IMG/VR virus record: IMGVR_UViG_3300022661_000051
Strand: one strand, 5' to 3'
From: a virus
Taxonomy: Duplodnaviria; Caudoviricetes
DNA length: 64,000 bases
In this document: piece by piece, positions 1 through 64,000 of the stretch
How the letters are laid out: the number at the start of each line of letters is the position of its first letter
Numbering within the stretch: position 1 is the first letter of the stretch
Made by a program: the position numbers and the translations under genes
The notes under the pieces: model-generated
The model's database searches: none
The model's input: only the letters and a program-made list of their open reading frames with translations
Told to the model about the DNA's origin: nothing

Positions 1-1215
1 TTCGCCCCCGCTTGTTCCGTGCTTTTTACCTTTTCGAACAATATATGGGTATGATCCCCATTTAGTATTAGGAACAGCTTTTTTAGTGTTGTAAAGTTTA
101 ATAGCTTTTGAATTGATAGTGTTGATCTTGTCGTCTTTTCCTAAACCATTAATTCCTAATGATAATTCAGTTAAATGATTAAGTTCAGTGAAAACATATG
201 GATTAAGATCTCGAACAATCTGTCCTTTGAAAGTTATAGTTTCACTAATAGGAGGTTCAAAATTACTCATTCCGTCTCGAGGAACACTTAATGGATGAAC
301 TCCTATAATTTTAGCAAAAAAGATTATTGTGTTTGTATCGTCTACAACAATCTTCCAAATAGAAAATTGTTTATAGTTTATCATATCTTTAATATATGCA
401 TTCTTAGTTGGACGAATTTCTCTCATATATTCTTGTCTATGATATTCATCATACGCTTTGAAAAAGTTATAAACGTCGAGATACTTAGTATCTCGAAACA
501 TAAGAGAAAAATCTACAAAGTAATCCGAAATTTCAGAACCGTCTCTATAAGACGTTCCGATCTGATATAGATTTGTATTTGTTAAAGTTTCCGACGCTGT
601 AATTCCAGGTAAATCTAATGTAGAAGCTACTTGGTTCGATAGCAGCGGAATAAATTTGTTTTTCACATTAAATCCGTTTGGATATATTGATGAGGATTCG
701 TTATCGAAGGTCTGTTGTAATGATAATAGACTTGCAGGATTTTGTTCTTTTGCATATAAGAAATATGGAGACTTCTTTAATGGCTCATATAATTCAAACG
801 ATTTATGAACGTCGAATATATGAAGATCTGGTTTTGAAAAGAATAAGTATTCTCTTGCAGATAAACATTCATGGCTAGGATCGAGTATTCCATATCTAGC
901 AAATTTGTTAAAACGATCCCCATGAATTTGATCTCCATCGAAAATATTACTATCGTTGAGAATGGATCTCATAGTAATAACATTTTGAGCAGTCTCGCCA
1001 GGATTATCGTAGTTGTTAATATCTTCTTGAACGATATCAATATCAGAATATGGGAGTCTGAATGGATATCGATACCTTTTATTTCTTTCGCGATCAGAGA
1101 TGGTTATTGCCTTAGAGTCTGGTGTTTTTTCTGGGTGGAGATGTTCAGTGATACCTCCATCTTTATCTTTTATTCCATTTATATATTTTGAGTTTCTAAT
1201 CTCATCGAAAACCAT
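1..1215 (-). CDS. tail-tube-like/baseplate virion protein (partial, runs off left edge; absent from ORF track)
   Basis: Manual translation from ATG 1215 (GGAGGAGG RBS, late promoter 1247-1259) is open for 405 codons. Motifs REYLFFSKPDLHI and FIPLLSN resemble tube-fold baseplate proteins of phiKZ/AR9-like phages. Confidence 0.65.
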   Translation of the reverse strand, partial: MVFDEIRNSKYINGIKDKDGGITEHLHPEKTPDSKAITISDRERNKRYRYPFRLPYSDIDIVQEDINNYDNPGETAQNVITMRSILNDSNIFDGDQIHGDRFNKFARYGILDPSHECLSAREYLFFSKPDLHIFDVHKSFELYEPLKKSPYFLYAKEQNPASLLSLQQTFDNESSSIYPNGFNVKNKFIPLLSNQVASTLDLPGITASETLTNTNLYQIGTSYRDGSEISDYFVDFSLMFRDTKYLDVYNFFKAYDEYHRQEYMREIRPTKNAYIKDMINYKQFSIWKIVVDDTNTIIFFAKIIGVHPLSVPRDGMSNFEPPISETITFKGQIVRDLNPYVFTELNHLTELSLGINGLGKDDKINTINSKAIKLYNTKKAVPNTKWGSYPYIVRKGKKHGTSGGE

Positions 1216-1246
1216 AAAATTATCCTCCTCCCTTTGATAGGTCATA

Positions 1247-1259
1247 TTATAGAAATGTT
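1247..1259 (-). promoter_or_regulatory. late-type promoter AAC(A/T)-N6-T(A/G) (representative of about 24 copies)
   Basis: AACATTTCTATAA. Same motif, given as leftmost base, at 1733+, 5015+, 10445+, 19292-, 23230-, 24199-, 26431-, 26736+, 32080-, 36251-, 36363-, 36581-, 37316-, 48270-, 48398-, 50032-, 50799-, 51438+, 54010+, 55256-, 56039-, 56097+, 57895-, 58213-. Matches the AR9 nvRNAP consensus AACA-N6-TA/G. Confidence 0.8.
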
Positions 1260-1279
1260 CGGCCCAAAAAAATCTTCAC

Positions 1280-1297
1280 TTATATATCATAAAGGTG
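1280..1297 (+). promoter_or_regulatory. early-type promoter TTRTATAYYATWNNNRTG (representative of 9 copies)
   Basis: TTATATATCATAAAGGTG. Also 17659-17676(-), 18688-18705(-), 19341-19358(+), 23786-23803(-), 32134-32151(+), 41300-41317(-), 46933-46950(-), 50837-50854(+). Core resembles the phiKZ early promoter TATATTAC. Confidence 0.7.
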
Positions 1298-1412
1298 TAA
1301 AGAGTAAAGGTGTGACTACTTTTTGGATGTACACAACATCCCCTTCCCTTCACTATAACAGTATTGTATTTTAATAACAACGATTTTTTAACTAAGGTAA
1401 GGAGATGGTATT

Positions 1413-1694
1413 ATGCCAATGAGAGACGTACAGAAAATGTTTAGAGACCAGGAAGAATTTGCGGCTAAAAGAGCAGCCCAGTTAGATGTAATGTATAACG
1501 ACGAGATTAATCGTATCTACAATGAACGAATAGCCGAGGGTTGTTCAAGTTCAAATGTAGATAAAGCAGTTAATCCGATTATTCATATATCTACACAGGC
1601 ATCTAGTAATTGCAATTTCAATATAACTTTAAGCGATTCTCAGTTCGAAGCTTTCAAAGAGATGGTTAGAGATACATTGATGTTATTGTCCTAA
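1413..1694 (+). CDS. hypothetical early protein
   Basis: AAGGAG RBS, downstream of early-type promoter, 93 aa. Confidence 0.65.
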   Translation: MPMRDVQKMFRDQEEFAAKRAAQLDVMYNDEINRIYNERIAEGCSSSNVDKAVNPIIHISTQASSNCNFNITLSDSQFEAFKEMVRDTLMLLS

Positions 1695-1774
1695 TTATCA
1701 CATATTGTGGTCACACCTTTTTATTTTTTGAAAACATACTAATAAAATTATTAAATTAGAGGAGGTTAATAAAA

Positions 1775-3352
1775 ATGAATGGTAGAGAATACTTTCACGA
1801 ATCAGTTGTTCGTGATATCGTAGATATACTAACTTCAGTAAAAGATTACGATGAAGTACAATTCCTCAAAAATTCAAGTACGAATAGAAGTTTTAAATCA
1901 ATAACTTCTGCAACTAAGGATCTTATTCTTACTTTCCCAGTTTTGGTAAGTTCTGATGCTGATCCTGCTACTGCATGTATGATCGCTAAAGCACAGGAGA
2001 AGAAGTGTGCTTCTCTTCTTCATATGCTTTTCACTGCAATTTGCGTTGATTCTAATGAAGACGTATTTGACTATGTAAAGAAATTCCATACAAATCTCGG
2101 CGCTATGGATGGAAGTCTTGAAGATTATACAGATTCTTTGGATCGTCTTGCTGCATCCCTCGAAGGTTATGAGTTTGTCGGTAAGATTGACAAGCCTGTT
2201 TTAAATGCTGTTCTTGAAGATCTTAAACAGTCTAATTATACGCTTCCTGATGATGTTAAGGAAACAGGACTCGATGAATACTCTATTATTCCAGCTTGGA
2301 CAACTGGCGGAAAAGCTCAGGTTATTCATGAGTATGATAAATCATTATCTCCTGCTGCATATGCTTATTCTAAAGCAAAAGAGAAGTATGAAGATAGAAT
2401 AAACAATTTACAAGGCGTTATCGATAATAAGGATAATATAATAGCAAGAAAAAATGATTCTATTCGTAGCGCTAATATAGCAAGAGGTGAAGCTGAAAGA
2501 CGTAACGCGTCATTAAGCGATAAGAATAATTCTCTCATGCTAAAGAATCGCGATTTGAAAAATCAGCTTGATAATGCAAAAAACGCTTCAATGAACGGCG
2601 GAGGTAGAAATAACGATTATGACATCAAGAATTCTCTTGATTATGCTAAGTGGAAAGAAGCTTCATATAAAGCTCATGATCTTACCATTCTTAATAATGA
2701 ATATAAGAAAGCTAATGAACTTCAGCCTACTATGATGGTAGTTAATTTCATTCAGAAGGGTGAAGCTGGTTCTCCATCAATGGCTACTACGGCTGTTATT
2801 GGCATTAAGTGCAAAGTATATCCGGTTTCATCATCAGATATATGTCGCAGAATAATTTCAAAGATTGAAGATAAAAATGTTCTTAATAGCTTTATCAGAG
2901 CTACAACAAATGAGATCGGATTCTTCCGTGATTTTCTTTTTGCAATTGATAAAGCAAAGATCGATGCTATGTCATATGGCAGATCTTCAACTTCAAATAA
3001 ACTCTGGAAGGTTCTTGAAAGACGTTCAACTAAGAGTAAGTTCAGAAGAGCGCTTAAGATGTCCAATGACGCTACTGCTATCAGTACACTTGTTCTTACA
3101 GAGAATGATGTTGATTATCTCCAGAAGAACAATAATATCGATATAGAAAAGCCGGCGACTGCAAGAAAGATTCTTGACGCTTATAACTTTATGTGTATCG
3201 TTATTGCAAATGAATCTATCGAAACTGCGTCGTTCCTTTATGATACCGGCGATGATAATTACGAGAGACTTACATTCTCAAATCTCGAAAGAGAAGCCAG
3301 TGATAATGGCTATAAGAAGATTGTAAATCTCCTGACAAAAATGAACCGTTAA
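1775..3352 (+). CDS. putative virion structural protein with internal coiled-coil insert
   Basis: Late promoter 1733, GGAGG RBS, heads a structural cluster, protease-like sites FHE|S and IHE|Y. Confidence 0.6.
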   Translation: MNGREYFHESVVRDIVDILTSVKDYDEVQFLKNSSTNRSFKSITSATKDLILTFPVLVSSDADPATACMIAKAQEKKCASLLHMLFTAICVDSNEDVFDYVKKFHTNLGAMDGSLEDYTDSLDRLAASLEGYEFVGKIDKPVLNAVLEDLKQSNYTLPDDVKETGLDEYSIIPAWTTGGKAQVIHEYDKSLSPAAYAYSKAKEKYEDRINNLQGVIDNKDNIIARKNDSIRSANIARGEAERRNASLSDKNNSLMLKNRDLKNQLDNAKNASMNGGGRNNDYDIKNSLDYAKWKEASYKAHDLTILNNEYKKANELQPTMMVVNFIQKGEAGSPSMATTAVIGIKCKVYPVSSSDICRRIISKIEDKNVLNSFIRATTNEIGFFRDFLFAIDKAKIDAMSYGRSSTSNKLWKVLERRSTKSKFRRALKMSNDATAISTLVLTENDVDYLQKNNNIDIEKPATARKILDAYNFMCIVIANESIETASFLYDTGDDNYERLTFSNLEREASDNGYKKIVNLLTKMNR

Positions 3353-3377
3353 TTTTTTGTAAAGGAGGGTTAAAATT

Positions 3378-4991
3378 ATGGCTATTTTTACTGAATCAGA
3401 GCTTAATGATCTCTTTGAAGAGAAATGCAAGCCGGACTTAGATAATAAAGCTGATAATGGTGATACTAAAGCTTCTAAAAAGAGTCCTAAGAATACAATG
3501 AAACTTCGTCTTAAAGAAGACGGAGATCTTGTGGATGATGATATAAATAATGACGGTTATACTTCTATCGAGGAAACAATTGATATTAACGGTAAGAAGT
3601 ATCGTCTCATGACAAAATCCGACGAAAAGAATGCCGCTGAAAGGGGTATTTCTGTTAAGGATGCTGTTATTATAAACGGCAAGAAATATATCTATGATCA
3701 GAAATCCCAGAAGGCCTATGATAGAAAGCATCCTATCGAAACTCTCTCAAGAAAGACAGGTGCTGCTCTTGGAGCTGCTGGAGGTGCAGTTATCGGAGGC
3801 GCTGGAGGTGCTGTTGCTGGTGCCGCTCTTGGTACAACAGCCGGATCTCTTACCGGAGCTGTAATTGGTTCTACAACTGGAGGTACAGCTGCTACTAGAG
3901 CTATTCGTAAGGTAACAGATATTCCTGACAAAGTTTCTAAGAAAATAAAGAAAGAAGAATTCGACTTCAGAACAGTATACAGAGATCCTGGATATACTGC
4001 TGCAATGAATGAGTTCTTTGATATTGATGATCATCAGAACAGGCGCATTATGCTTGCGATCAATGAAGATGACCAGAGTAAAGTTCTTGTAGGTCTTACT
4101 GCAAAGCTTTATGAAAATATCATCGATAAGGTAGATGATATCGACTTCGGTGAGATTCCTCTCACTAAGGGTGAGTTCACAAAACTTCCTAATTATACAA
4201 CAATCATGGATTCTCTCTCTACAATGAGAAATCTCCTTGTTGAATATAAACAGGATACTGCTCCTGTAGACACAATCTATAATGCAGTGTCAAATATTGT
4301 TGATATGACACCTACATGGAAAAAGGCATATAGTCTCAATGTTGAACTTCCGATGGTAATGTATAATACTATCGCTCTTTCAATTATTGAAGCTACAAGT
4401 TATATGATATCTATGTGTGTTGAGTACATTAAGTCTCCTTCACATGATACATTCCAGATTACAATAGATAAAACTGCTCTCAATAAGACAAAGGGTCATA
4501 TGGTCTTCGAGAATCTTCAGAAGTTTAATGATGCTTGTCGTAAGGGACAGGTCGAAAAGGCTATGGATTATGTAATTAAAGAAAACTCAAAAGGCTTCGG
4601 TGGTATGGAAATCGGCGCTGGTGCAGCTATCGCTGGAGTTACTTTACTTCTCTTCTGTATAATTCCGATTATAAGAGAGCTCATCTTCTTGTTCTACTAT
4701 TCAAGAGTGAGTGTATCTGAGTATTTTGAGGCTCAGGCTAGTATGCTTCAGGTTAATGCATATAATGTGGAGAATAATCGTCCTGATCTTACAAAAGAAC
4801 AGAAAAAGAATATTTCTTCTAAACAGATGAAGATTGCTGAAAAGTTCAGAAACTTCAGCAATAAGATCAGCATCGATTGTAAGGAAGCTGAAAAGAAAGC
4901 TTCTAAAGAGATGGCTACTTCTAATAAGAAATATAAAGTTGAAGATGTCGTTGATACAATGCCAGATTCAGCTAGTAGTGCTCTCTTCTAA
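3378..4991 (+). CDS. putative virion protein with glycine-zipper insert and C-terminal hydrophobic helix
   Basis: GAALGAAGGAVIGGAGGAVAGAALG segment, hydrophobic AAIAGVTLLLFCIIPII segment, N-terminal FTE|S site. Confidence 0.6.
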   Translation: MAIFTESELNDLFEEKCKPDLDNKADNGDTKASKKSPKNTMKLRLKEDGDLVDDDINNDGYTSIEETIDINGKKYRLMTKSDEKNAAERGISVKDAVIINGKKYIYDQKSQKAYDRKHPIETLSRKTGAALGAAGGAVIGGAGGAVAGAALGTTAGSLTGAVIGSTTGGTAATRAIRKVTDIPDKVSKKIKKEEFDFRTVYRDPGYTAAMNEFFDIDDHQNRRIMLAINEDDQSKVLVGLTAKLYENIIDKVDDIDFGEIPLTKGEFTKLPNYTTIMDSLSTMRNLLVEYKQDTAPVDTIYNAVSNIVDMTPTWKKAYSLNVELPMVMYNTIALSIIEATSYMISMCVEYIKSPSHDTFQITIDKTALNKTKGHMVFENLQKFNDACRKGQVEKAMDYVIKENSKGFGGMEIGAGAAIAGVTLLLFCIIPIIRELIFLFYYSRVSVSEYFEAQASMLQVNAYNVENNRPDLTKEQKKNISSKQMKIAEKFRNFSNKISIDCKEAEKKASKEMATSNKKYKVEDVVDTMPDSASSALF

Positions 4992-5113
4992 TCAGATTAA
5001 ATAGCCTTTTCAATAACATAATAATAAATCTGGAAGTATTTCACCAGAGGAGCTTTATATATTATATAATGTATAATACTTTAAACAAATTTTTTATAAG
5101 GAGGATATTCAAT

Positions 5114-6403
5114 ATGGGTATTTTTACTAATAATACACTTTCAACAGTTGGCGGAGTAGACTATACTCAGCTTCCTGCTCTCGAAGGTTATGATGCTACT
5201 ACTGGTTTTGCAGTAGCTATGCTTGAAACTCAGCAGAATGACATGGCTCTCTTCAATGCCATCGTTATGGAAGACTATAAAGAACTTAAGGCTGTTCAGG
5301 AAGGTTACGAAGTAATCAACGAATCTGCCGCTGACGTTCTTAACAAGATCAAGGAGTTCTTCGTTAAGCTCCTTCAGAAGATCAAGGGTATCTTCAAGGC
5401 ATTCCTCGGAAAGCTTTCACAGGTATTCGGCTCTAACAGAGGCGTATATGACAAGTACAAGAAGCAGATCGCTTCATATACTAACTGGAAAGACTTCAAG
5501 GTTAAGGATTTCCGTAAGGTTAAGGGTGACAAGAGTGGTCTCGATGCTATTACTTCAGCCGCAGGTTACGAAATTAATAATATGACTTATAATATCGGCT
5601 ATAATGCATCAGGAAAAAATGGCGGAGGCTATATCTGCACCGATGGTAAAATTAAATATTCTGATATGATCGGAAATGAAGCTCTTGATACTGATGATAT
5701 CTACGAAGATCTTATCAAGGGTAGACTTAAATCATCAGAACTCAAATCAGAACTCGACACTGATATTAAGAATATGAACAAGGCATTTATGGATACAGTA
5801 TTTGATGATGCCGAGACAGCAGATGAGTGGAAGGCAAGTGATATTACCGGAACTAATATTGGCCTTGTTCTTTACGATGCCGACAAGATCAAGAAGACAG
5901 TAAATGATCTTGCTAAAAATCTCGAGTCTAATATCAATAAGATAATCAATAAGATCGATACAGAGCAGGGTAAGATCGCTAAGGAACTTGTAAAGAAAGA
6001 CGGTAAATATAACTCCGCACATATAGCTGCAACTGCCAAGACTGGTACAAAAAATAAGGCAGATATTGCTACAACTTCAAATTATTCTTTCGATACAGAA
6101 GCTCCCAGCAGCACAACGATAATGAATTATGGTGGAACAGGTAAAGGAAGCCTCGAAACTCTCAACAAGATGATTTCAAATGTAAATAAAATTGCTACTC
6201 AGGAGCAGACTCTTATTCAGTCTCTCAATGCAGCTTCACTTTCTGCAATGAAGTTCCTTATTTCACAGGCAAGAAAGGTATGGGCATCAGCTGCAGCTTA
6301 TTCTTCAAGAGAGCATAAGAACGAAGGCTACGAATTCTATACAGCAATCGGCGAAGCTTCTGCATATGACTTTATGTCAGATATGGAAGCTATTAACGCA
6401 TAA
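5114..6403 (+). CDS. internal head protein (phiKZ internal-protein-like), paralog 1
   Basis: Start reassigned to MGIFT (AGGAGG RBS). VINE|S followed by the amphipathic KIKEFFVKLLQKIKGIF helix shared with the next three genes. Confidence 0.65.
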   Translation: MGIFTNNTLSTVGGVDYTQLPALEGYDATTGFAVAMLETQQNDMALFNAIVMEDYKELKAVQEGYEVINESAADVLNKIKEFFVKLLQKIKGIFKAFLGKLSQVFGSNRGVYDKYKKQIASYTNWKDFKVKDFRKVKGDKSGLDAITSAAGYEINNMTYNIGYNASGKNGGGYICTDGKIKYSDMIGNEALDTDDIYEDLIKGRLKSSELKSELDTDIKNMNKAFMDTVFDDAETADEWKASDITGTNIGLVLYDADKIKKTVNDLAKNLESNINKIINKIDTEQGKIAKELVKKDGKYNSAHIAATAKTGTKNKADIATTSNYSFDTEAPSSTTIMNYGGTGKGSLETLNKMISNVNKIATQEQTLIQSLNAASLSAMKFLISQARKVWASAAAYSSREHKNEGYEFYTAIGEASAYDFMSDMEAINA

Positions 6404-6463
6404 TAATAAATTTCAAAAATTATTACTTTATAATAAATAAAATAATAAGGAGGAATAAATACT

Positions 6464-7669
6464 ATGGGTATTTTTACTAATACAGCTGCTCTCAATGAGG
6501 GCACATCATATGTTGACCTCTTCTCTCCGGCTGAAGTTGAACTTCAGACGGAGGGTTGCGAGATCAATTTCACAGAAGCTGCTGTTGTAGCAGTTGCTGA
6601 ATGTGAAGAGGTATATAACAAGTCAATGAAGGCTATCGGTATCGGTGAGCTTATGTTCATTGAAAGCCATGGTCATGAAATTATCTATGAGGCAGTTGAC
6701 CTCAAAGCAATCGGCGAAAAGATCAAGATGTTCTTCAAGAAGATCATCGATAAAGTAAAGTCTATTCTTCATGCCTTCATCGTAAAGATGTCATCATTCT
6801 TCTCTTCAGGTAAGGGATTTGTTGACAAGTATAAGAAGGAATTCGTTCGTAAGTGGGCAGATGTTAAGGGTGACTTCGAGTTCAAGGGATACAAATTCTC
6901 AATCGCAGGTATATCTAAGAGCGATAAGGTTGCTAAGGATAATATGGAAAAATTCAACACTAAACTCGGCGCTATCCTGGCAGGTGTAGGCATTGCTAGC
7001 GGAGATGTTACATTTGATGCTAGCGTGACAACAGATGATCTTTCAACAAAAGCTAAGAAGATCAAGGAAGATTCTGAAGAGGAAGCTGATAAGGCAAGAG
7101 CTGCTGCTTATGATCTTTTTGCAACTAAATTTGCTACAGGAACTAAATCAACAGCTACATCTATGGATTCAAAGGAATTCTCAGAAGAGCTCTTCAAGGT
7201 TCTCAGAAGCGGCGAAGATACTAAGGAATCAATTGAAAAGAGTTCACTTTCTACAACAGATATTATCGCTCCTCTTGAGAATGATAAGAAGGTTAAGGAA
7301 GCTGCTACTACAGTATCAGAGTCTATCGTAAAGCAGGCTAATAAGTGTATCGATATTATCGATAAGGCTGTTACTAAGATCGTTAAGACTCTCCCTACAA
7401 AGACTGGTAATGATAAAAAGGCTGCAGATGATCTTGGTAATGCTAAGATTGCATTTATCACAGCAGTAAGTGATCATGTACTCAAGCCTTATGCAAGTGC
7501 TTGTGTAACTGGTCAGGGAATCGTTCTCCAGGCTATCAAGGATAATGTAAGCCAGAATAAGGCTATCATGGCTAAGGTTATTGCCGGCGGCAAGAAGATG
7601 ACTGAAGAGTCAGTTGACTACGGTCACGGAAGCACAGGCAGTTTCCTTGACAGCGTTGTAGTAAGATAA
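6464..7669 (+). CDS. internal head protein, paralog 2
   Basis: MGIFT start, LNE|G and IYE|A sites, KIKMFFKKIIDKVKSIL helix, shared F..KGYKF motif. Confidence 0.65.
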   Translation: MGIFTNTAALNEGTSYVDLFSPAEVELQTEGCEINFTEAAVVAVAECEEVYNKSMKAIGIGELMFIESHGHEIIYEAVDLKAIGEKIKMFFKKIIDKVKSILHAFIVKMSSFFSSGKGFVDKYKKEFVRKWADVKGDFEFKGYKFSIAGISKSDKVAKDNMEKFNTKLGAILAGVGIASGDVTFDASVTTDDLSTKAKKIKEDSEEEADKARAAAYDLFATKFATGTKSTATSMDSKEFSEELFKVLRSGEDTKESIEKSSLSTTDIIAPLENDKKVKEAATTVSESIVKQANKCIDIIDKAVTKIVKTLPTKTGNDKKAADDLGNAKIAFITAVSDHVLKPYASACVTGQGIVLQAIKDNVSQNKAIMAKVIAGGKKMTEESVDYGHGSTGSFLDSVVVR

Positions 7670-7698
7670 TTGATTATTTATTCAACGCATAATATACA

Positions 7699-7726
7699 AT
7701 GGGAATACTCGAAAGAGTATTCCCAT
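7699..7726 (+). terminator. intrinsic terminator-like hairpin
   Basis: ATGGGAATACTC-GAAA-GAGTATTCCCAT, followed by a T-rich tract. Confidence 0.7.
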
Positions 7727-7772
7727 CTACTTTGATTTTTTACTATACTATCTATATAAAGGAGGAGTTCGA

Positions 7773-8924
7773 ATGTCTCTATTCTCTAATAATAAATTTA
7801 TGGTTCTCGAGAATAGCGATTCTCAGAAATCAGAGCTTTTCGGTGTTGAGAGTATGTCTTCTGGTCATGCTAGCGACGCTGAGACTTATTCGTTTACTAA
7901 CGAGTCATTTGACTTTGTTGTCGAATATACAAGAGAATACAATACTGTTCTTAAAGAATTCTATAAGAACATTCTTGAATCTAATGATAATCAGGAAATT
8001 ATCAACGAATCATTCTCAGATTTCTTCTCGAAAGTAAAGGCTATCATCAAGAAGTTTATCGAGTTTATCAAGAAGATATTCGCTAAATTTGTTACTAAGA
8101 TGCACAGTCTTTTCAAATCAGAAAAGTATCTTGAAAGAAATAAAGATAAATTCTCACAGTTTGAGTCGAGTGACGAATTTACATATAAGGGTTATAATTT
8201 CACAAAAATGCTTGACGATTGTCCTACATCAAAACCCGTATCATCATGGTTTGCTGACGGTGGTGCAAATGCATCTGTTACAGATCTTTCTGGCGATGAC
8301 CCTCTTGGTGCGATTACAAGTAAGTATGAGAAGTTCATAGACGGACTTGACGACTTCTATGATAGTTTCAGAGGACAGGTTCTTGGAGTCGACTACGATA
8401 TTACATCATCCGACTTTGACAAGGAATGTCGTGAAATCTTCCGTGACGGAGATTCTGATCCTATAGATATCACTATCGATTCTACAAAGGTTATGGAATG
8501 CTATACTCAGTTCCATAATTATCATGATCTTATCAAATCTATCGAAAAGACTAAGAATGATCTTGAGAAGGATTATGATAGTCTCGCTAAGGCATTTGAG
8601 AAGGGACTTAAGAAGGAAAAAGACGGCGACGGCTGGTTCTTTACTTGGGATCCTTCCGTTACAAGAACCAATGTTGCAGTTGATGCTGCTGAGTTTGGCA
8701 ATAAGATAGATTCTGCTGGCAAGAAGCAGATTAAAAATGACGTATACAACAAGATCGATATGTATATGAAGGCTAAAGTTACACAGATTCATAATATGTC
8801 ATCCATTCATACTCTGGCTTTCAGTGCTAAGCTTCAGGCTGCTAGAGATTGTTTTGTTCAGAATAAGTCAATTCTCTATAAAGCTCTTGCAAAGATCCAG
8901 GGTCATAAGAAGACTGCTGTATAA
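7773..8924 (+). CDS. internal head protein, paralog 3
   Basis: IINE|S followed by FFSKVKAIIKKFIEFIKKIF helix; FTYKGYNF motif. Confidence 0.65.
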   Translation: MSLFSNNKFMVLENSDSQKSELFGVESMSSGHASDAETYSFTNESFDFVVEYTREYNTVLKEFYKNILESNDNQEIINESFSDFFSKVKAIIKKFIEFIKKIFAKFVTKMHSLFKSEKYLERNKDKFSQFESSDEFTYKGYNFTKMLDDCPTSKPVSSWFADGGANASVTDLSGDDPLGAITSKYEKFIDGLDDFYDSFRGQVLGVDYDITSSDFDKECREIFRDGDSDPIDITIDSTKVMECYTQFHNYHDLIKSIEKTKNDLEKDYDSLAKAFEKGLKKEKDGDGWFFTWDPSVTRTNVAVDAAEFGNKIDSAGKKQIKNDVYNKIDMYMKAKVTQIHNMSSIHTLAFSAKLQAARDCFVQNKSILYKALAKIQGHKKTAV

Positions 8925-8938
8925 GGAGGGAGGATAAT

Positions 8939-10399
8939 ATGTATAATACAATGGAATATACTGATAGTGTTGCACACTTTTCATTTCTTGAAAGTATGAT
9001 TCATGAACAGAATGAGATGGCTGATTATATCTCAGAATGTGTTATCCTCTCAAACCCTAATAAGAAATATGCTCTTAACGAGCTTGCTTCATTTAACGAA
9101 GGTGCTTTCGGCGATAAGGTTAAGGGTATGTTTACTCGTCTCAAGAGCTTCTTCTCAAGAATATGGCAGAAGTTCCTTGAGAAGCTTAATGCTTGGTCTA
9201 TGGATAATAAGAAGTATCTTGAAGAGTATAAAGATATCATTCTTGGTAAGAAGGTTACTCTCGAATCTGTTAAGATGAGAAATCATAAAGAGGGAGTAAA
9301 TCGTATTATTAATATATACAAGAACAAAGTTAATAGCTTTGCTGTCCCTCTTAAATATGATGAAATCGGTTTCGAAGATGATAACATTAATAGCATAAAT
9401 AAATCTGCTCGAGAAAATATGGCTAATGACAATGAAGCTCGAAACAATGCAGAAAAGGCGTACACAAGAGGCCAGTATACTAGTGTTCTCGAAACATTAG
9501 ATATAAATTTAGGAGTTAATCTTAGCGACGATGATGAATTAAATGGTATAGCTGCATCATTAACCTCTTATTTTAATGGAGGTAATGAAGATGAAACATG
9601 GAGTACAACCAAAATCAATGATAACATGCCTCATATGTTCGATATGTTATATCAGTATAATGATTATGTTGCAGGCTTAACAAAAATGAAAGAAGCGTTC
9701 GTTTCTGCAATGGATAAGAACGAAAAGGCTTATATTGCTCAGTTTGAAAAAATGAAGAAACTTGCTAATACTGAAAATGAAGCTAATAAACCTAATGCAA
9801 CCGAATCTCAGAAAACTTCTGGAGCCGAGGCAGGTTCTGCTCTCAACAAGGCAATTGAAGATGTAAAAAAAGACAATGCTCAGAATGAGGCATTTTCAAG
9901 AGTTTATGGAAAAGCTATAAATGAATCAGAAGTTAAGATCGATAGAGGTTCATCGTCTGCAGCTGGTTCGTCAGCAGGTACTGATTCTGATCGTCCTGAT
10001 ACTGTGAAGTCTGGTACTAATAAAATAGATACTAGCTCGAATAAAAAATCTGGTGCTGATATTTCGAAAAAGGGAACAGATACCGCAGCTCAGATAAAAA
10101 CTGGTGTTGATACTGATAGCGCAGCAAAAAGTGCCACATCTCAGTTCGCTAATCCCAACACTAGACAGGCATCATCAGAACAGCTGGATAATTTCCAGTC
10201 TCATGCAACAGCACTTATTAAAGCATATTCTACTGTAAGAACAACAATCTTCGGTTCTATGCTTAATGGTCTTCAGAATATGAGAGGAGATTATATGGCT
10301 ATTGTAAGAGCTCATGTTAATTCCTATCTTGGTGCTGTAAATAACCCAGATTCTGATACAAGTAGAAAGAGTTCTACTGATAAGGATACTAATCTTTAA
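8939..10399 (+). CDS. internal head protein, paralog 4
   Basis: FNE|G followed by KVKGMFTRLKSFFSRIW helix; internal AINE|S site. Confidence 0.6.
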   Translation: MYNTMEYTDSVAHFSFLESMIHEQNEMADYISECVILSNPNKKYALNELASFNEGAFGDKVKGMFTRLKSFFSRIWQKFLEKLNAWSMDNKKYLEEYKDIILGKKVTLESVKMRNHKEGVNRIINIYKNKVNSFAVPLKYDEIGFEDDNINSINKSARENMANDNEARNNAEKAYTRGQYTSVLETLDINLGVNLSDDDELNGIAASLTSYFNGGNEDETWSTTKINDNMPHMFDMLYQYNDYVAGLTKMKEAFVSAMDKNEKAYIAQFEKMKKLANTENEANKPNATESQKTSGAEAGSALNKAIEDVKKDNAQNEAFSRVYGKAINESEVKIDRGSSSAAGSSAGTDSDRPDTVKSGTNKIDTSSNKKSGADISKKGTDTAAQIKTGVDTDSAAKSATSQFANPNTRQASSEQLDNFQSHATALIKAYSTVRTTIFGSMLNGLQNMRGDYMAIVRAHVNSYLGAVNNPDSDTSRKSSTDKDTNL

Positions 10400-10404
10400 T
10401 ATAC

Positions 10405-10428
10405 ACAGGGCTGGTTCTCCAGCCCTGT
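10405..10428 (+). terminator. intrinsic terminator
   Basis: ACAGGGCTGG-TTCT-CCAGCCCTGT followed by CTCTTTT. Confidence 0.7.
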
Positions 10429-10472
10429 CTCTTTTGCTCTCAAGAACTTTATTATAAAGAGAGGTGTTAATT

Positions 10473-11666
10473 ATGTCAAAAGAAATTTTTCAATACAAAT
10501 TAGTGTTTCGTTATGTGGACTCTGAATCTAATGACGAAATTAATATAGATGCTGAACAGATTCAGTATATCGCAATAGATAAAAACTATGAAGAGACAAA
10601 TATGCCAGTTATTGCTATAATCGGATCTATAGAGAAGAACGTTCTGGACGAAATGATTTTAAATATAGATAAGAATATTGTCAATCTTGGTATATACAGA
10701 TATGACGTTTCAAACCAATCTGACGGTATTACTAAGAAGTATTTTCAGGATAGATTTATTTATATTATTCCAGATGATATATCTAAAACTGCAGAGATTG
10801 ACTATCCGAATGGTGAAGATAAACCTGGTCTTTATAAAGACGTAACTATATGGCTTCTTCCACAAGATGCCGTTAATAACAACAGAAGAGTTATCAATGG
10901 AGTGTTTAAGAACGCTTCTATGAACTCTTTGATATTGAATATGACTACTACATATTTAGGAAAGGTTCTCTTAGAACCGTTAAAATATGATAATAAATTC
11001 GATCAAGTGGTTATTCCTCCACAGGATTCTATATCGTCTTATATAGCGTTTCTGAATAATAACTTGTCAGTATTCTATGATACTGACTATAGATTCTTCA
11101 TCGACTTTGATATGACATATATATTATCGTCTGAAGGTAATATTGTTAAGAGTAAGAATCAAGATATATTTACGGTCGAGATTAATGTCAAAGATATAAT
11201 TGCTGACTCGGATGACGATCCTGGTATGTATGTCGATCAGACTAATAACAAGTATATTATGTATGTAAATTCATCGCAGGTTGAATATACAAAAAATAAT
11301 ATAAGTAACAAGATAGTAAATAAAGTTACCACCATAGATACATCTGGTAATGTACAAGAAAAGGTCTTAGCATCGAATCAGACAGGAATAACTAAGACTA
11401 TGAATCAAATCATTAATTTGGACAATGATGATAGTAATGCTATTAATACTATAGCGTCTAACATTGAATCTGGTAATATCAGAATATCTATTATCAAGAA
11501 TGATTTAGATGCGAGTATGTTTACGATAAATAAAGAATACATCATTAATGATCCATTACATTCTGAATATAATGGTAGATATCTGTTGGTATCTACAAAA
11601 CAATTTTTCGTAAAGCAATCCGAATACTTTGTTATGTCAACAGTGTTAAATTTCAAAAAGATATAA
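10473..11666 (+). CDS. putative baseplate hub-like virion protein
   Basis: Late promoter 10445. C-terminal NGRYLLVSTKQFF..MSTVLNF beta-pattern typical of hub/gpD-like proteins (inference). Confidence 0.4.
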   Translation: MSKEIFQYKLVFRYVDSESNDEINIDAEQIQYIAIDKNYEETNMPVIAIIGSIEKNVLDEMILNIDKNIVNLGIYRYDVSNQSDGITKKYFQDRFIYIIPDDISKTAEIDYPNGEDKPGLYKDVTIWLLPQDAVNNNRRVINGVFKNASMNSLILNMTTTYLGKVLLEPLKYDNKFDQVVIPPQDSISSYIAFLNNNLSVFYDTDYRFFIDFDMTYILSSEGNIVKSKNQDIFTVEINVKDIIADSDDDPGMYVDQTNNKYIMYVNSSQVEYTKNNISNKIVNKVTTIDTSGNVQEKVLASNQTGITKTMNQIINLDNDDSNAINTIASNIESGNIRISIIKNDLDASMFTINKEYIINDPLHSEYNGRYLLVSTKQFFVKQSEYFVMSTVLNFKKI

Positions 11667-11668
11667 AA

Positions 11669-11698
11669 AAGAAAGCCCCGAATGAACGGGGCTTTCTT
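11669..11698. terminator. bidirectional terminator between convergent genes
   Basis: AAGAAAGCCCCG-AATGAA-CGGGGCTTTCTT. Confidence 0.8.
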
Positions 11699-11701
11699 GT
11701 T

Positions 11702-12166
11702 TTACATGTAGGGATCTTCTTCCTTATCTCCAAAGAGACGGTCTATTATTTCTTGTTTAGATTCGTCTTTTTCGAATCCCATTTTTTCAGCAAGGGTTAC
11801 AACCGCTGAATTTATATTAGACAGTAATATACTTATACTGTCACTAATAATTATATCGTCTTGTGTAAGCGAATGTTCTTTTATAAACTCTCGAGAAACC
11901 GACATTGTTGGCGCTTTTGTTGAAGTTATTTTTATTGATCGCCCATTAATTTGTCTATTACGATATTCGTTTATTATTATATCGTCATTACAAGTACTTT
12001 CTATAGAGATAAGTGGGAATTTGATTTTAATATTTTCTATAGAAGATAATAAACGATTAAACGGATTAGTATTTATATCATTTCCAATTAAGATAAATAC
12101 TTTTTCATATTTAATGTCAGTTTTTGCCTCATTATTTCCTGTTATTATACGGAATATTCTTGCCAT
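11702..12166 (-). CDS. hypothetical protein
   Basis: GGAGGT RBS, 154 aa. Confidence 0.65.
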   Translation of the reverse strand: MARIFRIITGNNEAKTDIKYEKVFILIGNDINTNPFNRLLSSIENIKIKFPLISIESTCNDDIIINEYRNRQINGRSIKITSTKAPTMSVSREFIKEHSLTQDDIIISDSISILLSNINSAVVTLAEKMGFEKDESKQEIIDRLFGDKEEDPYM

Positions 12167-12289
12167 AAATATTTACCTCCTACTAATAGCCATTAGGCGT
12201 TATGATTGATTAACTAGATACTGTTAAAAAATATAGGCTAGGATTAGTCCTAGCCTATATTTTATTATACCACTGTTACCAAGTTCGCA

Positions 12290-12979
12290 TTAATATCTAC
12301 CGCTCTTTACCCAAATAGCAATTAACCATTTAAGAGGAGCGTTAGAATCCATTTCGCTTTCTCTCATTTTAGAGAGTCGGCTTTCGAGTTCTTTTATTTC
12401 TTCATCGCCTAAATGTTTTACATTCATTGGCGTGCGACATACAGGACAGCTTTTCTTTATATAACTCGCATTTATTAACGAGCCACAATGCTGACATTCG
12501 ATTTTTCTCTGCTTTTCCTGTTCAGTAAAATACGCTTTCTTTTCGTCAATTTCTTTTGCAAGGTTATTGTACTCTTCTGAAAATACAGTATTATGAAGGT
12601 CCTTAAATCTTATTGCGTAATACCCTAACTCTTTACGATCATTAACGACATGCCTATAGTCGAACCTCATATTAAGAATCAAACAATCTTTTGCGTTGAA
12701 CTGCGACCAAAAAGCATCTCTTTCATCGTCGAAACTACCAACGTAATTAGTAAAGCTTTTCTCCCTACAGCTTCTATATTCTTCATCGAAGAATTCAATT
12801 TGACGAGCTTCAAAAAAATTTCTGAATATTCTTTCTTTAGCGCGTTTATTATTTTGCTCGTCAATATATTCTTCGACAGCAGTTTGGATTTCTTCTCTTG
12901 TTGCAGAGCAAGGCGCTTCTAAGAAGCAAACATTAATACCCATAGTTTCTTCTGTCTGTGAAGTAAATTCCTTTATCAT
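12290..12979 (-). CDS. zinc-finger protein
   Basis: CQHC...CPVC motif, RBS present. Confidence 0.6.
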   Translation of the reverse strand: MIKEFTSQTEETMGINVCFLEAPCSATREEIQTAVEEYIDEQNNKRAKERIFRNFFEARQIEFFDEEYRSCREKSFTNYVGSFDDERDAFWSQFNAKDCLILNMRFDYRHVVNDRKELGYYAIRFKDLHNTVFSEEYNNLAKEIDEKKAYFTEQEKQRKIECQHCGSLINASYIKKSCPVCRTPMNVKHLGDEEIKELESRLSKMRESEMDSNAPLKWLIAIWVKSGRY

Positions 12980-13076
12980 AATAACCTCTCCTCTTCGACT
13001 AGATAAATCTTATCAGAATTACAGCAAAGCGTGTCTACATTAAAGAATCAGGAAATTTTGCATAGTATGTATACCA

Positions 13077-13343
13077 TTAAACATTACTCATCCCTGTTAT
13101 TTCTTGTATAACTTTACTGATCTTGCTATAACAAGAATCGCAGAGCTGGAGCTTGACGCTTCCAGCTGCTGCCTTTATGAACGGCTTATCCTTCGTTGTT
13201 TCCAGCATTGGCTGGATTAAAGGAAAAGTCTCTACTTGATGAAAATTATATTTCACCGAAGTTTGAGGGGTACATATAACCTGCTGCTGAAAATTACAGC
13301 CGTCGCATTTTAATACTCCCTTATATGTGTTTTCAGTGAACAT
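13077..13343 (-). CDS. small zinc-binding protein
   Basis: CDGC...CDSC, GAGGTG RBS. Confidence 0.55.
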   Translation of the reverse strand: MFTENTYKGVLKCDGCNFQQQVICTPQTSVKYNFHQVETFPLIQPMLETTKDKPFIKAAAGSVKLQLCDSCYSKISKVIQEITGMSNV

Positions 13344-13354
13344 ATTATCACCTC

Positions 13355-14590
13355 TTACTTTTTATTAATATCATGAAGTTTAGACATTTCTGACGAGAGC
13401 TTTCCGATAATCTCGATCACATTTGAAAGGATATCATCGACTGATTTTTTAGGTTCTTTGTTAGATTTAGTAGCAGTAGTGGTTTCTTCGCTACAACACT
13501 TAGGGCAGTTGCTGCAATCACCATCACAACGATTGTCATCATCAGAAACTGGAACGTCTCCTCTCAGCTCAGGCTCAGAGCACTTTTCGGATTTTCTTTC
13601 TTCTTCGCCTTTCTTAATAGCCTCAAGAGATTCCTGATTAAGTCTTTCTATTGCTTCATCGGCACTCATGAGCATATCAGAAACGATTTCATCGAAATCC
13701 GGCTCGTTATTTACAACAACAGTCACTGGAACTGTTGATGGAACATAAACCTTTCCATCGCAGAAGAACTTGCAGTAATTGTTACTACCATCGGTCATAT
13801 AACTGAATACTTCTTCTGTTCCTGCAAGACCGAAACTATTTTCGACAACGATATACATATTGTTATTCTGCTTAGATCTAGGCAGATAATTATACACATA
13901 TGTCTGTCCGTATCTTTCCATAAACATTTCAAAAAGATCGGACTCGTCCTTACTCTTTATGTCAAGAGAGGATGATGTATTCATTAATAAATCGAATACT
14001 CTTGACATATTTCTAAGGCTGTTTATATTGCGAATCACATTACAAATCGCAATATCATCAGCGATTCCCATAATAAGAAGCTGAATAGGAGTTAATTTAT
14101 TTGTCGAAGTTATTTCCTTTATTACTGTATTCGACTTATTATCTATACAGTAGATGTCACAGCTTTTTGTTGAGCTACAGATTATAACCTTTACCAGATC
14201 AGAAAGTTCTGATGTGTTTGTATATCTGAACTGAGGGTAAGTTATTGCATCATTGATATCGTCTTCGACATCATAGTTTTGAATAGCTTGGCCTACTCTA
14301 TAAACTCTAGGTACCGCTGCGTATGCCATTTTTGGCTGTGCCATTTTTGGATCCTGTATATCGTATATGATAATTGCAAGCTCTGTTCTGATGAATTCTC
14401 TGATTCTATCGAGTTCGCTACTACTCATCATATCCGAGTCGCAGCTGCAACAGATAATATTATTTTTTGAATTTATCGTGAGTTCACAATAGAACTCGAT
14501 CGCTTCCTTATTGTTTCTCTTATCGAGAATCTCTTTCTGTACATCAAATGAAGTCTTTCCGTAAATTGTAGTATTGTTGTTCATGTTCAT
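13355..14590 (-). CDS. hypothetical protein
   Basis: 411 aa, GGAGG RBS, Cys cluster CDGDCSNCPKCC near the C-terminus. Confidence 0.7.
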   Translation of the reverse strand: MNMNNNTTIYGKTSFDVQKEILDKRNNKEAIEFYCELTINSKNNIICCSCDSDMMSSSELDRIREFIRTELAIIIYDIQDPKMAQPKMAYAAVPRVYRVGQAIQNYDVEDDINDAITYPQFRYTNTSELSDLVKVIICSSTKSCDIYCIDNKSNTVIKEITSTNKLTPIQLLIMGIADDIAICNVIRNINSLRNMSRVFDLLMNTSSSLDIKSKDESDLFEMFMERYGQTYVYNYLPRSKQNNNMYIVVENSFGLAGTEEVFSYMTDGSNNYCKFFCDGKVYVPSTVPVTVVVNNEPDFDEIVSDMLMSADEAIERLNQESLEAIKKGEEERKSEKCSEPELRGDVPVSDDDNRCDGDCSNCPKCCSEETTTATKSNKEPKKSVDDILSNVIEIIGKLSSEMSKLHDINKK

Positions 14591-14625
14591 ATATCTTTAC
14601 CTCCTGAAAATTAGACCCAGGGCCA

Positions 14626-15771
14626 TTAAAGCCCTGGGTTATCGTATAATCTTATTATATCAATCGGATTCTTGACATAATATTTGTCATTGATTTCCTG
14701 TAATCCGACAGGATCGATCTTGGAGTAGAACCAAGACATATCTGATGCTTCAGGATATGCCTGATACAGATTTGTCATCTTGACTAGATCTACTCTAGAA
14801 TATCTATAAGAGAGATTCAAAGTATAACCATTCTCATACTCGGAATGTTTACTAAGAATCTTCTTCTTTGTTAACGGCATAAGAACATTATCGATAGCTT
14901 CGGGAGTGTTATACGCCGGAAGAATTAATCTATCTTCTAAAAGCTTTGTTAATATCTTAACTGCATCTTTAGAAGAGTAATAAGAATATAATGCTCTTTC
15001 TTTAAATGATGTAAGAGCAATGTATAATGAAAGAAGTTCAGGTGGTAAATTCACGTTCTGAGCTTCTTTGATATGATTTACGTATGATCTCCAATGAAAC
15101 CATACGTTATTTCGTTCTACGCAAAACGAGGCATCCATATCGTTCGTTTTGCGTGGTCTGAAGACGAACGAATTTGGATGAATTGTAGGAATTTGCCAAG
15201 AAAGCAAATCCTTTGTTATTATTATATTAGGACAGTTATTATTACCGTATCGATTCAGTAGATTGTTAATCATTACTGACGGGATAACATGTCCTGATAT
15301 AAAATATAACCTGGAGAAATATGGGACTAGAAGTTTAAGTAGAGAAATGTTCTTCTCTATTTCTTCATCCCTTGGTTTACATGGAATCTTGTCCGATCCC
15401 ATTTTTTGAATAAGACCATCGTTAAGCACTCTCATATCTTGTACTAATTCGATGGACTCGTCAGAGTGAATGATGTGTATATTTGTTATTACACCATGTC
15501 TACTCCAATAGTATGCTCTAAAATGAGCACACATATTAAGAACTGCTGCTGAAAGGAGCAAGTCATCTCCCCATACAGTTCTTTTATATAATGGTCGCAA
15601 TATAGTAGCCATATCAATAAACAGATTGATCTCTGTTGAATTTGCATATGGACTATTTGCGAATTGATTTAAAGTAATCTCTTTAAGCTTGTCGTACTTA
15701 ATAAAATTACTATAGATAAAGTATTCCAACGGAATACTATTTATCTTTGAATCCATGTTATTGTTAAACAT
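14626..15771 (-). CDS. PIN/FEN-like (5'-3' exonuclease fold) protein, possibly degenerate
   Basis: NLFID and NIIITKD motifs at FEN-like positions; adjacent to the SSB gene. Confidence 0.35.
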   Translation of the reverse strand: MFNNNMDSKINSIPLEYFIYSNFIKYDKLKEITLNQFANSPYANSTEINLFIDMATILRPLYKRTVWGDDLLLSAAVLNMCAHFRAYYWSRHGVITNIHIIHSDESIELVQDMRVLNDGLIQKMGSDKIPCKPRDEEIEKNISLLKLLVPYFSRLYFISGHVIPSVMINNLLNRYGNNNCPNIIITKDLLSWQIPTIHPNSFVFRPRKTNDMDASFCVERNNVWFHWRSYVNHIKEAQNVNLPPELLSLYIALTSFKERALYSYYSSKDAVKILTKLLEDRLILPAYNTPEAIDNVLMPLTKKKILSKHSEYENGYTLNLSYRYSRVDLVKMTNLYQAYPEASDMSWFYSKIDPVGLQEINDKYYVKNPIDIIRLYDNPGL

Positions 15772-15782
15772 GGTTATCCCTC

Positions 15783-16184
15783 CTATCCTAACAACTCGTT
15801 CGGATCATAGTAATCATCTTCACAAGTTCCTGCGGATTCGTCGAAGAATTCATCGTCTTCTCCGAGTATGGAGTTGAGACTTTTTCTGAAATCGTCCCTT
15901 GATGATATTTCCTTAAGAAGTTCTTTAGTATTTCCATGTCCGGAAGCTATAAGAATTCTGGCAAGTTCACCTGGTCCTTCTTCAGTTAAGAAAGTCATTC
16001 CTTTAGCAGCTTGTTCGCTACCATCCGGATTAACTCTCCATCGTCTTAATTCTAATCGAGCCGTGGGGTTGTCCCCCCAACGAATCTTTCGAAAAGCATT
16101 AAATTGATTTCCTTCTTCTTCAAAAGGAAAGTCGACTCCGTCGACAACTTCAAATTTAATGACAGGGTTAACTTTCTTTTCCAT
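15783..16184 (-). CDS. PC4/YdbC-family ssDNA-binding protein
   Basis: KIRWG..RLELRRW..KGMTFLTEE pattern and acidic C-terminal tail. Confidence 0.7.
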   Translation of the reverse strand: MEKKVNPVIKFEVVDGVDFPFEEEGNQFNAFRKIRWGDNPTARLELRRWRVNPDGSEQAAKGMTFLTEEGPGELARILIASGHGNTKELLKEISSRDDFRKSLNSILGEDDEFFDESAGTCEDDYYDPNELLG

Positions 16185-16196
16185 AGTAACCCTCCT

Positions 16197-16478
16197 TTAC
16201 ATGAAGATATCTTCGCTAATCAGCTCAGGAAATACTGTATTTCTTATAAGCTGTTTAGCTTTTCTTGCGATCTTCTTAGCCTCGATACGATCGACGAATC
16301 TACCTTTCGAAGTTATAAACCCTTCAAGAATAGAATCTTTATTTTGATCAGGATCGATACCAAGAGCAAGACATTTATTAAAGCAATTAAAATGTCTTTT
16401 GCCCTGCACGATAATATACGATTCAGAAATCCTTATCTTCATTGCAGAGCAAAGAATTTTTTCTTTGAATATATTCAT
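16197..16478 (-). CDS. conserved-type small phage protein
   Basis: GKRH..EGFITSKGRFVDRIEA..LISED. Start reassigned to the ATG after GGAGG. Confidence 0.65.
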   Translation of the reverse strand: MNIFKEKILCSAMKIRISESYIIVQGKRHFNCFNKCLALGIDPDQNKDSILEGFITSKGRFVDRIEAKKIARKAKQLIRNTVFPELISEDIFM

Positions 16479-16548
16479 TTTATATTCAAACCTCCCTGAC
16501 AAAAATTAAAGTGGGGCATATAATTGCCCCACCTTATTTTTTATCTGA

Positions 16549-17592
16549 TCACTGCTGGTAATTCTCAGGCATGCAGTAATCAAATACGGTATTTGTGGTC
16601 GGCGAGAGTGCAACTACTGCACCTGCAGTGTTAGCGAACTCTCTGATTGCATTCGTATCAACGCGATTGATACGAACAACGAATTCAGCTCCAGCACAAG
16701 CAGTTGCATAATAGCACTCATATGAGTAACCCTTTCTCTGCTTGTAACCTTCTGAAGCTTCTGTTCCGTTAAAAATGTCCTTCACGAGCTTGTTAAGGTC
16801 GATATAGACATTCATGAAGCAGTTCTCGATTCTGCGTCCGGTTGCTGCTTCCTGGTTAACACATCTCACATCATGTGAGATGATACCCCAATCGATCTTG
16901 TTGATTGGAGTGTAAGCGTACTTACTAAGAGCTTCTTTAGCTTCGTTAGTAAATACTACAAAGCCGCTATTGCCGCCGGCAGCGTTCATATTACCGTTTG
17001 CAATATTAAGCTTGTTGATCTCTTCAAAGACGCTGTTTGAATTGTTGGCCTTACTGATAATGTGGTCAAGCGCAACAATCTTGTCCTTAAAGCCGTCTAC
17101 GGCTCTAATTTCAGAATTTGTCATATATCTGAAACGGAGCCAACAACCAACCTGATGGCGCTTTGCAGGTACACGATACTTATCAGCATATGCCTTCTCG
17201 ATTCCATTTGTTGAAACTTCGATTCTACAATCTACGAAGTCAACAAAAAGGGAGTTGAACATTTCGTTGATCAGAGTAGCAAGATGGCCCTGGCGAAAAA
17301 GCATATCGCCGGTCATCGTTGTAAATCTCTGAGGTTCCGTAACCTCGATAGTTGTTTTTGAATTTGTAGCCGCAGTATTATCTGCAGACTTTTCAGTTGA
17401 AGTTTCTTTATTTTCTTCAACTTCACATTCACAAGTTGCTGCGATTTCAGCAACTGTTCTTGTTGAAGATACTTCGCCGTTTTCCTCAACAATGTTATTA
17501 CCGGTTTCAGTTATTGTTGCAATTGAAGCCTTCATTGACTTCGCAAATTCGCCGATGTTTGTACCATCGTACACAATTTTTTCCTTTGCCAT
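16549..17592 (-). CDS. probably abundant early protein, function unknown
   Basis: Own early promoter (17659-17676), AGGAGG RBS, own terminator near 16510-16533, codon choice like that of the head proteins. Confidence 0.7.
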   Translation of the reverse strand: MAKEKIVYDGTNIGEFAKSMKASIATITETGNNIVEENGEVSSTRTVAEIAATCECEVEENKETSTEKSADNTAATNSKTTIEVTEPQRFTTMTGDMLFRQGHLATLINEMFNSLFVDFVDCRIEVSTNGIEKAYADKYRVPAKRHQVGCWLRFRYMTNSEIRAVDGFKDKIVALDHIISKANNSNSVFEEINKLNIANGNMNAAGGNSGFVVFTNEAKEALSKYAYTPINKIDWGIISHDVRCVNQEAATGRRIENCFMNVYIDLNKLVKDIFNGTEASEGYKQRKGYSYECYYATACAGAEFVVRINRVDTNAIREFANTAGAVVALSPTTNTVFDYCMPENYQQ

Positions 17593-17681
17593 TTTAGAAA
17601 TCCTCCTGTTAGTTAAATATTTTTATTTAGAGAAGAAGTTATTTCTTCGTCTCTATTACACTTATATAGTATACAAGTGTT

Positions 17682-18662
17682 TTACTTTTTACCAAGCATA
17701 AAATCTACGACTTCCCTAGTCTCCGTATCAGTATCATAGTTTATGAGCGTAAGAGATGGTCCAGTCACGTAGAGCATTATATATGTGGTATCATCTGCAC
17801 GAGAAGTTAAGAATATATAATCCAACTTGACCAATGAAAGATCAATTGTTCGATCGTATTCATATAACTCGTATCGTGTAATAACATTCGTTATATTCGA
17901 ATGTTCATATATAGTCGTAAGAATACTTTCCGATAAAGAAGGATTTACTGGTTCTTCTTTATCATCAGGAATCGCGTAGTCTTTTAACGACTCTTCGATC
18001 AAAACACACTTCTCGTTGTTAGCGAGAAATATGTTATTATAAAGAATATTAGTCAGATCCTCGATCATATTGAACAATGTCTGTTTGAAATTGTACTGAT
18101 ATTTTTCGGGGATCTGTTCGAAACCTGTAACCTTGTCTATTTCTCCAACGATAAACAATGAAAGGAGATGTTTAATAAGGTAGAAAGGCTCGAAACGATG
18201 TATGTTAATAATGAAGGTTATTGGAGAGATAGAAAGCTCTTCTCCTTCATTAATAGCCATATAATCTTTCGAAACTATTGTCTCGAAATACACCGGAGCG
18301 TTACGAGTATCGAACGCTCTTATATTACAACACAATCTGTTATCCGATTTGGATTTTGTGACTGTGATATATATGTCCTGTTCATGAGAAATATCTTTCG
18401 TTACTCCTTTTACTGTAACGAATCTATACTCATTTTTTATATAGTAATCGTTGAATGGAATTTGTACTTGTCTTTGAACAAGTTCATCATTTTCATTTTT
18501 ATTAAGTTCAACGCATTTAAGTATTTTCTGTTTTGTTGAGCTTAAATACTTTGAAACGATGTAGAACAATCTATAGTTCTCATCGTCTATAAATTTATAT
18601 AAACACATACCAGTATTTATATCTTCATACTTGATCTTTGACGATTGTCGTTGTGATTTCAT
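17682..18662 (-). CDS. hypothetical early protein
   Basis: Early promoter 18688-18705, AAGGAG RBS. Confidence 0.65.
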   Translation of the reverse strand: MKSQRQSSKIKYEDINTGMCLYKFIDDENYRLFYIVSKYLSSTKQKILKCVELNKNENDELVQRQVQIPFNDYYIKNEYRFVTVKGVTKDISHEQDIYITVTKSKSDNRLCCNIRAFDTRNAPVYFETIVSKDYMAINEGEELSISPITFIINIHRFEPFYLIKHLLSLFIVGEIDKVTGFEQIPEKYQYNFKQTLFNMIEDLTNILYNNIFLANNEKCVLIEESLKDYAIPDDKEEPVNPSLSESILTTIYEHSNITNVITRYELYEYDRTIDLSLVKLDYIFLTSRADDTTYIMLYVTGPSLTLINYDTDTETREVVDFMLGKK

Positions 18663-18710
18663 TTAAAACACTCCTTATTATAAGTATCGCTTTTATAATA
18701 TACAAGCGTT

Positions 18711-19259
18711 TTAAGATTTATAATGATAATCTTTTCCGAGCTGATCTTCGGTCAGATTGAACTTGGAAGTTGTAGGATCGAGCTGTCCCTGATATCTTCC
18801 TCTGTACAGAAAGTCTACATCTCCTTCAGGAGCAGTAAAATGCACCTGAGCAATAAGCATATCTGGATATATCTTAACAGGTTCGATGACGAAAATTTCC
18901 AAAGTGTATGTTCCTTTGAAGCCGACGTCTCCAAATCCTGCTGTAGCGTGAATAGATAATCCAAGACGACCAACTGAACTTCTACCGTCAATACTTGATA
19001 TGAAGTGATCGCTACTGATTATCTCCTGTGTAGCTCCTATGTATAATTTTCCAGGAAGAAGGATCAAACCCTCTTCAGGAATCTCGATTGTTTCAAATTT
19101 GAGGTCTTTGCGGGAATCCAGAACAATTTCATTATATACCTTAAGTTTGTTTGCGAGTTTTACGTTATATGAATTAGGATTGAGCTGGTCAATATTAAAT
19201 GGATGTATTCCAAGACGACCAGCTTCTCTTTCTTTAAGAATCTGCGAAGCTGTCAACAT
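18711..19259 (-). CDS. dcd: dCTP deaminase (dUTPase-like superfamily)
   Basis: NPNSY, GRSSVGRLGL, AGFGDVGFKGTYTLE, IAQ and YRGRYQGQ motifs. Confidence 0.9.
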   Translation of the reverse strand: MLTASQILKEREAGRLGIHPFNIDQLNPNSYNVKLANKLKVYNEIVLDSRKDLKFETIEIPEEGLILLPGKLYIGATQEIISSDHFISSIDGRSSVGRLGLSIHATAGFGDVGFKGTYTLEIFVIEPVKIYPDMLIAQVHFTAPEGDVDFLYRGRYQGQLDPTTSKFNLTEDQLGKDYHYKS

Positions 19260-19396
19260 AATTAATTCCTCCTATATAGGTATGATTAGATTATATTATA
19301 GTTATTCATGTAATAAAATATTACTCAAACATTAATTCAATTGTATATTATAATGGTGAATAACATAAACCAATAATCTTTTTGGAGGTTGATATA

Positions 19397-20344
19397 ATGG
19401 ATAAAAAAGTAATCAAGGTGCACAAGCACAGACAGCTCTATAGCTATGATGTAGCTATAGATAAAGAGAGTTCAGAAGTATATACTGATCTCATTGCAGC
19501 AGTAAACAAATTCTATGAACTCTCAGAAAAGAAATTCCGTGAGTTCGTAGTAACTTACACCTATGGCGGAGCTCCTATAGGGGCTATGACTATAAGTAAA
19601 AATTATCAGACGTTCTTCAATCCTGAAATTGAGAAGAACAAATTCAACGGTACTGTCGATATTATCGGCAATGCCTGGTTTGTTCAAAAAGAACGAGAGC
19701 AGCCGGAAGATCCGACACCGAAAGAGGATGAGATCTTAGCTCATCTTCAAAAGAATGAAAGTGTCTATTTCGATAGATACAAAGAGCAGTTGAAAGACGG
19801 CAAATGGGATAAGTCATTTATCGATAAAAATGATCTTAAGGAATTTCAGGACGCTGAATGGAGAAAAATCATGAAGGCTGACGATCTGTTACCTAAGGAT
19901 CAAAAGTTGCCAATGACAACTAAAAACAAAATGTTGAACACGGCAACAAAAAACTTCATAGCAGAAAAAGCCACTGCTATGGGTGTTCACGAAGCTTGGT
20001 TTATTAATACGATAAGTGATGATGTAATAAAATCGCATATCGTGAAAATAAAACAGTCAGAGGTATCTGCAATGTACGGTCAGAAGTTCAGATACGTAGC
20101 AGATCCAGTAGCTCTGCAGAAAAAGAGAACTCAGCGTGCTTATAAGCTGAGCAGTAGATCTGTAGACGATGGATACTTAGCAAATAGACCGTATGATGAG
20201 TCTAAAGTCGACATCGTCAGATGTACCGAAAAAGCAATTCGCTATTTCGATATGATTGGCGAAAAGAAAAGAAACCGTCTGATCTCAACAAGAGATAATA
20301 TTGGGTTTAAGTATTATACATATAAACCCGCAGGACGGTATTAA
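19397..20344 (+). CDS. hypothetical early protein (stand-alone unit)
   Basis: Early promoter 19341-19358, GGAGG RBS, terminator near 20401-20420. Confidence 0.7.
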   Translation: MDKKVIKVHKHRQLYSYDVAIDKESSEVYTDLIAAVNKFYELSEKKFREFVVTYTYGGAPIGAMTISKNYQTFFNPEIEKNKFNGTVDIIGNAWFVQKEREQPEDPTPKEDEILAHLQKNESVYFDRYKEQLKDGKWDKSFIDKNDLKEFQDAEWRKIMKADDLLPKDQKLPMTTKNKMLNTATKNFIAEKATAMGVHEAWFINTISDDVIKSHIVKIKQSEVSAMYGQKFRYVADPVALQKKRTQRAYKLSSRSVDDGYLANRPYDESKVDIVRCTEKAIRYFDMIGEKKRNRLISTRDNIGFKYYTYKPAGRY

Positions 20345-20429
20345 TCATGAGAATCTTCTCGACGATTATGATGACAAAAAAGTCGAGAATGAATAAAAGA
20401 GGGAGGTCAAAGACCTCCCTTATTTTTTA

Positions 20430-23201
20430 TCACTTTAAGAAATTTAATAATGCTTTAGCTGAATACTTGAGGGTATTATGAGTAATCTTAACACTATGAT
20501 CCGAGAATGGTGTATTATGATAATACTCAGCAAAGTTGAATGCTTTATCGTACTTTGTTAAGTTAGAGAAGTTCTGTGTAAAGATATTCTTAGCCATTGC
20601 CCTATTACGAACCAACTCGTCATATCTTTCTTTTTTGATATTTTTCTTTGTCATTTCCTTCTCAATAGAATCTATCAGAAACCATAATCTTGCAAGTTCA
20701 TACTTTATTCCCTCAAGATCTGTAGCGTTTCGATAAGCTTCAAGAAGCTGTGCGGTTTTATCAATCTCATCACCATAATCGATATTACCCATACGACACT
20801 TATAGATAATGAGATTACCGTCCTCATCGAATTCTACGGGGAATTTCTTCTGTTCATTAACAAAAGTAAAAGATTCTGATACTTTATTATCAGATTTGTG
20901 CCATGTCATCTCCTGACGATCTTCATCAATGTCTTTAGATAATACAAATCCAAGTCGTTCATATAATGCGATAGCGCTTGTGTTTTTCTTATATACATTC
21001 AAAACTAACTTGTCGTTGTTTGATTGTAGAGTTTTGATAATATCAGTCCCTATACCTTTACCTCTATGCTTGTTTGTTATATAAATTTCATCGATAAATT
21101 TCGCATCATTCTTAGGATAAACAAGCAATGATCCAGCTTTATCTTTACCGACGTATATAACTTTATATTTTGAAAGTTGAGCTCTTGTTTCTCTGCTACA
21201 ATAGAAGTTTATATCTTCTAATAACTGAGGATTATTCTTTGGAGCATATTTTACAATAGTATCATATTTCCATTTATATAAGATAGAGATGTCGTCTTCT
21301 GTTGCATGTTTTAAGGTGTATCCCTTTCTATCTTCTGCGAAATATTTAAGATCCTGTAAAGCTTCAAGTATATTTTCATCATATACAGATTCGTTGATAC
21401 TTAATGTATCTTTGTTCTTCTTAAGAAATGAGATCTGTCTTTTAACTTTTACTCCATTATACTTAGGAGCTATACCATAGTATACTTCAAAGATCTTATT
21501 CGGTCTTGTCTTTGCTCCATTGTAAATATCGCTTGGAGCTGGGATTTGCTGATCTCCAACGAGATTTATATCGCCAGACTTTAATACAGTATCTACAAAT
21601 GTACTACAAACCTGCTGGTACTGATCATTGCTTGCTTTATGATTGATATGGAATATCTTATTTGCAAATATTCTAAGATCAAAGTTGGTCTTGTGATTCG
21701 CAAAGTCATAAACTGTTTTCTTAAGCTTAGTAACAACAGGCTTTTCTGCAAAGAATGCAAATACTGAAATTACATTATCTTTGAATGATGAAAGATTTTC
21801 TTTTATGAAGCCCCAGTTATTCTTACGCATATTGAATGAATAAACTTCATTCAGTTCAGGATCGAATGTTATACTAGCGTGTGAATACTCTGACTTGGTA
21901 ACAAACTTTATACCCTGTGATATAACAGGAGTTTTACCCTTTGTCAGAACTAAGAATACTGGTTCATAGGTATCGTCAACAGCTTCATTCAATTCTTCTT
22001 CAGAAAGTTCTGGAATTGAATCAAGCTTAATAAAATGATCGACTGGATAATTTGCCTGAATAAGACACTTTATTCTTGAGGATGCATATTTTCTGTTAAA
22101 CTCATAATCGATTTCTGGGTTCCATCCGAGCTCGAGAATAGATTGTTTTCTTGCTAATATCTTTTCCTTATCTCCAGATTCTTTAATCTTATCGTAGTCT
22201 GAATATAACTTTCTCATAGTAGCTACCCATTCTTTACGATAATCTTCGAATACATGATCTTTACACATATCTTTATAAGAATCAAACCACAAAGGAATAG
22301 ATATATCTCCAACAAGTTTATCATTATCAGGATGATCAGAGTATTTGTTATTGTTGCCATACACTCCAAGATCAATCATTTCTTCTGGAGTGAAGTATGG
22401 TGTATCTACAAATAAAGCATCTCTTCTTTTCGAAGACTCATTTAACTTCTTTCTATATCTATTTTCTGCACACTGAATAACAAATGAATTCTCACCTAAT
22501 GGAGATTTCTCAACAGTAGTTTCATCTGCAGAATTTAAAAGTTCAGATTTTAATTTATTATATCTCTCCTGATTAGAAATTCCATATAACTGACGAGATA
22601 CATCGTCAGATTTTCTCATTATTTCATTAGATTGAGATCTGAATTCGTTGTACTGTTTTTCGAGATCTTCAAGTTTCTCACCAGCAGTGTTACCGTTCAA
22701 TCCTGCAATTATATTATAATTAGACGTTTGGTCGTACATCTTAGCATAATCGTCTGCAGTTTCAGGGTATTGATCTTTTGGTTCTACAAGATTTATACGA
22801 TCAGATTCGTCAAGAGTAACAGCATCCGGTAATTCAATGGTATCGAACGTATGATCTTCGTAACCTTTAACATCATCCTTAATCAGATTTATAAGATGAG
22901 GTTCGATATCATCAGAAAAGTTATCTGTTTTAATCTTGTTTCGATTATTATCATTTCCAGCGAGCGAAGATGTCTTCTTTTCAAGTTTAGTCTTGATATC
23001 TTCATAATGCTGCTGATTAGTTTTATTCCATATTTCAATAGATTTATCATCGCTTAATCTTTGCTGTCTCGGTGTCATAAGAGACAAAAAATTATTCCAT
23101 TGCTGTTCGAGATCTTCTATATCATCTGTATCTTTGATGATGATATAATTTGTGTCTCTCATATAAGCATTCGCAAGGATATTTTTATAGTTATCCGACA
23201 T
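20430..23201 (-). CDS. multidomain virion protein with permuted papain-like (YiiX/NlpC-P60) and GNAT acetyltransferase domains
   Basis: SEYSHASI..QQVCSTFV (His before Cys, permuted NlpC/P60). HRGKGIGT..NTSAIALYERLGF (GNAT). Late promoter 23230. Confidence 0.75.
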   Translation of the reverse strand: MSDNYKNILANAYMRDTNYIIIKDTDDIEDLEQQWNNFLSLMTPRQQRLSDDKSIEIWNKTNQQHYEDIKTKLEKKTSSLAGNDNNRNKIKTDNFSDDIEPHLINLIKDDVKGYEDHTFDTIELPDAVTLDESDRINLVEPKDQYPETADDYAKMYDQTSNYNIIAGLNGNTAGEKLEDLEKQYNEFRSQSNEIMRKSDDVSRQLYGISNQERYNKLKSELLNSADETTVEKSPLGENSFVIQCAENRYRKKLNESSKRRDALFVDTPYFTPEEMIDLGVYGNNNKYSDHPDNDKLVGDISIPLWFDSYKDMCKDHVFEDYRKEWVATMRKLYSDYDKIKESGDKEKILARKQSILELGWNPEIDYEFNRKYASSRIKCLIQANYPVDHFIKLDSIPELSEEELNEAVDDTYEPVFLVLTKGKTPVISQGIKFVTKSEYSHASITFDPELNEVYSFNMRKNNWGFIKENLSSFKDNVISVFAFFAEKPVVTKLKKTVYDFANHKTNFDLRIFANKIFHINHKASNDQYQQVCSTFVDTVLKSGDINLVGDQQIPAPSDIYNGAKTRPNKIFEVYYGIAPKYNGVKVKRQISFLKKNKDTLSINESVYDENILEALQDLKYFAEDRKGYTLKHATEDDISILYKWKYDTIVKYAPKNNPQLLEDINFYCSRETRAQLSKYKVIYVGKDKAGSLLVYPKNDAKFIDEIYITNKHRGKGIGTDIIKTLQSNNDKLVLNVYKKNTSAIALYERLGFVLSKDIDEDRQEMTWHKSDNKVSESFTFVNEQKKFPVEFDEDGNLIIYKCRMGNIDYGDEIDKTAQLLEAYRNATDLEGIKYELARLWFLIDSIEKEMTKKNIKKERYDELVRNRAMAKNIFTQNFSNLTKYDKAFNFAEYYHNTPFSDHSVKITHNTLKYSAKALLNFLK

Positions 23202-23278
23202 AAATGATTCTCCTTTCAGCGATTTGAATTATTAAAATGTTCCCGAAGTGGATTAATGAGAAAAAAGAAAGAGCCGAC

Positions 23279-23728
23279 TTAGTCGGCCCCTTCTATCTTC
23301 TTCTGGATAGCATTCTTGAAATCGAGAAATTCTTTTTCCTCGATATATCTATCGGGTAACAGAATTCCTTCTATTAAGCTTTTCAGCTCGTCTTTCGAAT
23401 TTGCAAAATGTAAATCTGAAAATTTACATTCAGGAATGTTGTTGATAAAAACAACATCATTTTCGATAAATATATTATCTTCATCTATATTTATCTTATT
23501 CTGACATATTTTCGTTCCAGAGGTGATAGACTCTGCAACGATAAATTTGTCATTAATTGGTTGAAACAATGGGAGTATCGATGGACATGTCATATGGGTC
23601 GGTGTAACGGTATCGATACCCGCTTTTAGGATAAGGACCACATCCACGAGACTCACCCTTGAGAGGACGATTATGTTTCTTGCTGTGTTGCGAGTAGCAA
23701 TCGCAATTTTATACATCGGCTTTTTCAT
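23279..23728 (-). CDS. hypothetical early protein
   Basis: Early promoter 23786-23803, AAGGAGG RBS. Confidence 0.65.
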   Translation of the reverse strand: MKKPMYKIAIATRNTARNIIVLSRVSLVDVVLILKAGIDTVTPTHMTCPSILPLFQPINDKFIVAESITSGTKICQNKINIDEDNIFIENDVVFINNIPECKFSDLHFANSKDELKSLIEGILLPDRYIEEKEFLDFKNAIQKKIEGAD

Positions 23729-23814
23729 AAGAGATTTCCTCCTTAAAAATATAAAAAGTAATAGACATGTATGTATTGCCTATTCTACTAAAATAATATA
23801 TAAATACAATTTTT

Positions 23815-24199
23815 AAAAATGACGGAAATGACCGAGTAGCATAATGCTACTCGGACAAATTTCATATATCATCATAAAAAGATAAAATTCGGCTTATCGT
23901 CGAGACGACTGTAGATTTACAGGTCTTCTCCCATAACTCTGTAAATCAAGCGTCTCAACGATATAGATTATGTTGTTCTCCCCAAAACAAGTAAGCCCAA
24001 CAAAATAAAGCCCTTGTTCTGGAGAACGCTGGAATGGACCGTAAAAATATTTCTCTCTTAGCATTAAGTAACGAATTTCAATAATACGAACGGTAAGCGC
24101 AAAAAAACGTTTTAGTGAAAGCGAAACCGAACTAATAATTCAAATCGTAAGATTCCAATCACGTCTGATTTATCAGAAGCTTTGAGCGATTATTTTTAC
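23815..24199 (-). ncRNA. putative structured ncRNA N1 (about 380 nt)
   Basis: Late promoter 24199-24210, hairpin 23832-23854, no ORF, long internal stems. Confidence 0.6.
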
Positions 24200-24226
24200 A
24201 TTATATTGTTATATAGTGTGTAATTA

Positions 24227-25318
24227 TTAATTACTACCATTGTTACCTTCAGTATAATAAATAGAATCGTGAACGGCTTCAAGATGTAAAGCGTATTTAC
24301 GAATCTCCTCCTGAGCATGTTCATCAGTTCTAAGAGCCAAGAATGAGATAAGAGAATCGAGACTAAATGTCATATAGATTCTCTTACATAATACATTAGA
24401 AGGTAAGAAGGCTCTTGCATCTTCCTTCTTAAATTTGGATTTAAGAAGCTGCGGATAAATAGACATAAGTTCTGCCGCAAGTTTATCCGGAGTCATATTA
24501 ACTTCCTTGCCGAAGATCTTGATATTGATTGTCTTGTCCTTGATAGAATCGGGTACATAGAAATCGTTACCGGTGTAGTTTACATAACGCTGAGACTCCT
24601 GTGTAATTCCGTTACGATGTCTTACAAGCTGATGAGTGGCAGTTCTTGACATATTCTTGAAGAGAACAGTAAATGGAAGCGTAGTTAATACTTCTGTAGG
24701 TGTAAATCCATATTTGAAAGCGAAATCGATCATTTCGTCCTTATATTCCTTTGAAGGGTATCCATATACTTTAATTTGTGGAGTTTCGATAAGATTCTGA
24801 GTTTCGTTTACATCTTTACAATCGTCTTCAGGACTTAAGATGACATCAACAAAACGATTCATATCGATTCTTCCGGTATGCTCAATACCACAATAGAATT
24901 CTTTTACTGTATGATCGTAAAGAAGAGACATAATATCAGTGAATATCTCGCCATCAAGATTCTCAACCTTTGCTACAAGATCAATAAATCCTCTTATAGA
25001 ACCGCCGATAAGAAGATTAAATGTATTGTCTTCATTCACAGTCATATAATGTCTCAAATACTGTGTTCCTGCGAAGATATCAGCGAGTTCAGGATACTGG
25101 CTTGTAGGTCTGTTAACAAGCATCATAGAGAGGTATCCGTGTTCGAGAACAGAACCGTGACCATGTTTTACTCTCTTAGAGATATACTCTTTCTTTTCTT
25201 CATAAGTAAGGTCTTTAGTGTTATCATAACATGCAGTACATGCTTCATAAATAATGCTAACCGCATCGTTATAATATAACATCATTGAGGATTCTTTGTT
25301 TGTGAATTCAAGTTTCAT
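24227..25318 (-). CDS. thyX: flavin-dependent thymidylate synthase
   Basis: GHGSVLEH and SRTATHQLVRHR..QESQRYV motifs, plus EDARAFLP and HAQEEIR. Confidence 0.92.
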   Translation of the reverse strand: MKLEFTNKESSMMLYYNDAVSIIYEACTACYDNTKDLTYEEKKEYISKRVKHGHGSVLEHGYLSMMLVNRPTSQYPELADIFAGTQYLRHYMTVNEDNTFNLLIGGSIRGFIDLVAKVENLDGEIFTDIMSLLYDHTVKEFYCGIEHTGRIDMNRFVDVILSPEDDCKDVNETQNLIETPQIKVYGYPSKEYKDEMIDFAFKYGFTPTEVLTTLPFTVLFKNMSRTATHQLVRHRNGITQESQRYVNYTGNDFYVPDSIKDKTINIKIFGKEVNMTPDKLAAELMSIYPQLLKSKFKKEDARAFLPSNVLCKRIYMTFSLDSLISFLALRTDEHAQEEIRKYALHLEAVHDSIYYTEGNNGSN

Positions 25319-26405
25319 TTTTATTTCCTCCGTTACGTGAATTTATTAAAGATACCATATCGTTTATAACTATACTTAATGGTATTCTTTGAAAATCGTG
25401 ATTATCTATTGTCCACATAGGAACACGTATAACATTAATCTTATAGTTAATCTTATAATCTGTTTCTAAAATATAGAGAAGATTATAATACAAATTCTTA
25501 TACATATTAGAATAGGACTCTTCGGAGTCTTGTATTATCTTATAATCAATCATCTCATTCTTAGAAGAGTTTTTGATTATTTCTTCCATATAAGGATTGT
25601 TAGAATCGAGCATGACGATATTTAAATTTATAGAATCTTTGTACCCAATCATTTGCTTCAGCGATGGGTATTCCTCAAGTTGTACTGTGAATATACTGAA
25701 AGCTGACTTTACTTCATATATATTAGAATAGAATTCGCTGAACGTTGTGTTTAAATCTTTCTTAAATAAGAACAAGAATTTCTCACAAGCTTCAGACAAT
25801 GCGCCTGATTCAACATCGCAATCAATGACCCCTGTTATAATATCATGCAGATAATTATAATACTTACTATAGAAATTGAATTTTGAGTAGTTATATATAA
25901 ATGTGCTTATATATGATCTATCCAATAAATATGCAGGCAATACCGATTGATCATTTTTATAATCAGATATTATATTACAGAGATGTTTATCTTGATCCGT
26001 AAGGTTGACTCTTACCATAGCATCATAGATTTCTATTAGATGCTGAATATTGTTTGCTATCGTAGGTAGAATAGTATACATAATAGCCTGTGGTCTACTT
26101 TTCACAAGCTTATCTACAACTTCACCGTCTACATTAGTAACTGCTTCCTTAAGATGCTGTAAGAGAATTGGTATTGTACATTCTTCTATCTCTCTAGCCA
26201 TCTTTACAAGGCTATTCATTTCTGCAGTTACATCATTTGTAGGAAATTTAATTATATCTACACTATGTATATTATCTGGATTAGAAGCGATCTTATTAAT
26301 TAGAGTTGTTTTGCCAGCACCATTTAACCCTTCAAAGATATATATTCCTTTAGGCAATGGCGTTATAGGTTCTTTATCTTCTTTATTATAATGTCCTGTG
26401 TACAT
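25308..26405 (-). CDS. tmk: thymidylate-kinase-like P-loop kinase (enlarged)
   Basis: FEGLNGAGKTT, IIKFP and LLDRSYIS motifs; overlaps thyX. Confidence 0.6.
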   Translation of the reverse strand: MYTGHYNKEDKEPITPLPKGIYIFEGLNGAGKTTLINKIASNPDNIHSVDIIKFPTNDVTAEMNSLVKMAREIEECTIPILLQHLKEAVTNVDGEVVDKLVKSRPQAIMYTILPTIANNIQHLIEIYDAMVRVNLTDQDKHLCNIISDYKNDQSVLPAYLLDRSYISTFIYNYSKFNFYSKYYNYLHDIITGVIDCDVESGALSEACEKFLFLFKKDLNTTFSEFYSNIYEVKSAFSIFTVQLEEYPSLKQMIGYKDSINLNIVMLDSNNPYMEEIIKNSSKNEMIDYKIIQDSEESYSNMYKNLYYNLLYILETDYKINYKINVIRVPMWTIDNHDFQRIPLSIVINDMVSLINSRNGGNKNET

Positions 26406-26554
26406 GGTGTTAAACCTCCTGTATATTTTATATTATAAAGTTTTACTATGGGTGAAATTTGCTCGCGCTTTGGGGTGTTTGTATTCTGTAATCTATACTA
26501 TAAATCTTATATTTGTAAAATATTAGTATTTTTTTAATATTGAATAAACATCTA

Positions 26555-26710
26555 TGTAATAGAGGAGCAGGGGAAACAGGGAAGGTATTAATAGGAACAG
26601 AGGAAAGAGGGAGCATAATAATAGGAGCAGAGGAGCAAGGGAAGATAATAATAGAGAAAAACTGGAAACAGGGAAATAGGAGCAAGGATATGGGGAGCAT
26701 TATAATAAAA
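26555..26710. repeat. purine-rich imperfect ~30-bp tandem repeats next to an AT-rich tract
   Basis: ATAGGAACAGAGGAAAGAGGGAGCATAATA and ATAGGAGCAGAGGAGCAAGGGAAGATAATA, plus degenerate flanking copies. Confidence 0.7.
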
Positions 26711-26746
26711 TTCCAATTCCAAGACAATTTCCCATAACATTATAGT

Positions 26747-26856
26747 AAGAATAAATTTTTTCATTGTTCATAAAATTCTCTCTGGATTTTATGATTGTCT
26801 CCTTTCAGTTTTGATATATAAAGATAGTCTAGGGATTGTCCCTAGACTATTCTTCT
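26747..26856 (+). ncRNA. putative small RNA N2 (about 110 nt) with anti-AUG and anti-SD tracts
   Basis: Promoter 26736-26747, terminator 26824-26850. Contains UUUUUUCAUUGU and GUCUCCUUUC. Confidence 0.6.
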
Positions 26857-26939
26857 GCCAAATTATTCTATATACTTATTATTCTAATATAATAATCGAT
26901 AAAGAACGAGACTAGGGAATTTCCCTAGTCTCGTTTCTA

Positions 26940-29900
26940 TTATTCCTCAACTTCCAAATCAGGATGATGAATATTATAGTCCTGTTTAATTCCCATTATA
27001 TCTTTAACTTGTCTATCTAATTCAACTAAGAACTTATAAGCTAAAGTATACTGTAATGGAGCAGTAATCATACGTTTATCAAATGATACCATTGAAACAA
27101 GACAATCGATAACTTCGTTATCTCTGTAAGATGATCTCGGTTCATTACCAGGATCGAATACTTCTTTAGCAACACCCTTTTGAGCTCCAAGAATAATAAG
27201 TTTATCTCCAATAGAGAAGTCATCTTTATACGAAACATATATTTCAATAAGAACACCTTCATCTACATTCTTCAACTTACCAGTACTGTCAAGACGATAG
27301 TCTGATACATATTCTTTAGCCTTTTCTGGATCGTACTTTTCAATAGTCTTTCTGATTCTGTTCTGAGAATTCTCATAATCCTTAACAATCTTCTGAAGAG
27401 AAGGAGAGAGTTCATCGATCTCTACTGTACGATATATCTTAATATCTTCAATAACACCAGTATTATGAGACTTGATCGGAATTCTACCAAGAGATGTTAC
27501 AGTTTCTTCATCATCTACGAGATTCTTCAGAAGAACGTTTACATCATCATCTTCAAAAGCATTCTGCATTACCATAAGAGGTTCACCCTCTTCAATCTTC
27601 TGTCCAACCTTTACCAGATTATATACGTTAGTATTCTTAGAAAGGTTAACATCAACCTTAGTAACTACATTAGACGACAGAGCATTACTCATATATCTAC
27701 TTACAGCACAAGAATCTTCGAATCCCTCATCTGTAGTAAGAATAGCGATTTTAGCAATAGTTCCCTGATTATAAGTAGCATTATCATCATAACCAATACC
27801 TGTAGTATATGACATAGGATCATAAGCAATCAAGTCTCCAGTTTTTACTGTAGAACCAAGCTTATCTGCAGGTTTAAGTTTAATAGATGTGTAGAAACCA
27901 CCGTCAGAGTTTTTATATACCTTATTATTTAGATCGACATATTCAATTGATCCATCCTTATACTTAACTACGATATGATCAGAAGTCTTCTCTACGACTT
28001 TACCATCCATTTTAGCGTTTATAGAGAAATAATCTGGAGTGAAGTTTGATAAAGCGTCGTCCATACCGTTAGTAATAAGAAGAGGATCACCTCCAGCTAC
28101 TCTCATATCATGCTTAGTACGCTGAGTGAATGACATAGCTTCACGGAACGGGTCATCATGAGTTGTCGAAAGTGGAGTAAGAGCTTCTGCAATACATGTA
28201 GTATTAACGTCATTCATAATATCCTTATTATCTGCAGTATCTTTGATATAACCACGCTTACCAGATATATTCATATTAACTGTTGTCTGACGAGTTTCAC
28301 CAACCGTTGAAGCGAAACCAGTTGACATAGCTAATATACCATTCATCGACTTGTCATAAGTTCTCTTATCCAAACTATATGAACGTTCAGAGTTCATACC
28401 AGATAATCCTTTAAATGAAACCGTATTGGCAGCTTCAGCATAACAAAGATCATTTATAGTAGACGCATCAGATGTAGTATTATCTGTAAGAACCTTATCT
28501 ACAATTGCTGACTGTTTGATAGTCATAACAGCCTTACCAGTTTTCTTCATCTTTGTATGATAATCAGCATAAGACTCTGATAAAGCTTTATATGTATAAC
28601 CAGCAATTAGCTCATTTGTTCTGAATCTGTTTCCGGTAATATCAACGTGCTTATTGAACTTAGAATCTGTAAGAAGATTAGAAGCATAGAATAATGCTGA
28701 ACAGAAATCGCTAGGAAGATTATAAGCTTCACATGTTCTTATAGTGATAGGGTCAAACATCAGGTTATAGAAGTTATCAAGACCATCAGCCTTTATTCTT
28801 CCGCCGAATATATCAAGCATTTCTGTCCACATAGATTTTGTATCTATATCTTTGATAGAATAATCTTCTGTATTACATTCTTTAAGACCATTCATAAGAA
28901 GAGATGACGAATAATCTATTTCATAATATAAGAATGCATCTTTGAACTTGATACAGTCGTATGATTCACGAGGTCTTTTTTCTCTCTTATCACGGATTTC
29001 ATATTTAATTCCTGCTTTATTGAGAGACTTGGTAAGACCTTCGCAATATGCTGCGACTACAATAACTGGAATGGTTGTATTCATGATACTAGCCTTTGAA
29101 TAAGAACATCTTGAGCTAGGCTTAACCTCATTATATATAGCTTCAAATTCAGGATCTTTGATAAGAACACCACGAAGTTTATCTGAGAAGAAACGATCAT
29201 TCTTATCCATATAGATAACATACTTTTCCGAAGAATTATAACCAACAGGAATACCTTTAGAGTAATTGATTTCTTTTTCGTATTTAGAACGGATCTCATC
29301 CTGGTCAAAATAGAATGTCGTGTCTCCGTAAGAAATCGTAGAATATTGTGAGCCGAAGTCGATATAGTCTAAAGGAAGATCGTATTTAAGAGCTCCGAAA
29401 GCATTACTACCGATCTTAATCTTAATCTTATTTCCTGTATATTTACCAAGAGCTTTTGACAACAGATCTGATACTATATTAGACTTACCAAATGTAGTAC
29501 CAAATATTCTGAAGAATATCTTGTTGTAGTTTGTTGTGATCTGGCAGACATCCTTTTCTGTTTTAATAATTGGGAGATTCATGAGCTGTCCGTTGATAGT
29601 TTTATCGTTACCTCTCAATCTCATAAATCTATTATTCTTAAACTTAGGAATATCGAATTTAAGAGTAAATCTTGTACCCTTAATATCCTCCATCTGAACA
29701 GTCCAAGTTTCAATAAGATCTTCGGATGTTGAAGTATCTTCGACCTTAACATCTCTTACAGACACAGGAATTGTTCTTGTTCCAAAGAATGCGAGTATCG
29801 CCATGATATCTTCATCGACATTATATGACTTATTAAAGTTAATGTATTGTAAGTTATCCCACTGATCTGCATTGATCGAGTTGATATTAATTTTAGTAGT

Positions 29901-32051
29901 AGGAAGAGGATCCTTATCTCCAATACTCTCGGAATTAGAAATAAGTTCTTTAACAGTCTTACCTTTAACTGTCTTTTCTCTGAATCTATCATTAAGCTGA
30001 TTGATACGAGATGTTCTTGTAGCAGATGCTTTGATTTCGCTATTTTCTTCATCAGATATATCCTGAATAATATTAGCGATGTATTCTTTTTGATCAAGAC
30101 TATCTATAGCAGACTCTACAGAATCTGAAGAATCAGCAACGTCTTTAATAGCAGCTACAACTTCTGCTTTCTTAGCATCAATATCCTGTTTGTTTTCACT
30201 CTTAGAATTATCTCCCTTAACAGGAGCCATATCTTTACTGAGTTCGTTTCTACTCTTACCTGTTAGATTATAGAGCTGAACTTTCTGTGTAGTTTCGATT
30301 CTATCAATAATATCTGTAACGATAGCGTCAGGAGTATCCTTTATTAAATCGTCAGACTCAATAGGAGAATTGTTGATTATACGGTTAATGTTCTCCATAA
30401 ATCTAGAAAGGAACTTCTTTTCGAACTTATCAAGCTCAAGTTTGAAATAACCATTAGTTCCGAAGAAAATAAACGTAAATTGTTTAATCGCTCCTATTGA
30501 AGCTAAATTGTCCTTCCTCAGCTTACGTACTAAGACCGATATAGGATTGACTGATTTCGTATAATCGAATATATCACGATTTTCCTTGTACCAATCCATA
30601 ACAGGTACGAATATTGTGTTAGAGCGGTATCCTGCCTTCTTAAAACGGTCTTGGTTCGTAACACGATTTAAAAAGTCGAGATACAAATCGATACCTCTAT
30701 CTCTTGTGTAAGCATTATTATTGAAGAAAGCTTTATTATAGTATGAAGTATCGAAGAAGAGATTCATTCCCTTATACTGAGAAATATTAAGCTTAGTATT
30801 CTTAATAACTGGACAACTTTCTTTAATAATTTGATATATATCGAGCACATCCTTCTGATTCTTCAATCTTTCAGGAAACAGCATTTTTTTGAGGATAGCA
30901 TCATGTTTAGCATCCTCTTCAAATATATCATCAAAGACTATAGCGTTAGTTGCAGTTCTTAAATATGAATTACAAAGCATAATCTCGTCCATCATACAAT
31001 ATTCATTCATAGGTGCGGATACGATATCTACATCTTCGATCGGAATTGTTAAAGTATCTTTATTCTTTGAAACAAGTCCAGAGAATGATAATTTTTTGAG
31101 TTGCTGTTTAAGAATAATCTCAAGTTTAACGGCAACTTTAGACATTATAACTTCATTAGTTCCAATACACTTAACGTCTAAGAATTTGACTTTATTATTA
31201 TACAGAAGATATCTTCTTGTATTGAGAATCATTGCAGTTATAACATCATCTTCATTTTGAAGATCTCCCATAGATTTACAGTATACATAGCACTGAAGAT
31301 TCTTGTCTCGAAGATTCTTTTCACAATATGAAAAACCAGAGAGTTCTTTATCGACATACGCCATATTCATATACTTTATATTACTCAATGAAGGATAGAA
31401 ATAGTCGTTCTCTTCTGCATAATAGAATTCACTACAACGTTTCATTTTTTCATTAATATCATTCTTATTATTAAAAGCAACCACCTCTACGTCACGATAG
31501 GTAGTGTATTCTTTTATAGCTTTATAATACTTAGAGAATCTGTTCTTCTCTCCAACTTCAAGATCGGTAATCTCAAAATCATCGAGTTTCTTAATAATAT
31601 TTTTAGCAAGAGTTTCTTCATCTTCCGGATCAACATGGTTAAACATTCGGATGGCAGCTCTTACATGTTCTTCATCATTTAATGGGAACTTTCTCTTAGA
31701 CGGAACTCCAAAGTTCTTATCAGGAATTCCTTTTCTTTTATTGGCAGATAACTTACCCTCAGTAAGACACATATTAATAGAGTCCACTATAGGATCATAG
31801 TCGTACTCCACGCCAACAACATTATTTTCTGTTGTTATAATAGTATTAATAGACTTTTCAATATAATATGACTTAAACCAGTGTCTGTTAATAACAGAAG
31901 TTGAGTTGATCATATTAATAGAAGATTCAATATTTGGTGTTAAAAGGGTAACTACGCTACCCTTATTCTTATCTTCCGACGTAGTTGGAATGATAAGCTT
32001 ATTATTAGAATTATACATCTTAAGATGCTTAAGCTCATGTACATGAATCAT
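26940..32051 (-). CDS. virion RNA polymerase beta subunit, N-terminal/middle part, with long N-terminal extension
   Basis: HDDPFREAMSFTQ, EGFEDSCAVS, GDKL..QKGV and SFDKRM beta motifs. Late promoter 32080. Start reassigned to MIHVHEL. Confidence 0.85.
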   Translation of the reverse strand: MIHVHELKHLKMYNSNNKLIIPTTSEDKNKGSVVTLLTPNIESSINMINSTSVINRHWFKSYYIEKSINTIITTENNVVGVEYDYDPIVDSINMCLTEGKLSANKRKGIPDKNFGVPSKRKFPLNDEEHVRAAIRMFNHVDPEDEETLAKNIIKKLDDFEITDLEVGEKNRFSKYYKAIKEYTTYRDVEVVAFNNKNDINEKMKRCSEFYYAEENDYFYPSLSNIKYMNMAYVDKELSGFSYCEKNLRDKNLQCYVYCKSMGDLQNEDDVITAMILNTRRYLLYNNKVKFLDVKCIGTNEVIMSKVAVKLEIILKQQLKKLSFSGLVSKNKDTLTIPIEDVDIVSAPMNEYCMMDEIMLCNSYLRTATNAIVFDDIFEEDAKHDAILKKMLFPERLKNQKDVLDIYQIIKESCPVIKNTKLNISQYKGMNLFFDTSYYNKAFFNNNAYTRDRGIDLYLDFLNRVTNQDRFKKAGYRSNTIFVPVMDWYKENRDIFDYTKSVNPISVLVRKLRKDNLASIGAIKQFTFIFFGTNGYFKLELDKFEKKFLSRFMENINRIINNSPIESDDLIKDTPDAIVTDIIDRIETTQKVQLYNLTGKSRNELSKDMAPVKGDNSKSENKQDIDAKKAEVVAAIKDVADSSDSVESAIDSLDQKEYIANIIQDISDEENSEIKASATRTSRINQLNDRFREKTVKGKTVKELISNSESIGDKDPLPTTKININSINADQWDNLQYINFNKSYNVDEDIMAILAFFGTRTIPVSVRDVKVEDTSTSEDLIETWTVQMEDIKGTRFTLKFDIPKFKNNRFMRLRGNDKTINGQLMNLPIIKTEKDVCQITTNYNKIFFRIFGTTFGKSNIVSDLLSKALGKYTGNKIKIKIGSNAFGALKYDLPLDYIDFGSQYSTISYGDTTFYFDQDEIRSKYEKEINYSKGIPVGYNSSEKYVIYMDKNDRFFSDKLRGVLIKDPEFEAIYNEVKPSSRCSYSKASIMNTTIPVIVVAAYCEGLTKSLNKAGIKYEIRDKREKRPRESYDCIKFKDAFLYYEIDYSSSLLMNGLKECNTEDYSIKDIDTKSMWTEMLDIFGGRIKADGLDNFYNLMFDPITIRTCEAYNLPSDFCSALFYASNLLTDSKFNKHVDITGNRFRTNELIAGYTYKALSESYADYHTKMKKTGKAVMTIKQSAIVDKVLTDNTTSDASTINDLCYAEAANTVSFKGLSGMNSERSYSLDKRTYDKSMNGILAMSTGFASTVGETRQTTVNMNISGKRGYIKDTADNKDIMNDVNTTCIAEALTPLSTTHDDPFREAMSFTQRTKHDMRVAGGDPLLITNGMDDALSNFTPDYFSINAKMDGKVVEKTSDHIVVKYKDGSIEYVDLNNKVYKNSDGGFYTSIKLKPADKLGSTVKTGDLIAYDPMSYTTGIGYDDNATYNQGTIAKIAILTTDEGFEDSCAVSRYMSNALSSNVVTKVDVNLSKNTNVYNLVKVGQKIEEGEPLMVMQNAFEDDDVNVLLKNLVDDEETVTSLGRIPIKSHNTGVIEDIKIYRTVEIDELSPSLQKIVKDYENSQNRIRKTIEKYDPEKAKEYVSDYRLDSTGKLKNVDEGVLIEIYVSYKDDFSIGDKLIILGAQKGVAKEVFDPGNEPRSSYRDNEVIDCLVSMVSFDKRMITAPLQYTLAYKFLVELDRQVKDIMGIKQDYNIHHPDLEVEE

Positions 32052-32202
32052 ATAGGTTTCCCCTTTCACTTTTATAAATTATTAAAATGTTCCGTTTAGC
32101 CGATTTTACCCCTGTAAATCTTAAGTATTTGGTTTATATATTATTTCTATGACTGAACGCACAAGTTCAGTCGTGACCAAAAAAATAAAGGAGGTTCAAA
32201 TA

Positions 32203-33066
32203 TTGGTCAAAAAAATAAAGAGGAATATGCAGGTCATTGCGTATGCCTCATGTATGCTGATAACAGCAGCAATCCTCTTTTGGGGTGCTGCTAAAACTCA
32301 GCATACAGTAGAAGAAACTGCTGCAGGAACAGGCGGAGAACCTGCGGTAGTTCAAACTATAGGTCCGCCACCATACGAGAGCTTCGGTATGCTAAAGGCA
32401 AACGCTGCCGAGCTCTCAAACAATGTTGCTGGTGCTATATCGCAAATAATGCCAGCAACGACGGATGTTGTAACAACAACTACTACAACTACGGTTGTTA
32501 CAACAACTACATATGAAGTCCCAGTGTACGGGATCTCTAAGACAGAGGCTATGAATGGCTCTGTCGAGGATAGAGAGAAGTACATATGGGACTTCTTTGT
32601 TAAAAAAGGCTACGACGAAGTAGCCATTTCTGGTATTCTCGGCAATATGCTTGTCGAGGATCCGACCCTAACAGGGTCAAATCGTTCCGTCGGAATGAAC
32701 GACGGAACATTCACTGATGGGATCATTCAGTGGGATCCCTTCAGTAAACACCAGACATGGGCAAACAACCATGGCTGGGAGTGGTACGATCTCGAGGGAC
32801 AACTCGAGCACGTACACGAAATGATTCTCGGCGATGACTGGGCCGAGAATCGCGTAAACGGTATCGTTGGTTACGAATACCAAAACAGTGGTATCGTTTA
32901 TGTTTACATAGACGGGACAGAGTTCCCGTCAGAATGCGGCAACGTTGCTCAGGCGACAGTCGCATTTGAAAGGGGAATTGAAGGATCCTGCTCCTGGAGT
33001 CGAGATCGTTGCGATTCCCGAATAAAACTCGCCTACGAGATATACGATAAACTCTCTGGGCGATAA
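32203..33066 (+). CDS. membrane-anchored phage-tail-lysozyme-like muramidase with Thr-rich linker
   Basis: N-terminal TM, T-rich linker, AISGILGNMLVE, GIIQW, EGQL and AFERGIE..RIKLAYEIY motifs. TTG start after GGAGG. Early promoter. Confidence 0.7.
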   Translation: MVKKIKRNMQVIAYASCMLITAAILFWGAAKTQHTVEETAAGTGGEPAVVQTIGPPPYESFGMLKANAAELSNNVAGAISQIMPATTDVVTTTTTTTVVTTTTYEVPVYGISKTEAMNGSVEDREKYIWDFFVKKGYDEVAISGILGNMLVEDPTLTGSNRSVGMNDGTFTDGIIQWDPFSKHQTWANNHGWEWYDLEGQLEHVHEMILGDDWAENRVNGIVGYEYQNSGIVYVYIDGTEFPSECGNVAQATVAFERGIEGSCSWSRDRCDSRIKLAYEIYDKLSGR

Positions 33067-33093
33067 AATATAATAAGAAAAAAGGAGGTTCTT

Positions 33094-33420
33094 ATGAAAA
33101 AGGGTATTGAGTTATTATATACAATAGGCTGGGTCGGAGGCCTGTTGTATGTAGGCTCACTCTTTGGAGTGGGCAATGCATTAATTGCATTAGGAGCGGT
33201 TGTATTATTCTACTTTAGTCAGCAGATTTATCTGCTGATATTTGGTAACAATAATACCGCTACCACCAACAACGCAACAATTAATGAAGAGGAGTATGAA
33301 GTTAAGAAACTCCCTCTTCGCAAAAATAAAAAGGTTCCTCTCGAAGAGGAACCTGAATATGAAGATGACGATGTGCAGAAGCACCGTCGTCATGCACTGT
33401 TCGACTCATTTAACAAGTGA
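33094..33420 (+). CDS. small membrane protein
   Basis: Two N-terminal hydrophobic helices, AAGGAGG RBS. Confidence 0.65.
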   Translation: MKKGIELLYTIGWVGGLLYVGSLFGVGNALIALGAVVLFYFSQQIYLLIFGNNNTATTNNATINEEEYEVKKLPLRKNKKVPLEEEPEYEDDDVQKHRRHALFDSFNK

Positions 33421-33461
33421 GTCGAACAAAAAGGGAGGCGTACATGCCTCCCTTATTTTTT

Positions 33462-36221
33462 TTATTTCATTTCATCATAATAACTCCATATAATATTACC
33501 AGGAACTGATATATCTCCGTTATCATTCTTAAGAAGAATTACATCGCATTCACTTTGAGGAAGTTCAGTATTGTGACTTATAAGTACACACTGAGTAGCA
33601 TTTATAAGATTCATAAGACTATAGAGTACATTGAAAAACTCCAATCTATTATGACCATCAAATGGAGCATCGATTTCATCTCCAACGATAATGTTTAATT
33701 TTGTAGAAGTTTGACTTAAAAGAGATATAGATATAACCATAGATATCAATGCTATCTGAGCAGATGACATACTTGATACATCCATATGATTAAGCCCACC
33801 CTCTACAGCTACAGGTATATTAAACTCTGTTTCTGTTATGTTAAATGGAAGTAATGTAAAGATCCCTCCAAATAATGTAGATAATATCTCATTAGCTTTA
33901 TCAAGCATCTTATTCAGATACATTCCGATGAATACCATCTGAATACCATTCTTTGTAGGAGAAGAATATTTCTTAAGAGTTTCTACCTTATCGAACATAG
34001 TCTTAAATTCAGCAAGCTCTTTATTATACTGAACTGCTATAGACATATTATACTTAAGCGACTCTCTACGATTAAGAAGAGGCGTAAGCTCTCTATCAGT
34101 TGTTACGATAACGTCAGCAGCTTCTTTAATTATATTTTTATATTCATTGTATTTTGATATCTTAGTTTTGTTATCGTCAAGATACTTTTCAAGTTCGGAT
34201 ATTTTTATTCGAAGATCAATCATCTCGACACATGTAGATTTTATTTTACTAAGATATTCAATATCTTCCGAGATAACTTCAATATCTTTACTTCTTTTAT
34301 TTCTCTCATCAGTAATCGCTTCCATCTTTTTAACATCTTCGTCAAGCTTCTTTCTAATATTAGAAATATCCTTCTGAAGTATTTCAACAAACTCAGCCTG
34401 AGACTTGAGAGACTTTATAGTGTAGCAGATATCGGTATGAGCTTCTTTAAGCTTTTTATACTCTTCAAAGTTATTTGAGCCATCCAAGTATGTAGAGAAG
34501 ATATCCATATATGAATCAAATGTTTTCTTGCTTAAAAAGTATACCATGTGGGTTAAGTCGCCATTTATTATATTCTTAACAGGTTCGTTAAGAACGGGTA
34601 TCTTAGCGATTGTAGCGTAATTAGAACGTAAAGCTATCTTAATTTCTTTTAAGAACTCTCTACATCTAATATCAGCTTCAATTCGTGCAAGCTCCAATTC
34701 ATAATTCTTTTTAGGAAGAAGGTTTTTTATTTTTTTAGATGCTTCCATAGCAGTTTTGATAAACGGACAATCGGCATTTTCACAATTGACCGGTTTCTTA
34801 TCAAGAACTTTAGCAAGGTCTGTATTCATTTCAATGGTTCGAATGTTATCCTCTACCTTTCTTTTATCTTCCTTTAACCTTACAATAGATTCGTCAAATT
34901 TAGTATTATCTATACCTCTAAGATACTCTATTGTTATATCTCCATATGTTCGACAGTATTCGGCTACTTTATTCTTAATCTCAATAAGATTAATATACAG
35001 GCATTCAAAATCCTCTTGAGTCATAGACTCGATATCAATATCAAGACGACCGATATGTTCCTTTAGATATTTCATTCGCTCTTCATAATTCTTTTTCATC
35101 TCGATAGCCTGAGAATATGAGGTGCCGTTAGTAATAGCTTCGAGTTTGGTTGTTTTAGCTTGAAGTTCAGCAGCGTCGACTTCTCTGTCTTTAAGAAGAG
35201 CTTCAGCTTCTTTATTAAGACTATCGATTTTATTCTCATGATCACGTTTCAAACTTTCCAAACTAAACACTTTATCATCTATATCTTTAATATAAGCTTC
35301 TATGAGTAAACAAAAATTGTTCGGTTGAGAAGGGTAAACATTTGGAAATTCGAGATCTTCATATTTATTGTATATGAAATTGCTTAACTTAACAGCTTCC
35401 TTGTACTTTAAATTTAACGCATTTCGATACTGTTCAAGATTAATATTATATTGATCTACTCTTTCAAAGAATGACAGATCCGGATTTATCTCTCTAATAG
35501 AACCTTCTGCAGCGCTTTTAGTTTTGAGAGCTTCTGTATTTCGACGGGAAATATCCTTAATTTTATTATTAAGAGATACAAGTTCCATCTCTATCGTTTC
35601 AGCATTACCGATAGAATTTATCTTGCTTATGATAGTCTGCATTAATCCTTTATATGTAGATGACTTCTTGTTAAGAGTTTTGTATATATTATTATACACT
35701 TCTGTAGATGTCAAGATACTGTTGACATACTTCTTTCTATCCGCAGGTCTCTGATCAGCAAGACCTCTTTTATTAGTAGAAAGCTGACATAGAGATATAT
35801 AATTTGGATCGAGTTGAAACTCTTCATATATTATATCTCTACACGAACTGATATTACCACTAGGATTAAGATCAATCTGTGATCCGTCGTTTAGATTAAT
35901 CTTATACACATGTCCCTTTGTAGTTAAACGTTCTCCATTATTAATATTAATCGGGTGTTCGAATTGAAGAAAGTATATAATATTAGTGTATTCATCAAAG
36001 TACTCAATTTCTTTGAATGCTGTTTTACCAGGAATGAATTCTTTATTATCATCAGGTAACGGTTTAAGTGATCTTTCTATAGTAGACTTGCCAGAGCCAT
36101 TGTCGCCTCTGAGAAGTATAATCCTATTCTTACATTTTGTAAAGTCAATTTCGATATGGGTTCTACCCATACCGTTATAAATTCCTCCATAGTTTACGAG
36201 CTTCAGCCTACGTAATAACAT
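33462..36221 (-). CDS. sbcC: SbcC/Rad50-like SMC ATPase
   Basis: GDNGSGKST Walker A, coiled coil with CENADCPF hook, MSSAQ signature, IVGDEID Walker B, ISH. Confidence 0.9.
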   Translation of the reverse strand: MLLRRLKLVNYGGIYNGMGRTHIEIDFTKCKNRIILLRGDNGSGKSTIERSLKPLPDDNKEFIPGKTAFKEIEYFDEYTNIIYFLQFEHPININNGERLTTKGHVYKINLNDGSQIDLNPSGNISSCRDIIYEEFQLDPNYISLCQLSTNKRGLADQRPADRKKYVNSILTSTEVYNNIYKTLNKKSSTYKGLMQTIISKINSIGNAETIEMELVSLNNKIKDISRRNTEALKTKSAAEGSIREINPDLSFFERVDQYNINLEQYRNALNLKYKEAVKLSNFIYNKYEDLEFPNVYPSQPNNFCLLIEAYIKDIDDKVFSLESLKRDHENKIDSLNKEAEALLKDREVDAAELQAKTTKLEAITNGTSYSQAIEMKKNYEERMKYLKEHIGRLDIDIESMTQEDFECLYINLIEIKNKVAEYCRTYGDITIEYLRGIDNTKFDESIVRLKEDKRKVEDNIRTIEMNTDLAKVLDKKPVNCENADCPFIKTAMEASKKIKNLLPKKNYELELARIEADIRCREFLKEIKIALRSNYATIAKIPVLNEPVKNIINGDLTHMVYFLSKKTFDSYMDIFSTYLDGSNNFEEYKKLKEAHTDICYTIKSLKSQAEFVEILQKDISNIRKKLDEDVKKMEAITDERNKRSKDIEVISEDIEYLSKIKSTCVEMIDLRIKISELEKYLDDNKTKISKYNEYKNIIKEAADVIVTTDRELTPLLNRRESLKYNMSIAVQYNKELAEFKTMFDKVETLKKYSSPTKNGIQMVFIGMYLNKMLDKANEILSTLFGGIFTLLPFNITETEFNIPVAVEGGLNHMDVSSMSSAQIALISMVISISLLSQTSTKLNIIVGDEIDAPFDGHNRLEFFNVLYSLMNLINATQCVLISHNTELPQSECDVILLKNDNGDISVPGNIIWSYYDEMK

Positions 36222-36274
36222 ACGATTAGACCTCCTAATTAGTATATTTGTATTATATAGTTTTTCATTCTATA

Positions 36275-36363
36275 AAAAACGAATGGAAGTGGGCTCAGGT
36301 GTATACCTGAGCCCCAATTATGAAGAAACAACAAATAAAAAAATTCACCATTTAATTGCTGTC
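36275..36363 (-). ncRNA. putative small RNA N4 (about 90 nt)
   Basis: Promoter 36363-36374, hairpin 36291-36314, U-rich body ending in UUUCUUCAUAA. Confidence 0.55.
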
Positions 36364-36389
36364 ACTATATAGTTAGTATTGTGTTAAAA

Positions 36390-36581
36390 ATATAATTTCG
36401 CAGCACTTAGTCCCAGGGCTCCGCTTCCCTGGGACTAGGCCAAAAACTTATGAAAAGAAGTATAAAATGTATTTTTCAGGAGATTCAAAAATGAAATCCG
36501 AGGGGCTTCACGCACACCATCTGTGAGGCTCCTTTACCATGAACAATAATGGAAGAAGACTATAACCCGATCATCTTCTTC
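36390..36581 (-). ncRNA. putative small RNA N3 (about 190 nt)
   Basis: Promoter 36581-36592, four 5' hairpins, anti-SD/anti-AUG tracts, GC hairpin 36406-36439. Confidence 0.6.
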
Positions 36582-36602
36582 AATATATTGTTCACAATAT
36601 GT

Positions 36603-36833
36603 TCAAATAAAATCATATGTTTTATCAAAAAGATACTGAATAGTCTTCGGATCATAGATTAATGGACGAGGTTCTGAACCAGTCCAATCTATTATATATT
36701 TAGCATGACATTTTTTGCATACAAATTGAACGACCTCTTTGTGGTGAGTCGTTTCAAAAGCAAGATTATTACTCTTACATTTCATACAAAATTTTTCTCC
36801 AACTTTTATAAAGGCTTTCATAACGATCATCAC
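36603..36833 (-). CDS. small zinc-ribbon protein
   Basis: CMKC...CKKC. Confidence 0.6.
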   Translation of the reverse strand: MMIVMKAFIKVGEKFCMKCKSNNLAFETTHHKEVVQFVCKKCHAKYIIDWTGSEPRPLIYDPKTIQYLFDKTYDFI

Positions 36834-36877
36834 CTTTCGCGTAAGATATATGAGGAGCGGAATTCGCTCCTCATATA

Positions 36878-37291
36878 TTAGTTCGCATCTTGTTCATTAT
36901 CGACATCTGAAGACTCGTATTGTGCACATTCAGAATCGTTCTCTGTCATTTTTGAGCAATCATCCGAACCGCTGTATTTATTTATTATCGATTCGATATC
37001 AATACTAAATCTTTCTTTAGCCACAACACAGAGAATCTCATAAACACCTACTGAAGAGAGTCCTACAAATATAAGCGATATAACCTTGGAAACATTGTCT
37101 CTATCATCAAAAGTACCAGGTATCGCGAAACCTAGGCATATAGACACAATAATATTTATGTAAGGTATACACTTATTAGGAATTCTCTTAAAGGTACCTT
37201 TAATCAGTGTTCCCAGAGCCAGGCAAGCTAGAAGTATAGTGATAGCGTTACCGATAAATAACTCAGATATAGCAGAAGTTATGGCATCCAT
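36878..37291 (-). CDS. holin
   Basis: Three TM helices, LGTLIK..IPNKCIP..GLSSVGVYE pattern, late promoter 37316. Confidence 0.7.
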   Translation of the reverse strand: MDAITSAISELFIGNAITILLACLALGTLIKGTFKRIPNKCIPYINIIVSICLGFAIPGTFDDRDNVSKVISLIFVGLSSVGVYEILCVVAKERFSIDIESIINKYSGSDDCSKMTENDSECAQYESSDVDNEQDAN

Positions 37292-37363
37292 AATTTGCAC
37301 TCCTTTCCGCTTTTTTACTATAATGTTAAAAAAATAAACGGGAGGGCTGACCCTCCCGTAAAT

Positions 37364-37729
37364 TTATTTCTTAACGAATTCACTATCAATATCGGTAACC
37401 GGAGTTAACTGTGAAGACGTAAGAACAGATCCTCTGTCTTCACCGAAAACTCTTCTAAGGGCATTGTTTAATTTTATAGAACATTCTGTGAATGGAAATG
37501 CTCGGTAGTATCCATTAGTAGGATCTATATAAAGTGGCTGATAGCATGATGTGCAGTACCCGACACACTTATAAGATATACCTTCTACCGAGATAGGGTT
37601 ACCGTTTTTACCGATACGGAGTTCATTCATTTCTGACTCAACTACTTTTACTATACCGTTACAGTGTGGACATCCACCTGGGTCGATATGACGTATAAGT
37701 CGTCCCAAGCTCAGATTGTTATTATTCAT
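37364..37729 (-). CDS. zinc-ribbon protein
   Basis: CPHC...CTSC. Confidence 0.6.
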   Translation of the reverse strand: MNNNNLSLGRLIRHIDPGGCPHCNGIVKVVESEMNELRIGKNGNPISVEGISYKCVGYCTSCYQPLYIDPTNGYYRAFPFTECSIKLNNALRRVFGEDRGSVLTSSQLTPVTDIDSEFVKK

Positions 37730-37740
37730 AATACGCCCTC

Positions 37741-37998
37741 CTATTCAGGATCGGTATATCTGATTTTTCTGATATCGCCAGAAATTACAACTTTCGCATC
37801 AGGATACTGACTATAATATGCTGATGGGTCGCGGACGATTTTAGTAAAAGACTTACCAGTGCCAGAAACGAAAACCTGACCGGGTTTATAATTTTTATTT
37901 CCCATTTTTACCTCGATTTCTTTAGTCTGTTCAAGGGCAGTCAATGAGAACATGAAATATCTGTGATTAATATCATGAGTTGCAGAAGAGTTGTTCAT
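37741..37998 (-). CDS. hypothetical protein
   Basis: Overlaps the stop codon of the RNAP gene (ATGA), 85 aa. Confidence 0.65.
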   Translation of the reverse strand: MNNSSATHDINHRYFMFSLTALEQTKEIEVKMGNKNYKPGQVFVSGTGKSFTKIVRDPSAYYSQYPDAKVVISGDIRKIRYTDPE

Positions 37999-39758
37999 AT
38001 ATAATAGCCCCTTTCAAGCATAATTGTTCCGCTACCCTCTAATGGATAACCTGCAATTACATCATCTATAAGCTCGGTCTCTACCTGAGGATCGAGAATC
38101 TGATGTACAAGTTCTCTGTTAGATATAGCGACATTCAAGTTTTCAGATTCGTCAGTACCAAGAAGATCATTCTTAGCCTTAAAAATCTCTACTATATTGT
38201 TCGCCCTTCTATACTCATCCATGATACCATCAATATTCTTTTCCCAATGATTTGGTTCACTGAATTCAGATAAAGAATATGAATCTCCATACACATCTGC
38301 ATATGGACACAATATTCCAGACATTCCTGGATCTGTATTCGAAGAATTGTCTTTGTCTACTCTTCCAAGATGAGATGCATTTACGAGTCTATACTTATTT
38401 GGCACTGCAGATGTCTTCTTTTCACCGATACCTGCAATACCTTTATAAGTAAATTTCAACACATTCAACGCATCATTATCATTGACAGAATTCTTGTATG
38501 GTACAAGTTTACATCTCTTAAGCTGATCGAGCAGATAATTGTAATTGATACTAACAGCCTGCACCAACTTCTCGATAGTAAATTTGTTTCCGAGGTTAGA
38601 CAGACTATTTATATTTGTTGAAAGCTTCATCGCATAAAGACTTGCAATATACTCAGCGTAGCGGATACGCTTAGTTGAGATATTACAGTTATCCTTAGCA
38701 ATCAAAGCCTGGAACTCATACATTATCCAGCGTATTACTGAATATACGCTGTCTTTCTGATCATCTGGAAGATGAAGAAACTCATTAGTAGCAATGTCTA
38801 TACTATGATTTAAAGAATCGAGAATAGCCATACCCTGAGTTTCGTTATTATAACTGTTTCCAGCTCTTGTTTTATATTCATTAGAGAGCTTGATCTTCCA
38901 ATACCAGTTTCCGAACATTTCATTTATCGGTTCTTCCTTGTAATTGGATATAATTGTATATACCAAGCTCTGTGCTACCGGATTAGCATCGTATATCATT
39001 TTAGGAATGCTCACATACAATCCGTTTTTACTGTCAAAGCAGTAGAACTTTGGATCTTCGTATGGAGTATCACTTATATAGATATCGTTAACACGCAAGA
39101 AATTCATCGTTCCATATATACCGAATTCAGCAAGGAAATACTTGATTGTACTAAATCTCTTTCCGAACATTTCGGAAATAAAACATTTACAATCAACAGA
39201 ATCCTTTTCGATTGTCTGGAGTTTGAAGTTCTTCAAGTATGTTGTAATCTTAGCCGACTGCGATTTAAAAGAAACCGCAGCATCGGCCTTCTTATTATTG
39301 CTAGACGAATTATTGTATGTGCTTCCGTCTACAATCTGATAATATGCCGAATACATACATCCAGATATATAGAAATAGTATTTATCTACTATTCTAGGTA
39401 TTGATATATATATCGTAATATTTCTACCTTCGCCACCAACTTCAAGATAGTAGTTTACTTCAAGAAGTGTGATAGCGGAGTCCTTAAGATCGATATAATC
39501 GTATTTATTTATCTTAATACGTTTATTCTTTCTTTTAGACTCAAGATTATGAAGAATACCATAGATCTCTCTATAGTCATCGATTACTCGATACCCTGTC
39601 ACCTTAATGGTGAAAAACTTGTCTCTTTGAGCGGAGAGAAGAACTTTGATTACATGATTTATAATATGCTCTTCTTTTCTATCAAAGAGGATTGGATTAA
39701 AGCGTTCTCTATGAGTTTTGTTATACTCACTTAAGAACTTTGCCATCATTGACGACAT
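37995..39758 (-). CDS. non-virion RNA polymerase beta subunit, N-terminal part
   Basis: IPRIVDKYYFYISG..YQIVD and RLVNASHLGRVD..SSNTDPGMSGILCP beta-N motifs; early operon. Confidence 0.85.
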   Translation of the reverse strand: MSSMMAKFLSEYNKTHRERFNPILFDRKEEHIINHVIKVLLSAQRDKFFTIKVTGYRVIDDYREIYGILHNLESKRKNKRIKINKYDYIDLKDSAITLLEVNYYLEVGGEGRNITIYISIPRIVDKYYFYISGCMYSAYYQIVDGSTYNNSSSNNKKADAAVSFKSQSAKITTYLKNFKLQTIEKDSVDCKCFISEMFGKRFSTIKYFLAEFGIYGTMNFLRVNDIYISDTPYEDPKFYCFDSKNGLYVSIPKMIYDANPVAQSLVYTIISNYKEEPINEMFGNWYWKIKLSNEYKTRAGNSYNNETQGMAILDSLNHSIDIATNEFLHLPDDQKDSVYSVIRWIMYEFQALIAKDNCNISTKRIRYAEYIASLYAMKLSTNINSLSNLGNKFTIEKLVQAVSINYNYLLDQLKRCKLVPYKNSVNDNDALNVLKFTYKGIAGIGEKKTSAVPNKYRLVNASHLGRVDKDNSSNTDPGMSGILCPYADVYGDSYSLSEFSEPNHWEKNIDGIMDEYRRANNIVEIFKAKNDLLGTDESENLNVAISNRELVHQILDPQVETELIDDVIAGYPLEGSGTIMLERGYYI

Positions 39759-39759
39759 T

Positions 39760-40425
39760 TTAATCTCCCCTTCCTGGCACAAGAACTACAGTTACAGGAC
39801 GTCCCATAGGATTGGGAACATCCGGAGAAGCATCTTCAAACGTTACTGTCATGCGAAGATCAAAATTCTTTGCAAACTCACATGCCTTATTCTTTGAAAT
39901 GTCTGTACCATTAAGCTTTCTGCGATCATTATTAAACTGACCATCAAAACGATCGCTATACTTGTTTATATCGCACTTCTTATATCCAAGTGCTGTTTTA
40001 AGGCCCACAAGCAAAGGATCCTCATCTTCTGCAAATATAGGCCTATAGATATTTGCAGGATCACAGAGAAGCGATCTAGCTTCGCTCTCATAGAGTTTTG
40101 TCTGCGCCAATACCAATTCTTTTAAATTGGTAACATCGCTAAACTCTGCAGTATTTTCTGTAGAGTATTCCGACATCTGATCTTCTGTTGGCATCACAAT
40201 TCTATCAAATGCGGAATAAGGATTGTGATAATATCCGACCATTTCAGGGTCGTATGTTGTTGTTCGTATTGGGAGTACACAATTTTCTATACGAACTGCC
40301 TGACCATTGTATAATTCTGGGTCTGGGTTTGTTATATAGGTAGAATAATCAACTACATTAACAGGTCTACCCTCAATGAATGTCTTATCGAAAACACTAC
40401 CATATTTCATATTTCCATTTTCCAT
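39760..40425 (-). CDS. hypothetical protein, possible C-terminal HTH
   Basis: In the operon with nvRNAP beta-N; GGAGG RBS. Confidence 0.6.
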   Translation of the reverse strand: MENGNMKYGSVFDKTFIEGRPVNVVDYSTYITNPDPELYNGQAVRIENCVLPIRTTTYDPEMVGYYHNPYSAFDRIVMPTEDQMSEYSTENTAEFSDVTNLKELVLAQTKLYESEARSLLCDPANIYRPIFAEDEDPLLVGLKTALGYKKCDINKYSDRFDGQFNNDRRKLNGTDISKNKACEFAKNFDLRMTVTFEDASPDVPNPMGRPVTVVLVPGRGD

Positions 40426-40489
40426 TGTTCAAACCTCCTAAAAATAAACCCTGCGGTTAAGCAGGGTTTATTATTTTTGGTGTTATTGA

Positions 40490-41230
40490 TTAATCAATTC
40501 TGTCGATGTTGCCTTTGGCAATAGCCTTAAGCTCTTCGCCAAAGACACAAGACATCTTCTTGATGCCTTTTACAATCTCTACGCTCGCGATAGCGTATGT
40601 TATAATATTATCATCTTCGCTTTCGCTCATTTCTTTCTTGTACGATTTTCTATCGTTGATAACGAGTTCAACGATAGTGCCTTCTTCAGCATTGCTATCG
40701 AGCCAGTTCTTAAGAGTCTCAATAGCGACTACCGCAAGGCTGTTAATAATGTCGATACTGCCGAGCATCTTTGAGTGGAGCTGACAGAGCGCGGCATTAA
40801 AATGATGAGCAAACGGCTCAATTTTCTCGAGCTTATTTGCGTTGAAGACGTTTTTGGGTTCGATACCCTTAATGTCTTCCGGATCAAACGAAAGTCTGAA
40901 ATACCAGTTTCCTGATCCGTCTTCTTCGGAGTATTCGGAGATGCAAGCCATTACGACTTCTCCGACACTTCTCGGGTTTGTGAAGACGAGAGCAGCCTTA
41001 CCAGATGCCTTCGGCTTCATAATGTCGTTTGACATGATAGATGCAATGGCTGTAAACAATGCACTATACATGTCAGTGCAGTCATTGGTCCCATCCTTAG
41101 GATTAGTAGTGCAGTCAAGGGTGATCGGAGATGTTACTCCGTTTTCTGTGATTGTCACTTCTGACTCGACCGCCAGCTTAAAGTTGTTTGGGATATTTGT
41201 TTTTCTTATTGCGAATGTTTTCTTTTCCAT
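40490..41230 (-). CDS. hypothetical early protein
   Basis: Early promoter 41300-41317, AGGAGG RBS, downstream hairpin. Confidence 0.7.
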   Translation of the reverse strand: MEKKTFAIRKTNIPNNFKLAVESEVTITENGVTSPITLDCTTNPKDGTNDCTDMYSALFTAIASIMSNDIMKPKASGKAALVFTNPRSVGEVVMACISEYSEEDGSGNWYFRLSFDPEDIKGIEPKNVFNANKLEKIEPFAHHFNAALCQLHSKMLGSIDIINSLAVVAIETLKNWLDSNAEEGTIVELVINDRKSYKKEMSESEDDNIITYAIASVEIVKGIKKMSCVFGEELKAIAKGNIDRID

Positions 41231-41347
41231 GGTAATGGACCTCCTGTGTTATATTAAAATGTATATGAATCGGATAAAACACTAGGTTCTATCCGATTAC
41301 ATTTATATGATATATAATTATAAGATTGTTTGAGGGAATGTTATTCT

Positions 41348-43654
41348 TTAACAATCCCCAAGATACGTGCTCTGGTTAAGATAGAACTCCTGGATAGGAA
41401 TTATCTTAGTTCCATATTTCGTAGCCTTTTCAACATTGCCACTATTATACCCAGCAAACGGTATAAGCAATATGTCTGTAGCTTTAGTTACAGATCCTTC
41501 ACTACAATCATGTCCCATGCTAGATAAACGCATCATTAATTCTGCATCTCTAATTCCAGAGAAGCGAATAACTTTGCTAGTAACCAATGGTTCCGACGAT
41601 TCGTTACCATTGCTCGAAATGACATTAGTCATATTATTGTGAATAAACAAGAGATCTTTCATGAAGAGATTTCTCTGTTTCACAATAATGCCTGCAGTCT
41701 TATAACCGATACCCTTAATACCAGATAACAACGGTAATAAAACTGCTTCGTTTAATTTTATGATGTCTCTAAGAGATACACTCTTGAGAATAGCCTTCCA
41801 TTTAGTTGCAGCTATACCATCAAATCCTAAAGCTCCTATTACGGTATAATCCATAACGGGAGTTGTTAAGAAATTACGAATAGCTTGCATAAGATTATCT
41901 CCATTTGCATCTCCAAGAAGGAAAGCTCTGTCGTAATCTATATTCATTAGATCACTGAACGATGTAAGCTTAAGTTTCTTAACAGACTCTTCAGAGAATC
42001 CCTTGAAACCAAGCTTATTGAGCATATTAGTTAATCTTGCAATAACCCTTCCAGGACATTCAAGATTTTCACATGTTACATTCAGACCCGATTCTGATAA
42101 TGATAATGACATACCACATTCAGGACAAGTCTGAATAAACTGGAAGAATGGATTCGGATTATAGTAGTTCTCTTCTACATTCGCTTTATTAATGTAAGCC
42201 ATAACGTCATTGGTATACTCTATATCAATAACATCTCCAGGCTTTAAACAAAGCTCCATAAATCTTCCATACGAATGACCAGATGATTTTGTCTGGACAT
42301 TTCCGAAGAACTCAACAGGGTCATACCATAACATAGGTGTGATGTCTCCATTAGCACCAACCGTATAAGTTATGTTTCTGATACGAGTCTGTTTCTTCTT
42401 TGTGTTGAACTTTATAGCTATAGAATATCTATTAACGGAGTTCTTTCTACCCAACGCCTTTCTTATCGCTGGGTCGAGATACGATACTACGACTCCGTCA
42501 TACATAAATGGAAGAATATCTCTCATAGCTTCAGCTTCCTCTACGAATCTCTTTACCTGAAACAAAACAGATTCATAGTTACCAGTTACAACTGCATAAC
42601 GCAAACCTTCTCCAGTAGCATAGTATTTATTCATGAACTCTATCTCCTCTACTCGGTTCATGTTATCGTGAGAAGTGGCTAACGGAACTAAGGTTATATA
42701 TTTAGCTAACTGTGCAGCATTGCTAGAACCAAAGATTCCTATAATTGCGTTTCTTGCATTAGCATAATTCTTACCAGTATCAACACATAACTGGTGAAGA
42801 TTATACTTATTGATTATAGCCTCGAACTTCATTCCGAACGGTTCGATTTTATAACCTCTTGCATTTACAAATGGATAACCTGCCAAGATAGGAGTTATAT
42901 CTGATGCTTTGTCAATACCCGTATCTCCTCTAGTACGAGCTGATAATACCTGATCAGTAACTTCTCCTTCTACGCTTACTCCATCATATTTAAGTTCAAG
43001 TACGAGAGTAATGTTATTCGGATCCACATATCCTTCCTGTACGTGCTTTCTTAAAAAGTCTCTCTCGAATATTTGAACGTTGTCATTTTCATAAACTCCC
43101 TTTTCTCTTGCTTCACAGTCTAATGTAAATTTAGCCTTATCAAGAGTTCCTACGAGCTGAGGGTATTTATGCGCTGTATTTCTGAGACGCTTTGAAACTA
43201 CATTTCTATTCTCTGGCATCTCTATAACAGTATGGTCTGCACGCATGAGATTTTTGTAAAAGAACATTGATTCTCTATCAATGTTATATTTTACAAATGC
43301 AGGTTTCGGTATGCTATAGTTATTATTAACCTCCTGTATATTTACTGAACCAGCTGAATTCTGAATCTGAATCGGTTCTGCACCGACTTGATAATTTGGA
43401 TTATACTTCTTATGCTTTTCGAGCAGAAGATCGTAAATTCCGTCTTCCAATACTAATATAGATCTATCAGTATTGTTGTATATGATGTTCGATATATGGA
43501 GAATATCTCCAATAACTTCTTTTTCAACACTTGTTAACATATCGACTGGTTTACCAAGAAGACTCAGTACAATCTGATTTGTGTTGAAAATAACATCCTG
43601 AGTAAGACAACTAGCATCGCCATTATACAGATGCTGTAAGATGTCTTTAAACAT
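41348..43654 (-). CDS. ligA: NAD-dependent DNA ligase
   Basis: ELKYDG, TRGD, ARN, DGVVV, AIKF, CPEC zinc finger, HhH motifs, C-terminal BRCT. Confidence 0.93.
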   Translation of the reverse strand: MFKDILQHLYNGDASCLTQDVIFNTNQIVLSLLGKPVDMLTSVEKEVIGDILHISNIIYNNTDRSILVLEDGIYDLLLEKHKKYNPNYQVGAEPIQIQNSAGSVNIQEVNNNYSIPKPAFVKYNIDRESMFFYKNLMRADHTVIEMPENRNVVSKRLRNTAHKYPQLVGTLDKAKFTLDCEAREKGVYENDNVQIFERDFLRKHVQEGYVDPNNITLVLELKYDGVSVEGEVTDQVLSARTRGDTGIDKASDITPILAGYPFVNARGYKIEPFGMKFEAIINKYNLHQLCVDTGKNYANARNAIIGIFGSSNAAQLAKYITLVPLATSHDNMNRVEEIEFMNKYYATGEGLRYAVVTGNYESVLFQVKRFVEEAEAMRDILPFMYDGVVVSYLDPAIRKALGRKNSVNRYSIAIKFNTKKKQTRIRNITYTVGANGDITPMLWYDPVEFFGNVQTKSSGHSYGRFMELCLKPGDVIDIEYTNDVMAYINKANVEENYYNPNPFFQFIQTCPECGMSLSLSESGLNVTCENLECPGRVIARLTNMLNKLGFKGFSEESVKKLKLTSFSDLMNIDYDRAFLLGDANGDNLMQAIRNFLTTPVMDYTVIGALGFDGIAATKWKAILKSVSLRDIIKLNEAVLLPLLSGIKGIGYKTAGIIVKQRNLFMKDLLFIHNNMTNVISSNGNESSEPLVTSKVIRFSGIRDAELMMRLSSMGHDCSEGSVTKATDILLIPFAGYNSGNVEKATKYGTKIIPIQEFYLNQSTYLGDC

Positions 43655-43677
43655 CGCAAGACCTCCTTATATTTTTA

Positions 43678-44256
43678 TTATGCTGCCATCTCAGACAACA
43701 ACTCAGGAGAATTTATATATGTCTTGATATTAGTAAGCATTTCATAATAGAATCTCTTTCTATTGAAGCAGTACTTAATAAGAAGATTTGTAATTCTCTT
43801 GACCATTCTTGCAAACTTATGAACGATATATGCAAGGGTTTTCTTGATATTGGTAAAAATACCTTTGTTTTCGTTCATTACGACAGTTCTTCTTGAGAAG
43901 AACTTACCTTTTTTACAAGATACACTCGGACCCTGATAAACAGCCTCGGCCCTCTTTGTACGATAGCGATGCTTGTTTTCATGAATCACTTTCTGTGACA
44001 TCTCATAAAGAGACTCGTTGATGAATTTAAGAATTTTTGTAAGGAAGTAGCGTAATCTGCCATAACTGATATCAAAGTACCAGCAAAGCTGTTCTACGCT
44101 CATATGCTCCTTATACTGCTTCATCACGACTGATTTAATATCGAGAACTTCTCCGTACTGGTTAACGAGGCGATAACCGTCACTCTTTGTTGTTCTCTTC
44201 TTTCCATTTTTGGATTTGCCCAACGATCTTCTGATTCTTAACGCTTTCATAATCAT
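43678..44256 (-). CDS. basic protein, possible HTH
   Basis: Lys/Arg-rich; SVEQLCWYFDISYGRLRYFL is HTH-like. Confidence 0.45.
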   Translation of the reverse strand: MIMKALRIRRSLGKSKNGKKRTTKSDGYRLVNQYGEVLDIKSVVMKQYKEHMSVEQLCWYFDISYGRLRYFLTKILKFINESLYEMSQKVIHENKHRYRTKRAEAVYQGPSVSCKKGKFFSRRTVVMNENKGIFTNIKKTLAYIVHKFARMVKRITNLLIKYCFNRKRFYYEMLTNIKTYINSPELLSEMAA

Positions 44257-44262
44257 TCTCCT

Positions 44263-44715
44263 TTATCGTTTATTTTTAGGAAGCGTGTATACCACTATCT
44301 CTATATCAGTATTATCAAATACTGTAAGAATAGCAGTCTTCACATCTTTCCATTTTAACTTATCTAAACCGCAACCTATTCGAGGCATTGCGATCTTCTT
44401 AATATTAAGCTCTGTACAGACCTTCTTCATATCCGACAAAGCAAACACCAAAGAACCAAACATTGGTTTGTTATAATAGTAAACTTTGGTAATGAGATTT
44501 AATATTGTTCTATTCTCGTGCTGAGTTGGTGCACAAGATCCGATTTTTATTGTACAATAACGATAGGTATTATATAAATCGTTTCTACAATTGAACCTTT
44601 TATCAAACTCTTTAGCTATTCCAGCTCCAAGAGCAAAATCTGCACTTATACAATGTGCAAGTGCATAAGATTCGGGGACCTCAAAAAGGTCCCCGATTTC
44701 TTCTCGGAATATCAT
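44263..44715 (-). CDS. macrodomain protein (TARG1/OARD1-like)
   Basis: GDLF, LAHCISADFALGAGIAKEF, NLITK and MPRIGCGLD motifs. Start reassigned to MIFREE. Confidence 0.88.
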   Translation of the reverse strand: MIFREEIGDLFEVPESYALAHCISADFALGAGIAKEFDKRFNCRNDLYNTYRYCTIKIGSCAPTQHENRTILNLITKVYYYNKPMFGSLVFALSDMKKVCTELNIKKIAMPRIGCGLDKLKWKDVKTAILTVFDNTDIEIVVYTLPKNKR

Positions 44716-44719
44716 AATA

Positions 44720-46879
44720 TTATTCCTCCTCTTTATTTTCAACCTTAATGAACGCAGGTACTTTAGGTCCAACCCTTTGGACAGGATTTATGCGTTCATG
44801 GCTAACTCTTAAAACAGGATTTACAAATTTAATAAATGCGGGCTTAAATCTCTTAAGTTTCTTAATAAACTTCAAAGCAAGTCCCATTGTTTTAAGACTA
44901 CAGTTAAACTTTTCGACGGATCTTGATTTAGCGTCTGGATCAAGATGAACGTCTACGGTATATGGATCTCCTGTAAGAAGCTCAGATACTGATCTTCTTC
45001 CGACAGGAGATGTGCTATACTTTAACAAATTAATCGCCCAAATTTCAGCTCCAAGCTGTATACCGATGTTTGTTTCCATTTCTCCCATTCTAATTGGTGT
45101 ACTGGAATGAACTTCAGTATATTCTTTTGATGCGCGAGATTTTGTATTTTCGCCACGAATATTTGTAGCACTAAGACTCGTAGCAGAATGCTTTTCTTCA
45201 GCACACTGTTTAAGTCTATATACATACTGAGCCGCACAAACGGATGATTTATTTGTCAGAATGTATCTGTAATTACCATTGGATCCCTTCTGAGGAACAA
45301 CAAGTTTCTGAGGTTTAATCCAAGGGAAGTTCTGATACAATCTTCTAATTGTATCGAGATCTGCACATTCCGAAATAGGTTTTGCACTGATATACAATCC
45401 CTCTTCGGTAGCAATTTCTTTGATTAAGACCACCAACTCATCTTCATCCAGGCTGTTAATGAATTCTTTGAACGAATTCGCATACTCTGGTGAAATGACA
45501 TCATAAAATTTGATGATCATATCGACACATTCATCTATATGAAGACAATTAGTATCGATAAAACTTACGATATGCTTTGAGATATAGTTAAGAGATAACT
45601 CTACCAACTGCATCACATTTAATCTGTTGTGGCATGTGGCGAAATTCCATATCAATTCCATATGGTCGCCGTTTTGAAATGCTGGCATAAGATGATCAGG
45701 CCTTACTTCAGCAACAACACCTTTTCCTCCACATCTATTAGAGATCTTGTCTCCTTGATCAAGAGGATTGGTAGCTAATACATATATTTCAACTTTCATA
45801 TTTGAAAAGACCTTACCGTCTATTATATACTGAGCACCGGATAATTTCTTCTCGCAGATATCATACATCTGTGAAAGTTTATAGGACTTATGATAATTCG
45901 TATTGTCGATATATGGTCTCAGAACTTCAACGAATTCTTGACAGAATCTTCTATCTTCTTCAATATAATATCGAAGCTGACCATCATAACAACTTTCATC
46001 TTCTCCCAGCGGTTTATTTGAATACACATTAATATCCATAACCCTAGCATCTACATCTGGTATCTTATATGTGATATCCGATATCATGGGTTTTGACAGT
46101 CTGTGCATTGCCTGGGAGAAAAACATCTCGTCTTTATTTTCTTTTCTGACACCTCCAAGTATACCGTTTTTAATATACTCTCCGACGTCAGGGAAAATTT
46201 TATACGTCTTACTGTCTCCGTATAAGTTAAGAGGAATATCGTTATCGTTGATAATGATTTCGACTTTCTTTATAGCAGGAGCAGCTAATTTCTTTGCAGC
46301 AGATTCTGATATAACAACAGGATCTTCTGTATTAATAGCGAGAGCCATATATCCGCATCGGAGATTTACTCCATCCATATGATTCTCTTCACTGTCGAAC
46401 GATGTTGATGTTCGTAATGTATAATCATTAGGAATAGTGTCACCAACATTGAGGCAGTCCATTTTTGAGGTATTGTATAAATACCCGTAAGTTTCTGTTT
46501 GGTGATGATATGATACACGTTCAAACATATCAAGATCACCGTTCTGATTCATCACTATCAAATAATAGTGATGACCGGGAAGTTTTGAATACTTTTCAAT
46601 CTTTGCAAGTATTGTCCATTCGCATTCAGTTTTAATCAATGATGCTGAATGTCTTGCAAATTCGGCTTCATAACCAGTGCCGAATAACGGAACTTCCGGG
46701 TTTAGAAGTTCAATTCTGTGAGTTGATTGTGTCGAGAACATTATTTTTCTCGACGAACTGTTCAATGGTTCGCAAGGTTGATTAAGACCGACACCAAGTA
46801 TTTTTTCCATGTTGCCATTAAACTTAGCTCGGGCTTTATCTAACTGGTCTTCTATTGAAGGATCGTGGTAAATCTTCAT
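44720..46879 (-). CDS. non-virion RNA polymerase beta subunit, C-terminal part
   Basis: NSSSRKIMFSTQ, NTEDPVVISES, GDKISNRCGGKGVV, YRLKQ and IRMGEME motifs. Early promoter 46933-46950. Confidence 0.9.
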   Translation of the reverse strand: MKIYHDPSIEDQLDKARAKFNGNMEKILGVGLNQPCEPLNSSSRKIMFSTQSTHRIELLNPEVPLFGTGYEAEFARHSASLIKTECEWTILAKIEKYSKLPGHHYYLIVMNQNGDLDMFERVSYHHQTETYGYLYNTSKMDCLNVGDTIPNDYTLRTSTSFDSEENHMDGVNLRCGYMALAINTEDPVVISESAAKKLAAPAIKKVEIIINDNDIPLNLYGDSKTYKIFPDVGEYIKNGILGGVRKENKDEMFFSQAMHRLSKPMISDITYKIPDVDARVMDINVYSNKPLGEDESCYDGQLRYYIEEDRRFCQEFVEVLRPYIDNTNYHKSYKLSQMYDICEKKLSGAQYIIDGKVFSNMKVEIYVLATNPLDQGDKISNRCGGKGVVAEVRPDHLMPAFQNGDHMELIWNFATCHNRLNVMQLVELSLNYISKHIVSFIDTNCLHIDECVDMIIKFYDVISPEYANSFKEFINSLDEDELVVLIKEIATEEGLYISAKPISECADLDTIRRLYQNFPWIKPQKLVVPQKGSNGNYRYILTNKSSVCAAQYVYRLKQCAEEKHSATSLSATNIRGENTKSRASKEYTEVHSSTPIRMGEMETNIGIQLGAEIWAINLLKYSTSPVGRRSVSELLTGDPYTVDVHLDPDAKSRSVEKFNCSLKTMGLALKFIKKLKRFKPAFIKFVNPVLRVSHERINPVQRVGPKVPAFIKVENKEEE

Positions 46880-46962
46880 TTTTACACTCCTTTTCTATAA
46901 CGTGCGCGGGTAGAGTAAAACTCTACCCACATCACCTCTATAATATATAAACTTATTTTTCT

Positions 46963-48234
46963 TTACGTTACTTGAGTTATTCCGTACGACTGGTTGATCA
47001 TTCCGATCATCTCGCTCGCAGTATCAATCTTACAAGTCTCGGCAAAAGCTACCTGTTCTTTATGCAGAGATGCCTTTAAGAAGTCAATACACTCTTCATA
47101 GTAGTAACGTCTGAATTCTTCATCTTCAAAAATCTTACTCTTGAAATTCTTCTGAGCAAATTTCTTATCTGAATGAAGACCGATATACAAGAACGCACCG
47201 GCACCGTTAATTCGACCATTATCTTTCAATGTGATAAGCATTGAAAGTTCTGGATCGAAACCGATATCCTGATTGAATACAAGGCGAGTCATAGCGCCTG
47301 CACGATTTGTTCTTGATTTTACAAGTGTAACTTCTACAATACTTCCAGCAATGTCAAGATCTTTACCCTCGCTGAGTTTATTACCGTCGTCGAGTCTAAA
47401 TACATTATTGTATGTATAGAACGGAGTTACACCTCCAGGACAAGTCTCATCTGGCTTGAGATAGATATTCTGAGACTTTGTATGTACGAATGAATTAATT
47501 TCAATCTTAGTGGTAATATGATTGATAACGAAGACAATAATATTAGCTGCCTTAAGAAGAGGTACAATTCTTCTGAAGATACCAGCAATCATCTTCGCTG
47601 CCGCTGTAGCGCTCATCTGTCCAGAAAGTTCTTCTTCTTCAGTAACTTTCTTAGGCATAAGCATAGCAAGAGAATCGAGAATATATACAGTAGGTTGGAA
47701 CTTAAATATTCTGTTTCCTCTTGAGTCGAAAAGACCAGTATCATATCTGAACTTGTCTGGATTTGCAGTCTTAATATCGTAAATCATTTTAATTCTCTTA
47801 TAGAACGACTCAGCCGTTACACCAGCATTACGAATAAGAACTTTCTTTTCGAGTTCCTGAGGACTAAATCTTGTAAGGATTTCGTTACGGCGATGAACCA
47901 TACCACCTTCAACAGAGTCTTCGAAAATAAGACCTTCAGGAAACTGTCTTACAATATTAGCAGCCATCTGTTTTACGATTGTAGATTTACCACAACCAGA
48001 TCTTCCGATAAATGCATTGATAGAACCGTCTACAATACCGAAAGAGTCATAGTCGAACACGCGACCATTATCAGGGTCATTTACATGAACACGCTGTCCA
48101 TTGAGAAAATCGAGATTAAGAAATCCGGTAGGATATAATACATCGAATTCCGCTTCCTGACTCATTTCATAATCTTTGTCTTTTTTAGCAGTAACTCTAA
48201 ATTCATCCATTAGAAATGAAGTAGTATTACTCAT
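46963..48234 (-). CDS. uvsX: UvsX/RecA-like recombinase
   Basis: PTGFLNLD, GRSGCGKST, ILDSLA, VINH, PGG and KSR motifs. Confidence 0.85.
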   Translation of the reverse strand: MSNTTSFLMDEFRVTAKKDKDYEMSQEAEFDVLYPTGFLNLDFLNGQRVHVNDPDNGRVFDYDSFGIVDGSINAFIGRSGCGKSTIVKQMAANIVRQFPEGLIFEDSVEGGMVHRRNEILTRFSPQELEKKVLIRNAGVTAESFYKRIKMIYDIKTANPDKFRYDTGLFDSRGNRIFKFQPTVYILDSLAMLMPKKVTEEEELSGQMSATAAAKMIAGIFRRIVPLLKAANIIVFVINHITTKIEINSFVHTKSQNIYLKPDETCPGGVTPFYTYNNVFRLDDGNKLSEGKDLDIAGSIVEVTLVKSRTNRAGAMTRLVFNQDIGFDPELSMLITLKDNGRINGAGAFLYIGLHSDKKFAQKNFKSKIFEDEEFRRYYYEECIDFLKASLHKEQVAFAETCKIDTASEMIGMINQSYGITQVT

Positions 48235-48297
48235 AATAAACCTCCTAATTATGCCTGAATAGGCTAGATTATTAATAAGTTAAGCATAGTGTAATGT

Positions 48298-48398
48298 TTT
48301 AACAGGGAAAACGGCTGCAGGATTTAACCTGCAGCCGTTCCCAAAACCATATTGTTCGAAAGAGATGATACAATGAAAAATTGAGGTTACTTATCCTC
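48298..48398 (-). ncRNA. putative small RNA N5 (about 100 nt) with a 23-nt anti-RBS/start tract
   Basis: Promoter 48398-48409, short 5' hairpin, UUUUUCAUUGUAUCAUCUCUUUC, terminator 48305-48342. Confidence 0.65.
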
Positions 48399-48416
48399 AA
48401 TATATAGTTATAACCA

Positions 48417-49850
48417 CTATCCAGAAATATTATCTTCTGAAAAAGGTGTCGGTGTTATATTTTTATTGGTTCCGAATCTTACCTTTGAATCATTATTGTT
48501 CTGGCGTGGAGCAGGATCCGTTACTGAAACCTTTTCAGCTGTTGGTGTAGATGAAACATTTTCAGAAGGTTTGCAATTCTGGGTAGTTCCGAATCTTCTT
48601 CTGTTACGTTTATTACCATCACCGCTGTTATTCAGAGCAGATACTGTACTTGTAGATTCGTTCTTATTAGCAGTAATAACGATGCTGTCGCTAACATTAT
48701 TAGTTACAATACTGTGATGGTCTTTGATTGATATATCATCCATATCAAGTGCATTAAGACCGCTGATAATAGAATTATCATTCGACACTACCTGCTGATG
48801 CTGATCCTTTAATCTTTCATACATTTTAGTGATCTCGTCCAATGGAAAATCAAGACCAGAAGCTATGATACGGATGAACTCGCCCTTAGATCTATCATTC
48901 TGTTTATGAACAAAAAGTTCCTGAGCGACGTTTCCAAGGCAGAGTCTTTCCTTAATAATAGCAAATGATGTATCGATAATATTAAGACGACTATCGTCGA
49001 TGTTAATATATATCGCAACCTTTTTAGCAGTTGGTTTGAAAGGAAGATCAAGAGACTGATCGATTGCTGTTCCGATCCAAGTATTAAAGTTTTTTGCCGA
49101 GTTTAATACCTGCTTAAGATTGATTTCGAAACAAACAAGAAGATCTTTATTTGTTATAACCTTAAAATGGTCAGTATCATCAATATTAGTATCTGAATCG
49201 ATTATTCCATCAGCTTTAATCGCAGCAACCGATTTAGCAATACTTTCATTGATGTTGTCTTCCATATTGAAGATAGTTTCTCCGTCGGAACCCAAACCAT
49301 TATCATTATACTTTTTGTTAGATACTGTATGAATCGTATAATTCTTACCAGCAATATCTTTATAGTAGTTAATAGTATTCTGAACACCTCTAAGATCAGA
49401 TTCCCATCCAGATATAGCTGTGATTATAATCGGAACTTTTGCCCAATTACCTTCTCCTACTTCATACATAAGAGCCTGATCGAGATATTCTGCGAGGACA
49501 ACAGATGCTCCACTACCTGACGCACCCTCTGTTGTTGACATAATATGAATAAAATCGGCATTCTCGAGATTATCAAGAAGCTCTTCAATTTTATCCGGAT
49601 TATTATCGATGTATTCTTTCATAAGAATTTTAGCATTCTCTCTTACCTTGCCACAACCAGCATCTTTATTGTTAGAGATGATTATATTCTGAACTCCAGA
49701 TTTGCCGCCTTCTCTATAATCAACAGGGATATCCTTAGTTGTAGAGTTAACGATAATACATTCTTCTGGTTTGAGAATACCTTTTTCGATACATTTGATC
49801 ATTGCCTTTGTAGCGCCCTGACCACATGCAATTGTAAAACTTTTAAGCAT
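48417..49850 (-). CDS. phuZ: tubulin/FtsZ-family GTPase (PhuZ/TubZ-like)
   Basis: IACGQG, GCGK, signature-like EGASGSG, T7 loop NIDDTD, long disordered C-tail. Confidence 0.75.
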   Translation of the reverse strand: MLKSFTIACGQGATKAMIKCIEKGILKPEECIIVNSTTKDIPVDYREGGKSGVQNIIISNNKDAGCGKVRENAKILMKEYIDNNPDKIEELLDNLENADFIHIMSTTEGASGSGASVVLAEYLDQALMYEVGEGNWAKVPIIITAISGWESDLRGVQNTINYYKDIAGKNYTIHTVSNKKYNDNGLGSDGETIFNMEDNINESIAKSVAAIKADGIIDSDTNIDDTDHFKVITNKDLLVCFEINLKQVLNSAKNFNTWIGTAIDQSLDLPFKPTAKKVAIYINIDDSRLNIIDTSFAIIKERLCLGNVAQELFVHKQNDRSKGEFIRIIASGLDFPLDEITKMYERLKDQHQQVVSNDNSIISGLNALDMDDISIKDHHSIVTNNVSDSIVITANKNESTSTVSALNNSGDGNKRNRRRFGTTQNCKPSENVSSTPTAEKVSVTDPAPRQNNNDSKVRFGTNKNITPTPFSEDNISG

Positions 49851-49861
49851 TTTGCTCCTCC

Positions 49862-49993
49862 TTATTCGTCGTCATCTTCATCATTTTCAAGTTTAGCCTT
49901 TTCAGCTTCAGTTAAAGGCTTAAATCCAAACTGACCTACAACGTAGCCCTGTTCGTTGATTACACCTTCAGGAATGTTATTCTTATTATCCAT
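49862..49993 (-). CDS. 43-aa acidic micropeptide upstream of tubulin (not in ORF track)
   Basis: AGGAGGT RBS, late promoter 50032. Sequence MDNKNNIPEGVINEQGYVVGQFGFKPLTEAEKAKLENDEDDDE. Confidence 0.7.
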   Translation of the reverse strand: MDNKNNIPEGVINEQGYVVGQFGFKPLTEAEKAKLENDEDDDE

Positions 49994-50052
49994 TATATAA
50001 TACCTCCTCTATAATATTTTCCGTATAGGATTATAATTAAGTTAAGCTTATA

Positions 50053-50778
50053 TTACTTTTCGATCCTCTTCTTACGATTTGCGAGAGTATACGGCGTCAT
50101 ATAATCCTGTTCAATAAGGTTACTCATAAGACCTGCGCCTATAAGATATACATCGACGGTCGTTCTAGCAACCTGTGCTGATGGAGTAGAATCAAGATCT
50201 TTGAGAGATACCTGACCAGTAGTATTGATCATATTATACATTTTGTTCTTAGCTTCGATATCATCGGCTTTTGCTCTTGTCATTTCTTTAATAGTATCAT
50301 TCATATTCTGAAGAACAAGCGTTTCAAGCTCTCTGTCCGATTCAACGCCTTTAGAATTTCCGACAATATGATATGTTTTAGGATTTCTGGCAGTGATATC
50401 AGTATTATAACCTGATTTCTTAGTTACAAACTGTTTAAGTTTCTTATAGCTCATATAACCAACAAGAGCTTCATGAGTAGTAGTAACAGGAACACCGTCA
50501 GAATTTTTATATAACTGAGCGCATGTTACCTTTTCTGTAGCGGGAACATTGATGGCTTTCAAACCATCAAGACATTTCTTTGGAGTTAGTTCTCTTTCGA
50601 AAATTGTCTGCTGTAGACGAAACGGAAGTCTCCTCTTGCAGAATGCGAGGAATTGATCGTCCGACATTTTAGAGAATAATTGTTTATAGAATTCACTATT
50701 AGCTTTTGAAGGATCTATAGCGTCAAATGCTTTATAGATCAAAGCTTCTGCTTTCTTACGATTAGCGTTCATAAGCAT
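50053..50778 (-). CDS. virion RNA polymerase beta subunit, C-terminal fragment
   Basis: VGYMSYKKLKQFVTKK, ESDRELETL and KEMTRAKADD align with beta GYMYMLKL..GEMEVWAL..EMLTVKSDD. Late promoter 50799. Confidence 0.75.
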   Translation of the reverse strand: MLMNANRKKAEALIYKAFDAIDPSKANSEFYKQLFSKMSDDQFLAFCKRRLPFRLQQTIFERELTPKKCLDGLKAINVPATEKVTCAQLYKNSDGVPVTTTHEALVGYMSYKKLKQFVTKKSGYNTDITARNPKTYHIVGNSKGVESDRELETLVLQNMNDTIKEMTRAKADDIEAKNKMYNMINTTGQVSLKDLDSTPSAQVARTTVDVYLIGAGLMSNLIEQDYMTPYTLANRKKRIEK

Positions 50779-50853
50779 TCCTCCTTCTAAGGATGTTTTA
50801 ATGTATTGTTAATTTTGTAAAACTTCATATTTTCAGACATATATAATTATAGT

Positions 50854-50978
50854 GAATAAGGAATAATAAATCTTTCATACCTTATTCTCATAGACTTTCT
50901 GCAGTGAAGTCTATGAACCTTAAGTCCCGACTAGTCATCGGGCCGCCTTCGGGCGAGGGCTGGGAGGCCCAAATTTTT
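50854..50978 (+). promoter_or_regulatory. five-hairpin structured 5' leader of the AcrIII-1 gene
   Basis: GAAUAAGG/CCUUAUUC; CAUAGACUU/AAGUCUAUG; CCCGA/UCGGG; CGCC-UUCG-GGCG; GGGCU-GGGA-GGCCC, which contains the GGAGG SD. Confidence 0.55.
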
Positions 50979-51365
50979 ATGATTATATTTGATACTATCA
51001 CTATAGCAAATTCGTTTTCGCTAAACATGCTCCCAAAAGGAGACTACGATCATACATTTAGTATGATCGAAGTAACTCTCGAGAAGGCTCGAGAGTTACT
51101 AGTCTCTGCAGCGGAGATCAAGAGCTGTGTCGGCCATGCTGACACAGCAAATGTATTCAGTACCATGCTGAATACAGAAGTGAAGCAAAATCGAACAAAT
51201 TACATTATGGACCCGGATAAAAGAGCTTTCGGGTCAACAAAAGAAATTCTGCTCGTGGGGCAGTATTCTGGCCCGAGACTCCCAGAGGGGGCTACACAGC
51301 TCCCAGAGGGAGCAGAGATCAGATGGTTTGTAATAGACTTTTACTGGGAGTATCAGCCGATATAA
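50979..51365 (+). CDS. acrIII-1: AcrIII-1-like ring nuclease (DUF1874/STIV B116/YddF family)
   Basis: NSFSLNML, SCVGHADTA, NR, GQYSGPRLPEG and IRWFVI motifs. Confidence 0.85.
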   Translation: MIIFDTITIANSFSLNMLPKGDYDHTFSMIEVTLEKARELLVSAAEIKSCVGHADTANVFSTMLNTEVKQNRTNYIMDPDKRAFGSTKEILLVGQYSGPRLPEGATQLPEGAEIRWFVIDFYWEYQPI

Positions 51366-51476
51366 AGGCTGTCTCCTAGTAAAAGTCAAGAAAGGGGTCC
51401 TTTGGACCTCTTTCTTTTTTACGATTTTTCTTTTTTGAACTTTTTAATAATCTATACTAAATTGGAGGTGCTCAAA

Positions 51477-52658
51477 ATGGCCGAAAAAAGTACAATGGTA
51501 ATAGATAAAGAGATCTATCCGGTAGTACAATCTACATTGAATAAGTCTCTCAATAAATTTAAAGCAATGATGAGTAAATTTTTTACTACGAGAAATTCTG
51601 GACTTTATGATACATTCCCAGCAACTCGTATGATGTATGGTCAGCAAGATGCTGACGAACTCTACTCTGTATTTGGTGTTAATGAAAAAGACCTTGCTGA
51701 AAAGATTTCTCGTACATATTATGGCAAGATAGCCAACTTCAATCCAAGAGCAGCAAAAAACCCTGTTACTATTCTTGGTATGTGTATGATAAAGCACTTT
51801 GTTAATAAGAAGGATACAAAGAATCTAGAACTTTCAATGATATATTTATCATTCTCCGGAAATTTCTATCCTTCTATTCATTATGGAACTTATCCATCAG
51901 CGGTTCCAGCAGACTATAGATTCGTTTGCGATTATGTTGTAAATAATGATCTTACAAATAAATTTGATCTTAAAGCCGAAGGCAATGTTATTGGTGCTAT
52001 AAAGTCTATCTGTAATACATGGGTTAGTTCTTACGACAAGATGTTTAAAAGCCCGACAGAAGACGAAGATTATGTTTATCTTATTCAACAGCTTCATACA
52101 AGAATCAAATCTTTTATGAAGAAAACAGCAGAAGCATATTACAGATGCTATAACAACAGAGATTATCTGACATATGACTCTGATGATATGAGTCAAGATA
52201 GTTTCCGTCTTACTGAAAACGATTCTCAGAAAATAACAACTGTATCGCAGAGAGCTATGACTTACATTACATCCCATGATGTAGACTATAGACTCTGTAA
52301 AATGTGTTCAGATCAGAACGTTAAAACTGATGAAATCAAATCGATTATAGAATCAATAGTAAAGAATACGGAAAACATTGATACAGTAAATGAGCTTTGT
52401 TCTTTAATCGTAGCATCTTACTTTGAAAAGAGTAAGACTAAAGATGTTCGAGATATAGAGTTTATTTCTTATACTATAAAGGCTAAACCTAATACAAAAA
52501 ATCAAAACATTCTCCGCCAGCAGGAGATTATTGATAAACTGCTGAGTGAGAATAGTATGGCATATAATAGACGTAAAGGTCGAGAAGCAACAAGATTAAG
52601 TTATAATCGAGCTATGCTCGCATACTTTGCGCTAATAATCAACCAGTCAAATAAGTAA
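51477..52658 (+). CDS. putative virion structural protein
   Basis: Late promoter 51438, GGAGG RBS before MAEKS. Confidence 0.6.
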   Translation: MAEKSTMVIDKEIYPVVQSTLNKSLNKFKAMMSKFFTTRNSGLYDTFPATRMMYGQQDADELYSVFGVNEKDLAEKISRTYYGKIANFNPRAAKNPVTILGMCMIKHFVNKKDTKNLELSMIYLSFSGNFYPSIHYGTYPSAVPADYRFVCDYVVNNDLTNKFDLKAEGNVIGAIKSICNTWVSSYDKMFKSPTEDEDYVYLIQQLHTRIKSFMKKTAEAYYRCYNNRDYLTYDSDDMSQDSFRLTENDSQKITTVSQRAMTYITSHDVDYRLCKMCSDQNVKTDEIKSIIESIVKNTENIDTVNELCSLIVASYFEKSKTKDVRDIEFISYTIKAKPNTKNQNILRQQEIIDKLLSENSMAYNRRKGREATRLSYNRAMLAYFALIINQSNK

Positions 52659-52671
52659 GGGAGGCATAGAA

Positions 52672-54006
52672 GTGGGTTTATTCACTGACAATATAGATTC
52701 TTCAGAAGTATTAAACGAAGTCTACTTCGGTCAAACTCCTGGAATAACAAAAGTTTTTGAGGCTTTTTCTGCATTTCGTTCGAAATACGTCAATAGCAGA
52801 AAAGTTCTTGTTGGTAATATAGATGCAGATCACGATCCTCTTCTCGGAAAGTTCATATCTGAAGTTGAAAGGGAGTTTGGATTTTATTCCTTCTCGTTTG
52901 TATGTCAATTTAACGACGAAGTAAATATGTGCACTATTGTACCATTCTTTAGAGGTTCAGACCCAAAGAAATGTGTTCAGATATCTAAAGACGGATTCAA
53001 GTTTAAAAAAGAAGCAGAAGTATCTGGCTTAACAATAGCTCCGGCTGGTATGTTATTATCTGAAGATTATACTGACCGTGAGATGTTTGCTATATTCCTT
53101 CATGAGATAGGTCACAACTTCCAAGATTTCTTAAACGGAACTATTATGAGTTGTAAAACGGTTAATGATATGCTCCTTATCTACGGTCTTATAGTAGAAG
53201 CTTGTATCAGACCTGTCGCATTTATAAAAGATGTAGCTACACTTTCAATAGTAAATAATTATTCATTGAAAATTCTATCTAAGGCATTCAATAAAATATC
53301 TATCTCTCAGAATAGAACATTCATATCATATATAAATTTTGTTGGTGGTATATGTAGCATCGCAACCTCCACAGTAAAACAAGTACTAGGTCTCGCCACA
53401 TTACCGATTATGTTAATATATGCAGCGGTTCGTGAATTAATCGGATCTGTTATGAATCCTGTTCAAACCGTACGCGGTTATTTAGGAGAAAAATTTTCTG
53501 ATGATTTTCCATCATATTATGGCTTCGGACCTGATATAACATCGGCTTTACGAAAGTTAGGTATTATTGATGGAACAAAAACTGGCGTATTGTACGCTGT
53601 AGATAAGATTCCTCTTATATCTCATTTCTACAATTTATTGCTCTTACCTGGAACTATTCTTTTGGAAATTTCAGATTGTCATCCGTCATCTCCAGCGAGA
53701 GTTAAAGGTGTAGTAAATTCAATGAGACATGATCTCCAAAACCCATCATTATCACCAAAGCTTAAAGCTCAATTAAAGAAAGAACTGGATTTGGTAGAGT
53801 CACAAACTGAGGATTATTATAATAATCTGAAGAAAACAGATCCTGCTTTCTTAAAGAAGGTTTTCGATAAGTATATCTTCTATGCTTGTGATGGAGGAGC
53901 TAAACATAAATTCTTTACGAAGGTATTTGACTTTGAAAATGATAATACAAAATCGGCTAATAACCTTCGTGAACAGTCCTTTATTGCAAACATAGAAGTT
54001 AAATAA
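52672..54006 (+). CDS. zincin (HExxH) metallopeptidase, probably virion-associated
   Basis: AIFLHEIGHNF, EKFSD and CHP..RV (M48-like). MGLFT start and VLNE|V site. Confidence 0.7.
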   Translation: MGLFTDNIDSSEVLNEVYFGQTPGITKVFEAFSAFRSKYVNSRKVLVGNIDADHDPLLGKFISEVEREFGFYSFSFVCQFNDEVNMCTIVPFFRGSDPKKCVQISKDGFKFKKEAEVSGLTIAPAGMLLSEDYTDREMFAIFLHEIGHNFQDFLNGTIMSCKTVNDMLLIYGLIVEACIRPVAFIKDVATLSIVNNYSLKILSKAFNKISISQNRTFISYINFVGGICSIATSTVKQVLGLATLPIMLIYAAVRELIGSVMNPVQTVRGYLGEKFSDDFPSYYGFGPDITSALRKLGIIDGTKTGVLYAVDKIPLISHFYNLLLLPGTILLEISDCHPSSPARVKGVVNSMRHDLQNPSLSPKLKAQLKKELDLVESQTEDYYNNLKKTDPAFLKKVFDKYIFYACDGGAKHKFFTKVFDFENDNTKSANNLREQSFIANIEVK

Positions 54007-54048
54007 TGGAACTTTTAAATAAAAATAATTATTAAAGGAGGTATTCAT

Positions 54049-54843
54049 ATGCCATTCAATTTCAGAGCATTCCTCGAAGGCGACGATGAGGAAGAAAAGA
54101 AAAAGAAGTCTGATGAGGACGAAGACGAAGATGACGACCTCGATGACGATGATGATAAAGACGACGATGACGATGATTCTACAGATAATGATTATTTAGG
54201 CGGAGCTGACGATGATGATGAATCTGGGAGTAATGATGACGATGATTCAGACTCTGGTTCTACTGATAATGATTATCTTGGTGGCGACGATAGTGTCGGA
54301 GGTATTGAAGGTGATAATGACGATATTTCCGCAGGCGATTCTGATACTGGCGATACTGGCGCTTTTGATAAGCTCGCTAAGGTAGTATACGCAACAATCG
54401 TTGGAATCAATAACTTCCGTCATATTCATTTCCATTGTTCAGGTCCTCATTTTAAGGACATTCATTCTCTTACCGACGGCATTTATTCACAGTTCGTTTG
54501 GTATATCGATGGACTCGCAGAACTCACTCTTCAGGGTAAGGGTATGAAGCTCGACAACTTCTGTAATTCTCATCAGTACGTTGCTGAAATCGATATCGAG
54601 ACTGAAAGTGATTACAATTTTGAGGCGGCATGTACAGCATGTGCTAATACACTCAAGCATCTCTTGAATATCTATAAAGATGCAAGAGATGCGTTTACTG
54701 ATAGACCTGATATTCAGAGTAGTCTTGATGAGAAGATAAGTCTTATTAATAAGAATCTTAACTACAGCATTGAAAGAAGACTGGCCGGATCTGGCGGATC
54801 AGTAGAAGAATCATGTAACTTTTTCAACTTTGACGTAAAATAA
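54049..54843 (+). CDS. Dps/ferritin-like protein with acidic N-terminal leader
   Basis: HIHFHCSGPHFKDIHSLTDGIY..IDGLAE matches the Dps helix I-II pattern; about 100 aa D/E-rich leader. Confidence 0.7.
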   Translation: MPFNFRAFLEGDDEEEKKKKSDEDEDEDDDLDDDDDKDDDDDDSTDNDYLGGADDDDESGSNDDDDSDSGSTDNDYLGGDDSVGGIEGDNDDISAGDSDTGDTGAFDKLAKVVYATIVGINNFRHIHFHCSGPHFKDIHSLTDGIYSQFVWYIDGLAELTLQGKGMKLDNFCNSHQYVAEIDIETESDYNFEAACTACANTLKHLLNIYKDARDAFTDRPDIQSSLDEKISLINKNLNYSIERRLAGSGGSVEESCNFFNFDVK

Positions 54844-55256
54844 AAGAAAGGACCCCGCAGGAATATCCTGCGGGGTTGGTTACATTCACATTGATGAAAA
54901 AATAAATACTTTCATTTGATAGCTTTTCCGTGATAGAAATTTAGAATTATGTACAAAGTACCGATAAATAGTAGGTAGCGTAAGATTTATACGCTTTCCC
55001 TCATTCAGTTGTTTGATTTCTCATTATGGCCGTTAATGAGAAAATCTGAAATGGTGTAAGTTGGATTTTGATTTGAGCAATCTTATTTGTTTGTAGTGTT
55101 GTTATATAACAATCAGTAATAGATTTATAAAGCTGGAAAGCATGTAATGTCCTCTTATGTATAAAGAACTGAAAGCAAATGGATTGATGAGTTCTTTACT
55201 TTATTTCGGTCTTAGACCCGTGACTCGTATCTTAACAGTCGATTTATAAACCTATT
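54842..55256 (-). ncRNA. putative structured ncRNA N6 (about 410 nt)
   Basis: Promoter 55256-55267, terminator 54852-54876 with U-tract on the minus strand, multibranch 5' domain, no ORF. Confidence 0.65.
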
Positions 55257-55282
55257 ACTTATATGTTACCGTATGTTATTTT

Positions 55283-55795
55283 TTATCTAGCCCAGTCAGG
55301 ACAAGGAGCAGATACTGTAAGTCCTTCATGTGCAGGAACCTTTGTTTCTGCCTTAACATAACCGCCGTCAACCTTTTTAGGATATCTCTTAACAGACTCA
55401 GGAACGTCCTTAAGCTGAATAGAGATGTTTGACTTTTCTGTACCGCCGAGATTAATCTTACGGCCTGTTCTGAGATATGTATTTGTGAAGTCCTTAGAAA
55501 GTGCAATCATTGTTTCTGCATCGCTCTTCTTAGCCTCATAAGACTCAACAAGATTTTCAGCTTCAGCCTTAGAGATTTTTGCCGTTGCAGAAACTACATT
55601 GCTGAGCATGCTTCTGTATTCCTGTGCAGGGCAGTGTTCTGATGTGCCGGAATTTGTGAATGTTGTTACCTTAAAATCCTTATCATTGAGCATTGCTCTC
55701 ATAACAGCAACTTCATCTTTATTTGAAGCTGATGCCTGTGAAAGGTTCTCCTTAATGTTTTTGATAAGATCCGCTGTTTTCATGATTTCTGACAT
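55283..55795 (-). CDS. HU/IHF-like DNA-binding protein (divergent)
   Basis: YLRTGRKINLGG..SIQLKDVPESVKRYP..TKVPAHEGLTV resembles the HU helix-2/beta-arm. Confidence 0.45.
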   Translation of the reverse strand: MSEIMKTADLIKNIKENLSQASASNKDEVAVMRAMLNDKDFKVTTFTNSGTSEHCPAQEYRSMLSNVVSATAKISKAEAENLVESYEAKKSDAETMIALSKDFTNTYLRTGRKINLGGTEKSNISIQLKDVPESVKRYPKKVDGGYVKAETKVPAHEGLTVSAPCPDWAR

Positions 55796-55808
55796 ATTAG
55801 TGTCCTCC

Positions 55809-56000
55809 TTAAGATATTAATAATAAGTGTTTGTTCCCGTCTGTAATCTTTACAAATGCGGGAATCGGTTTAACTACCGGTTTACCATTCTTCTTGATAA
55901 ACTCATTGATCTCTATATCTGTCATTGATAACAGAGTATTTATAAATTCATCCCTAGAATGGGGAATACCGATATCTTTTGATTTGCTTTTAATAGCCAT
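55809..56000 (-). CDS. hypothetical protein
   Basis: AGGAGG RBS, late promoter 56039. Confidence 0.65.
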   Translation of the reverse strand: MAIKSKSKDIGIPHSRDEFINTLLSMTDIEINEFIKKNGKPVVKPIPAFVKITDGNKHLLLIS

Positions 56001-56136
56001 CTTAAAACCTCCTAAATAGATGTAATTAGGATCGATTTTACTATAATGTTACTCATGTAGTAATTTATAATTACCCAGTTGTACCGTTTAAGATAAAACA
56101 TTATATTAATTAATTAAAATATAAGGGGGCTTTTAT

Positions 56137-57012
56137 ATGTCATCAAATACATGTATCGGCTATGTATTACATGAAGCCGTTACCGAAACAGAAGCTACTA
56201 TTCTTGATACAAAAAATGGCAAGCCTTACGCTACCGGAATTCTTCAGGATCTTGGAGTCGAAAATAGAAACGGAAGAATATATGAAACTTCGGAAATGAA
56301 ACCTGAAGTTGAAGGAGACCGTATTCAGAAAGAGCTTATTCCTTATGGATATATGAGAGGTCATGCCGGACATCCGTCAACCTCAGATCTTTCTATTCAG
56401 TCTACTATCGATCCTAAACTCTGCTGTGTTCAGTTTGATAAAATATGGATGGATGGTAACCTTATCAGAGCAAACTACCATGGAACTAATAATGAATACG
56501 GTAGAGCATTCTCAGAAGATCTTCTCGAGGGTTGCTTCCCAGCATTTAGTTTAAGAGCACTAGGTTCTGTGGACCGTTCTAGAAACGGAAAGTGCTATGT
56601 AAGAAATCTTCGTATTATTACATGGGATCATGTAATTTATCCTTCACATAAGAGAGCATATACAGAAAAGCTTATCGATGCTAAGGATGCTAGAGGTACA
56701 ATCAAAGAATCAGCTATCATCCTTCCAAACGATCCAAGAGCTAAATTCCATAAGGCTTGTATGATTGAAGAAGCAACAGCTTCGGACGGTAATGTAATTC
56801 CTATAATGAATCAGCAGGTTGTAGATTACGTTAAGAGTGAATCTGCAAATATCAAGTCTATTATAAACACATTTGATACTCTTTACGAATCAGCTATTCT
56901 TGTAAATAACGGCAAGGCTGTATCCCTCAAGATTAAAGGTGGAGATACAATTATAGTAAATCTTGAATCTTATATTCAGGACGAAATTATGAACTGGTGT
57001 TATAATAACTAA
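56137..57012 (+). CDS. prohead core protease (T4 gp21-like)
   Basis: LQ..NRNGRIY, GHAGHP, FSLRALGS and ITWDHVIYPSH..AY motifs. Confidence 0.88.
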   Translation: MSSNTCIGYVLHEAVTETEATILDTKNGKPYATGILQDLGVENRNGRIYETSEMKPEVEGDRIQKELIPYGYMRGHAGHPSTSDLSIQSTIDPKLCCVQFDKIWMDGNLIRANYHGTNNEYGRAFSEDLLEGCFPAFSLRALGSVDRSRNGKCYVRNLRIITWDHVIYPSHKRAYTEKLIDAKDARGTIKESAIILPNDPRAKFHKACMIEEATASDGNVIPIMNQQVVDYVKSESANIKSIINTFDTLYESAILVNNGKAVSLKIKGGDTIIVNLESYIQDEIMNWCYNN

Positions 57013-57040
57013 AAATAAAGGTAGGGTGCGTAATCGCACC

Positions 57041-57865
57041 CTACTCTCTTTCCACTTTAACAAATGCTGGTACATAATTCGGTATCTGAGGAATTGTTTG
57101 TACAGATTCTATATTATCTGGATGCGATACTCCTATAACAGTATTTCCAGATATGTCGTTTTTATATTCAGCCAATCTTTCTTTAAGCATTTTCTGAAGA
57201 TCATGTAACTGATCTATTTGAGAATTATCTCCCATTTCGACACTTATATATTTCTTTTCGAGTACTTGTTTATAATTATCATTCATAGACCCTTCTATTG
57301 TAAGGCGTTCAAGCTCATCCAATTTGTCGAGAAGCTCCGGATCTATGTAATTGTAGTACATAGCAATGAATTGACGATAATAACCGTATACTTTATCAAC
57401 CGGTACAAAAATATACTGGTTGTGGACAAGTTCATGTACTGTCTCACATAATGGAATAAGACCGAGCATTAAGCTATAATGTATGTACATTACTTCATAA
57501 GCTACAGCTTCAATATCAAGACATTCGCCCAAGCTCATTCTTTTATTAAGAATGATTACACATATATCATATAAAGTTATAGGTGAATGATGAATTTCTA
57601 TCTTTACCTTAAATGAATTTTCATTGTTGATATTGGGCATGAATGCACATGACCTCATATTCATATACTCTCTTAGATATGCGATCATATTTCGATACTC
57701 GAAAGAACACCTTACAAACCTTTCAAGATCTTTTATATATTTAGCTCTATCCTTTTCATCGAAAAGATCATAGTCCTGAATTTCGTACGCAGGAATGTCG
57801 TTAGGAATTCTGATAATATCTATCTCGTTCGGTTGAAGAGGTATCATACTATTTTCACCGATCAT
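57041..57865 (-). CDS. HNH-like (YomD-like) protein
   Basis: IEIHHSPITLYDI..LIPLCETVHELVH. Confidence 0.55.
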   Translation of the reverse strand: MIGENSMIPLQPNEIDIIRIPNDIPAYEIQDYDLFDEKDRAKYIKDLERFVRCSFEYRNMIAYLREYMNMRSCAFMPNINNENSFKVKIEIHHSPITLYDICVIILNKRMSLGECLDIEAVAYEVMYIHYSLMLGLIPLCETVHELVHNQYIFVPVDKVYGYYRQFIAMYYNYIDPELLDKLDELERLTIEGSMNDNYKQVLEKKYISVEMGDNSQIDQLHDLQKMLKERLAEYKNDISGNTVIGVSHPDNIESVQTIPQIPNYVPAFVKVERE

Positions 57866-57911
57866 AATCTATGTTCCTCCTTATAATAATAAATTATTAT
57901 AAAGTTCTTGA

Positions 57912-58213
57912 CAAAAAATAAACGCGGCAGTATCGAGGTGGTGCCCGAAAGCACCACCTAAATACTCATTCATTTAAAAACTGCAGGAGTGTATTTAAAA
58001 CGAGATTTCAATAGAATAAATGATTGATGTAGATGGAACCAGCACTATTGGACGGTTTGTGGGTGCGGCTCAAAAATTAAGGCAGACGAGATATTATTTC
58101 GCCGGCAGATAAAACGGCAAAACGGCCAGTCCTGATATCATCTCATCAGCGGCATCGCCGATACTGTAAAGAAAAGAGCGGCTCTCGGCGCCAATTCCAT
58201 CATGTCAATCATT
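57912..58213 (-). ncRNA. putative structured GC-rich ncRNA N7 (about 300 nt) with repeated GCCG motifs
   Basis: Promoter 58213-58224, closing stem 58195-58212/58020-58038, hairpin 57936-57959. Confidence 0.7.
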
Positions 58214-58278
58214 ACTATAATGTTATATATGTGTTAAAAAATAAATGGGAAGATATCCCATTTATTTTATTATATCGA

Positions 58279-59148
58279 TCATTTACGAATGATCTGCTTA
58301 GCTGCTTCATAAGCTGATTCCATAGTAGTACAATTACAAAGGAATCCAGAGTTATGACAGAAAGTCATAGATCCAGGAAGTTCAGATTGGGGTTTACCAC
58401 ACCATTCCTTTGGGAATTGATAATCTGATTCCATTGTGTTAATTGCTTTCGGAAGAACCTGAGCAGCAAAGCCGCCTCTGAGGTGAGGATATATTACAAC
58501 CTTCACTGTAGGAAGTTTTGTAAGACAATATCTAATGAAATCGGCATACTTATCGAGAAACAGAACAGTACCATTTTCATTAACTCTTCCATTCGCATCG
58601 ATATAGCTCCAGGCTGCATTTCTATTATCCAGCTCCGCAAACTTTCTTTTAATGATCTTTTCTGCAATATCTACAGCTTCACTGAAACGTCTGTTCTCAA
58701 GAATATCTCGAGCCGAGCTGTCCGGTATAATATAATTTGCGCTGTAATGTTCGACTTCTTCGATCGTTGGGTTGAATAATCGTATCATGTCATTGATAGC
58801 ACACTTCTCTCCACCGTTATCATGGTTATCAATTGGCTGAACGAATTCTTCATCAAAAGTAGGATATTTCTCCCAATCTCCAAACTCTCTCCAGAGAAGT
58901 CCAAATGCGGCATACTTTATACCGTTAGGACGAACTTCTGCATCTTTCTGATGATGATCGAACTTACCAAGTCCAATATCATAAATGATAGTGTCAGGAC
59001 TATTAAGAATTTCCTCATCAACTTCGTTGAGCTTTATTGTTCTTATGATAGAGATATCGTGTTCCTTAAAAAGTATTTTAAGAAGCGCAGTTGAGAAAAC
59101 CTCATCTGCATGGAACTGAGTGCTATGTGTTATTAAAATTTTGGACAT
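58279..59148 (-). CDS. MYG1-family (DHH superfamily) exonuclease
   Basis: THSTQFHADE, YDIG..FDHHQ, YAAFGLLW and FCHNSGF motifs. Confidence 0.88.
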   Translation of the reverse strand: MSKILITHSTQFHADEVFSTALLKILFKEHDISIIRTIKLNEVDEEILNSPDTIIYDIGLGKFDHHQKDAEVRPNGIKYAAFGLLWREFGDWEKYPTFDEEFVQPIDNHDNGGEKCAINDMIRLFNPTIEEVEHYSANYIIPDSSARDILENRRFSEAVDIAEKIIKRKFAELDNRNAAWSYIDANGRVNENGTVLFLDKYADFIRYCLTKLPTVKVVIYPHLRGGFAAQVLPKAINTMESDYQFPKEWCGKPQSELPGSMTFCHNSGFLCNCTTMESAYEAAKQIIRK

Positions 59149-59152
59149 GATA

Positions 59153-59479
59153 TTAACCCTCCTGAATGTCGATCTTTGTTATTACGCAGTTCTTCGCTGC
59201 AGTAAGAATTTCATTAGAGATTTTGTTTTTGTCCTTATCGCTGATACTATCGATAACTTTAACGATTGTAGCGTTATGAATATTAACGAGTTCGTTTATT
59301 ACGGTAATATTAGTATCATTGATATTTTTGTATACGACTTTCGGTAAACCGTCCGGCATTGAGAAAGACTGCAATCCTCGATGCATTATGTATTTTTCCT
59401 CATTCGTTTTATTGTCTTTGACTTTGTAAAGTATACCTGCATCGAATGCATAAATACTTATAAGAGTTATACCTTCCAT
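59153..59479 (-). CDS. hypothetical protein
   Basis: GAGGAGG RBS, tightly coupled operon. Confidence 0.6.
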   Translation of the reverse strand: MEGITLISIYAFDAGILYKVKDNKTNEEKYIMHRGLQSFSMPDGLPKVVYKNINDTNITVINELVNIHNATIVKVIDSISDKDKNKISNEILTAAKNCVITKIDIQEG

Positions 59480-59480
59480 T

Positions 59481-59759
59481 TTAATCCTCCTCGTCATTTA
59501 TATATTTATAATAATACTTGTCACCATCAGAGTCTTTTTTATATATCATACCATGCTCATCATATTTATATTCCCAATGATATTCATTACCATCAGAGTC
59601 TTTTTTATATATCATGTTGCCATGGTCATCATATTTGTATTCCCAATAATATTCTTTACCATCAGAATCTTTTTCATATATGACATTGCCATGCTCATCA
59701 TATTTATGTATGCAACCATCATTACGAATGTACATAGTTAATATACGTTTCTTACTCAT
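59481..59759 (-). CDS. small YD/RHS-like repeat protein
   Basis: Three ~24-aa repeats of KYD(E/D)HG(N)xIYxKDSDGxxY. Confidence 0.7.
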   Translation of the reverse strand: MSKKRILTMYIRNDGCIHKYDEHGNVIYEKDSDGKEYYWEYKYDDHGNMIYKKDSDGNEYHWEYKYDEHGMIYKKDSDGDKYYYKYINDEED

Positions 59760-59775
59760 AATTAGCCTTCCTATC

Positions 59776-60192
59776 CTATAATAAATATAAATTTTCGATC
59801 ACCCTTGGTCCAAAGGTGATCTTTGTTACTTTAATCATGATATTACATTTCGGATCATCTGGATCTTCATACATTAATCCAGAGATTCGAACTACAGGAT
59901 CTGATATCTTAGAAGCATTTAAAGTGTCGTTCACTTCAATAACAAGTCTGAGTTCTTCTCCTACTGTTTCGATTGAAAAGACCTTACCTATAACAATATC
60001 CTTCATTGGATTAGGGAGGATATCAGACTCTACATCCCGTATAGGATCAAGGAGATATACAACATCTCCTTTTTTGATGAAGTCGCCTATACGGTGAACT
60101 TCATCGTAGTTTTTCACAGTCTTCCCTTTATAGTACATTTCCTGAGCATTTTTCTGTACCATAAAGGGAACTTTAATGAATGTATTATTCAT
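59776..60192 (-). CDS. hypothetical protein
   Basis: GGAGG RBS, operon. Confidence 0.65.
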   Translation of the reverse strand: MNNTFIKVPFMVQKNAQEMYYKGKTVKNYDEVHRIGDFIKKGDVVYLLDPIRDVESDILPNPMKDIVIGKVFSIETVGEELRLVIEVNDTLNASKISDPVVRISGLMYEDPDDPKCNIMIKVTKITFGPRVIENLYLL

Positions 60193-60194
60193 AT

Positions 60195-60581
60195 TTATCC
60201 CTCCTGTGTATTGAATTCTTCTCCCTTTACCAGAATACGATGAATATACATGAACTCACGACGACGCGGATGTTTTGCGAAGTTCTTATATGTTATAAGA
60301 TTATAGTTATTATCATCCAATACCGGACATGTAGTTGTTACTATTCTGAAATAAAGATTAAGATGTCTTTTAAGAATAGTAACAACAACCTGTGCCCAGA
60401 GTTTATTATCAAAGAATAATGTTTTTGATAAGTCGGTTGTGAATTCTGTTCTGTGATATTTATCCAGTAGCGTACCATTCCATACAGGGTCTTCTGGAAT
60501 TTCAGCAACCCTCATGTTTTCGTTACTTGTTTCGGTAAAAGATGCGGTTATATAAAAATATTTTCTCTTCTTATTGTTCAT
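60195..60581 (-). CDS. hypothetical protein
   Basis: AAGGAG RBS. YFITA..W..TLFFD pattern shared with the adjacent gene (possible paralog). Confidence 0.6.
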   Translation of the reverse strand: MNNKKRKYFYITASFTETSNENMRVAEIPEDPVWNGTLLDKYHRTEFTTDLSKTLFFDNKLWAQVVVTILKRHLNLYFRIVTTTCPVLDDNNYNLITYKNFAKHPRRREFMYIHRILVKGEEFNTQEG

Positions 60582-60595
60582 TTTAATTAATCTCC

Positions 60596-60982
60596 TTAGT
60601 TTTTTGGTTTAAAATAAATTAATCCGTCTTTGCCGGTATATGTGCCATTGAAAGTATACAGTTTATCAGGATCGATATCTTCCTCATTTATATACCTTCC
60701 CTGAATACTTGTGGTAAATCCATCGCTTATTAAGCCATACTCTTTCAAGATTTCTGCCATTCTTTTAGCATAACATTCGCAATCAAATAACAGAACATCC
60801 GTAGGTTCTGATTTAATAAACTGCGCCGATATGATAGAATTAGAATCTCGATTCCAATCGATATCTGTCAGATGATATACTGACCATGATCGATTACCAT
60901 CATGAGCCGTGATGAAATAACACTTTATTTTCATAGGCACTCCTTTCTTTAATTTTGAATCGTTCTCGTATAATGTATCCAT
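60596..60982 (-). CDS. hypothetical protein
   Basis: YFITA..W..LLFD pattern; probable paralog of 60195-60581. Confidence 0.6.
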   Translation of the reverse strand: MDTLYENDSKLKKGVPMKIKCYFITAHDGNRSWSVYHLTDIDWNRDSNSIISAQFIKSEPTDVLLFDCECYAKRMAEILKEYGLISDGFTTSIQGRYINEEDIDPDKLYTFNGTYTGKDGLIYFKPKN

Positions 60983-61020
60983 ACTTATACCTCCTTTATT
61001 CCATAGTTTCGGGATATGTT

Positions 61021-61779
61021 TTATATGATTTCCATTACATGGTTATACACATCAGAATAGGTTGAATTGATATAGTGTAAACCATCAGATGTATAGAATC
61101 CGTTTTCGATCATATAAGTATATGAGTCGATAAATGAAATATCTGATCTGAGACCATTTTTCATTGTTTCATTGAAGTACTCAATATCGTCATTGAGATA
61201 TTCATAGTCGCAGTTGCAAGGATTAACCGATAATACGAATATGTTATTATTTGCTAAGAATTCTTCAGGCAAGTTGTTATAAATCTCGAGATATGAATTC
61301 ACATTATGAAGATCGTTAACTCCAAGATTGAAGATTATATTGTTTCCTCTTAAAGAAGTTATATTATAGATATTACTTCTAAGAAGTTCAATACCGGCAC
61401 CAACCTTGGCAGTGCAATCGATATTAGTGATAGAAGATAATCCTACCGTTCTCGAATCTCCTACCCAATAATATTCGTCATATGATTTGACAACAGTAGA
61501 GTTGTTGTTTGTTACGATTTCATGTGACGAAGTTGTTGATGAAGTCGTAATAACAGTTGTATCTGTTGTTGTAAAAGTGATACGATTAGATGTAGTAGTT
61601 GTTTCTATAGTAGTTGTAGTAGTTTCTGATGTTGTAGTTGTTGCAACAACATCGTTTTTACTATTATCCGCTTTAGGCTTAGCTGTTCTTGACATGTATA
61701 CTATCATGATTGTAAGTAAGATCATGAATGATATTGTGTAGAATAATACAGTTATACCCTTATTTGAAACTTTTCTCAT
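61021..61779 (-). CDS. membrane-anchored SGNH/GDSL hydrolase with Thr-rich linker
   Basis: TM helix, T-rich linker, VGDSRT, LGVND and DGLHY catalytic blocks. Confidence 0.85.
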   Translation of the reverse strand: MRKVSNKGITVLFYTISFMILLTIMIVYMSRTAKPKADNSKNDVVATTTTSETTTTTIETTTTSNRITFTTTDTTVITTSSTTSSHEIVTNNNSTVVKSYDEYYWVGDSRTVGLSSITNIDCTAKVGAGIELLRSNIYNITSLRGNNIIFNLGVNDLHNVNSYLEIYNNLPEEFLANNNIFVLSVNPCNCDYEYLNDDIEYFNETMKNGLRSDISFIDSYTYMIENGFYTSDGLHYINSTYSDVYNHVMEII

Positions 61780-61833
61780 TTTAATTTCCTCCTTGAAATA
61801 AGAGATAGAGGGCGATGAAGCCCTCTATCATTA

Positions 61834-64000
61834 TTATACTAATATCACCTTTGTTATTTCAGTTCCTTTAACAAGTCTAACTCCGGTTGATACCGTACTC
61901 GATAACGGAATATTCTCTGGCTTAACATCAACAAAGTCAGAACCTCCGTTTAACATACAGCGTATGACGCTTTGAGGTGTGACGCTTATAACACTTGCAA
62001 TAGAATCACCTTTTGCGAGCTTAATGACTCCACCCCCAGCTTTAGATCTACCTGATTTGATAGCTTCAGAACTGATTCTATTAAAGTAACCCTTAGTTGT
62101 TACAATAATAATATCTGCTGTCGGCTGCTTCAGAACTACAGAGAATCCTTCTACTTCCGTAGTTGTTCCTCCCATTGAAATATTTCCTCTAGTATTTCTC
62201 TTAATAAGAGGAATCTCTCCAATGGACATTTTCAGGGCTTTATTTTTACTGTATACGACAATATCCGAAGAGTTGCCGCTGAATAACATTACATTCACAA
62301 CATTATCGTTCGGATCGTTCTTAACGTATACAAGACCGGAATTTGGTACAGACAAGAAATCCGTAACTTCCATTCTTTTAATATATCCATTCTTTGTAAG
62401 CGTTACCAAATAACCATTCTTGAATTTCTCTATTACAGGTTCATAGATAACACAAGTTAACGGAGCATTGATATACTTATTAATTAAACGGATATCAGTA
62501 CCTGAGCTGTTTCTATCAGCAAAAGGTATCTTATGGATAGGTATATTGTACACCTTACCAACATTGTCAAATAATAAAAGACTCTTACTATTATCGCCAA
62601 CAATGACAAATTTAATAGCATCTTTACTATTTGGAATTGTATCGTTAATACCGATCTTCTTAATGAAGTTATTCTCAGTAATAACGACTTTAAATTCGCC
62701 AGCAGGAATTCCAGTAGCTTCTTCTTTCTTCATGATCTTACAAGTTCTTGGAGTTCCATATTTAGCTTTTATTTCGAGAAGTTCTTTGATAATAATCTCC
62801 TCGATTTTTCCATCAATGAGTATAGCGTCTCTACACTCATTTGCTACTGCATCGATCTCTGCTTTCTTAGACTTATACTCATTAAGATATGCTATAGAAA
62901 GTTTCTTGATCTCGCAGTTAATAAAGAACTTAGCCTGAATATCGGTAACATTAAGCTTCTTGATAAGTTTCTCAATAAGCTCAGCGTCATTGATAGTCTT
63001 CTGTTTCTTTATGATAGAAATAGCTTCGTCTGCTTTACCGCTTTCAATAGCCCAAATATACATTTCGTACATATGACTATTAGTAGCACACTTCTGAAGT
63101 CTATTGTGATAGTATCTGAGTTTAGTCATCTTTCTAAACTCAATCCACGCCTTAATATAGTCACTATAGTTAAGACGTTTTGTCGGAGAATTCTGGTCCA
63201 GACAATCGATAACCTTAAAGTTAACGCTACATGTCTGCTCCATTCTCGTGTTCTTATATATCGCGTCACGGATAAAATGAGGATCCGTTCCAGGACGAAG
63301 GATAAGAACATAATTCATGTCGTTAACGGTAGAACACTCTTCAGTATTGATAATACCGATGATTTTATTCGACTCTACCATCGACTCGATACCTTTTATG
63401 ATTGTACCGAGATATGTTATATTCGGACATGATCTTAAATGAAGAGTAGGATATCCTTTATATTTCTTATTATCTCCATTGTAAGTTCCTACTTCAATTC
63501 TGCCTCGAACCTTATATTTTCCTTTACCTTTATCAGAAATCTCTTTCCAATCTGTATCGATTATAGTACAACTCTGACAATGATCTGGAATTAGTACGAT
63601 ACTACCATTCGGATTCTTAATTAGATGTATGGTAGCATCTATAACCTCAGAGAGGTTGTGAGTAGGAATATCGATTTTATCTCCTACTGCCATATTCGAT
63701 GCACCGTTTACAAGAAGAAGCGGAAGCTTCGCTGGTAAGTACATCGGTTCTTTTAGTTCTGGTAAAACATCAGACTGTTGCCAGTCTACAATCTCTTTAC
63801 ATTTAATGAGATCGTCCAGTAAGACATCATACGTGAAGTTTGATATCTTTGTTTCAGTGTATCGTCCGGCAGCTCCTACGTCACCATTGGTATTACCGAA
63901 CTGACCTCTTCCATCAAAGAGAGGCATCTTGGTATTAAACCAATTGATGAGAGTATAAAGAGCTCCCTGAATAGCTGAGTCGCCATGTGGATGAAAATGA
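61834..64000 (-). CDS. gyrA: DNA gyrase/topoisomerase II subunit A (partial, runs off right edge)
   Basis: The frame continues upstream of 63927 through HPHGD. AAGRYTE catalytic Tyr, LLLVNG and C-terminal pinwheel repeats. Confidence 0.92.
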   Translation of the reverse strand, partial: HFHPHGDSAIQGALYTLINWFNTKMPLFDGRGQFGNTNGDVGAAGRYTETKISNFTYDVLLDDLIKCKEIVDWQQSDVLPELKEPMYLPAKLPLLLVNGASNMAVGDKIDIPTHNLSEVIDATIHLIKNPNGSIVLIPDHCQSCTIIDTDWKEISDKGKGKYKVRGRIEVGTYNGDNKKYKGYPTLHLRSCPNITYLGTIIKGIESMVESNKIIGIINTEECSTVNDMNYVLILRPGTDPHFIRDAIYKNTRMEQTCSVNFKVIDCLDQNSPTKRLNYSDYIKAWIEFRKMTKLRYYHNRLQKCATNSHMYEMYIWAIESGKADEAISIIKKQKTINDAELIEKLIKKLNVTDIQAKFFINCEIKKLSIAYLNEYKSKKAEIDAVANECRDAILIDGKIEEIIIKELLEIKAKYGTPRTCKIMKKEEATGIPAGEFKVVITENNFIKKIGINDTIPNSKDAIKFVIVGDNSKSLLLFDNVGKVYNIPIHKIPFADRNSSGTDIRLINKYINAPLTCVIYEPVIEKFKNGYLVTLTKNGYIKRMEVTDFLSVPNSGLVYVKNDPNDNVVNVMLFSGNSSDIVVYSKNKALKMSIGEIPLIKRNTRGNISMGGTTTEVEGFSVVLKQPTADIIIVTTKGYFNRISSEAIKSGRSKAGGGVIKLAKGDSIASVISVTPQSVIRCMLNGGSDFVDVKPENIPLSSTVSTGVRLVKGTEITKVILV

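Follow-up and report, generated by a model that had tools for sequence, protein, structure and literature searches.

Seven gaps between genes in a 64,000-nucleotide window (the whole stretch of DNA analysed here, taken from the 230-kb genome of an uncultured jumbo phage of the gut, a relative of Bacillus phage AR9) raise the question of whether the phage devotes them to non-coding RNAs, and of what such RNAs might do. An earlier sequence-only reading described the gaps, numbered N1 to N7, as a family of late small RNAs that start exactly at the late promoter motif of real genes, end in a GC hairpin and carry no ORF, and proposed that they block translation initiation.

Layout of the units and their promoters

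The start coordinates of all seven units coincide with the last base of AAC[AT]-N6-T[AG], as proposed. The late promoters of AR9, read by nvRNAP and mapped by dRNA-seq, have the same consensus, AACA-N6-T-A/G, the last base being +1 (PMC5312081). The promoter motif of the units is well beyond chance. The pattern AAC[AT].TATA.T[AG] has 26 matches in the genome, 24 of them intergenic, while intergenic DNA makes up 8% of the genome, and the stricter AAC[AT]ATATA.TG has four matches in the 230-kb genome, which are exactly N1, N3, N4 and N5. Gene-proximal sites of the late type number 65 and are located 15-45 nt ahead of start codons, and the AACT variant seen in N4 and N5 likewise occurs in many of the gene-proximal promoters of this phage. 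The idea that real genes use the same promoters holds for AACATTATAGTA, the promoter of N2 and N7, which is found exactly ahead of two real genes, but not for the G-start form, which real genes almost never have: of 8 promoters of this form, the one in N1, N3, N4 and N5, 6 lie far from any gene, compared to 9 of 68 A-start promoters.

A GC-rich hairpin is present at the end of each unit, although a U-run follows the stem immediately in just two of them, N5 and N6. The U-run of N1, N3, N4 and N7 is 12-20 nt from the stem, thus these four could read through as long leaders. SD-led ORFs of at least 8 codons are absent from the units except for two 11-codon mini-ORFs in N3, both of which are broken by 1-nt indels in other strains. 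By the usual marks of an sRNA gene, then, promoter and absence of ORFs hold for seven of seven units, and a canonical terminator for N5 and N6 only. Pfam profiles gave no matches in the N1-N7 gaps, a tRNA search of the window found none, and the source annotators made no gene calls in these gaps in any strain contig. Rfam models (6S RNA, riboswitches, leaders, group I introns, tRNA/tmRNA) gave no match at gathering score within the window; permissive matches in N1, N6 and N7 reached 25 bits at best, far under the thresholds.

The word "family" is true of the layout only, since blastn-short of each gap against the genome returns nothing but promoter words, with no similarity between units past the promoter. 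The sole paralogous element in the gaps is the purine-rich repeat leader upstream of N2, with paralogs ahead of three real genes elsewhere in the genome. N2 may itself be the 3' portion of an RNA some 300 nt long, because the upstream promoter AACATCTATGTA feeds the same terminator.

Table 1. Promoters and predicted RNA units in the window, in order of position.
Feature	Position	Strand	Remark
Early-type promoter TATATATTAT-N6-A	23786..23802	-	ahead of 149-aa gene, downstream of N1
N1, ~385-nt ORF-less structured RNA (predicted)	23815..24199	-	fold z -5.3
N1 promoter AACAATATAATG	24199..24210	-	+1 G at 24199; invariant in 4 strains
Late promoter AACATCTATGTA and purine-rich GGA/AGGAG 30-nt repeat array	26547..26735	+	upstream of N2
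N2 promoter AACATTATAGTA	26736..26747	+	antisense to flanking genes
N2, ~110-nt RNA (predicted)	26747..26856	+	fold z -4.1
Canonical gene-proximal promoter AACTATATAATA	36251..36262	-	30 nt ahead of SbcC-like gene
N4, 89-nt RNA (predicted)	36275..36363	-	fold z -5.0
N4 promoter AACTATATAGTG	36363..36374	-	late-type motif
N3, ~190-nt RNA (predicted)	36390..36581	-	98-99% identity across strains
N3 promoter AACAATATATTG	36581..36592	-	late-type motif
N5, 101-nt RNA (predicted)	48298..48398	-	fold z -5.6
N5 promoter AACTATATATTG	48398..48409	-	late-type motif
N6, 415-nt ORF-less RNA (predicted)	54842..55256	-	fold z -4.0
N6 promoter AACATATAAGTA	55256..55267	-	late-type motif
Canonical gene-proximal promoter AACTTTATAATA	57895..57906	-	30 nt ahead of 274-aa gene
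N7, ~300-nt RNA (predicted)	57912..58213	-	fold z -4.4
N7 promoter AACATTATAGTA	58213..58224	-	late-type motif

A scan of the rest of the genome and of relatives for similar ORF-less units, which the earlier reading had suggested, was productive. Two extra units, N8 and N9, were found elsewhere in the 230-kb genome, outside the 64-kb window. A comparable unit, which combines a G-start promoter with a predicted 25-bp helix from +1, precedes the SbcC-like gene of a distant relative (35-64% protein identity). No DNA-level alignment of the gaps was possible with relatives at 64% identity, and the AR9-like Bacillus phages have no gap ahead of the SbcC homolog.

Conservation, predicted structure and independence from neighboring genes

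All seven gaps are kept in strain variants of the phage (94-97% identity), in which indels of 1, 2, 4, 5, 8 and 16 nt break the reading frames. The units are under purifying selection, as large parts of them diverge less than third codon positions, for which the divergence between strains is 4-8.6%. The N3/N4 gap diverges by 1-2%, N5 by 2-4% and the ends of N6 by 0.5-4%, the middle of N6 having indels that are not multiples of three. N7 is divided, with 0.6-1.8% divergence in its 3' half and 11-17% plus indels in its 5' half; the conserved part covers the 3' 170 nt, including a hairpin at 57937-57958.

Conservation of structure in N1 is strand-specific. In its long hairpin (about 23895-23964 in the predicted fold), pairing survives at 8 variable pairs and is lost at 1 on the claimed strand, compared to 1 surviving and 8 lost on the other strand and 0-5 surviving in slid controls, and 22% of stem columns are variable versus 71% of loop columns. 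A permutation test on this hairpin was not significant (p 0.26), because most of the changes are one-sided G-U changes. The terminator stem of N5 has one compensatory change, C-G to U-A, although covariation evidence drawn from 3-7 near-identical strains is thin. The changes in the N4 hairpin (36291-36314) are confined to the loop and spare the stem, and the loop of the N2 hairpin varies by indels among strains.

Fold z-scores are -4 to -5.6 in six units, values that are inflated by the terminal hairpins. Nucleotides 1-6 have a paired probability of at least 0.9 in six of eight units, compared to 3% of 65 mRNA 5' ends. In the predicted folds, N3, N4 and N5 each open with a helix from +1, followed in N3 by an unpaired CAUUAUUGUUCAUGG, a cis hairpin of AAGGAG with CUCCU and the GC hairpin, and in N5 by a 40-nt unpaired U/C-rich linker and the canonical terminator (48306-48343). 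N2 has UUUUUUCAUUGU and GUCUCCUUUC unpaired and a terminal hairpin at 26826-26850. The longer units are predicted to close on themselves: the 5' GUAAAAAUA of N1 with UAUUUUUAC about 150 nt downstream (terminal hairpin 23832-23854), the 5' AAUAGGUUUAUAAA of N6 with a segment about 125 nt downstream, and AAUGAUUGA of N7, from +1, with UCAAUCAUU about 190 nt downstream, around a hypervariable GC-rich domain. N6 ends at a terminator (54852-54876) that it shares with the converging gene. The purine fraction of the units is 0.40-0.49 (0.46 overall), compared to 0.541 +/- 0.038 in coding sequences, and a weight matrix for translation initiation regions (TIRs), built from 184 genes of the phage, found no TIR-like site in their sense strand.

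The combined data support N1-N7 as discrete ORF-less promoter-to-hairpin units on the strands listed in Table 1. The genome carries no fewer than seven such conserved units, free of genes and with the look of stable non-coding RNAs. Strain conservation, frame-breaking indels, the changes in N1 and N5 and the helices at +1 suggest that, as RNAs, they are very probably functional. We infer their transcription, their 3' ends and any target from sequence, and late timing would follow by analogy with AR9.

We think it probable that N1-N7 are separate stand-alone late transcription units for stable non-coding RNAs. An AR9-type non-virion ("late") RNA polymerase of the phage would read them from the AACW-N6-T-A/G promoters, giving pyrimidine-rich RNAs that would lack sense ribosome-binding sites, open with a helix beginning at the predicted +1 base and end in a GC hairpin. 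Such a build should protect the RNAs from 5'-exonucleolytic decay and from translation. The units are not mutually homologous and probably have different jobs. The short ones (N2-N5, N8 and N9; 90-210 nt) would have the classic layout of a base-pairing sRNA, in which a 5' stem is followed by an unpaired U/C-rich linker and then a terminal hairpin, and most likely act by pairing of the linker with purine-rich mRNA leaders, while the long ones (N1, N6 and N7; 300-415 nt), closed by a terminal helix, look like protein-binding folded RNAs or decoys. Against this reading, N5 and N6 could be plain 3' UTRs of their upstream genes, as could N3 after the 72-aa gene.

It is unlikely, in our judgement, that the units are instead untranslated parts of neighboring mRNAs, with N1, N3/N4 and N7 as long and structured 5' leaders, or attenuators, N5, N6 and N3 as long 3' UTRs, and the internal promoter-like motifs giving two start sites per gene, as in AR9. 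In AR9, 5' UTRs can be as long as 491 nt, and some genes have two start sites or an early as well as a late promoter (PMC5312081); N1 sits between a late-type and an early-type promoter ahead of one gene. Premature termination within 5' UTRs accounts for 8 of 11 sRNAs of phage 201phi2-1 (PMC11512511), and the hairpins without an adjacent U-run in N1, N3, N4 and N7 would fit such an origin. N5 begins 7 nt past the stop codon of the upstream tubulin-like gene, which ends at 48417, and shares its terminator with that gene, of which it is also the 3' UTR; at the equivalent position in one relative (G001), a terminator directly follows the stop codon of the tubulin-like gene. However, N3/N4, N5 and N7 are each followed by a canonical second promoter about 30 nt (25-35 nt) ahead of the next gene, and N1 by an early-type promoter, called on the AR9 early consensus (PMC5312081), thus these downstream genes need no read-through. 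No downstream gene runs in the direction of N6 or N2, N2 and N9 each run antisense to the genes on either side, and on its upstream side N7 is separated from the preceding gene by that gene's canonical terminator. The helices running exactly from +1 argue that the predicted starts are real 5' ends.

Complementarity to translation initiation regions

The sequence-only reading saw in the units a trans-acting arsenal, in which pyrimidine tracts that imitate the anti-Shine-Dalgarno sequence or are complementary to AUG-AAR starts would, late in infection, block initiation on host mRNAs or on early mRNAs of the phage. We consider this quite unlikely as an account of the set. The quoted tracts, the UUUUUCAUUGU common to N2 and N5 and the short opposite-strand ORFs (3-11 codons) are all present in the sequence. 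The transcripts are pyrimidine-rich, and most of the tracts lie in predicted unpaired linkers, with a paired probability of 0.2-0.3 (about 0.2 in N2) compared to a unit mean of 0.5-0.6. Six-mers of a Bacillus-type 16S rRNA 3' tail occur at 5.7 per kb in the sense strand of the nine units, versus 1.0 in the sense of coding sequences, 1.6 on the opposite strand of the units and 2.3 in other intergenic DNA, an enrichment that is biased because N8 and N9 were noticed partly for CCUCC. N2 (CUCCUUUC), N8 (CACCUCC) and N9 (UCACCUCC) expose, in predicted single-stranded linkers, 7-8-nt matches to what is presumably that tail. Phages offer precedents in the c4 RNA of P1/P7, which acts on the ant ribosome-binding site, and in DicF, which acts on ftsZ (PMC12197685).

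As an anti-initiation signal, the tracts could not be confirmed beyond composition, either with the TIR matrix or by duplex energies against shuffles. Matrix scores reach 8 or more only in N5 (11.6), N2 (9.1) and N3 (8.9), with 7.1 in N6 and less than 4 in N1, N4 and N7; the tracts of N4, N6 and N7 (scores below 7.2) are missing an SD complement or a properly spaced CAU. The matrix finds five matches in the 1594 nt of the units, compared to 1.6 per kb per strand in other intergenic DNA and 0.6 per kb on the antisense strand of co-directional gaps. In pairing with initiation regions of the phage, N2 (0/40 shuffles as good) and N3 (2/40) beat dinucleotide shuffles, N2 alone clearly so, but N1, N4, N5, N6 and N7 do no better than their shuffles, and no target stands out for N4 or N5. 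The unpaired CAUUAUUGUUCAUGG of N3 can give a duplex energy of -37 kcal/mol when paired over the start codon of an early-promoter gene (G000 183418), a value matched by 0/40 shuffles, but this pair ranks 6 of 195 once intramolecular folding is counted, and the top-ranked pair depends on an 11-nt match of a kind estimated to occur about once by chance. The main tract of N3 is sequestered in the cis hairpin with its own AAGGAG (paired probability 0.76), and no individual phage target stands out after intramolecular folding.

A pyrimidine-rich composition alone gives tracts of the anti-SD and anti-AUG type, and the same composition would result if selection disfavored the translation of non-coding RNAs, so that avoidance of translation explains the pyrimidine richness equally well. 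Overall, we did not find an RBS-occluding seed beyond composition, although N2, N8 and N9 show one in part. There is only weak support for N1-N7 as a family devoted to blocking ribosome-binding sites, and complementarity to TIRs is not supported as their defining trait.

It is very improbable that the functional entity is not an RNA at all but decayed opposite-strand genes, tiny opposite-strand ORFs or DNA sites (protein binding, origin). The opposite strand does have coding-like purine content and SD+ATG-like sequences (AGGAG, 8 nt, ATG and 11 codons in N3; GGAGGTG, 5 nt, ATG and 21 codons in N8), but conservation above that of synonymous sites speaks against fossils, the mini-ORFs of N3 are changed by 1-nt indels, as is the 58-codon ORF of the N2 gap, the mini-ORFs of N5 and N6 have 3 codons, no opposite-strand promoter motif is seen in these gaps, and the G-U-preserving changes and U-run placement fit the claimed strand alone.

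Comparison with known phage and Bacillus RNAs

The earlier reading, which knew of no comparable system in jumbo phages, put this too strongly, as ORF-less TSS-to-TTS units ("sRNAs") have been found in 201phi2-1 and phiKZ by ONT-cappable-seq (PMC11512511). These, too, are jumbo phages that have multisubunit RNA polymerases of their own, their short CDS-less units likewise have a start site and then a close terminator, in intergenic DNA or a 5' UTR, and one unit is conserved by position ahead of a homologous gene (PMC11512511). Their units were found experimentally, whereas N1-N7 are predicted, and no helix at +1, G-start subclass of promoters or closed RNAs of 300-415 nt are described for them (PMC11512511). 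There is no sequence similarity, their promoters are unlike the AR9-type AACW-N6-TA/G of N1-N7, and the host of our phage is presumably a low-GC gut bacterium. AR9 itself has late promoters that drive antisense RNAs, along with its long 5' UTRs, although the excerpted AR9 text reports no stand-alone non-coding units (PMC5312081), protein identity is only about 25-37%, and AR9 has no gap syntenic to N3/N4.

With a 5' stem, an unpaired pyrimidine-rich seed and a terminator, N2, N5, N8 and N9 resemble the c4 RNA and DicF (PMC12197685). Their CUCC/CCUCC seeds could pair with SD sequences. A comparable layout is found in RsaE/RoxS, C-rich base-pairing sRNAs of the Firmicutes that occlude ribosome-binding sites. 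None of these RNAs is homologous in sequence to the units, and for most units the complementarity is within what composition gives. The ermC and aprE leaders carry 5'-terminal stem-loops that stabilize Bacillus RNAs by protecting them from RNase J1. As in the predicted units, the helix starts within the first nucleotides of the transcript; those leaders, however, are parts of mRNAs, while in our phage the predicted helix at +1 marks ORF-less RNAs.

Late promoters that begin ORF-less units

In the full phage genome, G000 (a contig of 230,692 bp, 35% GC), the window corresponds to positions 65112-129111 read on the minus strand. The phage proteins are distantly related to those of two jumbo phages of Bacillus, AR9 and PBS1 (37% identity for the UvsX-like protein), and the gene content also includes an SbcC-like protein, a holin, ThyX, a tubulin-like protein and RNAP beta-like genes. 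According to the AR9 dRNA-seq study, promoters fall into an early (AAATATATATTAT-N6-G) and a late (AACA-N6-T-A/G) class, the last base being +1 (PMC5312081). Both motifs are recognisable in this phage. The form AAC[AT]-N6-T[AG] is found at 65 sites 15-45 nt upstream of Shine-Dalgarno (SD)-led starts, mostly as AACWTTWWWATA and in the majority of cases about 25-35 nt upstream, while other genes are preceded by TTTATATATTAT-type sites.

The sequence-only reading had picked out seven gaps, N1 to N7, running from a late promoter motif to a GC hairpin with no ORF between, and this observation is confirmed and strengthened by the further analysis. Every start coordinate coincides with the last base of the motif, and the promoter signal is not chance: AAC[AT].TATA.T[AG] has 26 matches when both genome strands are counted, and 24 lie between genes, though intergenic DNA amounts to 8% of the genome. 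Taken literally, the statement that real genes use this promoter holds for N2 and N7 only, whose AACATTATAGTA also sits upstream of two genes. The G-start form (last base G), AAC[AT]ATATA.TG, has four matches genome-wide, which are N1, N3, N4 and N5; among AT-rich intergenic promoters, 6 of 8 with a G-start are remote from any gene, against 9 of 68 with an A-start. The promoters of these four units thus belong to a subclass that ORF-less units have almost to themselves.

No SD-led ORF was found in the gaps except in N3, which has one mini-ORF of 11 codons on each strand, and nearly every gene of this phage has a strong SD. Pfam matched none of the stop-to-stop frames of at least 28 aa in the gaps, and a 56-81-aa frame in N1, considered as a GIY-YIG remnant, was rejected on the same search. 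There was no credible Rfam match, either at gathering score in the whole window or at E <=10 in the N1, N6 and N7 gaps, and ARAGORN found no tRNA or tmRNA. A GC hairpin stands at the end of all of the units, with a U-run immediately 3' of the stem only in N5 and N6.

A canonical promoter stands 30-36 nt upstream of the next start codon after N3/N4, N5 and N7, an early-type promoter lies downstream of N1, and the canonical terminator of the preceding gene bounds N7 upstream. N2 is antisense to both flanking genes, and its terminator is common to a second, upstream late promoter followed by a repeat leader. In the window this leader consists of five repeat units, and its only ORF has 15 codons; strains conserve it strongly, and its paralogs serve three real genes as 5' leaders. 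Two strains have Logan contigs that end exactly at this repeat.

Coordinates of the units and other loci (G000, full phage genome; G001, a relative with about 64% protein identity; L numbers, individual sequence pieces)
Feature	Location	Strand	Remarks
N1	window 24199 to 23815		
N2	window 26747 to 26856		
N3	window 36581 to 36390		
N4	window 36363 to 36275		
N5	window 48398 to 48298		
N6	window 55256 to 54842		
N7	window 58213 to 57912		
N7 GC-rich 5' domain	window 58075-58213	-	
N8	G000:C1 172723-172935 (L042:124-336)	+	ORF-less late-promoter unit, +1 helix, unpaired CACCUCC, terminator
N9	G000:C1 15003 to 14870 (L043:71-204)	-	ORF-less late-promoter unit, +1 helix, unpaired CACCUCC, terminator
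Late promoter and repeat leader	window 26547-26735	+	AACATCT[AC]T[GA]TA, then AUAGAGGAGCAGGGGA... and 30-nt purine-rich GGA/AGGAG repeats
Paralogs of that leader	G000:C1 2857-2908; 47896-47942; 202532-202569	-; -; +	
Antisense tRNA-Gln (UUG)	G001:C1 158692-158765 (L016:18692-18765)	-	
Early-promoter leaders	G000:C1 78100-78290 (= window 50822-51012, +); 162320-162520; 183250-183420	-; +; +	
Variable divergent region	window 50773-50978		
RF00028-like match	G000:C1 153245-153687 (L041:446-888)	-	Rfam, sub-gathering
Structured-looking gap	G000:C1 214002-214483		480 nt
Tandem repeat	window 59523-59707		69-nt unit

Conservation, structure and relatives

Cluster look-ups recovered strain variants from five or more independent samples, 94-97% identical in nucleotide sequence. 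All of the gaps are kept at similar length in these variants, and the source annotators called no gene in any. With third codon positions (4-8.6%) as the neutral yardstick, divergence among strains is 1-2% in the N3/N4 gap, 2-4% in N5, 0.5-4% at the ends of N6 (the middle of which has 1-, 4- and 8-nt indels), and 0.6-1.8% in the almost invariant 3' 170 nt of N7. The GC-rich 5' domain of N7 is hypervariable, with 11-17% substitutions and 2-16-nt indels inside an invariant closing helix; in N1 the ends are conserved, and deletions of 13 and 36 nt fall in a variable core. Single-nucleotide strain indels alter the 58-codon frame of the N2 gap and both N3 mini-ORFs, which speaks against opposite-strand mini-ORFs as the functional products there. 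Low divergence relative to third positions, together with such frame-altering indels, marks the units as constrained yet non-coding. In contrast to the N gaps, the most variable stretch among strains is the divergent intergenic region between a 239-aa and a 128-aa gene (14.6% mismatches, and indels).

Evidence for conservation at the RNA level is suggestive, short of conclusive. Nine pairs of the long N1 hairpin vary among four strains; eight remain paired on the claimed strand, largely via G-U, against one on the opposite strand and 0-5 in slid controls, and variable columns make up 22% of stems and 71% of loops. A permutation control on this hairpin was not significant, because most of the changes are one-sided. 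The N5 terminator has a double change from C-G to U-A among strains, and in the N4 hairpin strain variation is confined to the loop.

The units also have a common design at the 5' end. In N1, N3, N4, N6, N7 and N8 a helix opens at the predicted +1 base, with a probability that nt 1-6 are paired of 0.91-0.98 (0.67 in N5, 0.45 in N2); the median for 65 mRNA 5' ends behind canonical promoters is 0.20, and 3% of those reach 0.9. In N1, N6 and N7 this helix closes a domain of 125-190 nt. A 5'-terminal stem protects Bacillus RNAs against RNase J1, and by analogy the +1 helix may protect these units. We consider them most likely to be stable non-coding RNAs.

A scan of the rest of the genome and of relatives extended the set by N8 and N9 in G000 and an analogous unit in G001. 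N9 is antisense to its neighbours and has a promoter identical to that of N6, and the strand opposite N8 reads GGAGGTG, 5 nt, ATG and a 21-codon ORF. The sequence before the SbcC-like gene of G001 comprises a G-start promoter, then a 25-bp helix that opens at +1, some 270 nt with no ORF, and a terminator; the position syntenic to N6 holds a 400-nt ORF-less stretch, and the gap syntenic to that of N2 holds an antisense tRNA-Gln directly behind the late-type promoter AACTTTACTATA. The layout thus predates the present sequences. DNA comparison and tblastx found no similarity between the gaps and G001. The SbcC-upstream gap is absent in AR9-like Bacillus phages (Goe21 SbcC homolog examined).

Apart from the strain variants, relatives in IMG/VR and metagenomes are only about 63-64% identical in protein, and the N gaps cannot be aligned with theirs; megablast against phage GenBank returned no close relative, and an exact-pattern scan of viral contigs for the N7 hairpin gave 0 matches. 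Many animal feces and gut metagenomes contain the same genome. A sequencing-run search returned 24 runs, all DNA metagenomes from animal feces or gut, with no RNA run among them.

Pairing with initiation regions

The sequence-only reading had proposed a dispersed family of antisense RNAs with tracts complementary to SD and AUG regions. No sequence is shared among the units, which are heterogeneous rather than homologous; TTGTTCAT, common to N2, N3 and N8, occurs 29 times in the genome against 16.6 expected (5 against about 2.3 in intergenic DNA), which is not significant. The pyrimidine tracts are present as described. A weight matrix built from 184 phage translation initiation regions gives scores of at least 8 only to complements in N5, N2 and N3, and finds 5 matches scoring at least 6 in 1594 nt of units. 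Other intergenic DNA has 1.6 such matches per kb per strand, and the antisense strand of other co-directional gaps 0.6 per kb; the excess in the units is two- to four-fold and was noticed post hoc. In duplex energy with 60 phage initiation regions, N2 (0/40) and N3 (2/40) alone do better than 40 dinucleotide shuffles; N1, N4, N5, N6 and N7 are average.

The best-target search by duplex energy gave one outlier, N3 against the start of the early-promoter gene at G000 183418 (-37 kcal/mol), which fell to 6th of 195 once cofolding was included; the top cofolding match rests on an 11-nt match, of which we estimate that about one is expected by chance. The main N3 tract is predicted to pair with AAGGAG within the same RNA, and fold predictions leave most other tracts single-stranded. 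Six-mers of what we take to be the Bacillus-type 16S 3' tail are 2.5-5 times denser in the sense strand of the nine units than elsewhere, a figure that is biased because this feature helped to bring N8 and N9 to notice.

The purine fraction of the units is 0.40-0.49, against 0.541 +/- 0.038 in CDS windows, and their sense strand has no initiation-like site. This pyrimidine richness, of which the tracts are largely the result, could stem from a pairing function or from avoidance of translation. Blocking of initiation is no more than a hypothesis, and only for N2, N8, N9 and perhaps N3 and N5. On an unlikely, further-reaching reading, among the stable RNAs that a nucleus-type jumbo phage would make late in infection, N2, N8, N9 and perhaps N3, N5 and N7 would mask SDs in bulk by 16S 3'-tail mimics in unpaired linkers and so shut off the translation of host or early-phage mRNAs, and the closed 300-415-nt N1, N6 and N7 would be host-protein decoys.

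Precedents and other structured loci

To our knowledge, non-coding RNAs of virulent jumbo phages have barely been explored, phiKZ and 201phi2-1 being the only experimental sets. If transcribed as predicted, the units would amount to about 2 kb of phage genome given to at least nine conserved non-coding RNAs of a common stable-RNA design, served by a G-start promoter subclass almost exclusive to them. They add an AR9-like, Firmicute-type lineage from animal guts, with candidate seeds, structures and exact predicted 5' ends. In non-coding RNA rich in AT and in pyrimidines, apparent anti-RBS tracts should be held against composition-matched controls before a mechanism is read into them. The view that jumbo phages have no such described system goes too far, as ORF-less start-to-terminator units have been reported in 201phi2-1 and phiKZ, without known function (PMC11512511), and phage RNAs that occlude an RBS, c4 and DicF, are also known (PMC12197685).

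Several other loci are structured or repeated. A gene-free 776-nt gap has a match to RF00028, the group I intron model of Rfam, at 40 bits (E 3e-8), under the gathering score of 50, and a structured-looking 480-nt gap has no Rfam match. Downstream of three early-type promoters (TATATATAATTATAGTR), unrelated genes have paralogous structured 5' leaders of some 140 nt (GAAUAAGGAA...GGAGGCCCAAA). A tandem repeat of 2.7 copies, 86% identical, lies in a region where crude gene calling left 296 nt unassigned, and strain L031 aligns with it at 83% in two registers.
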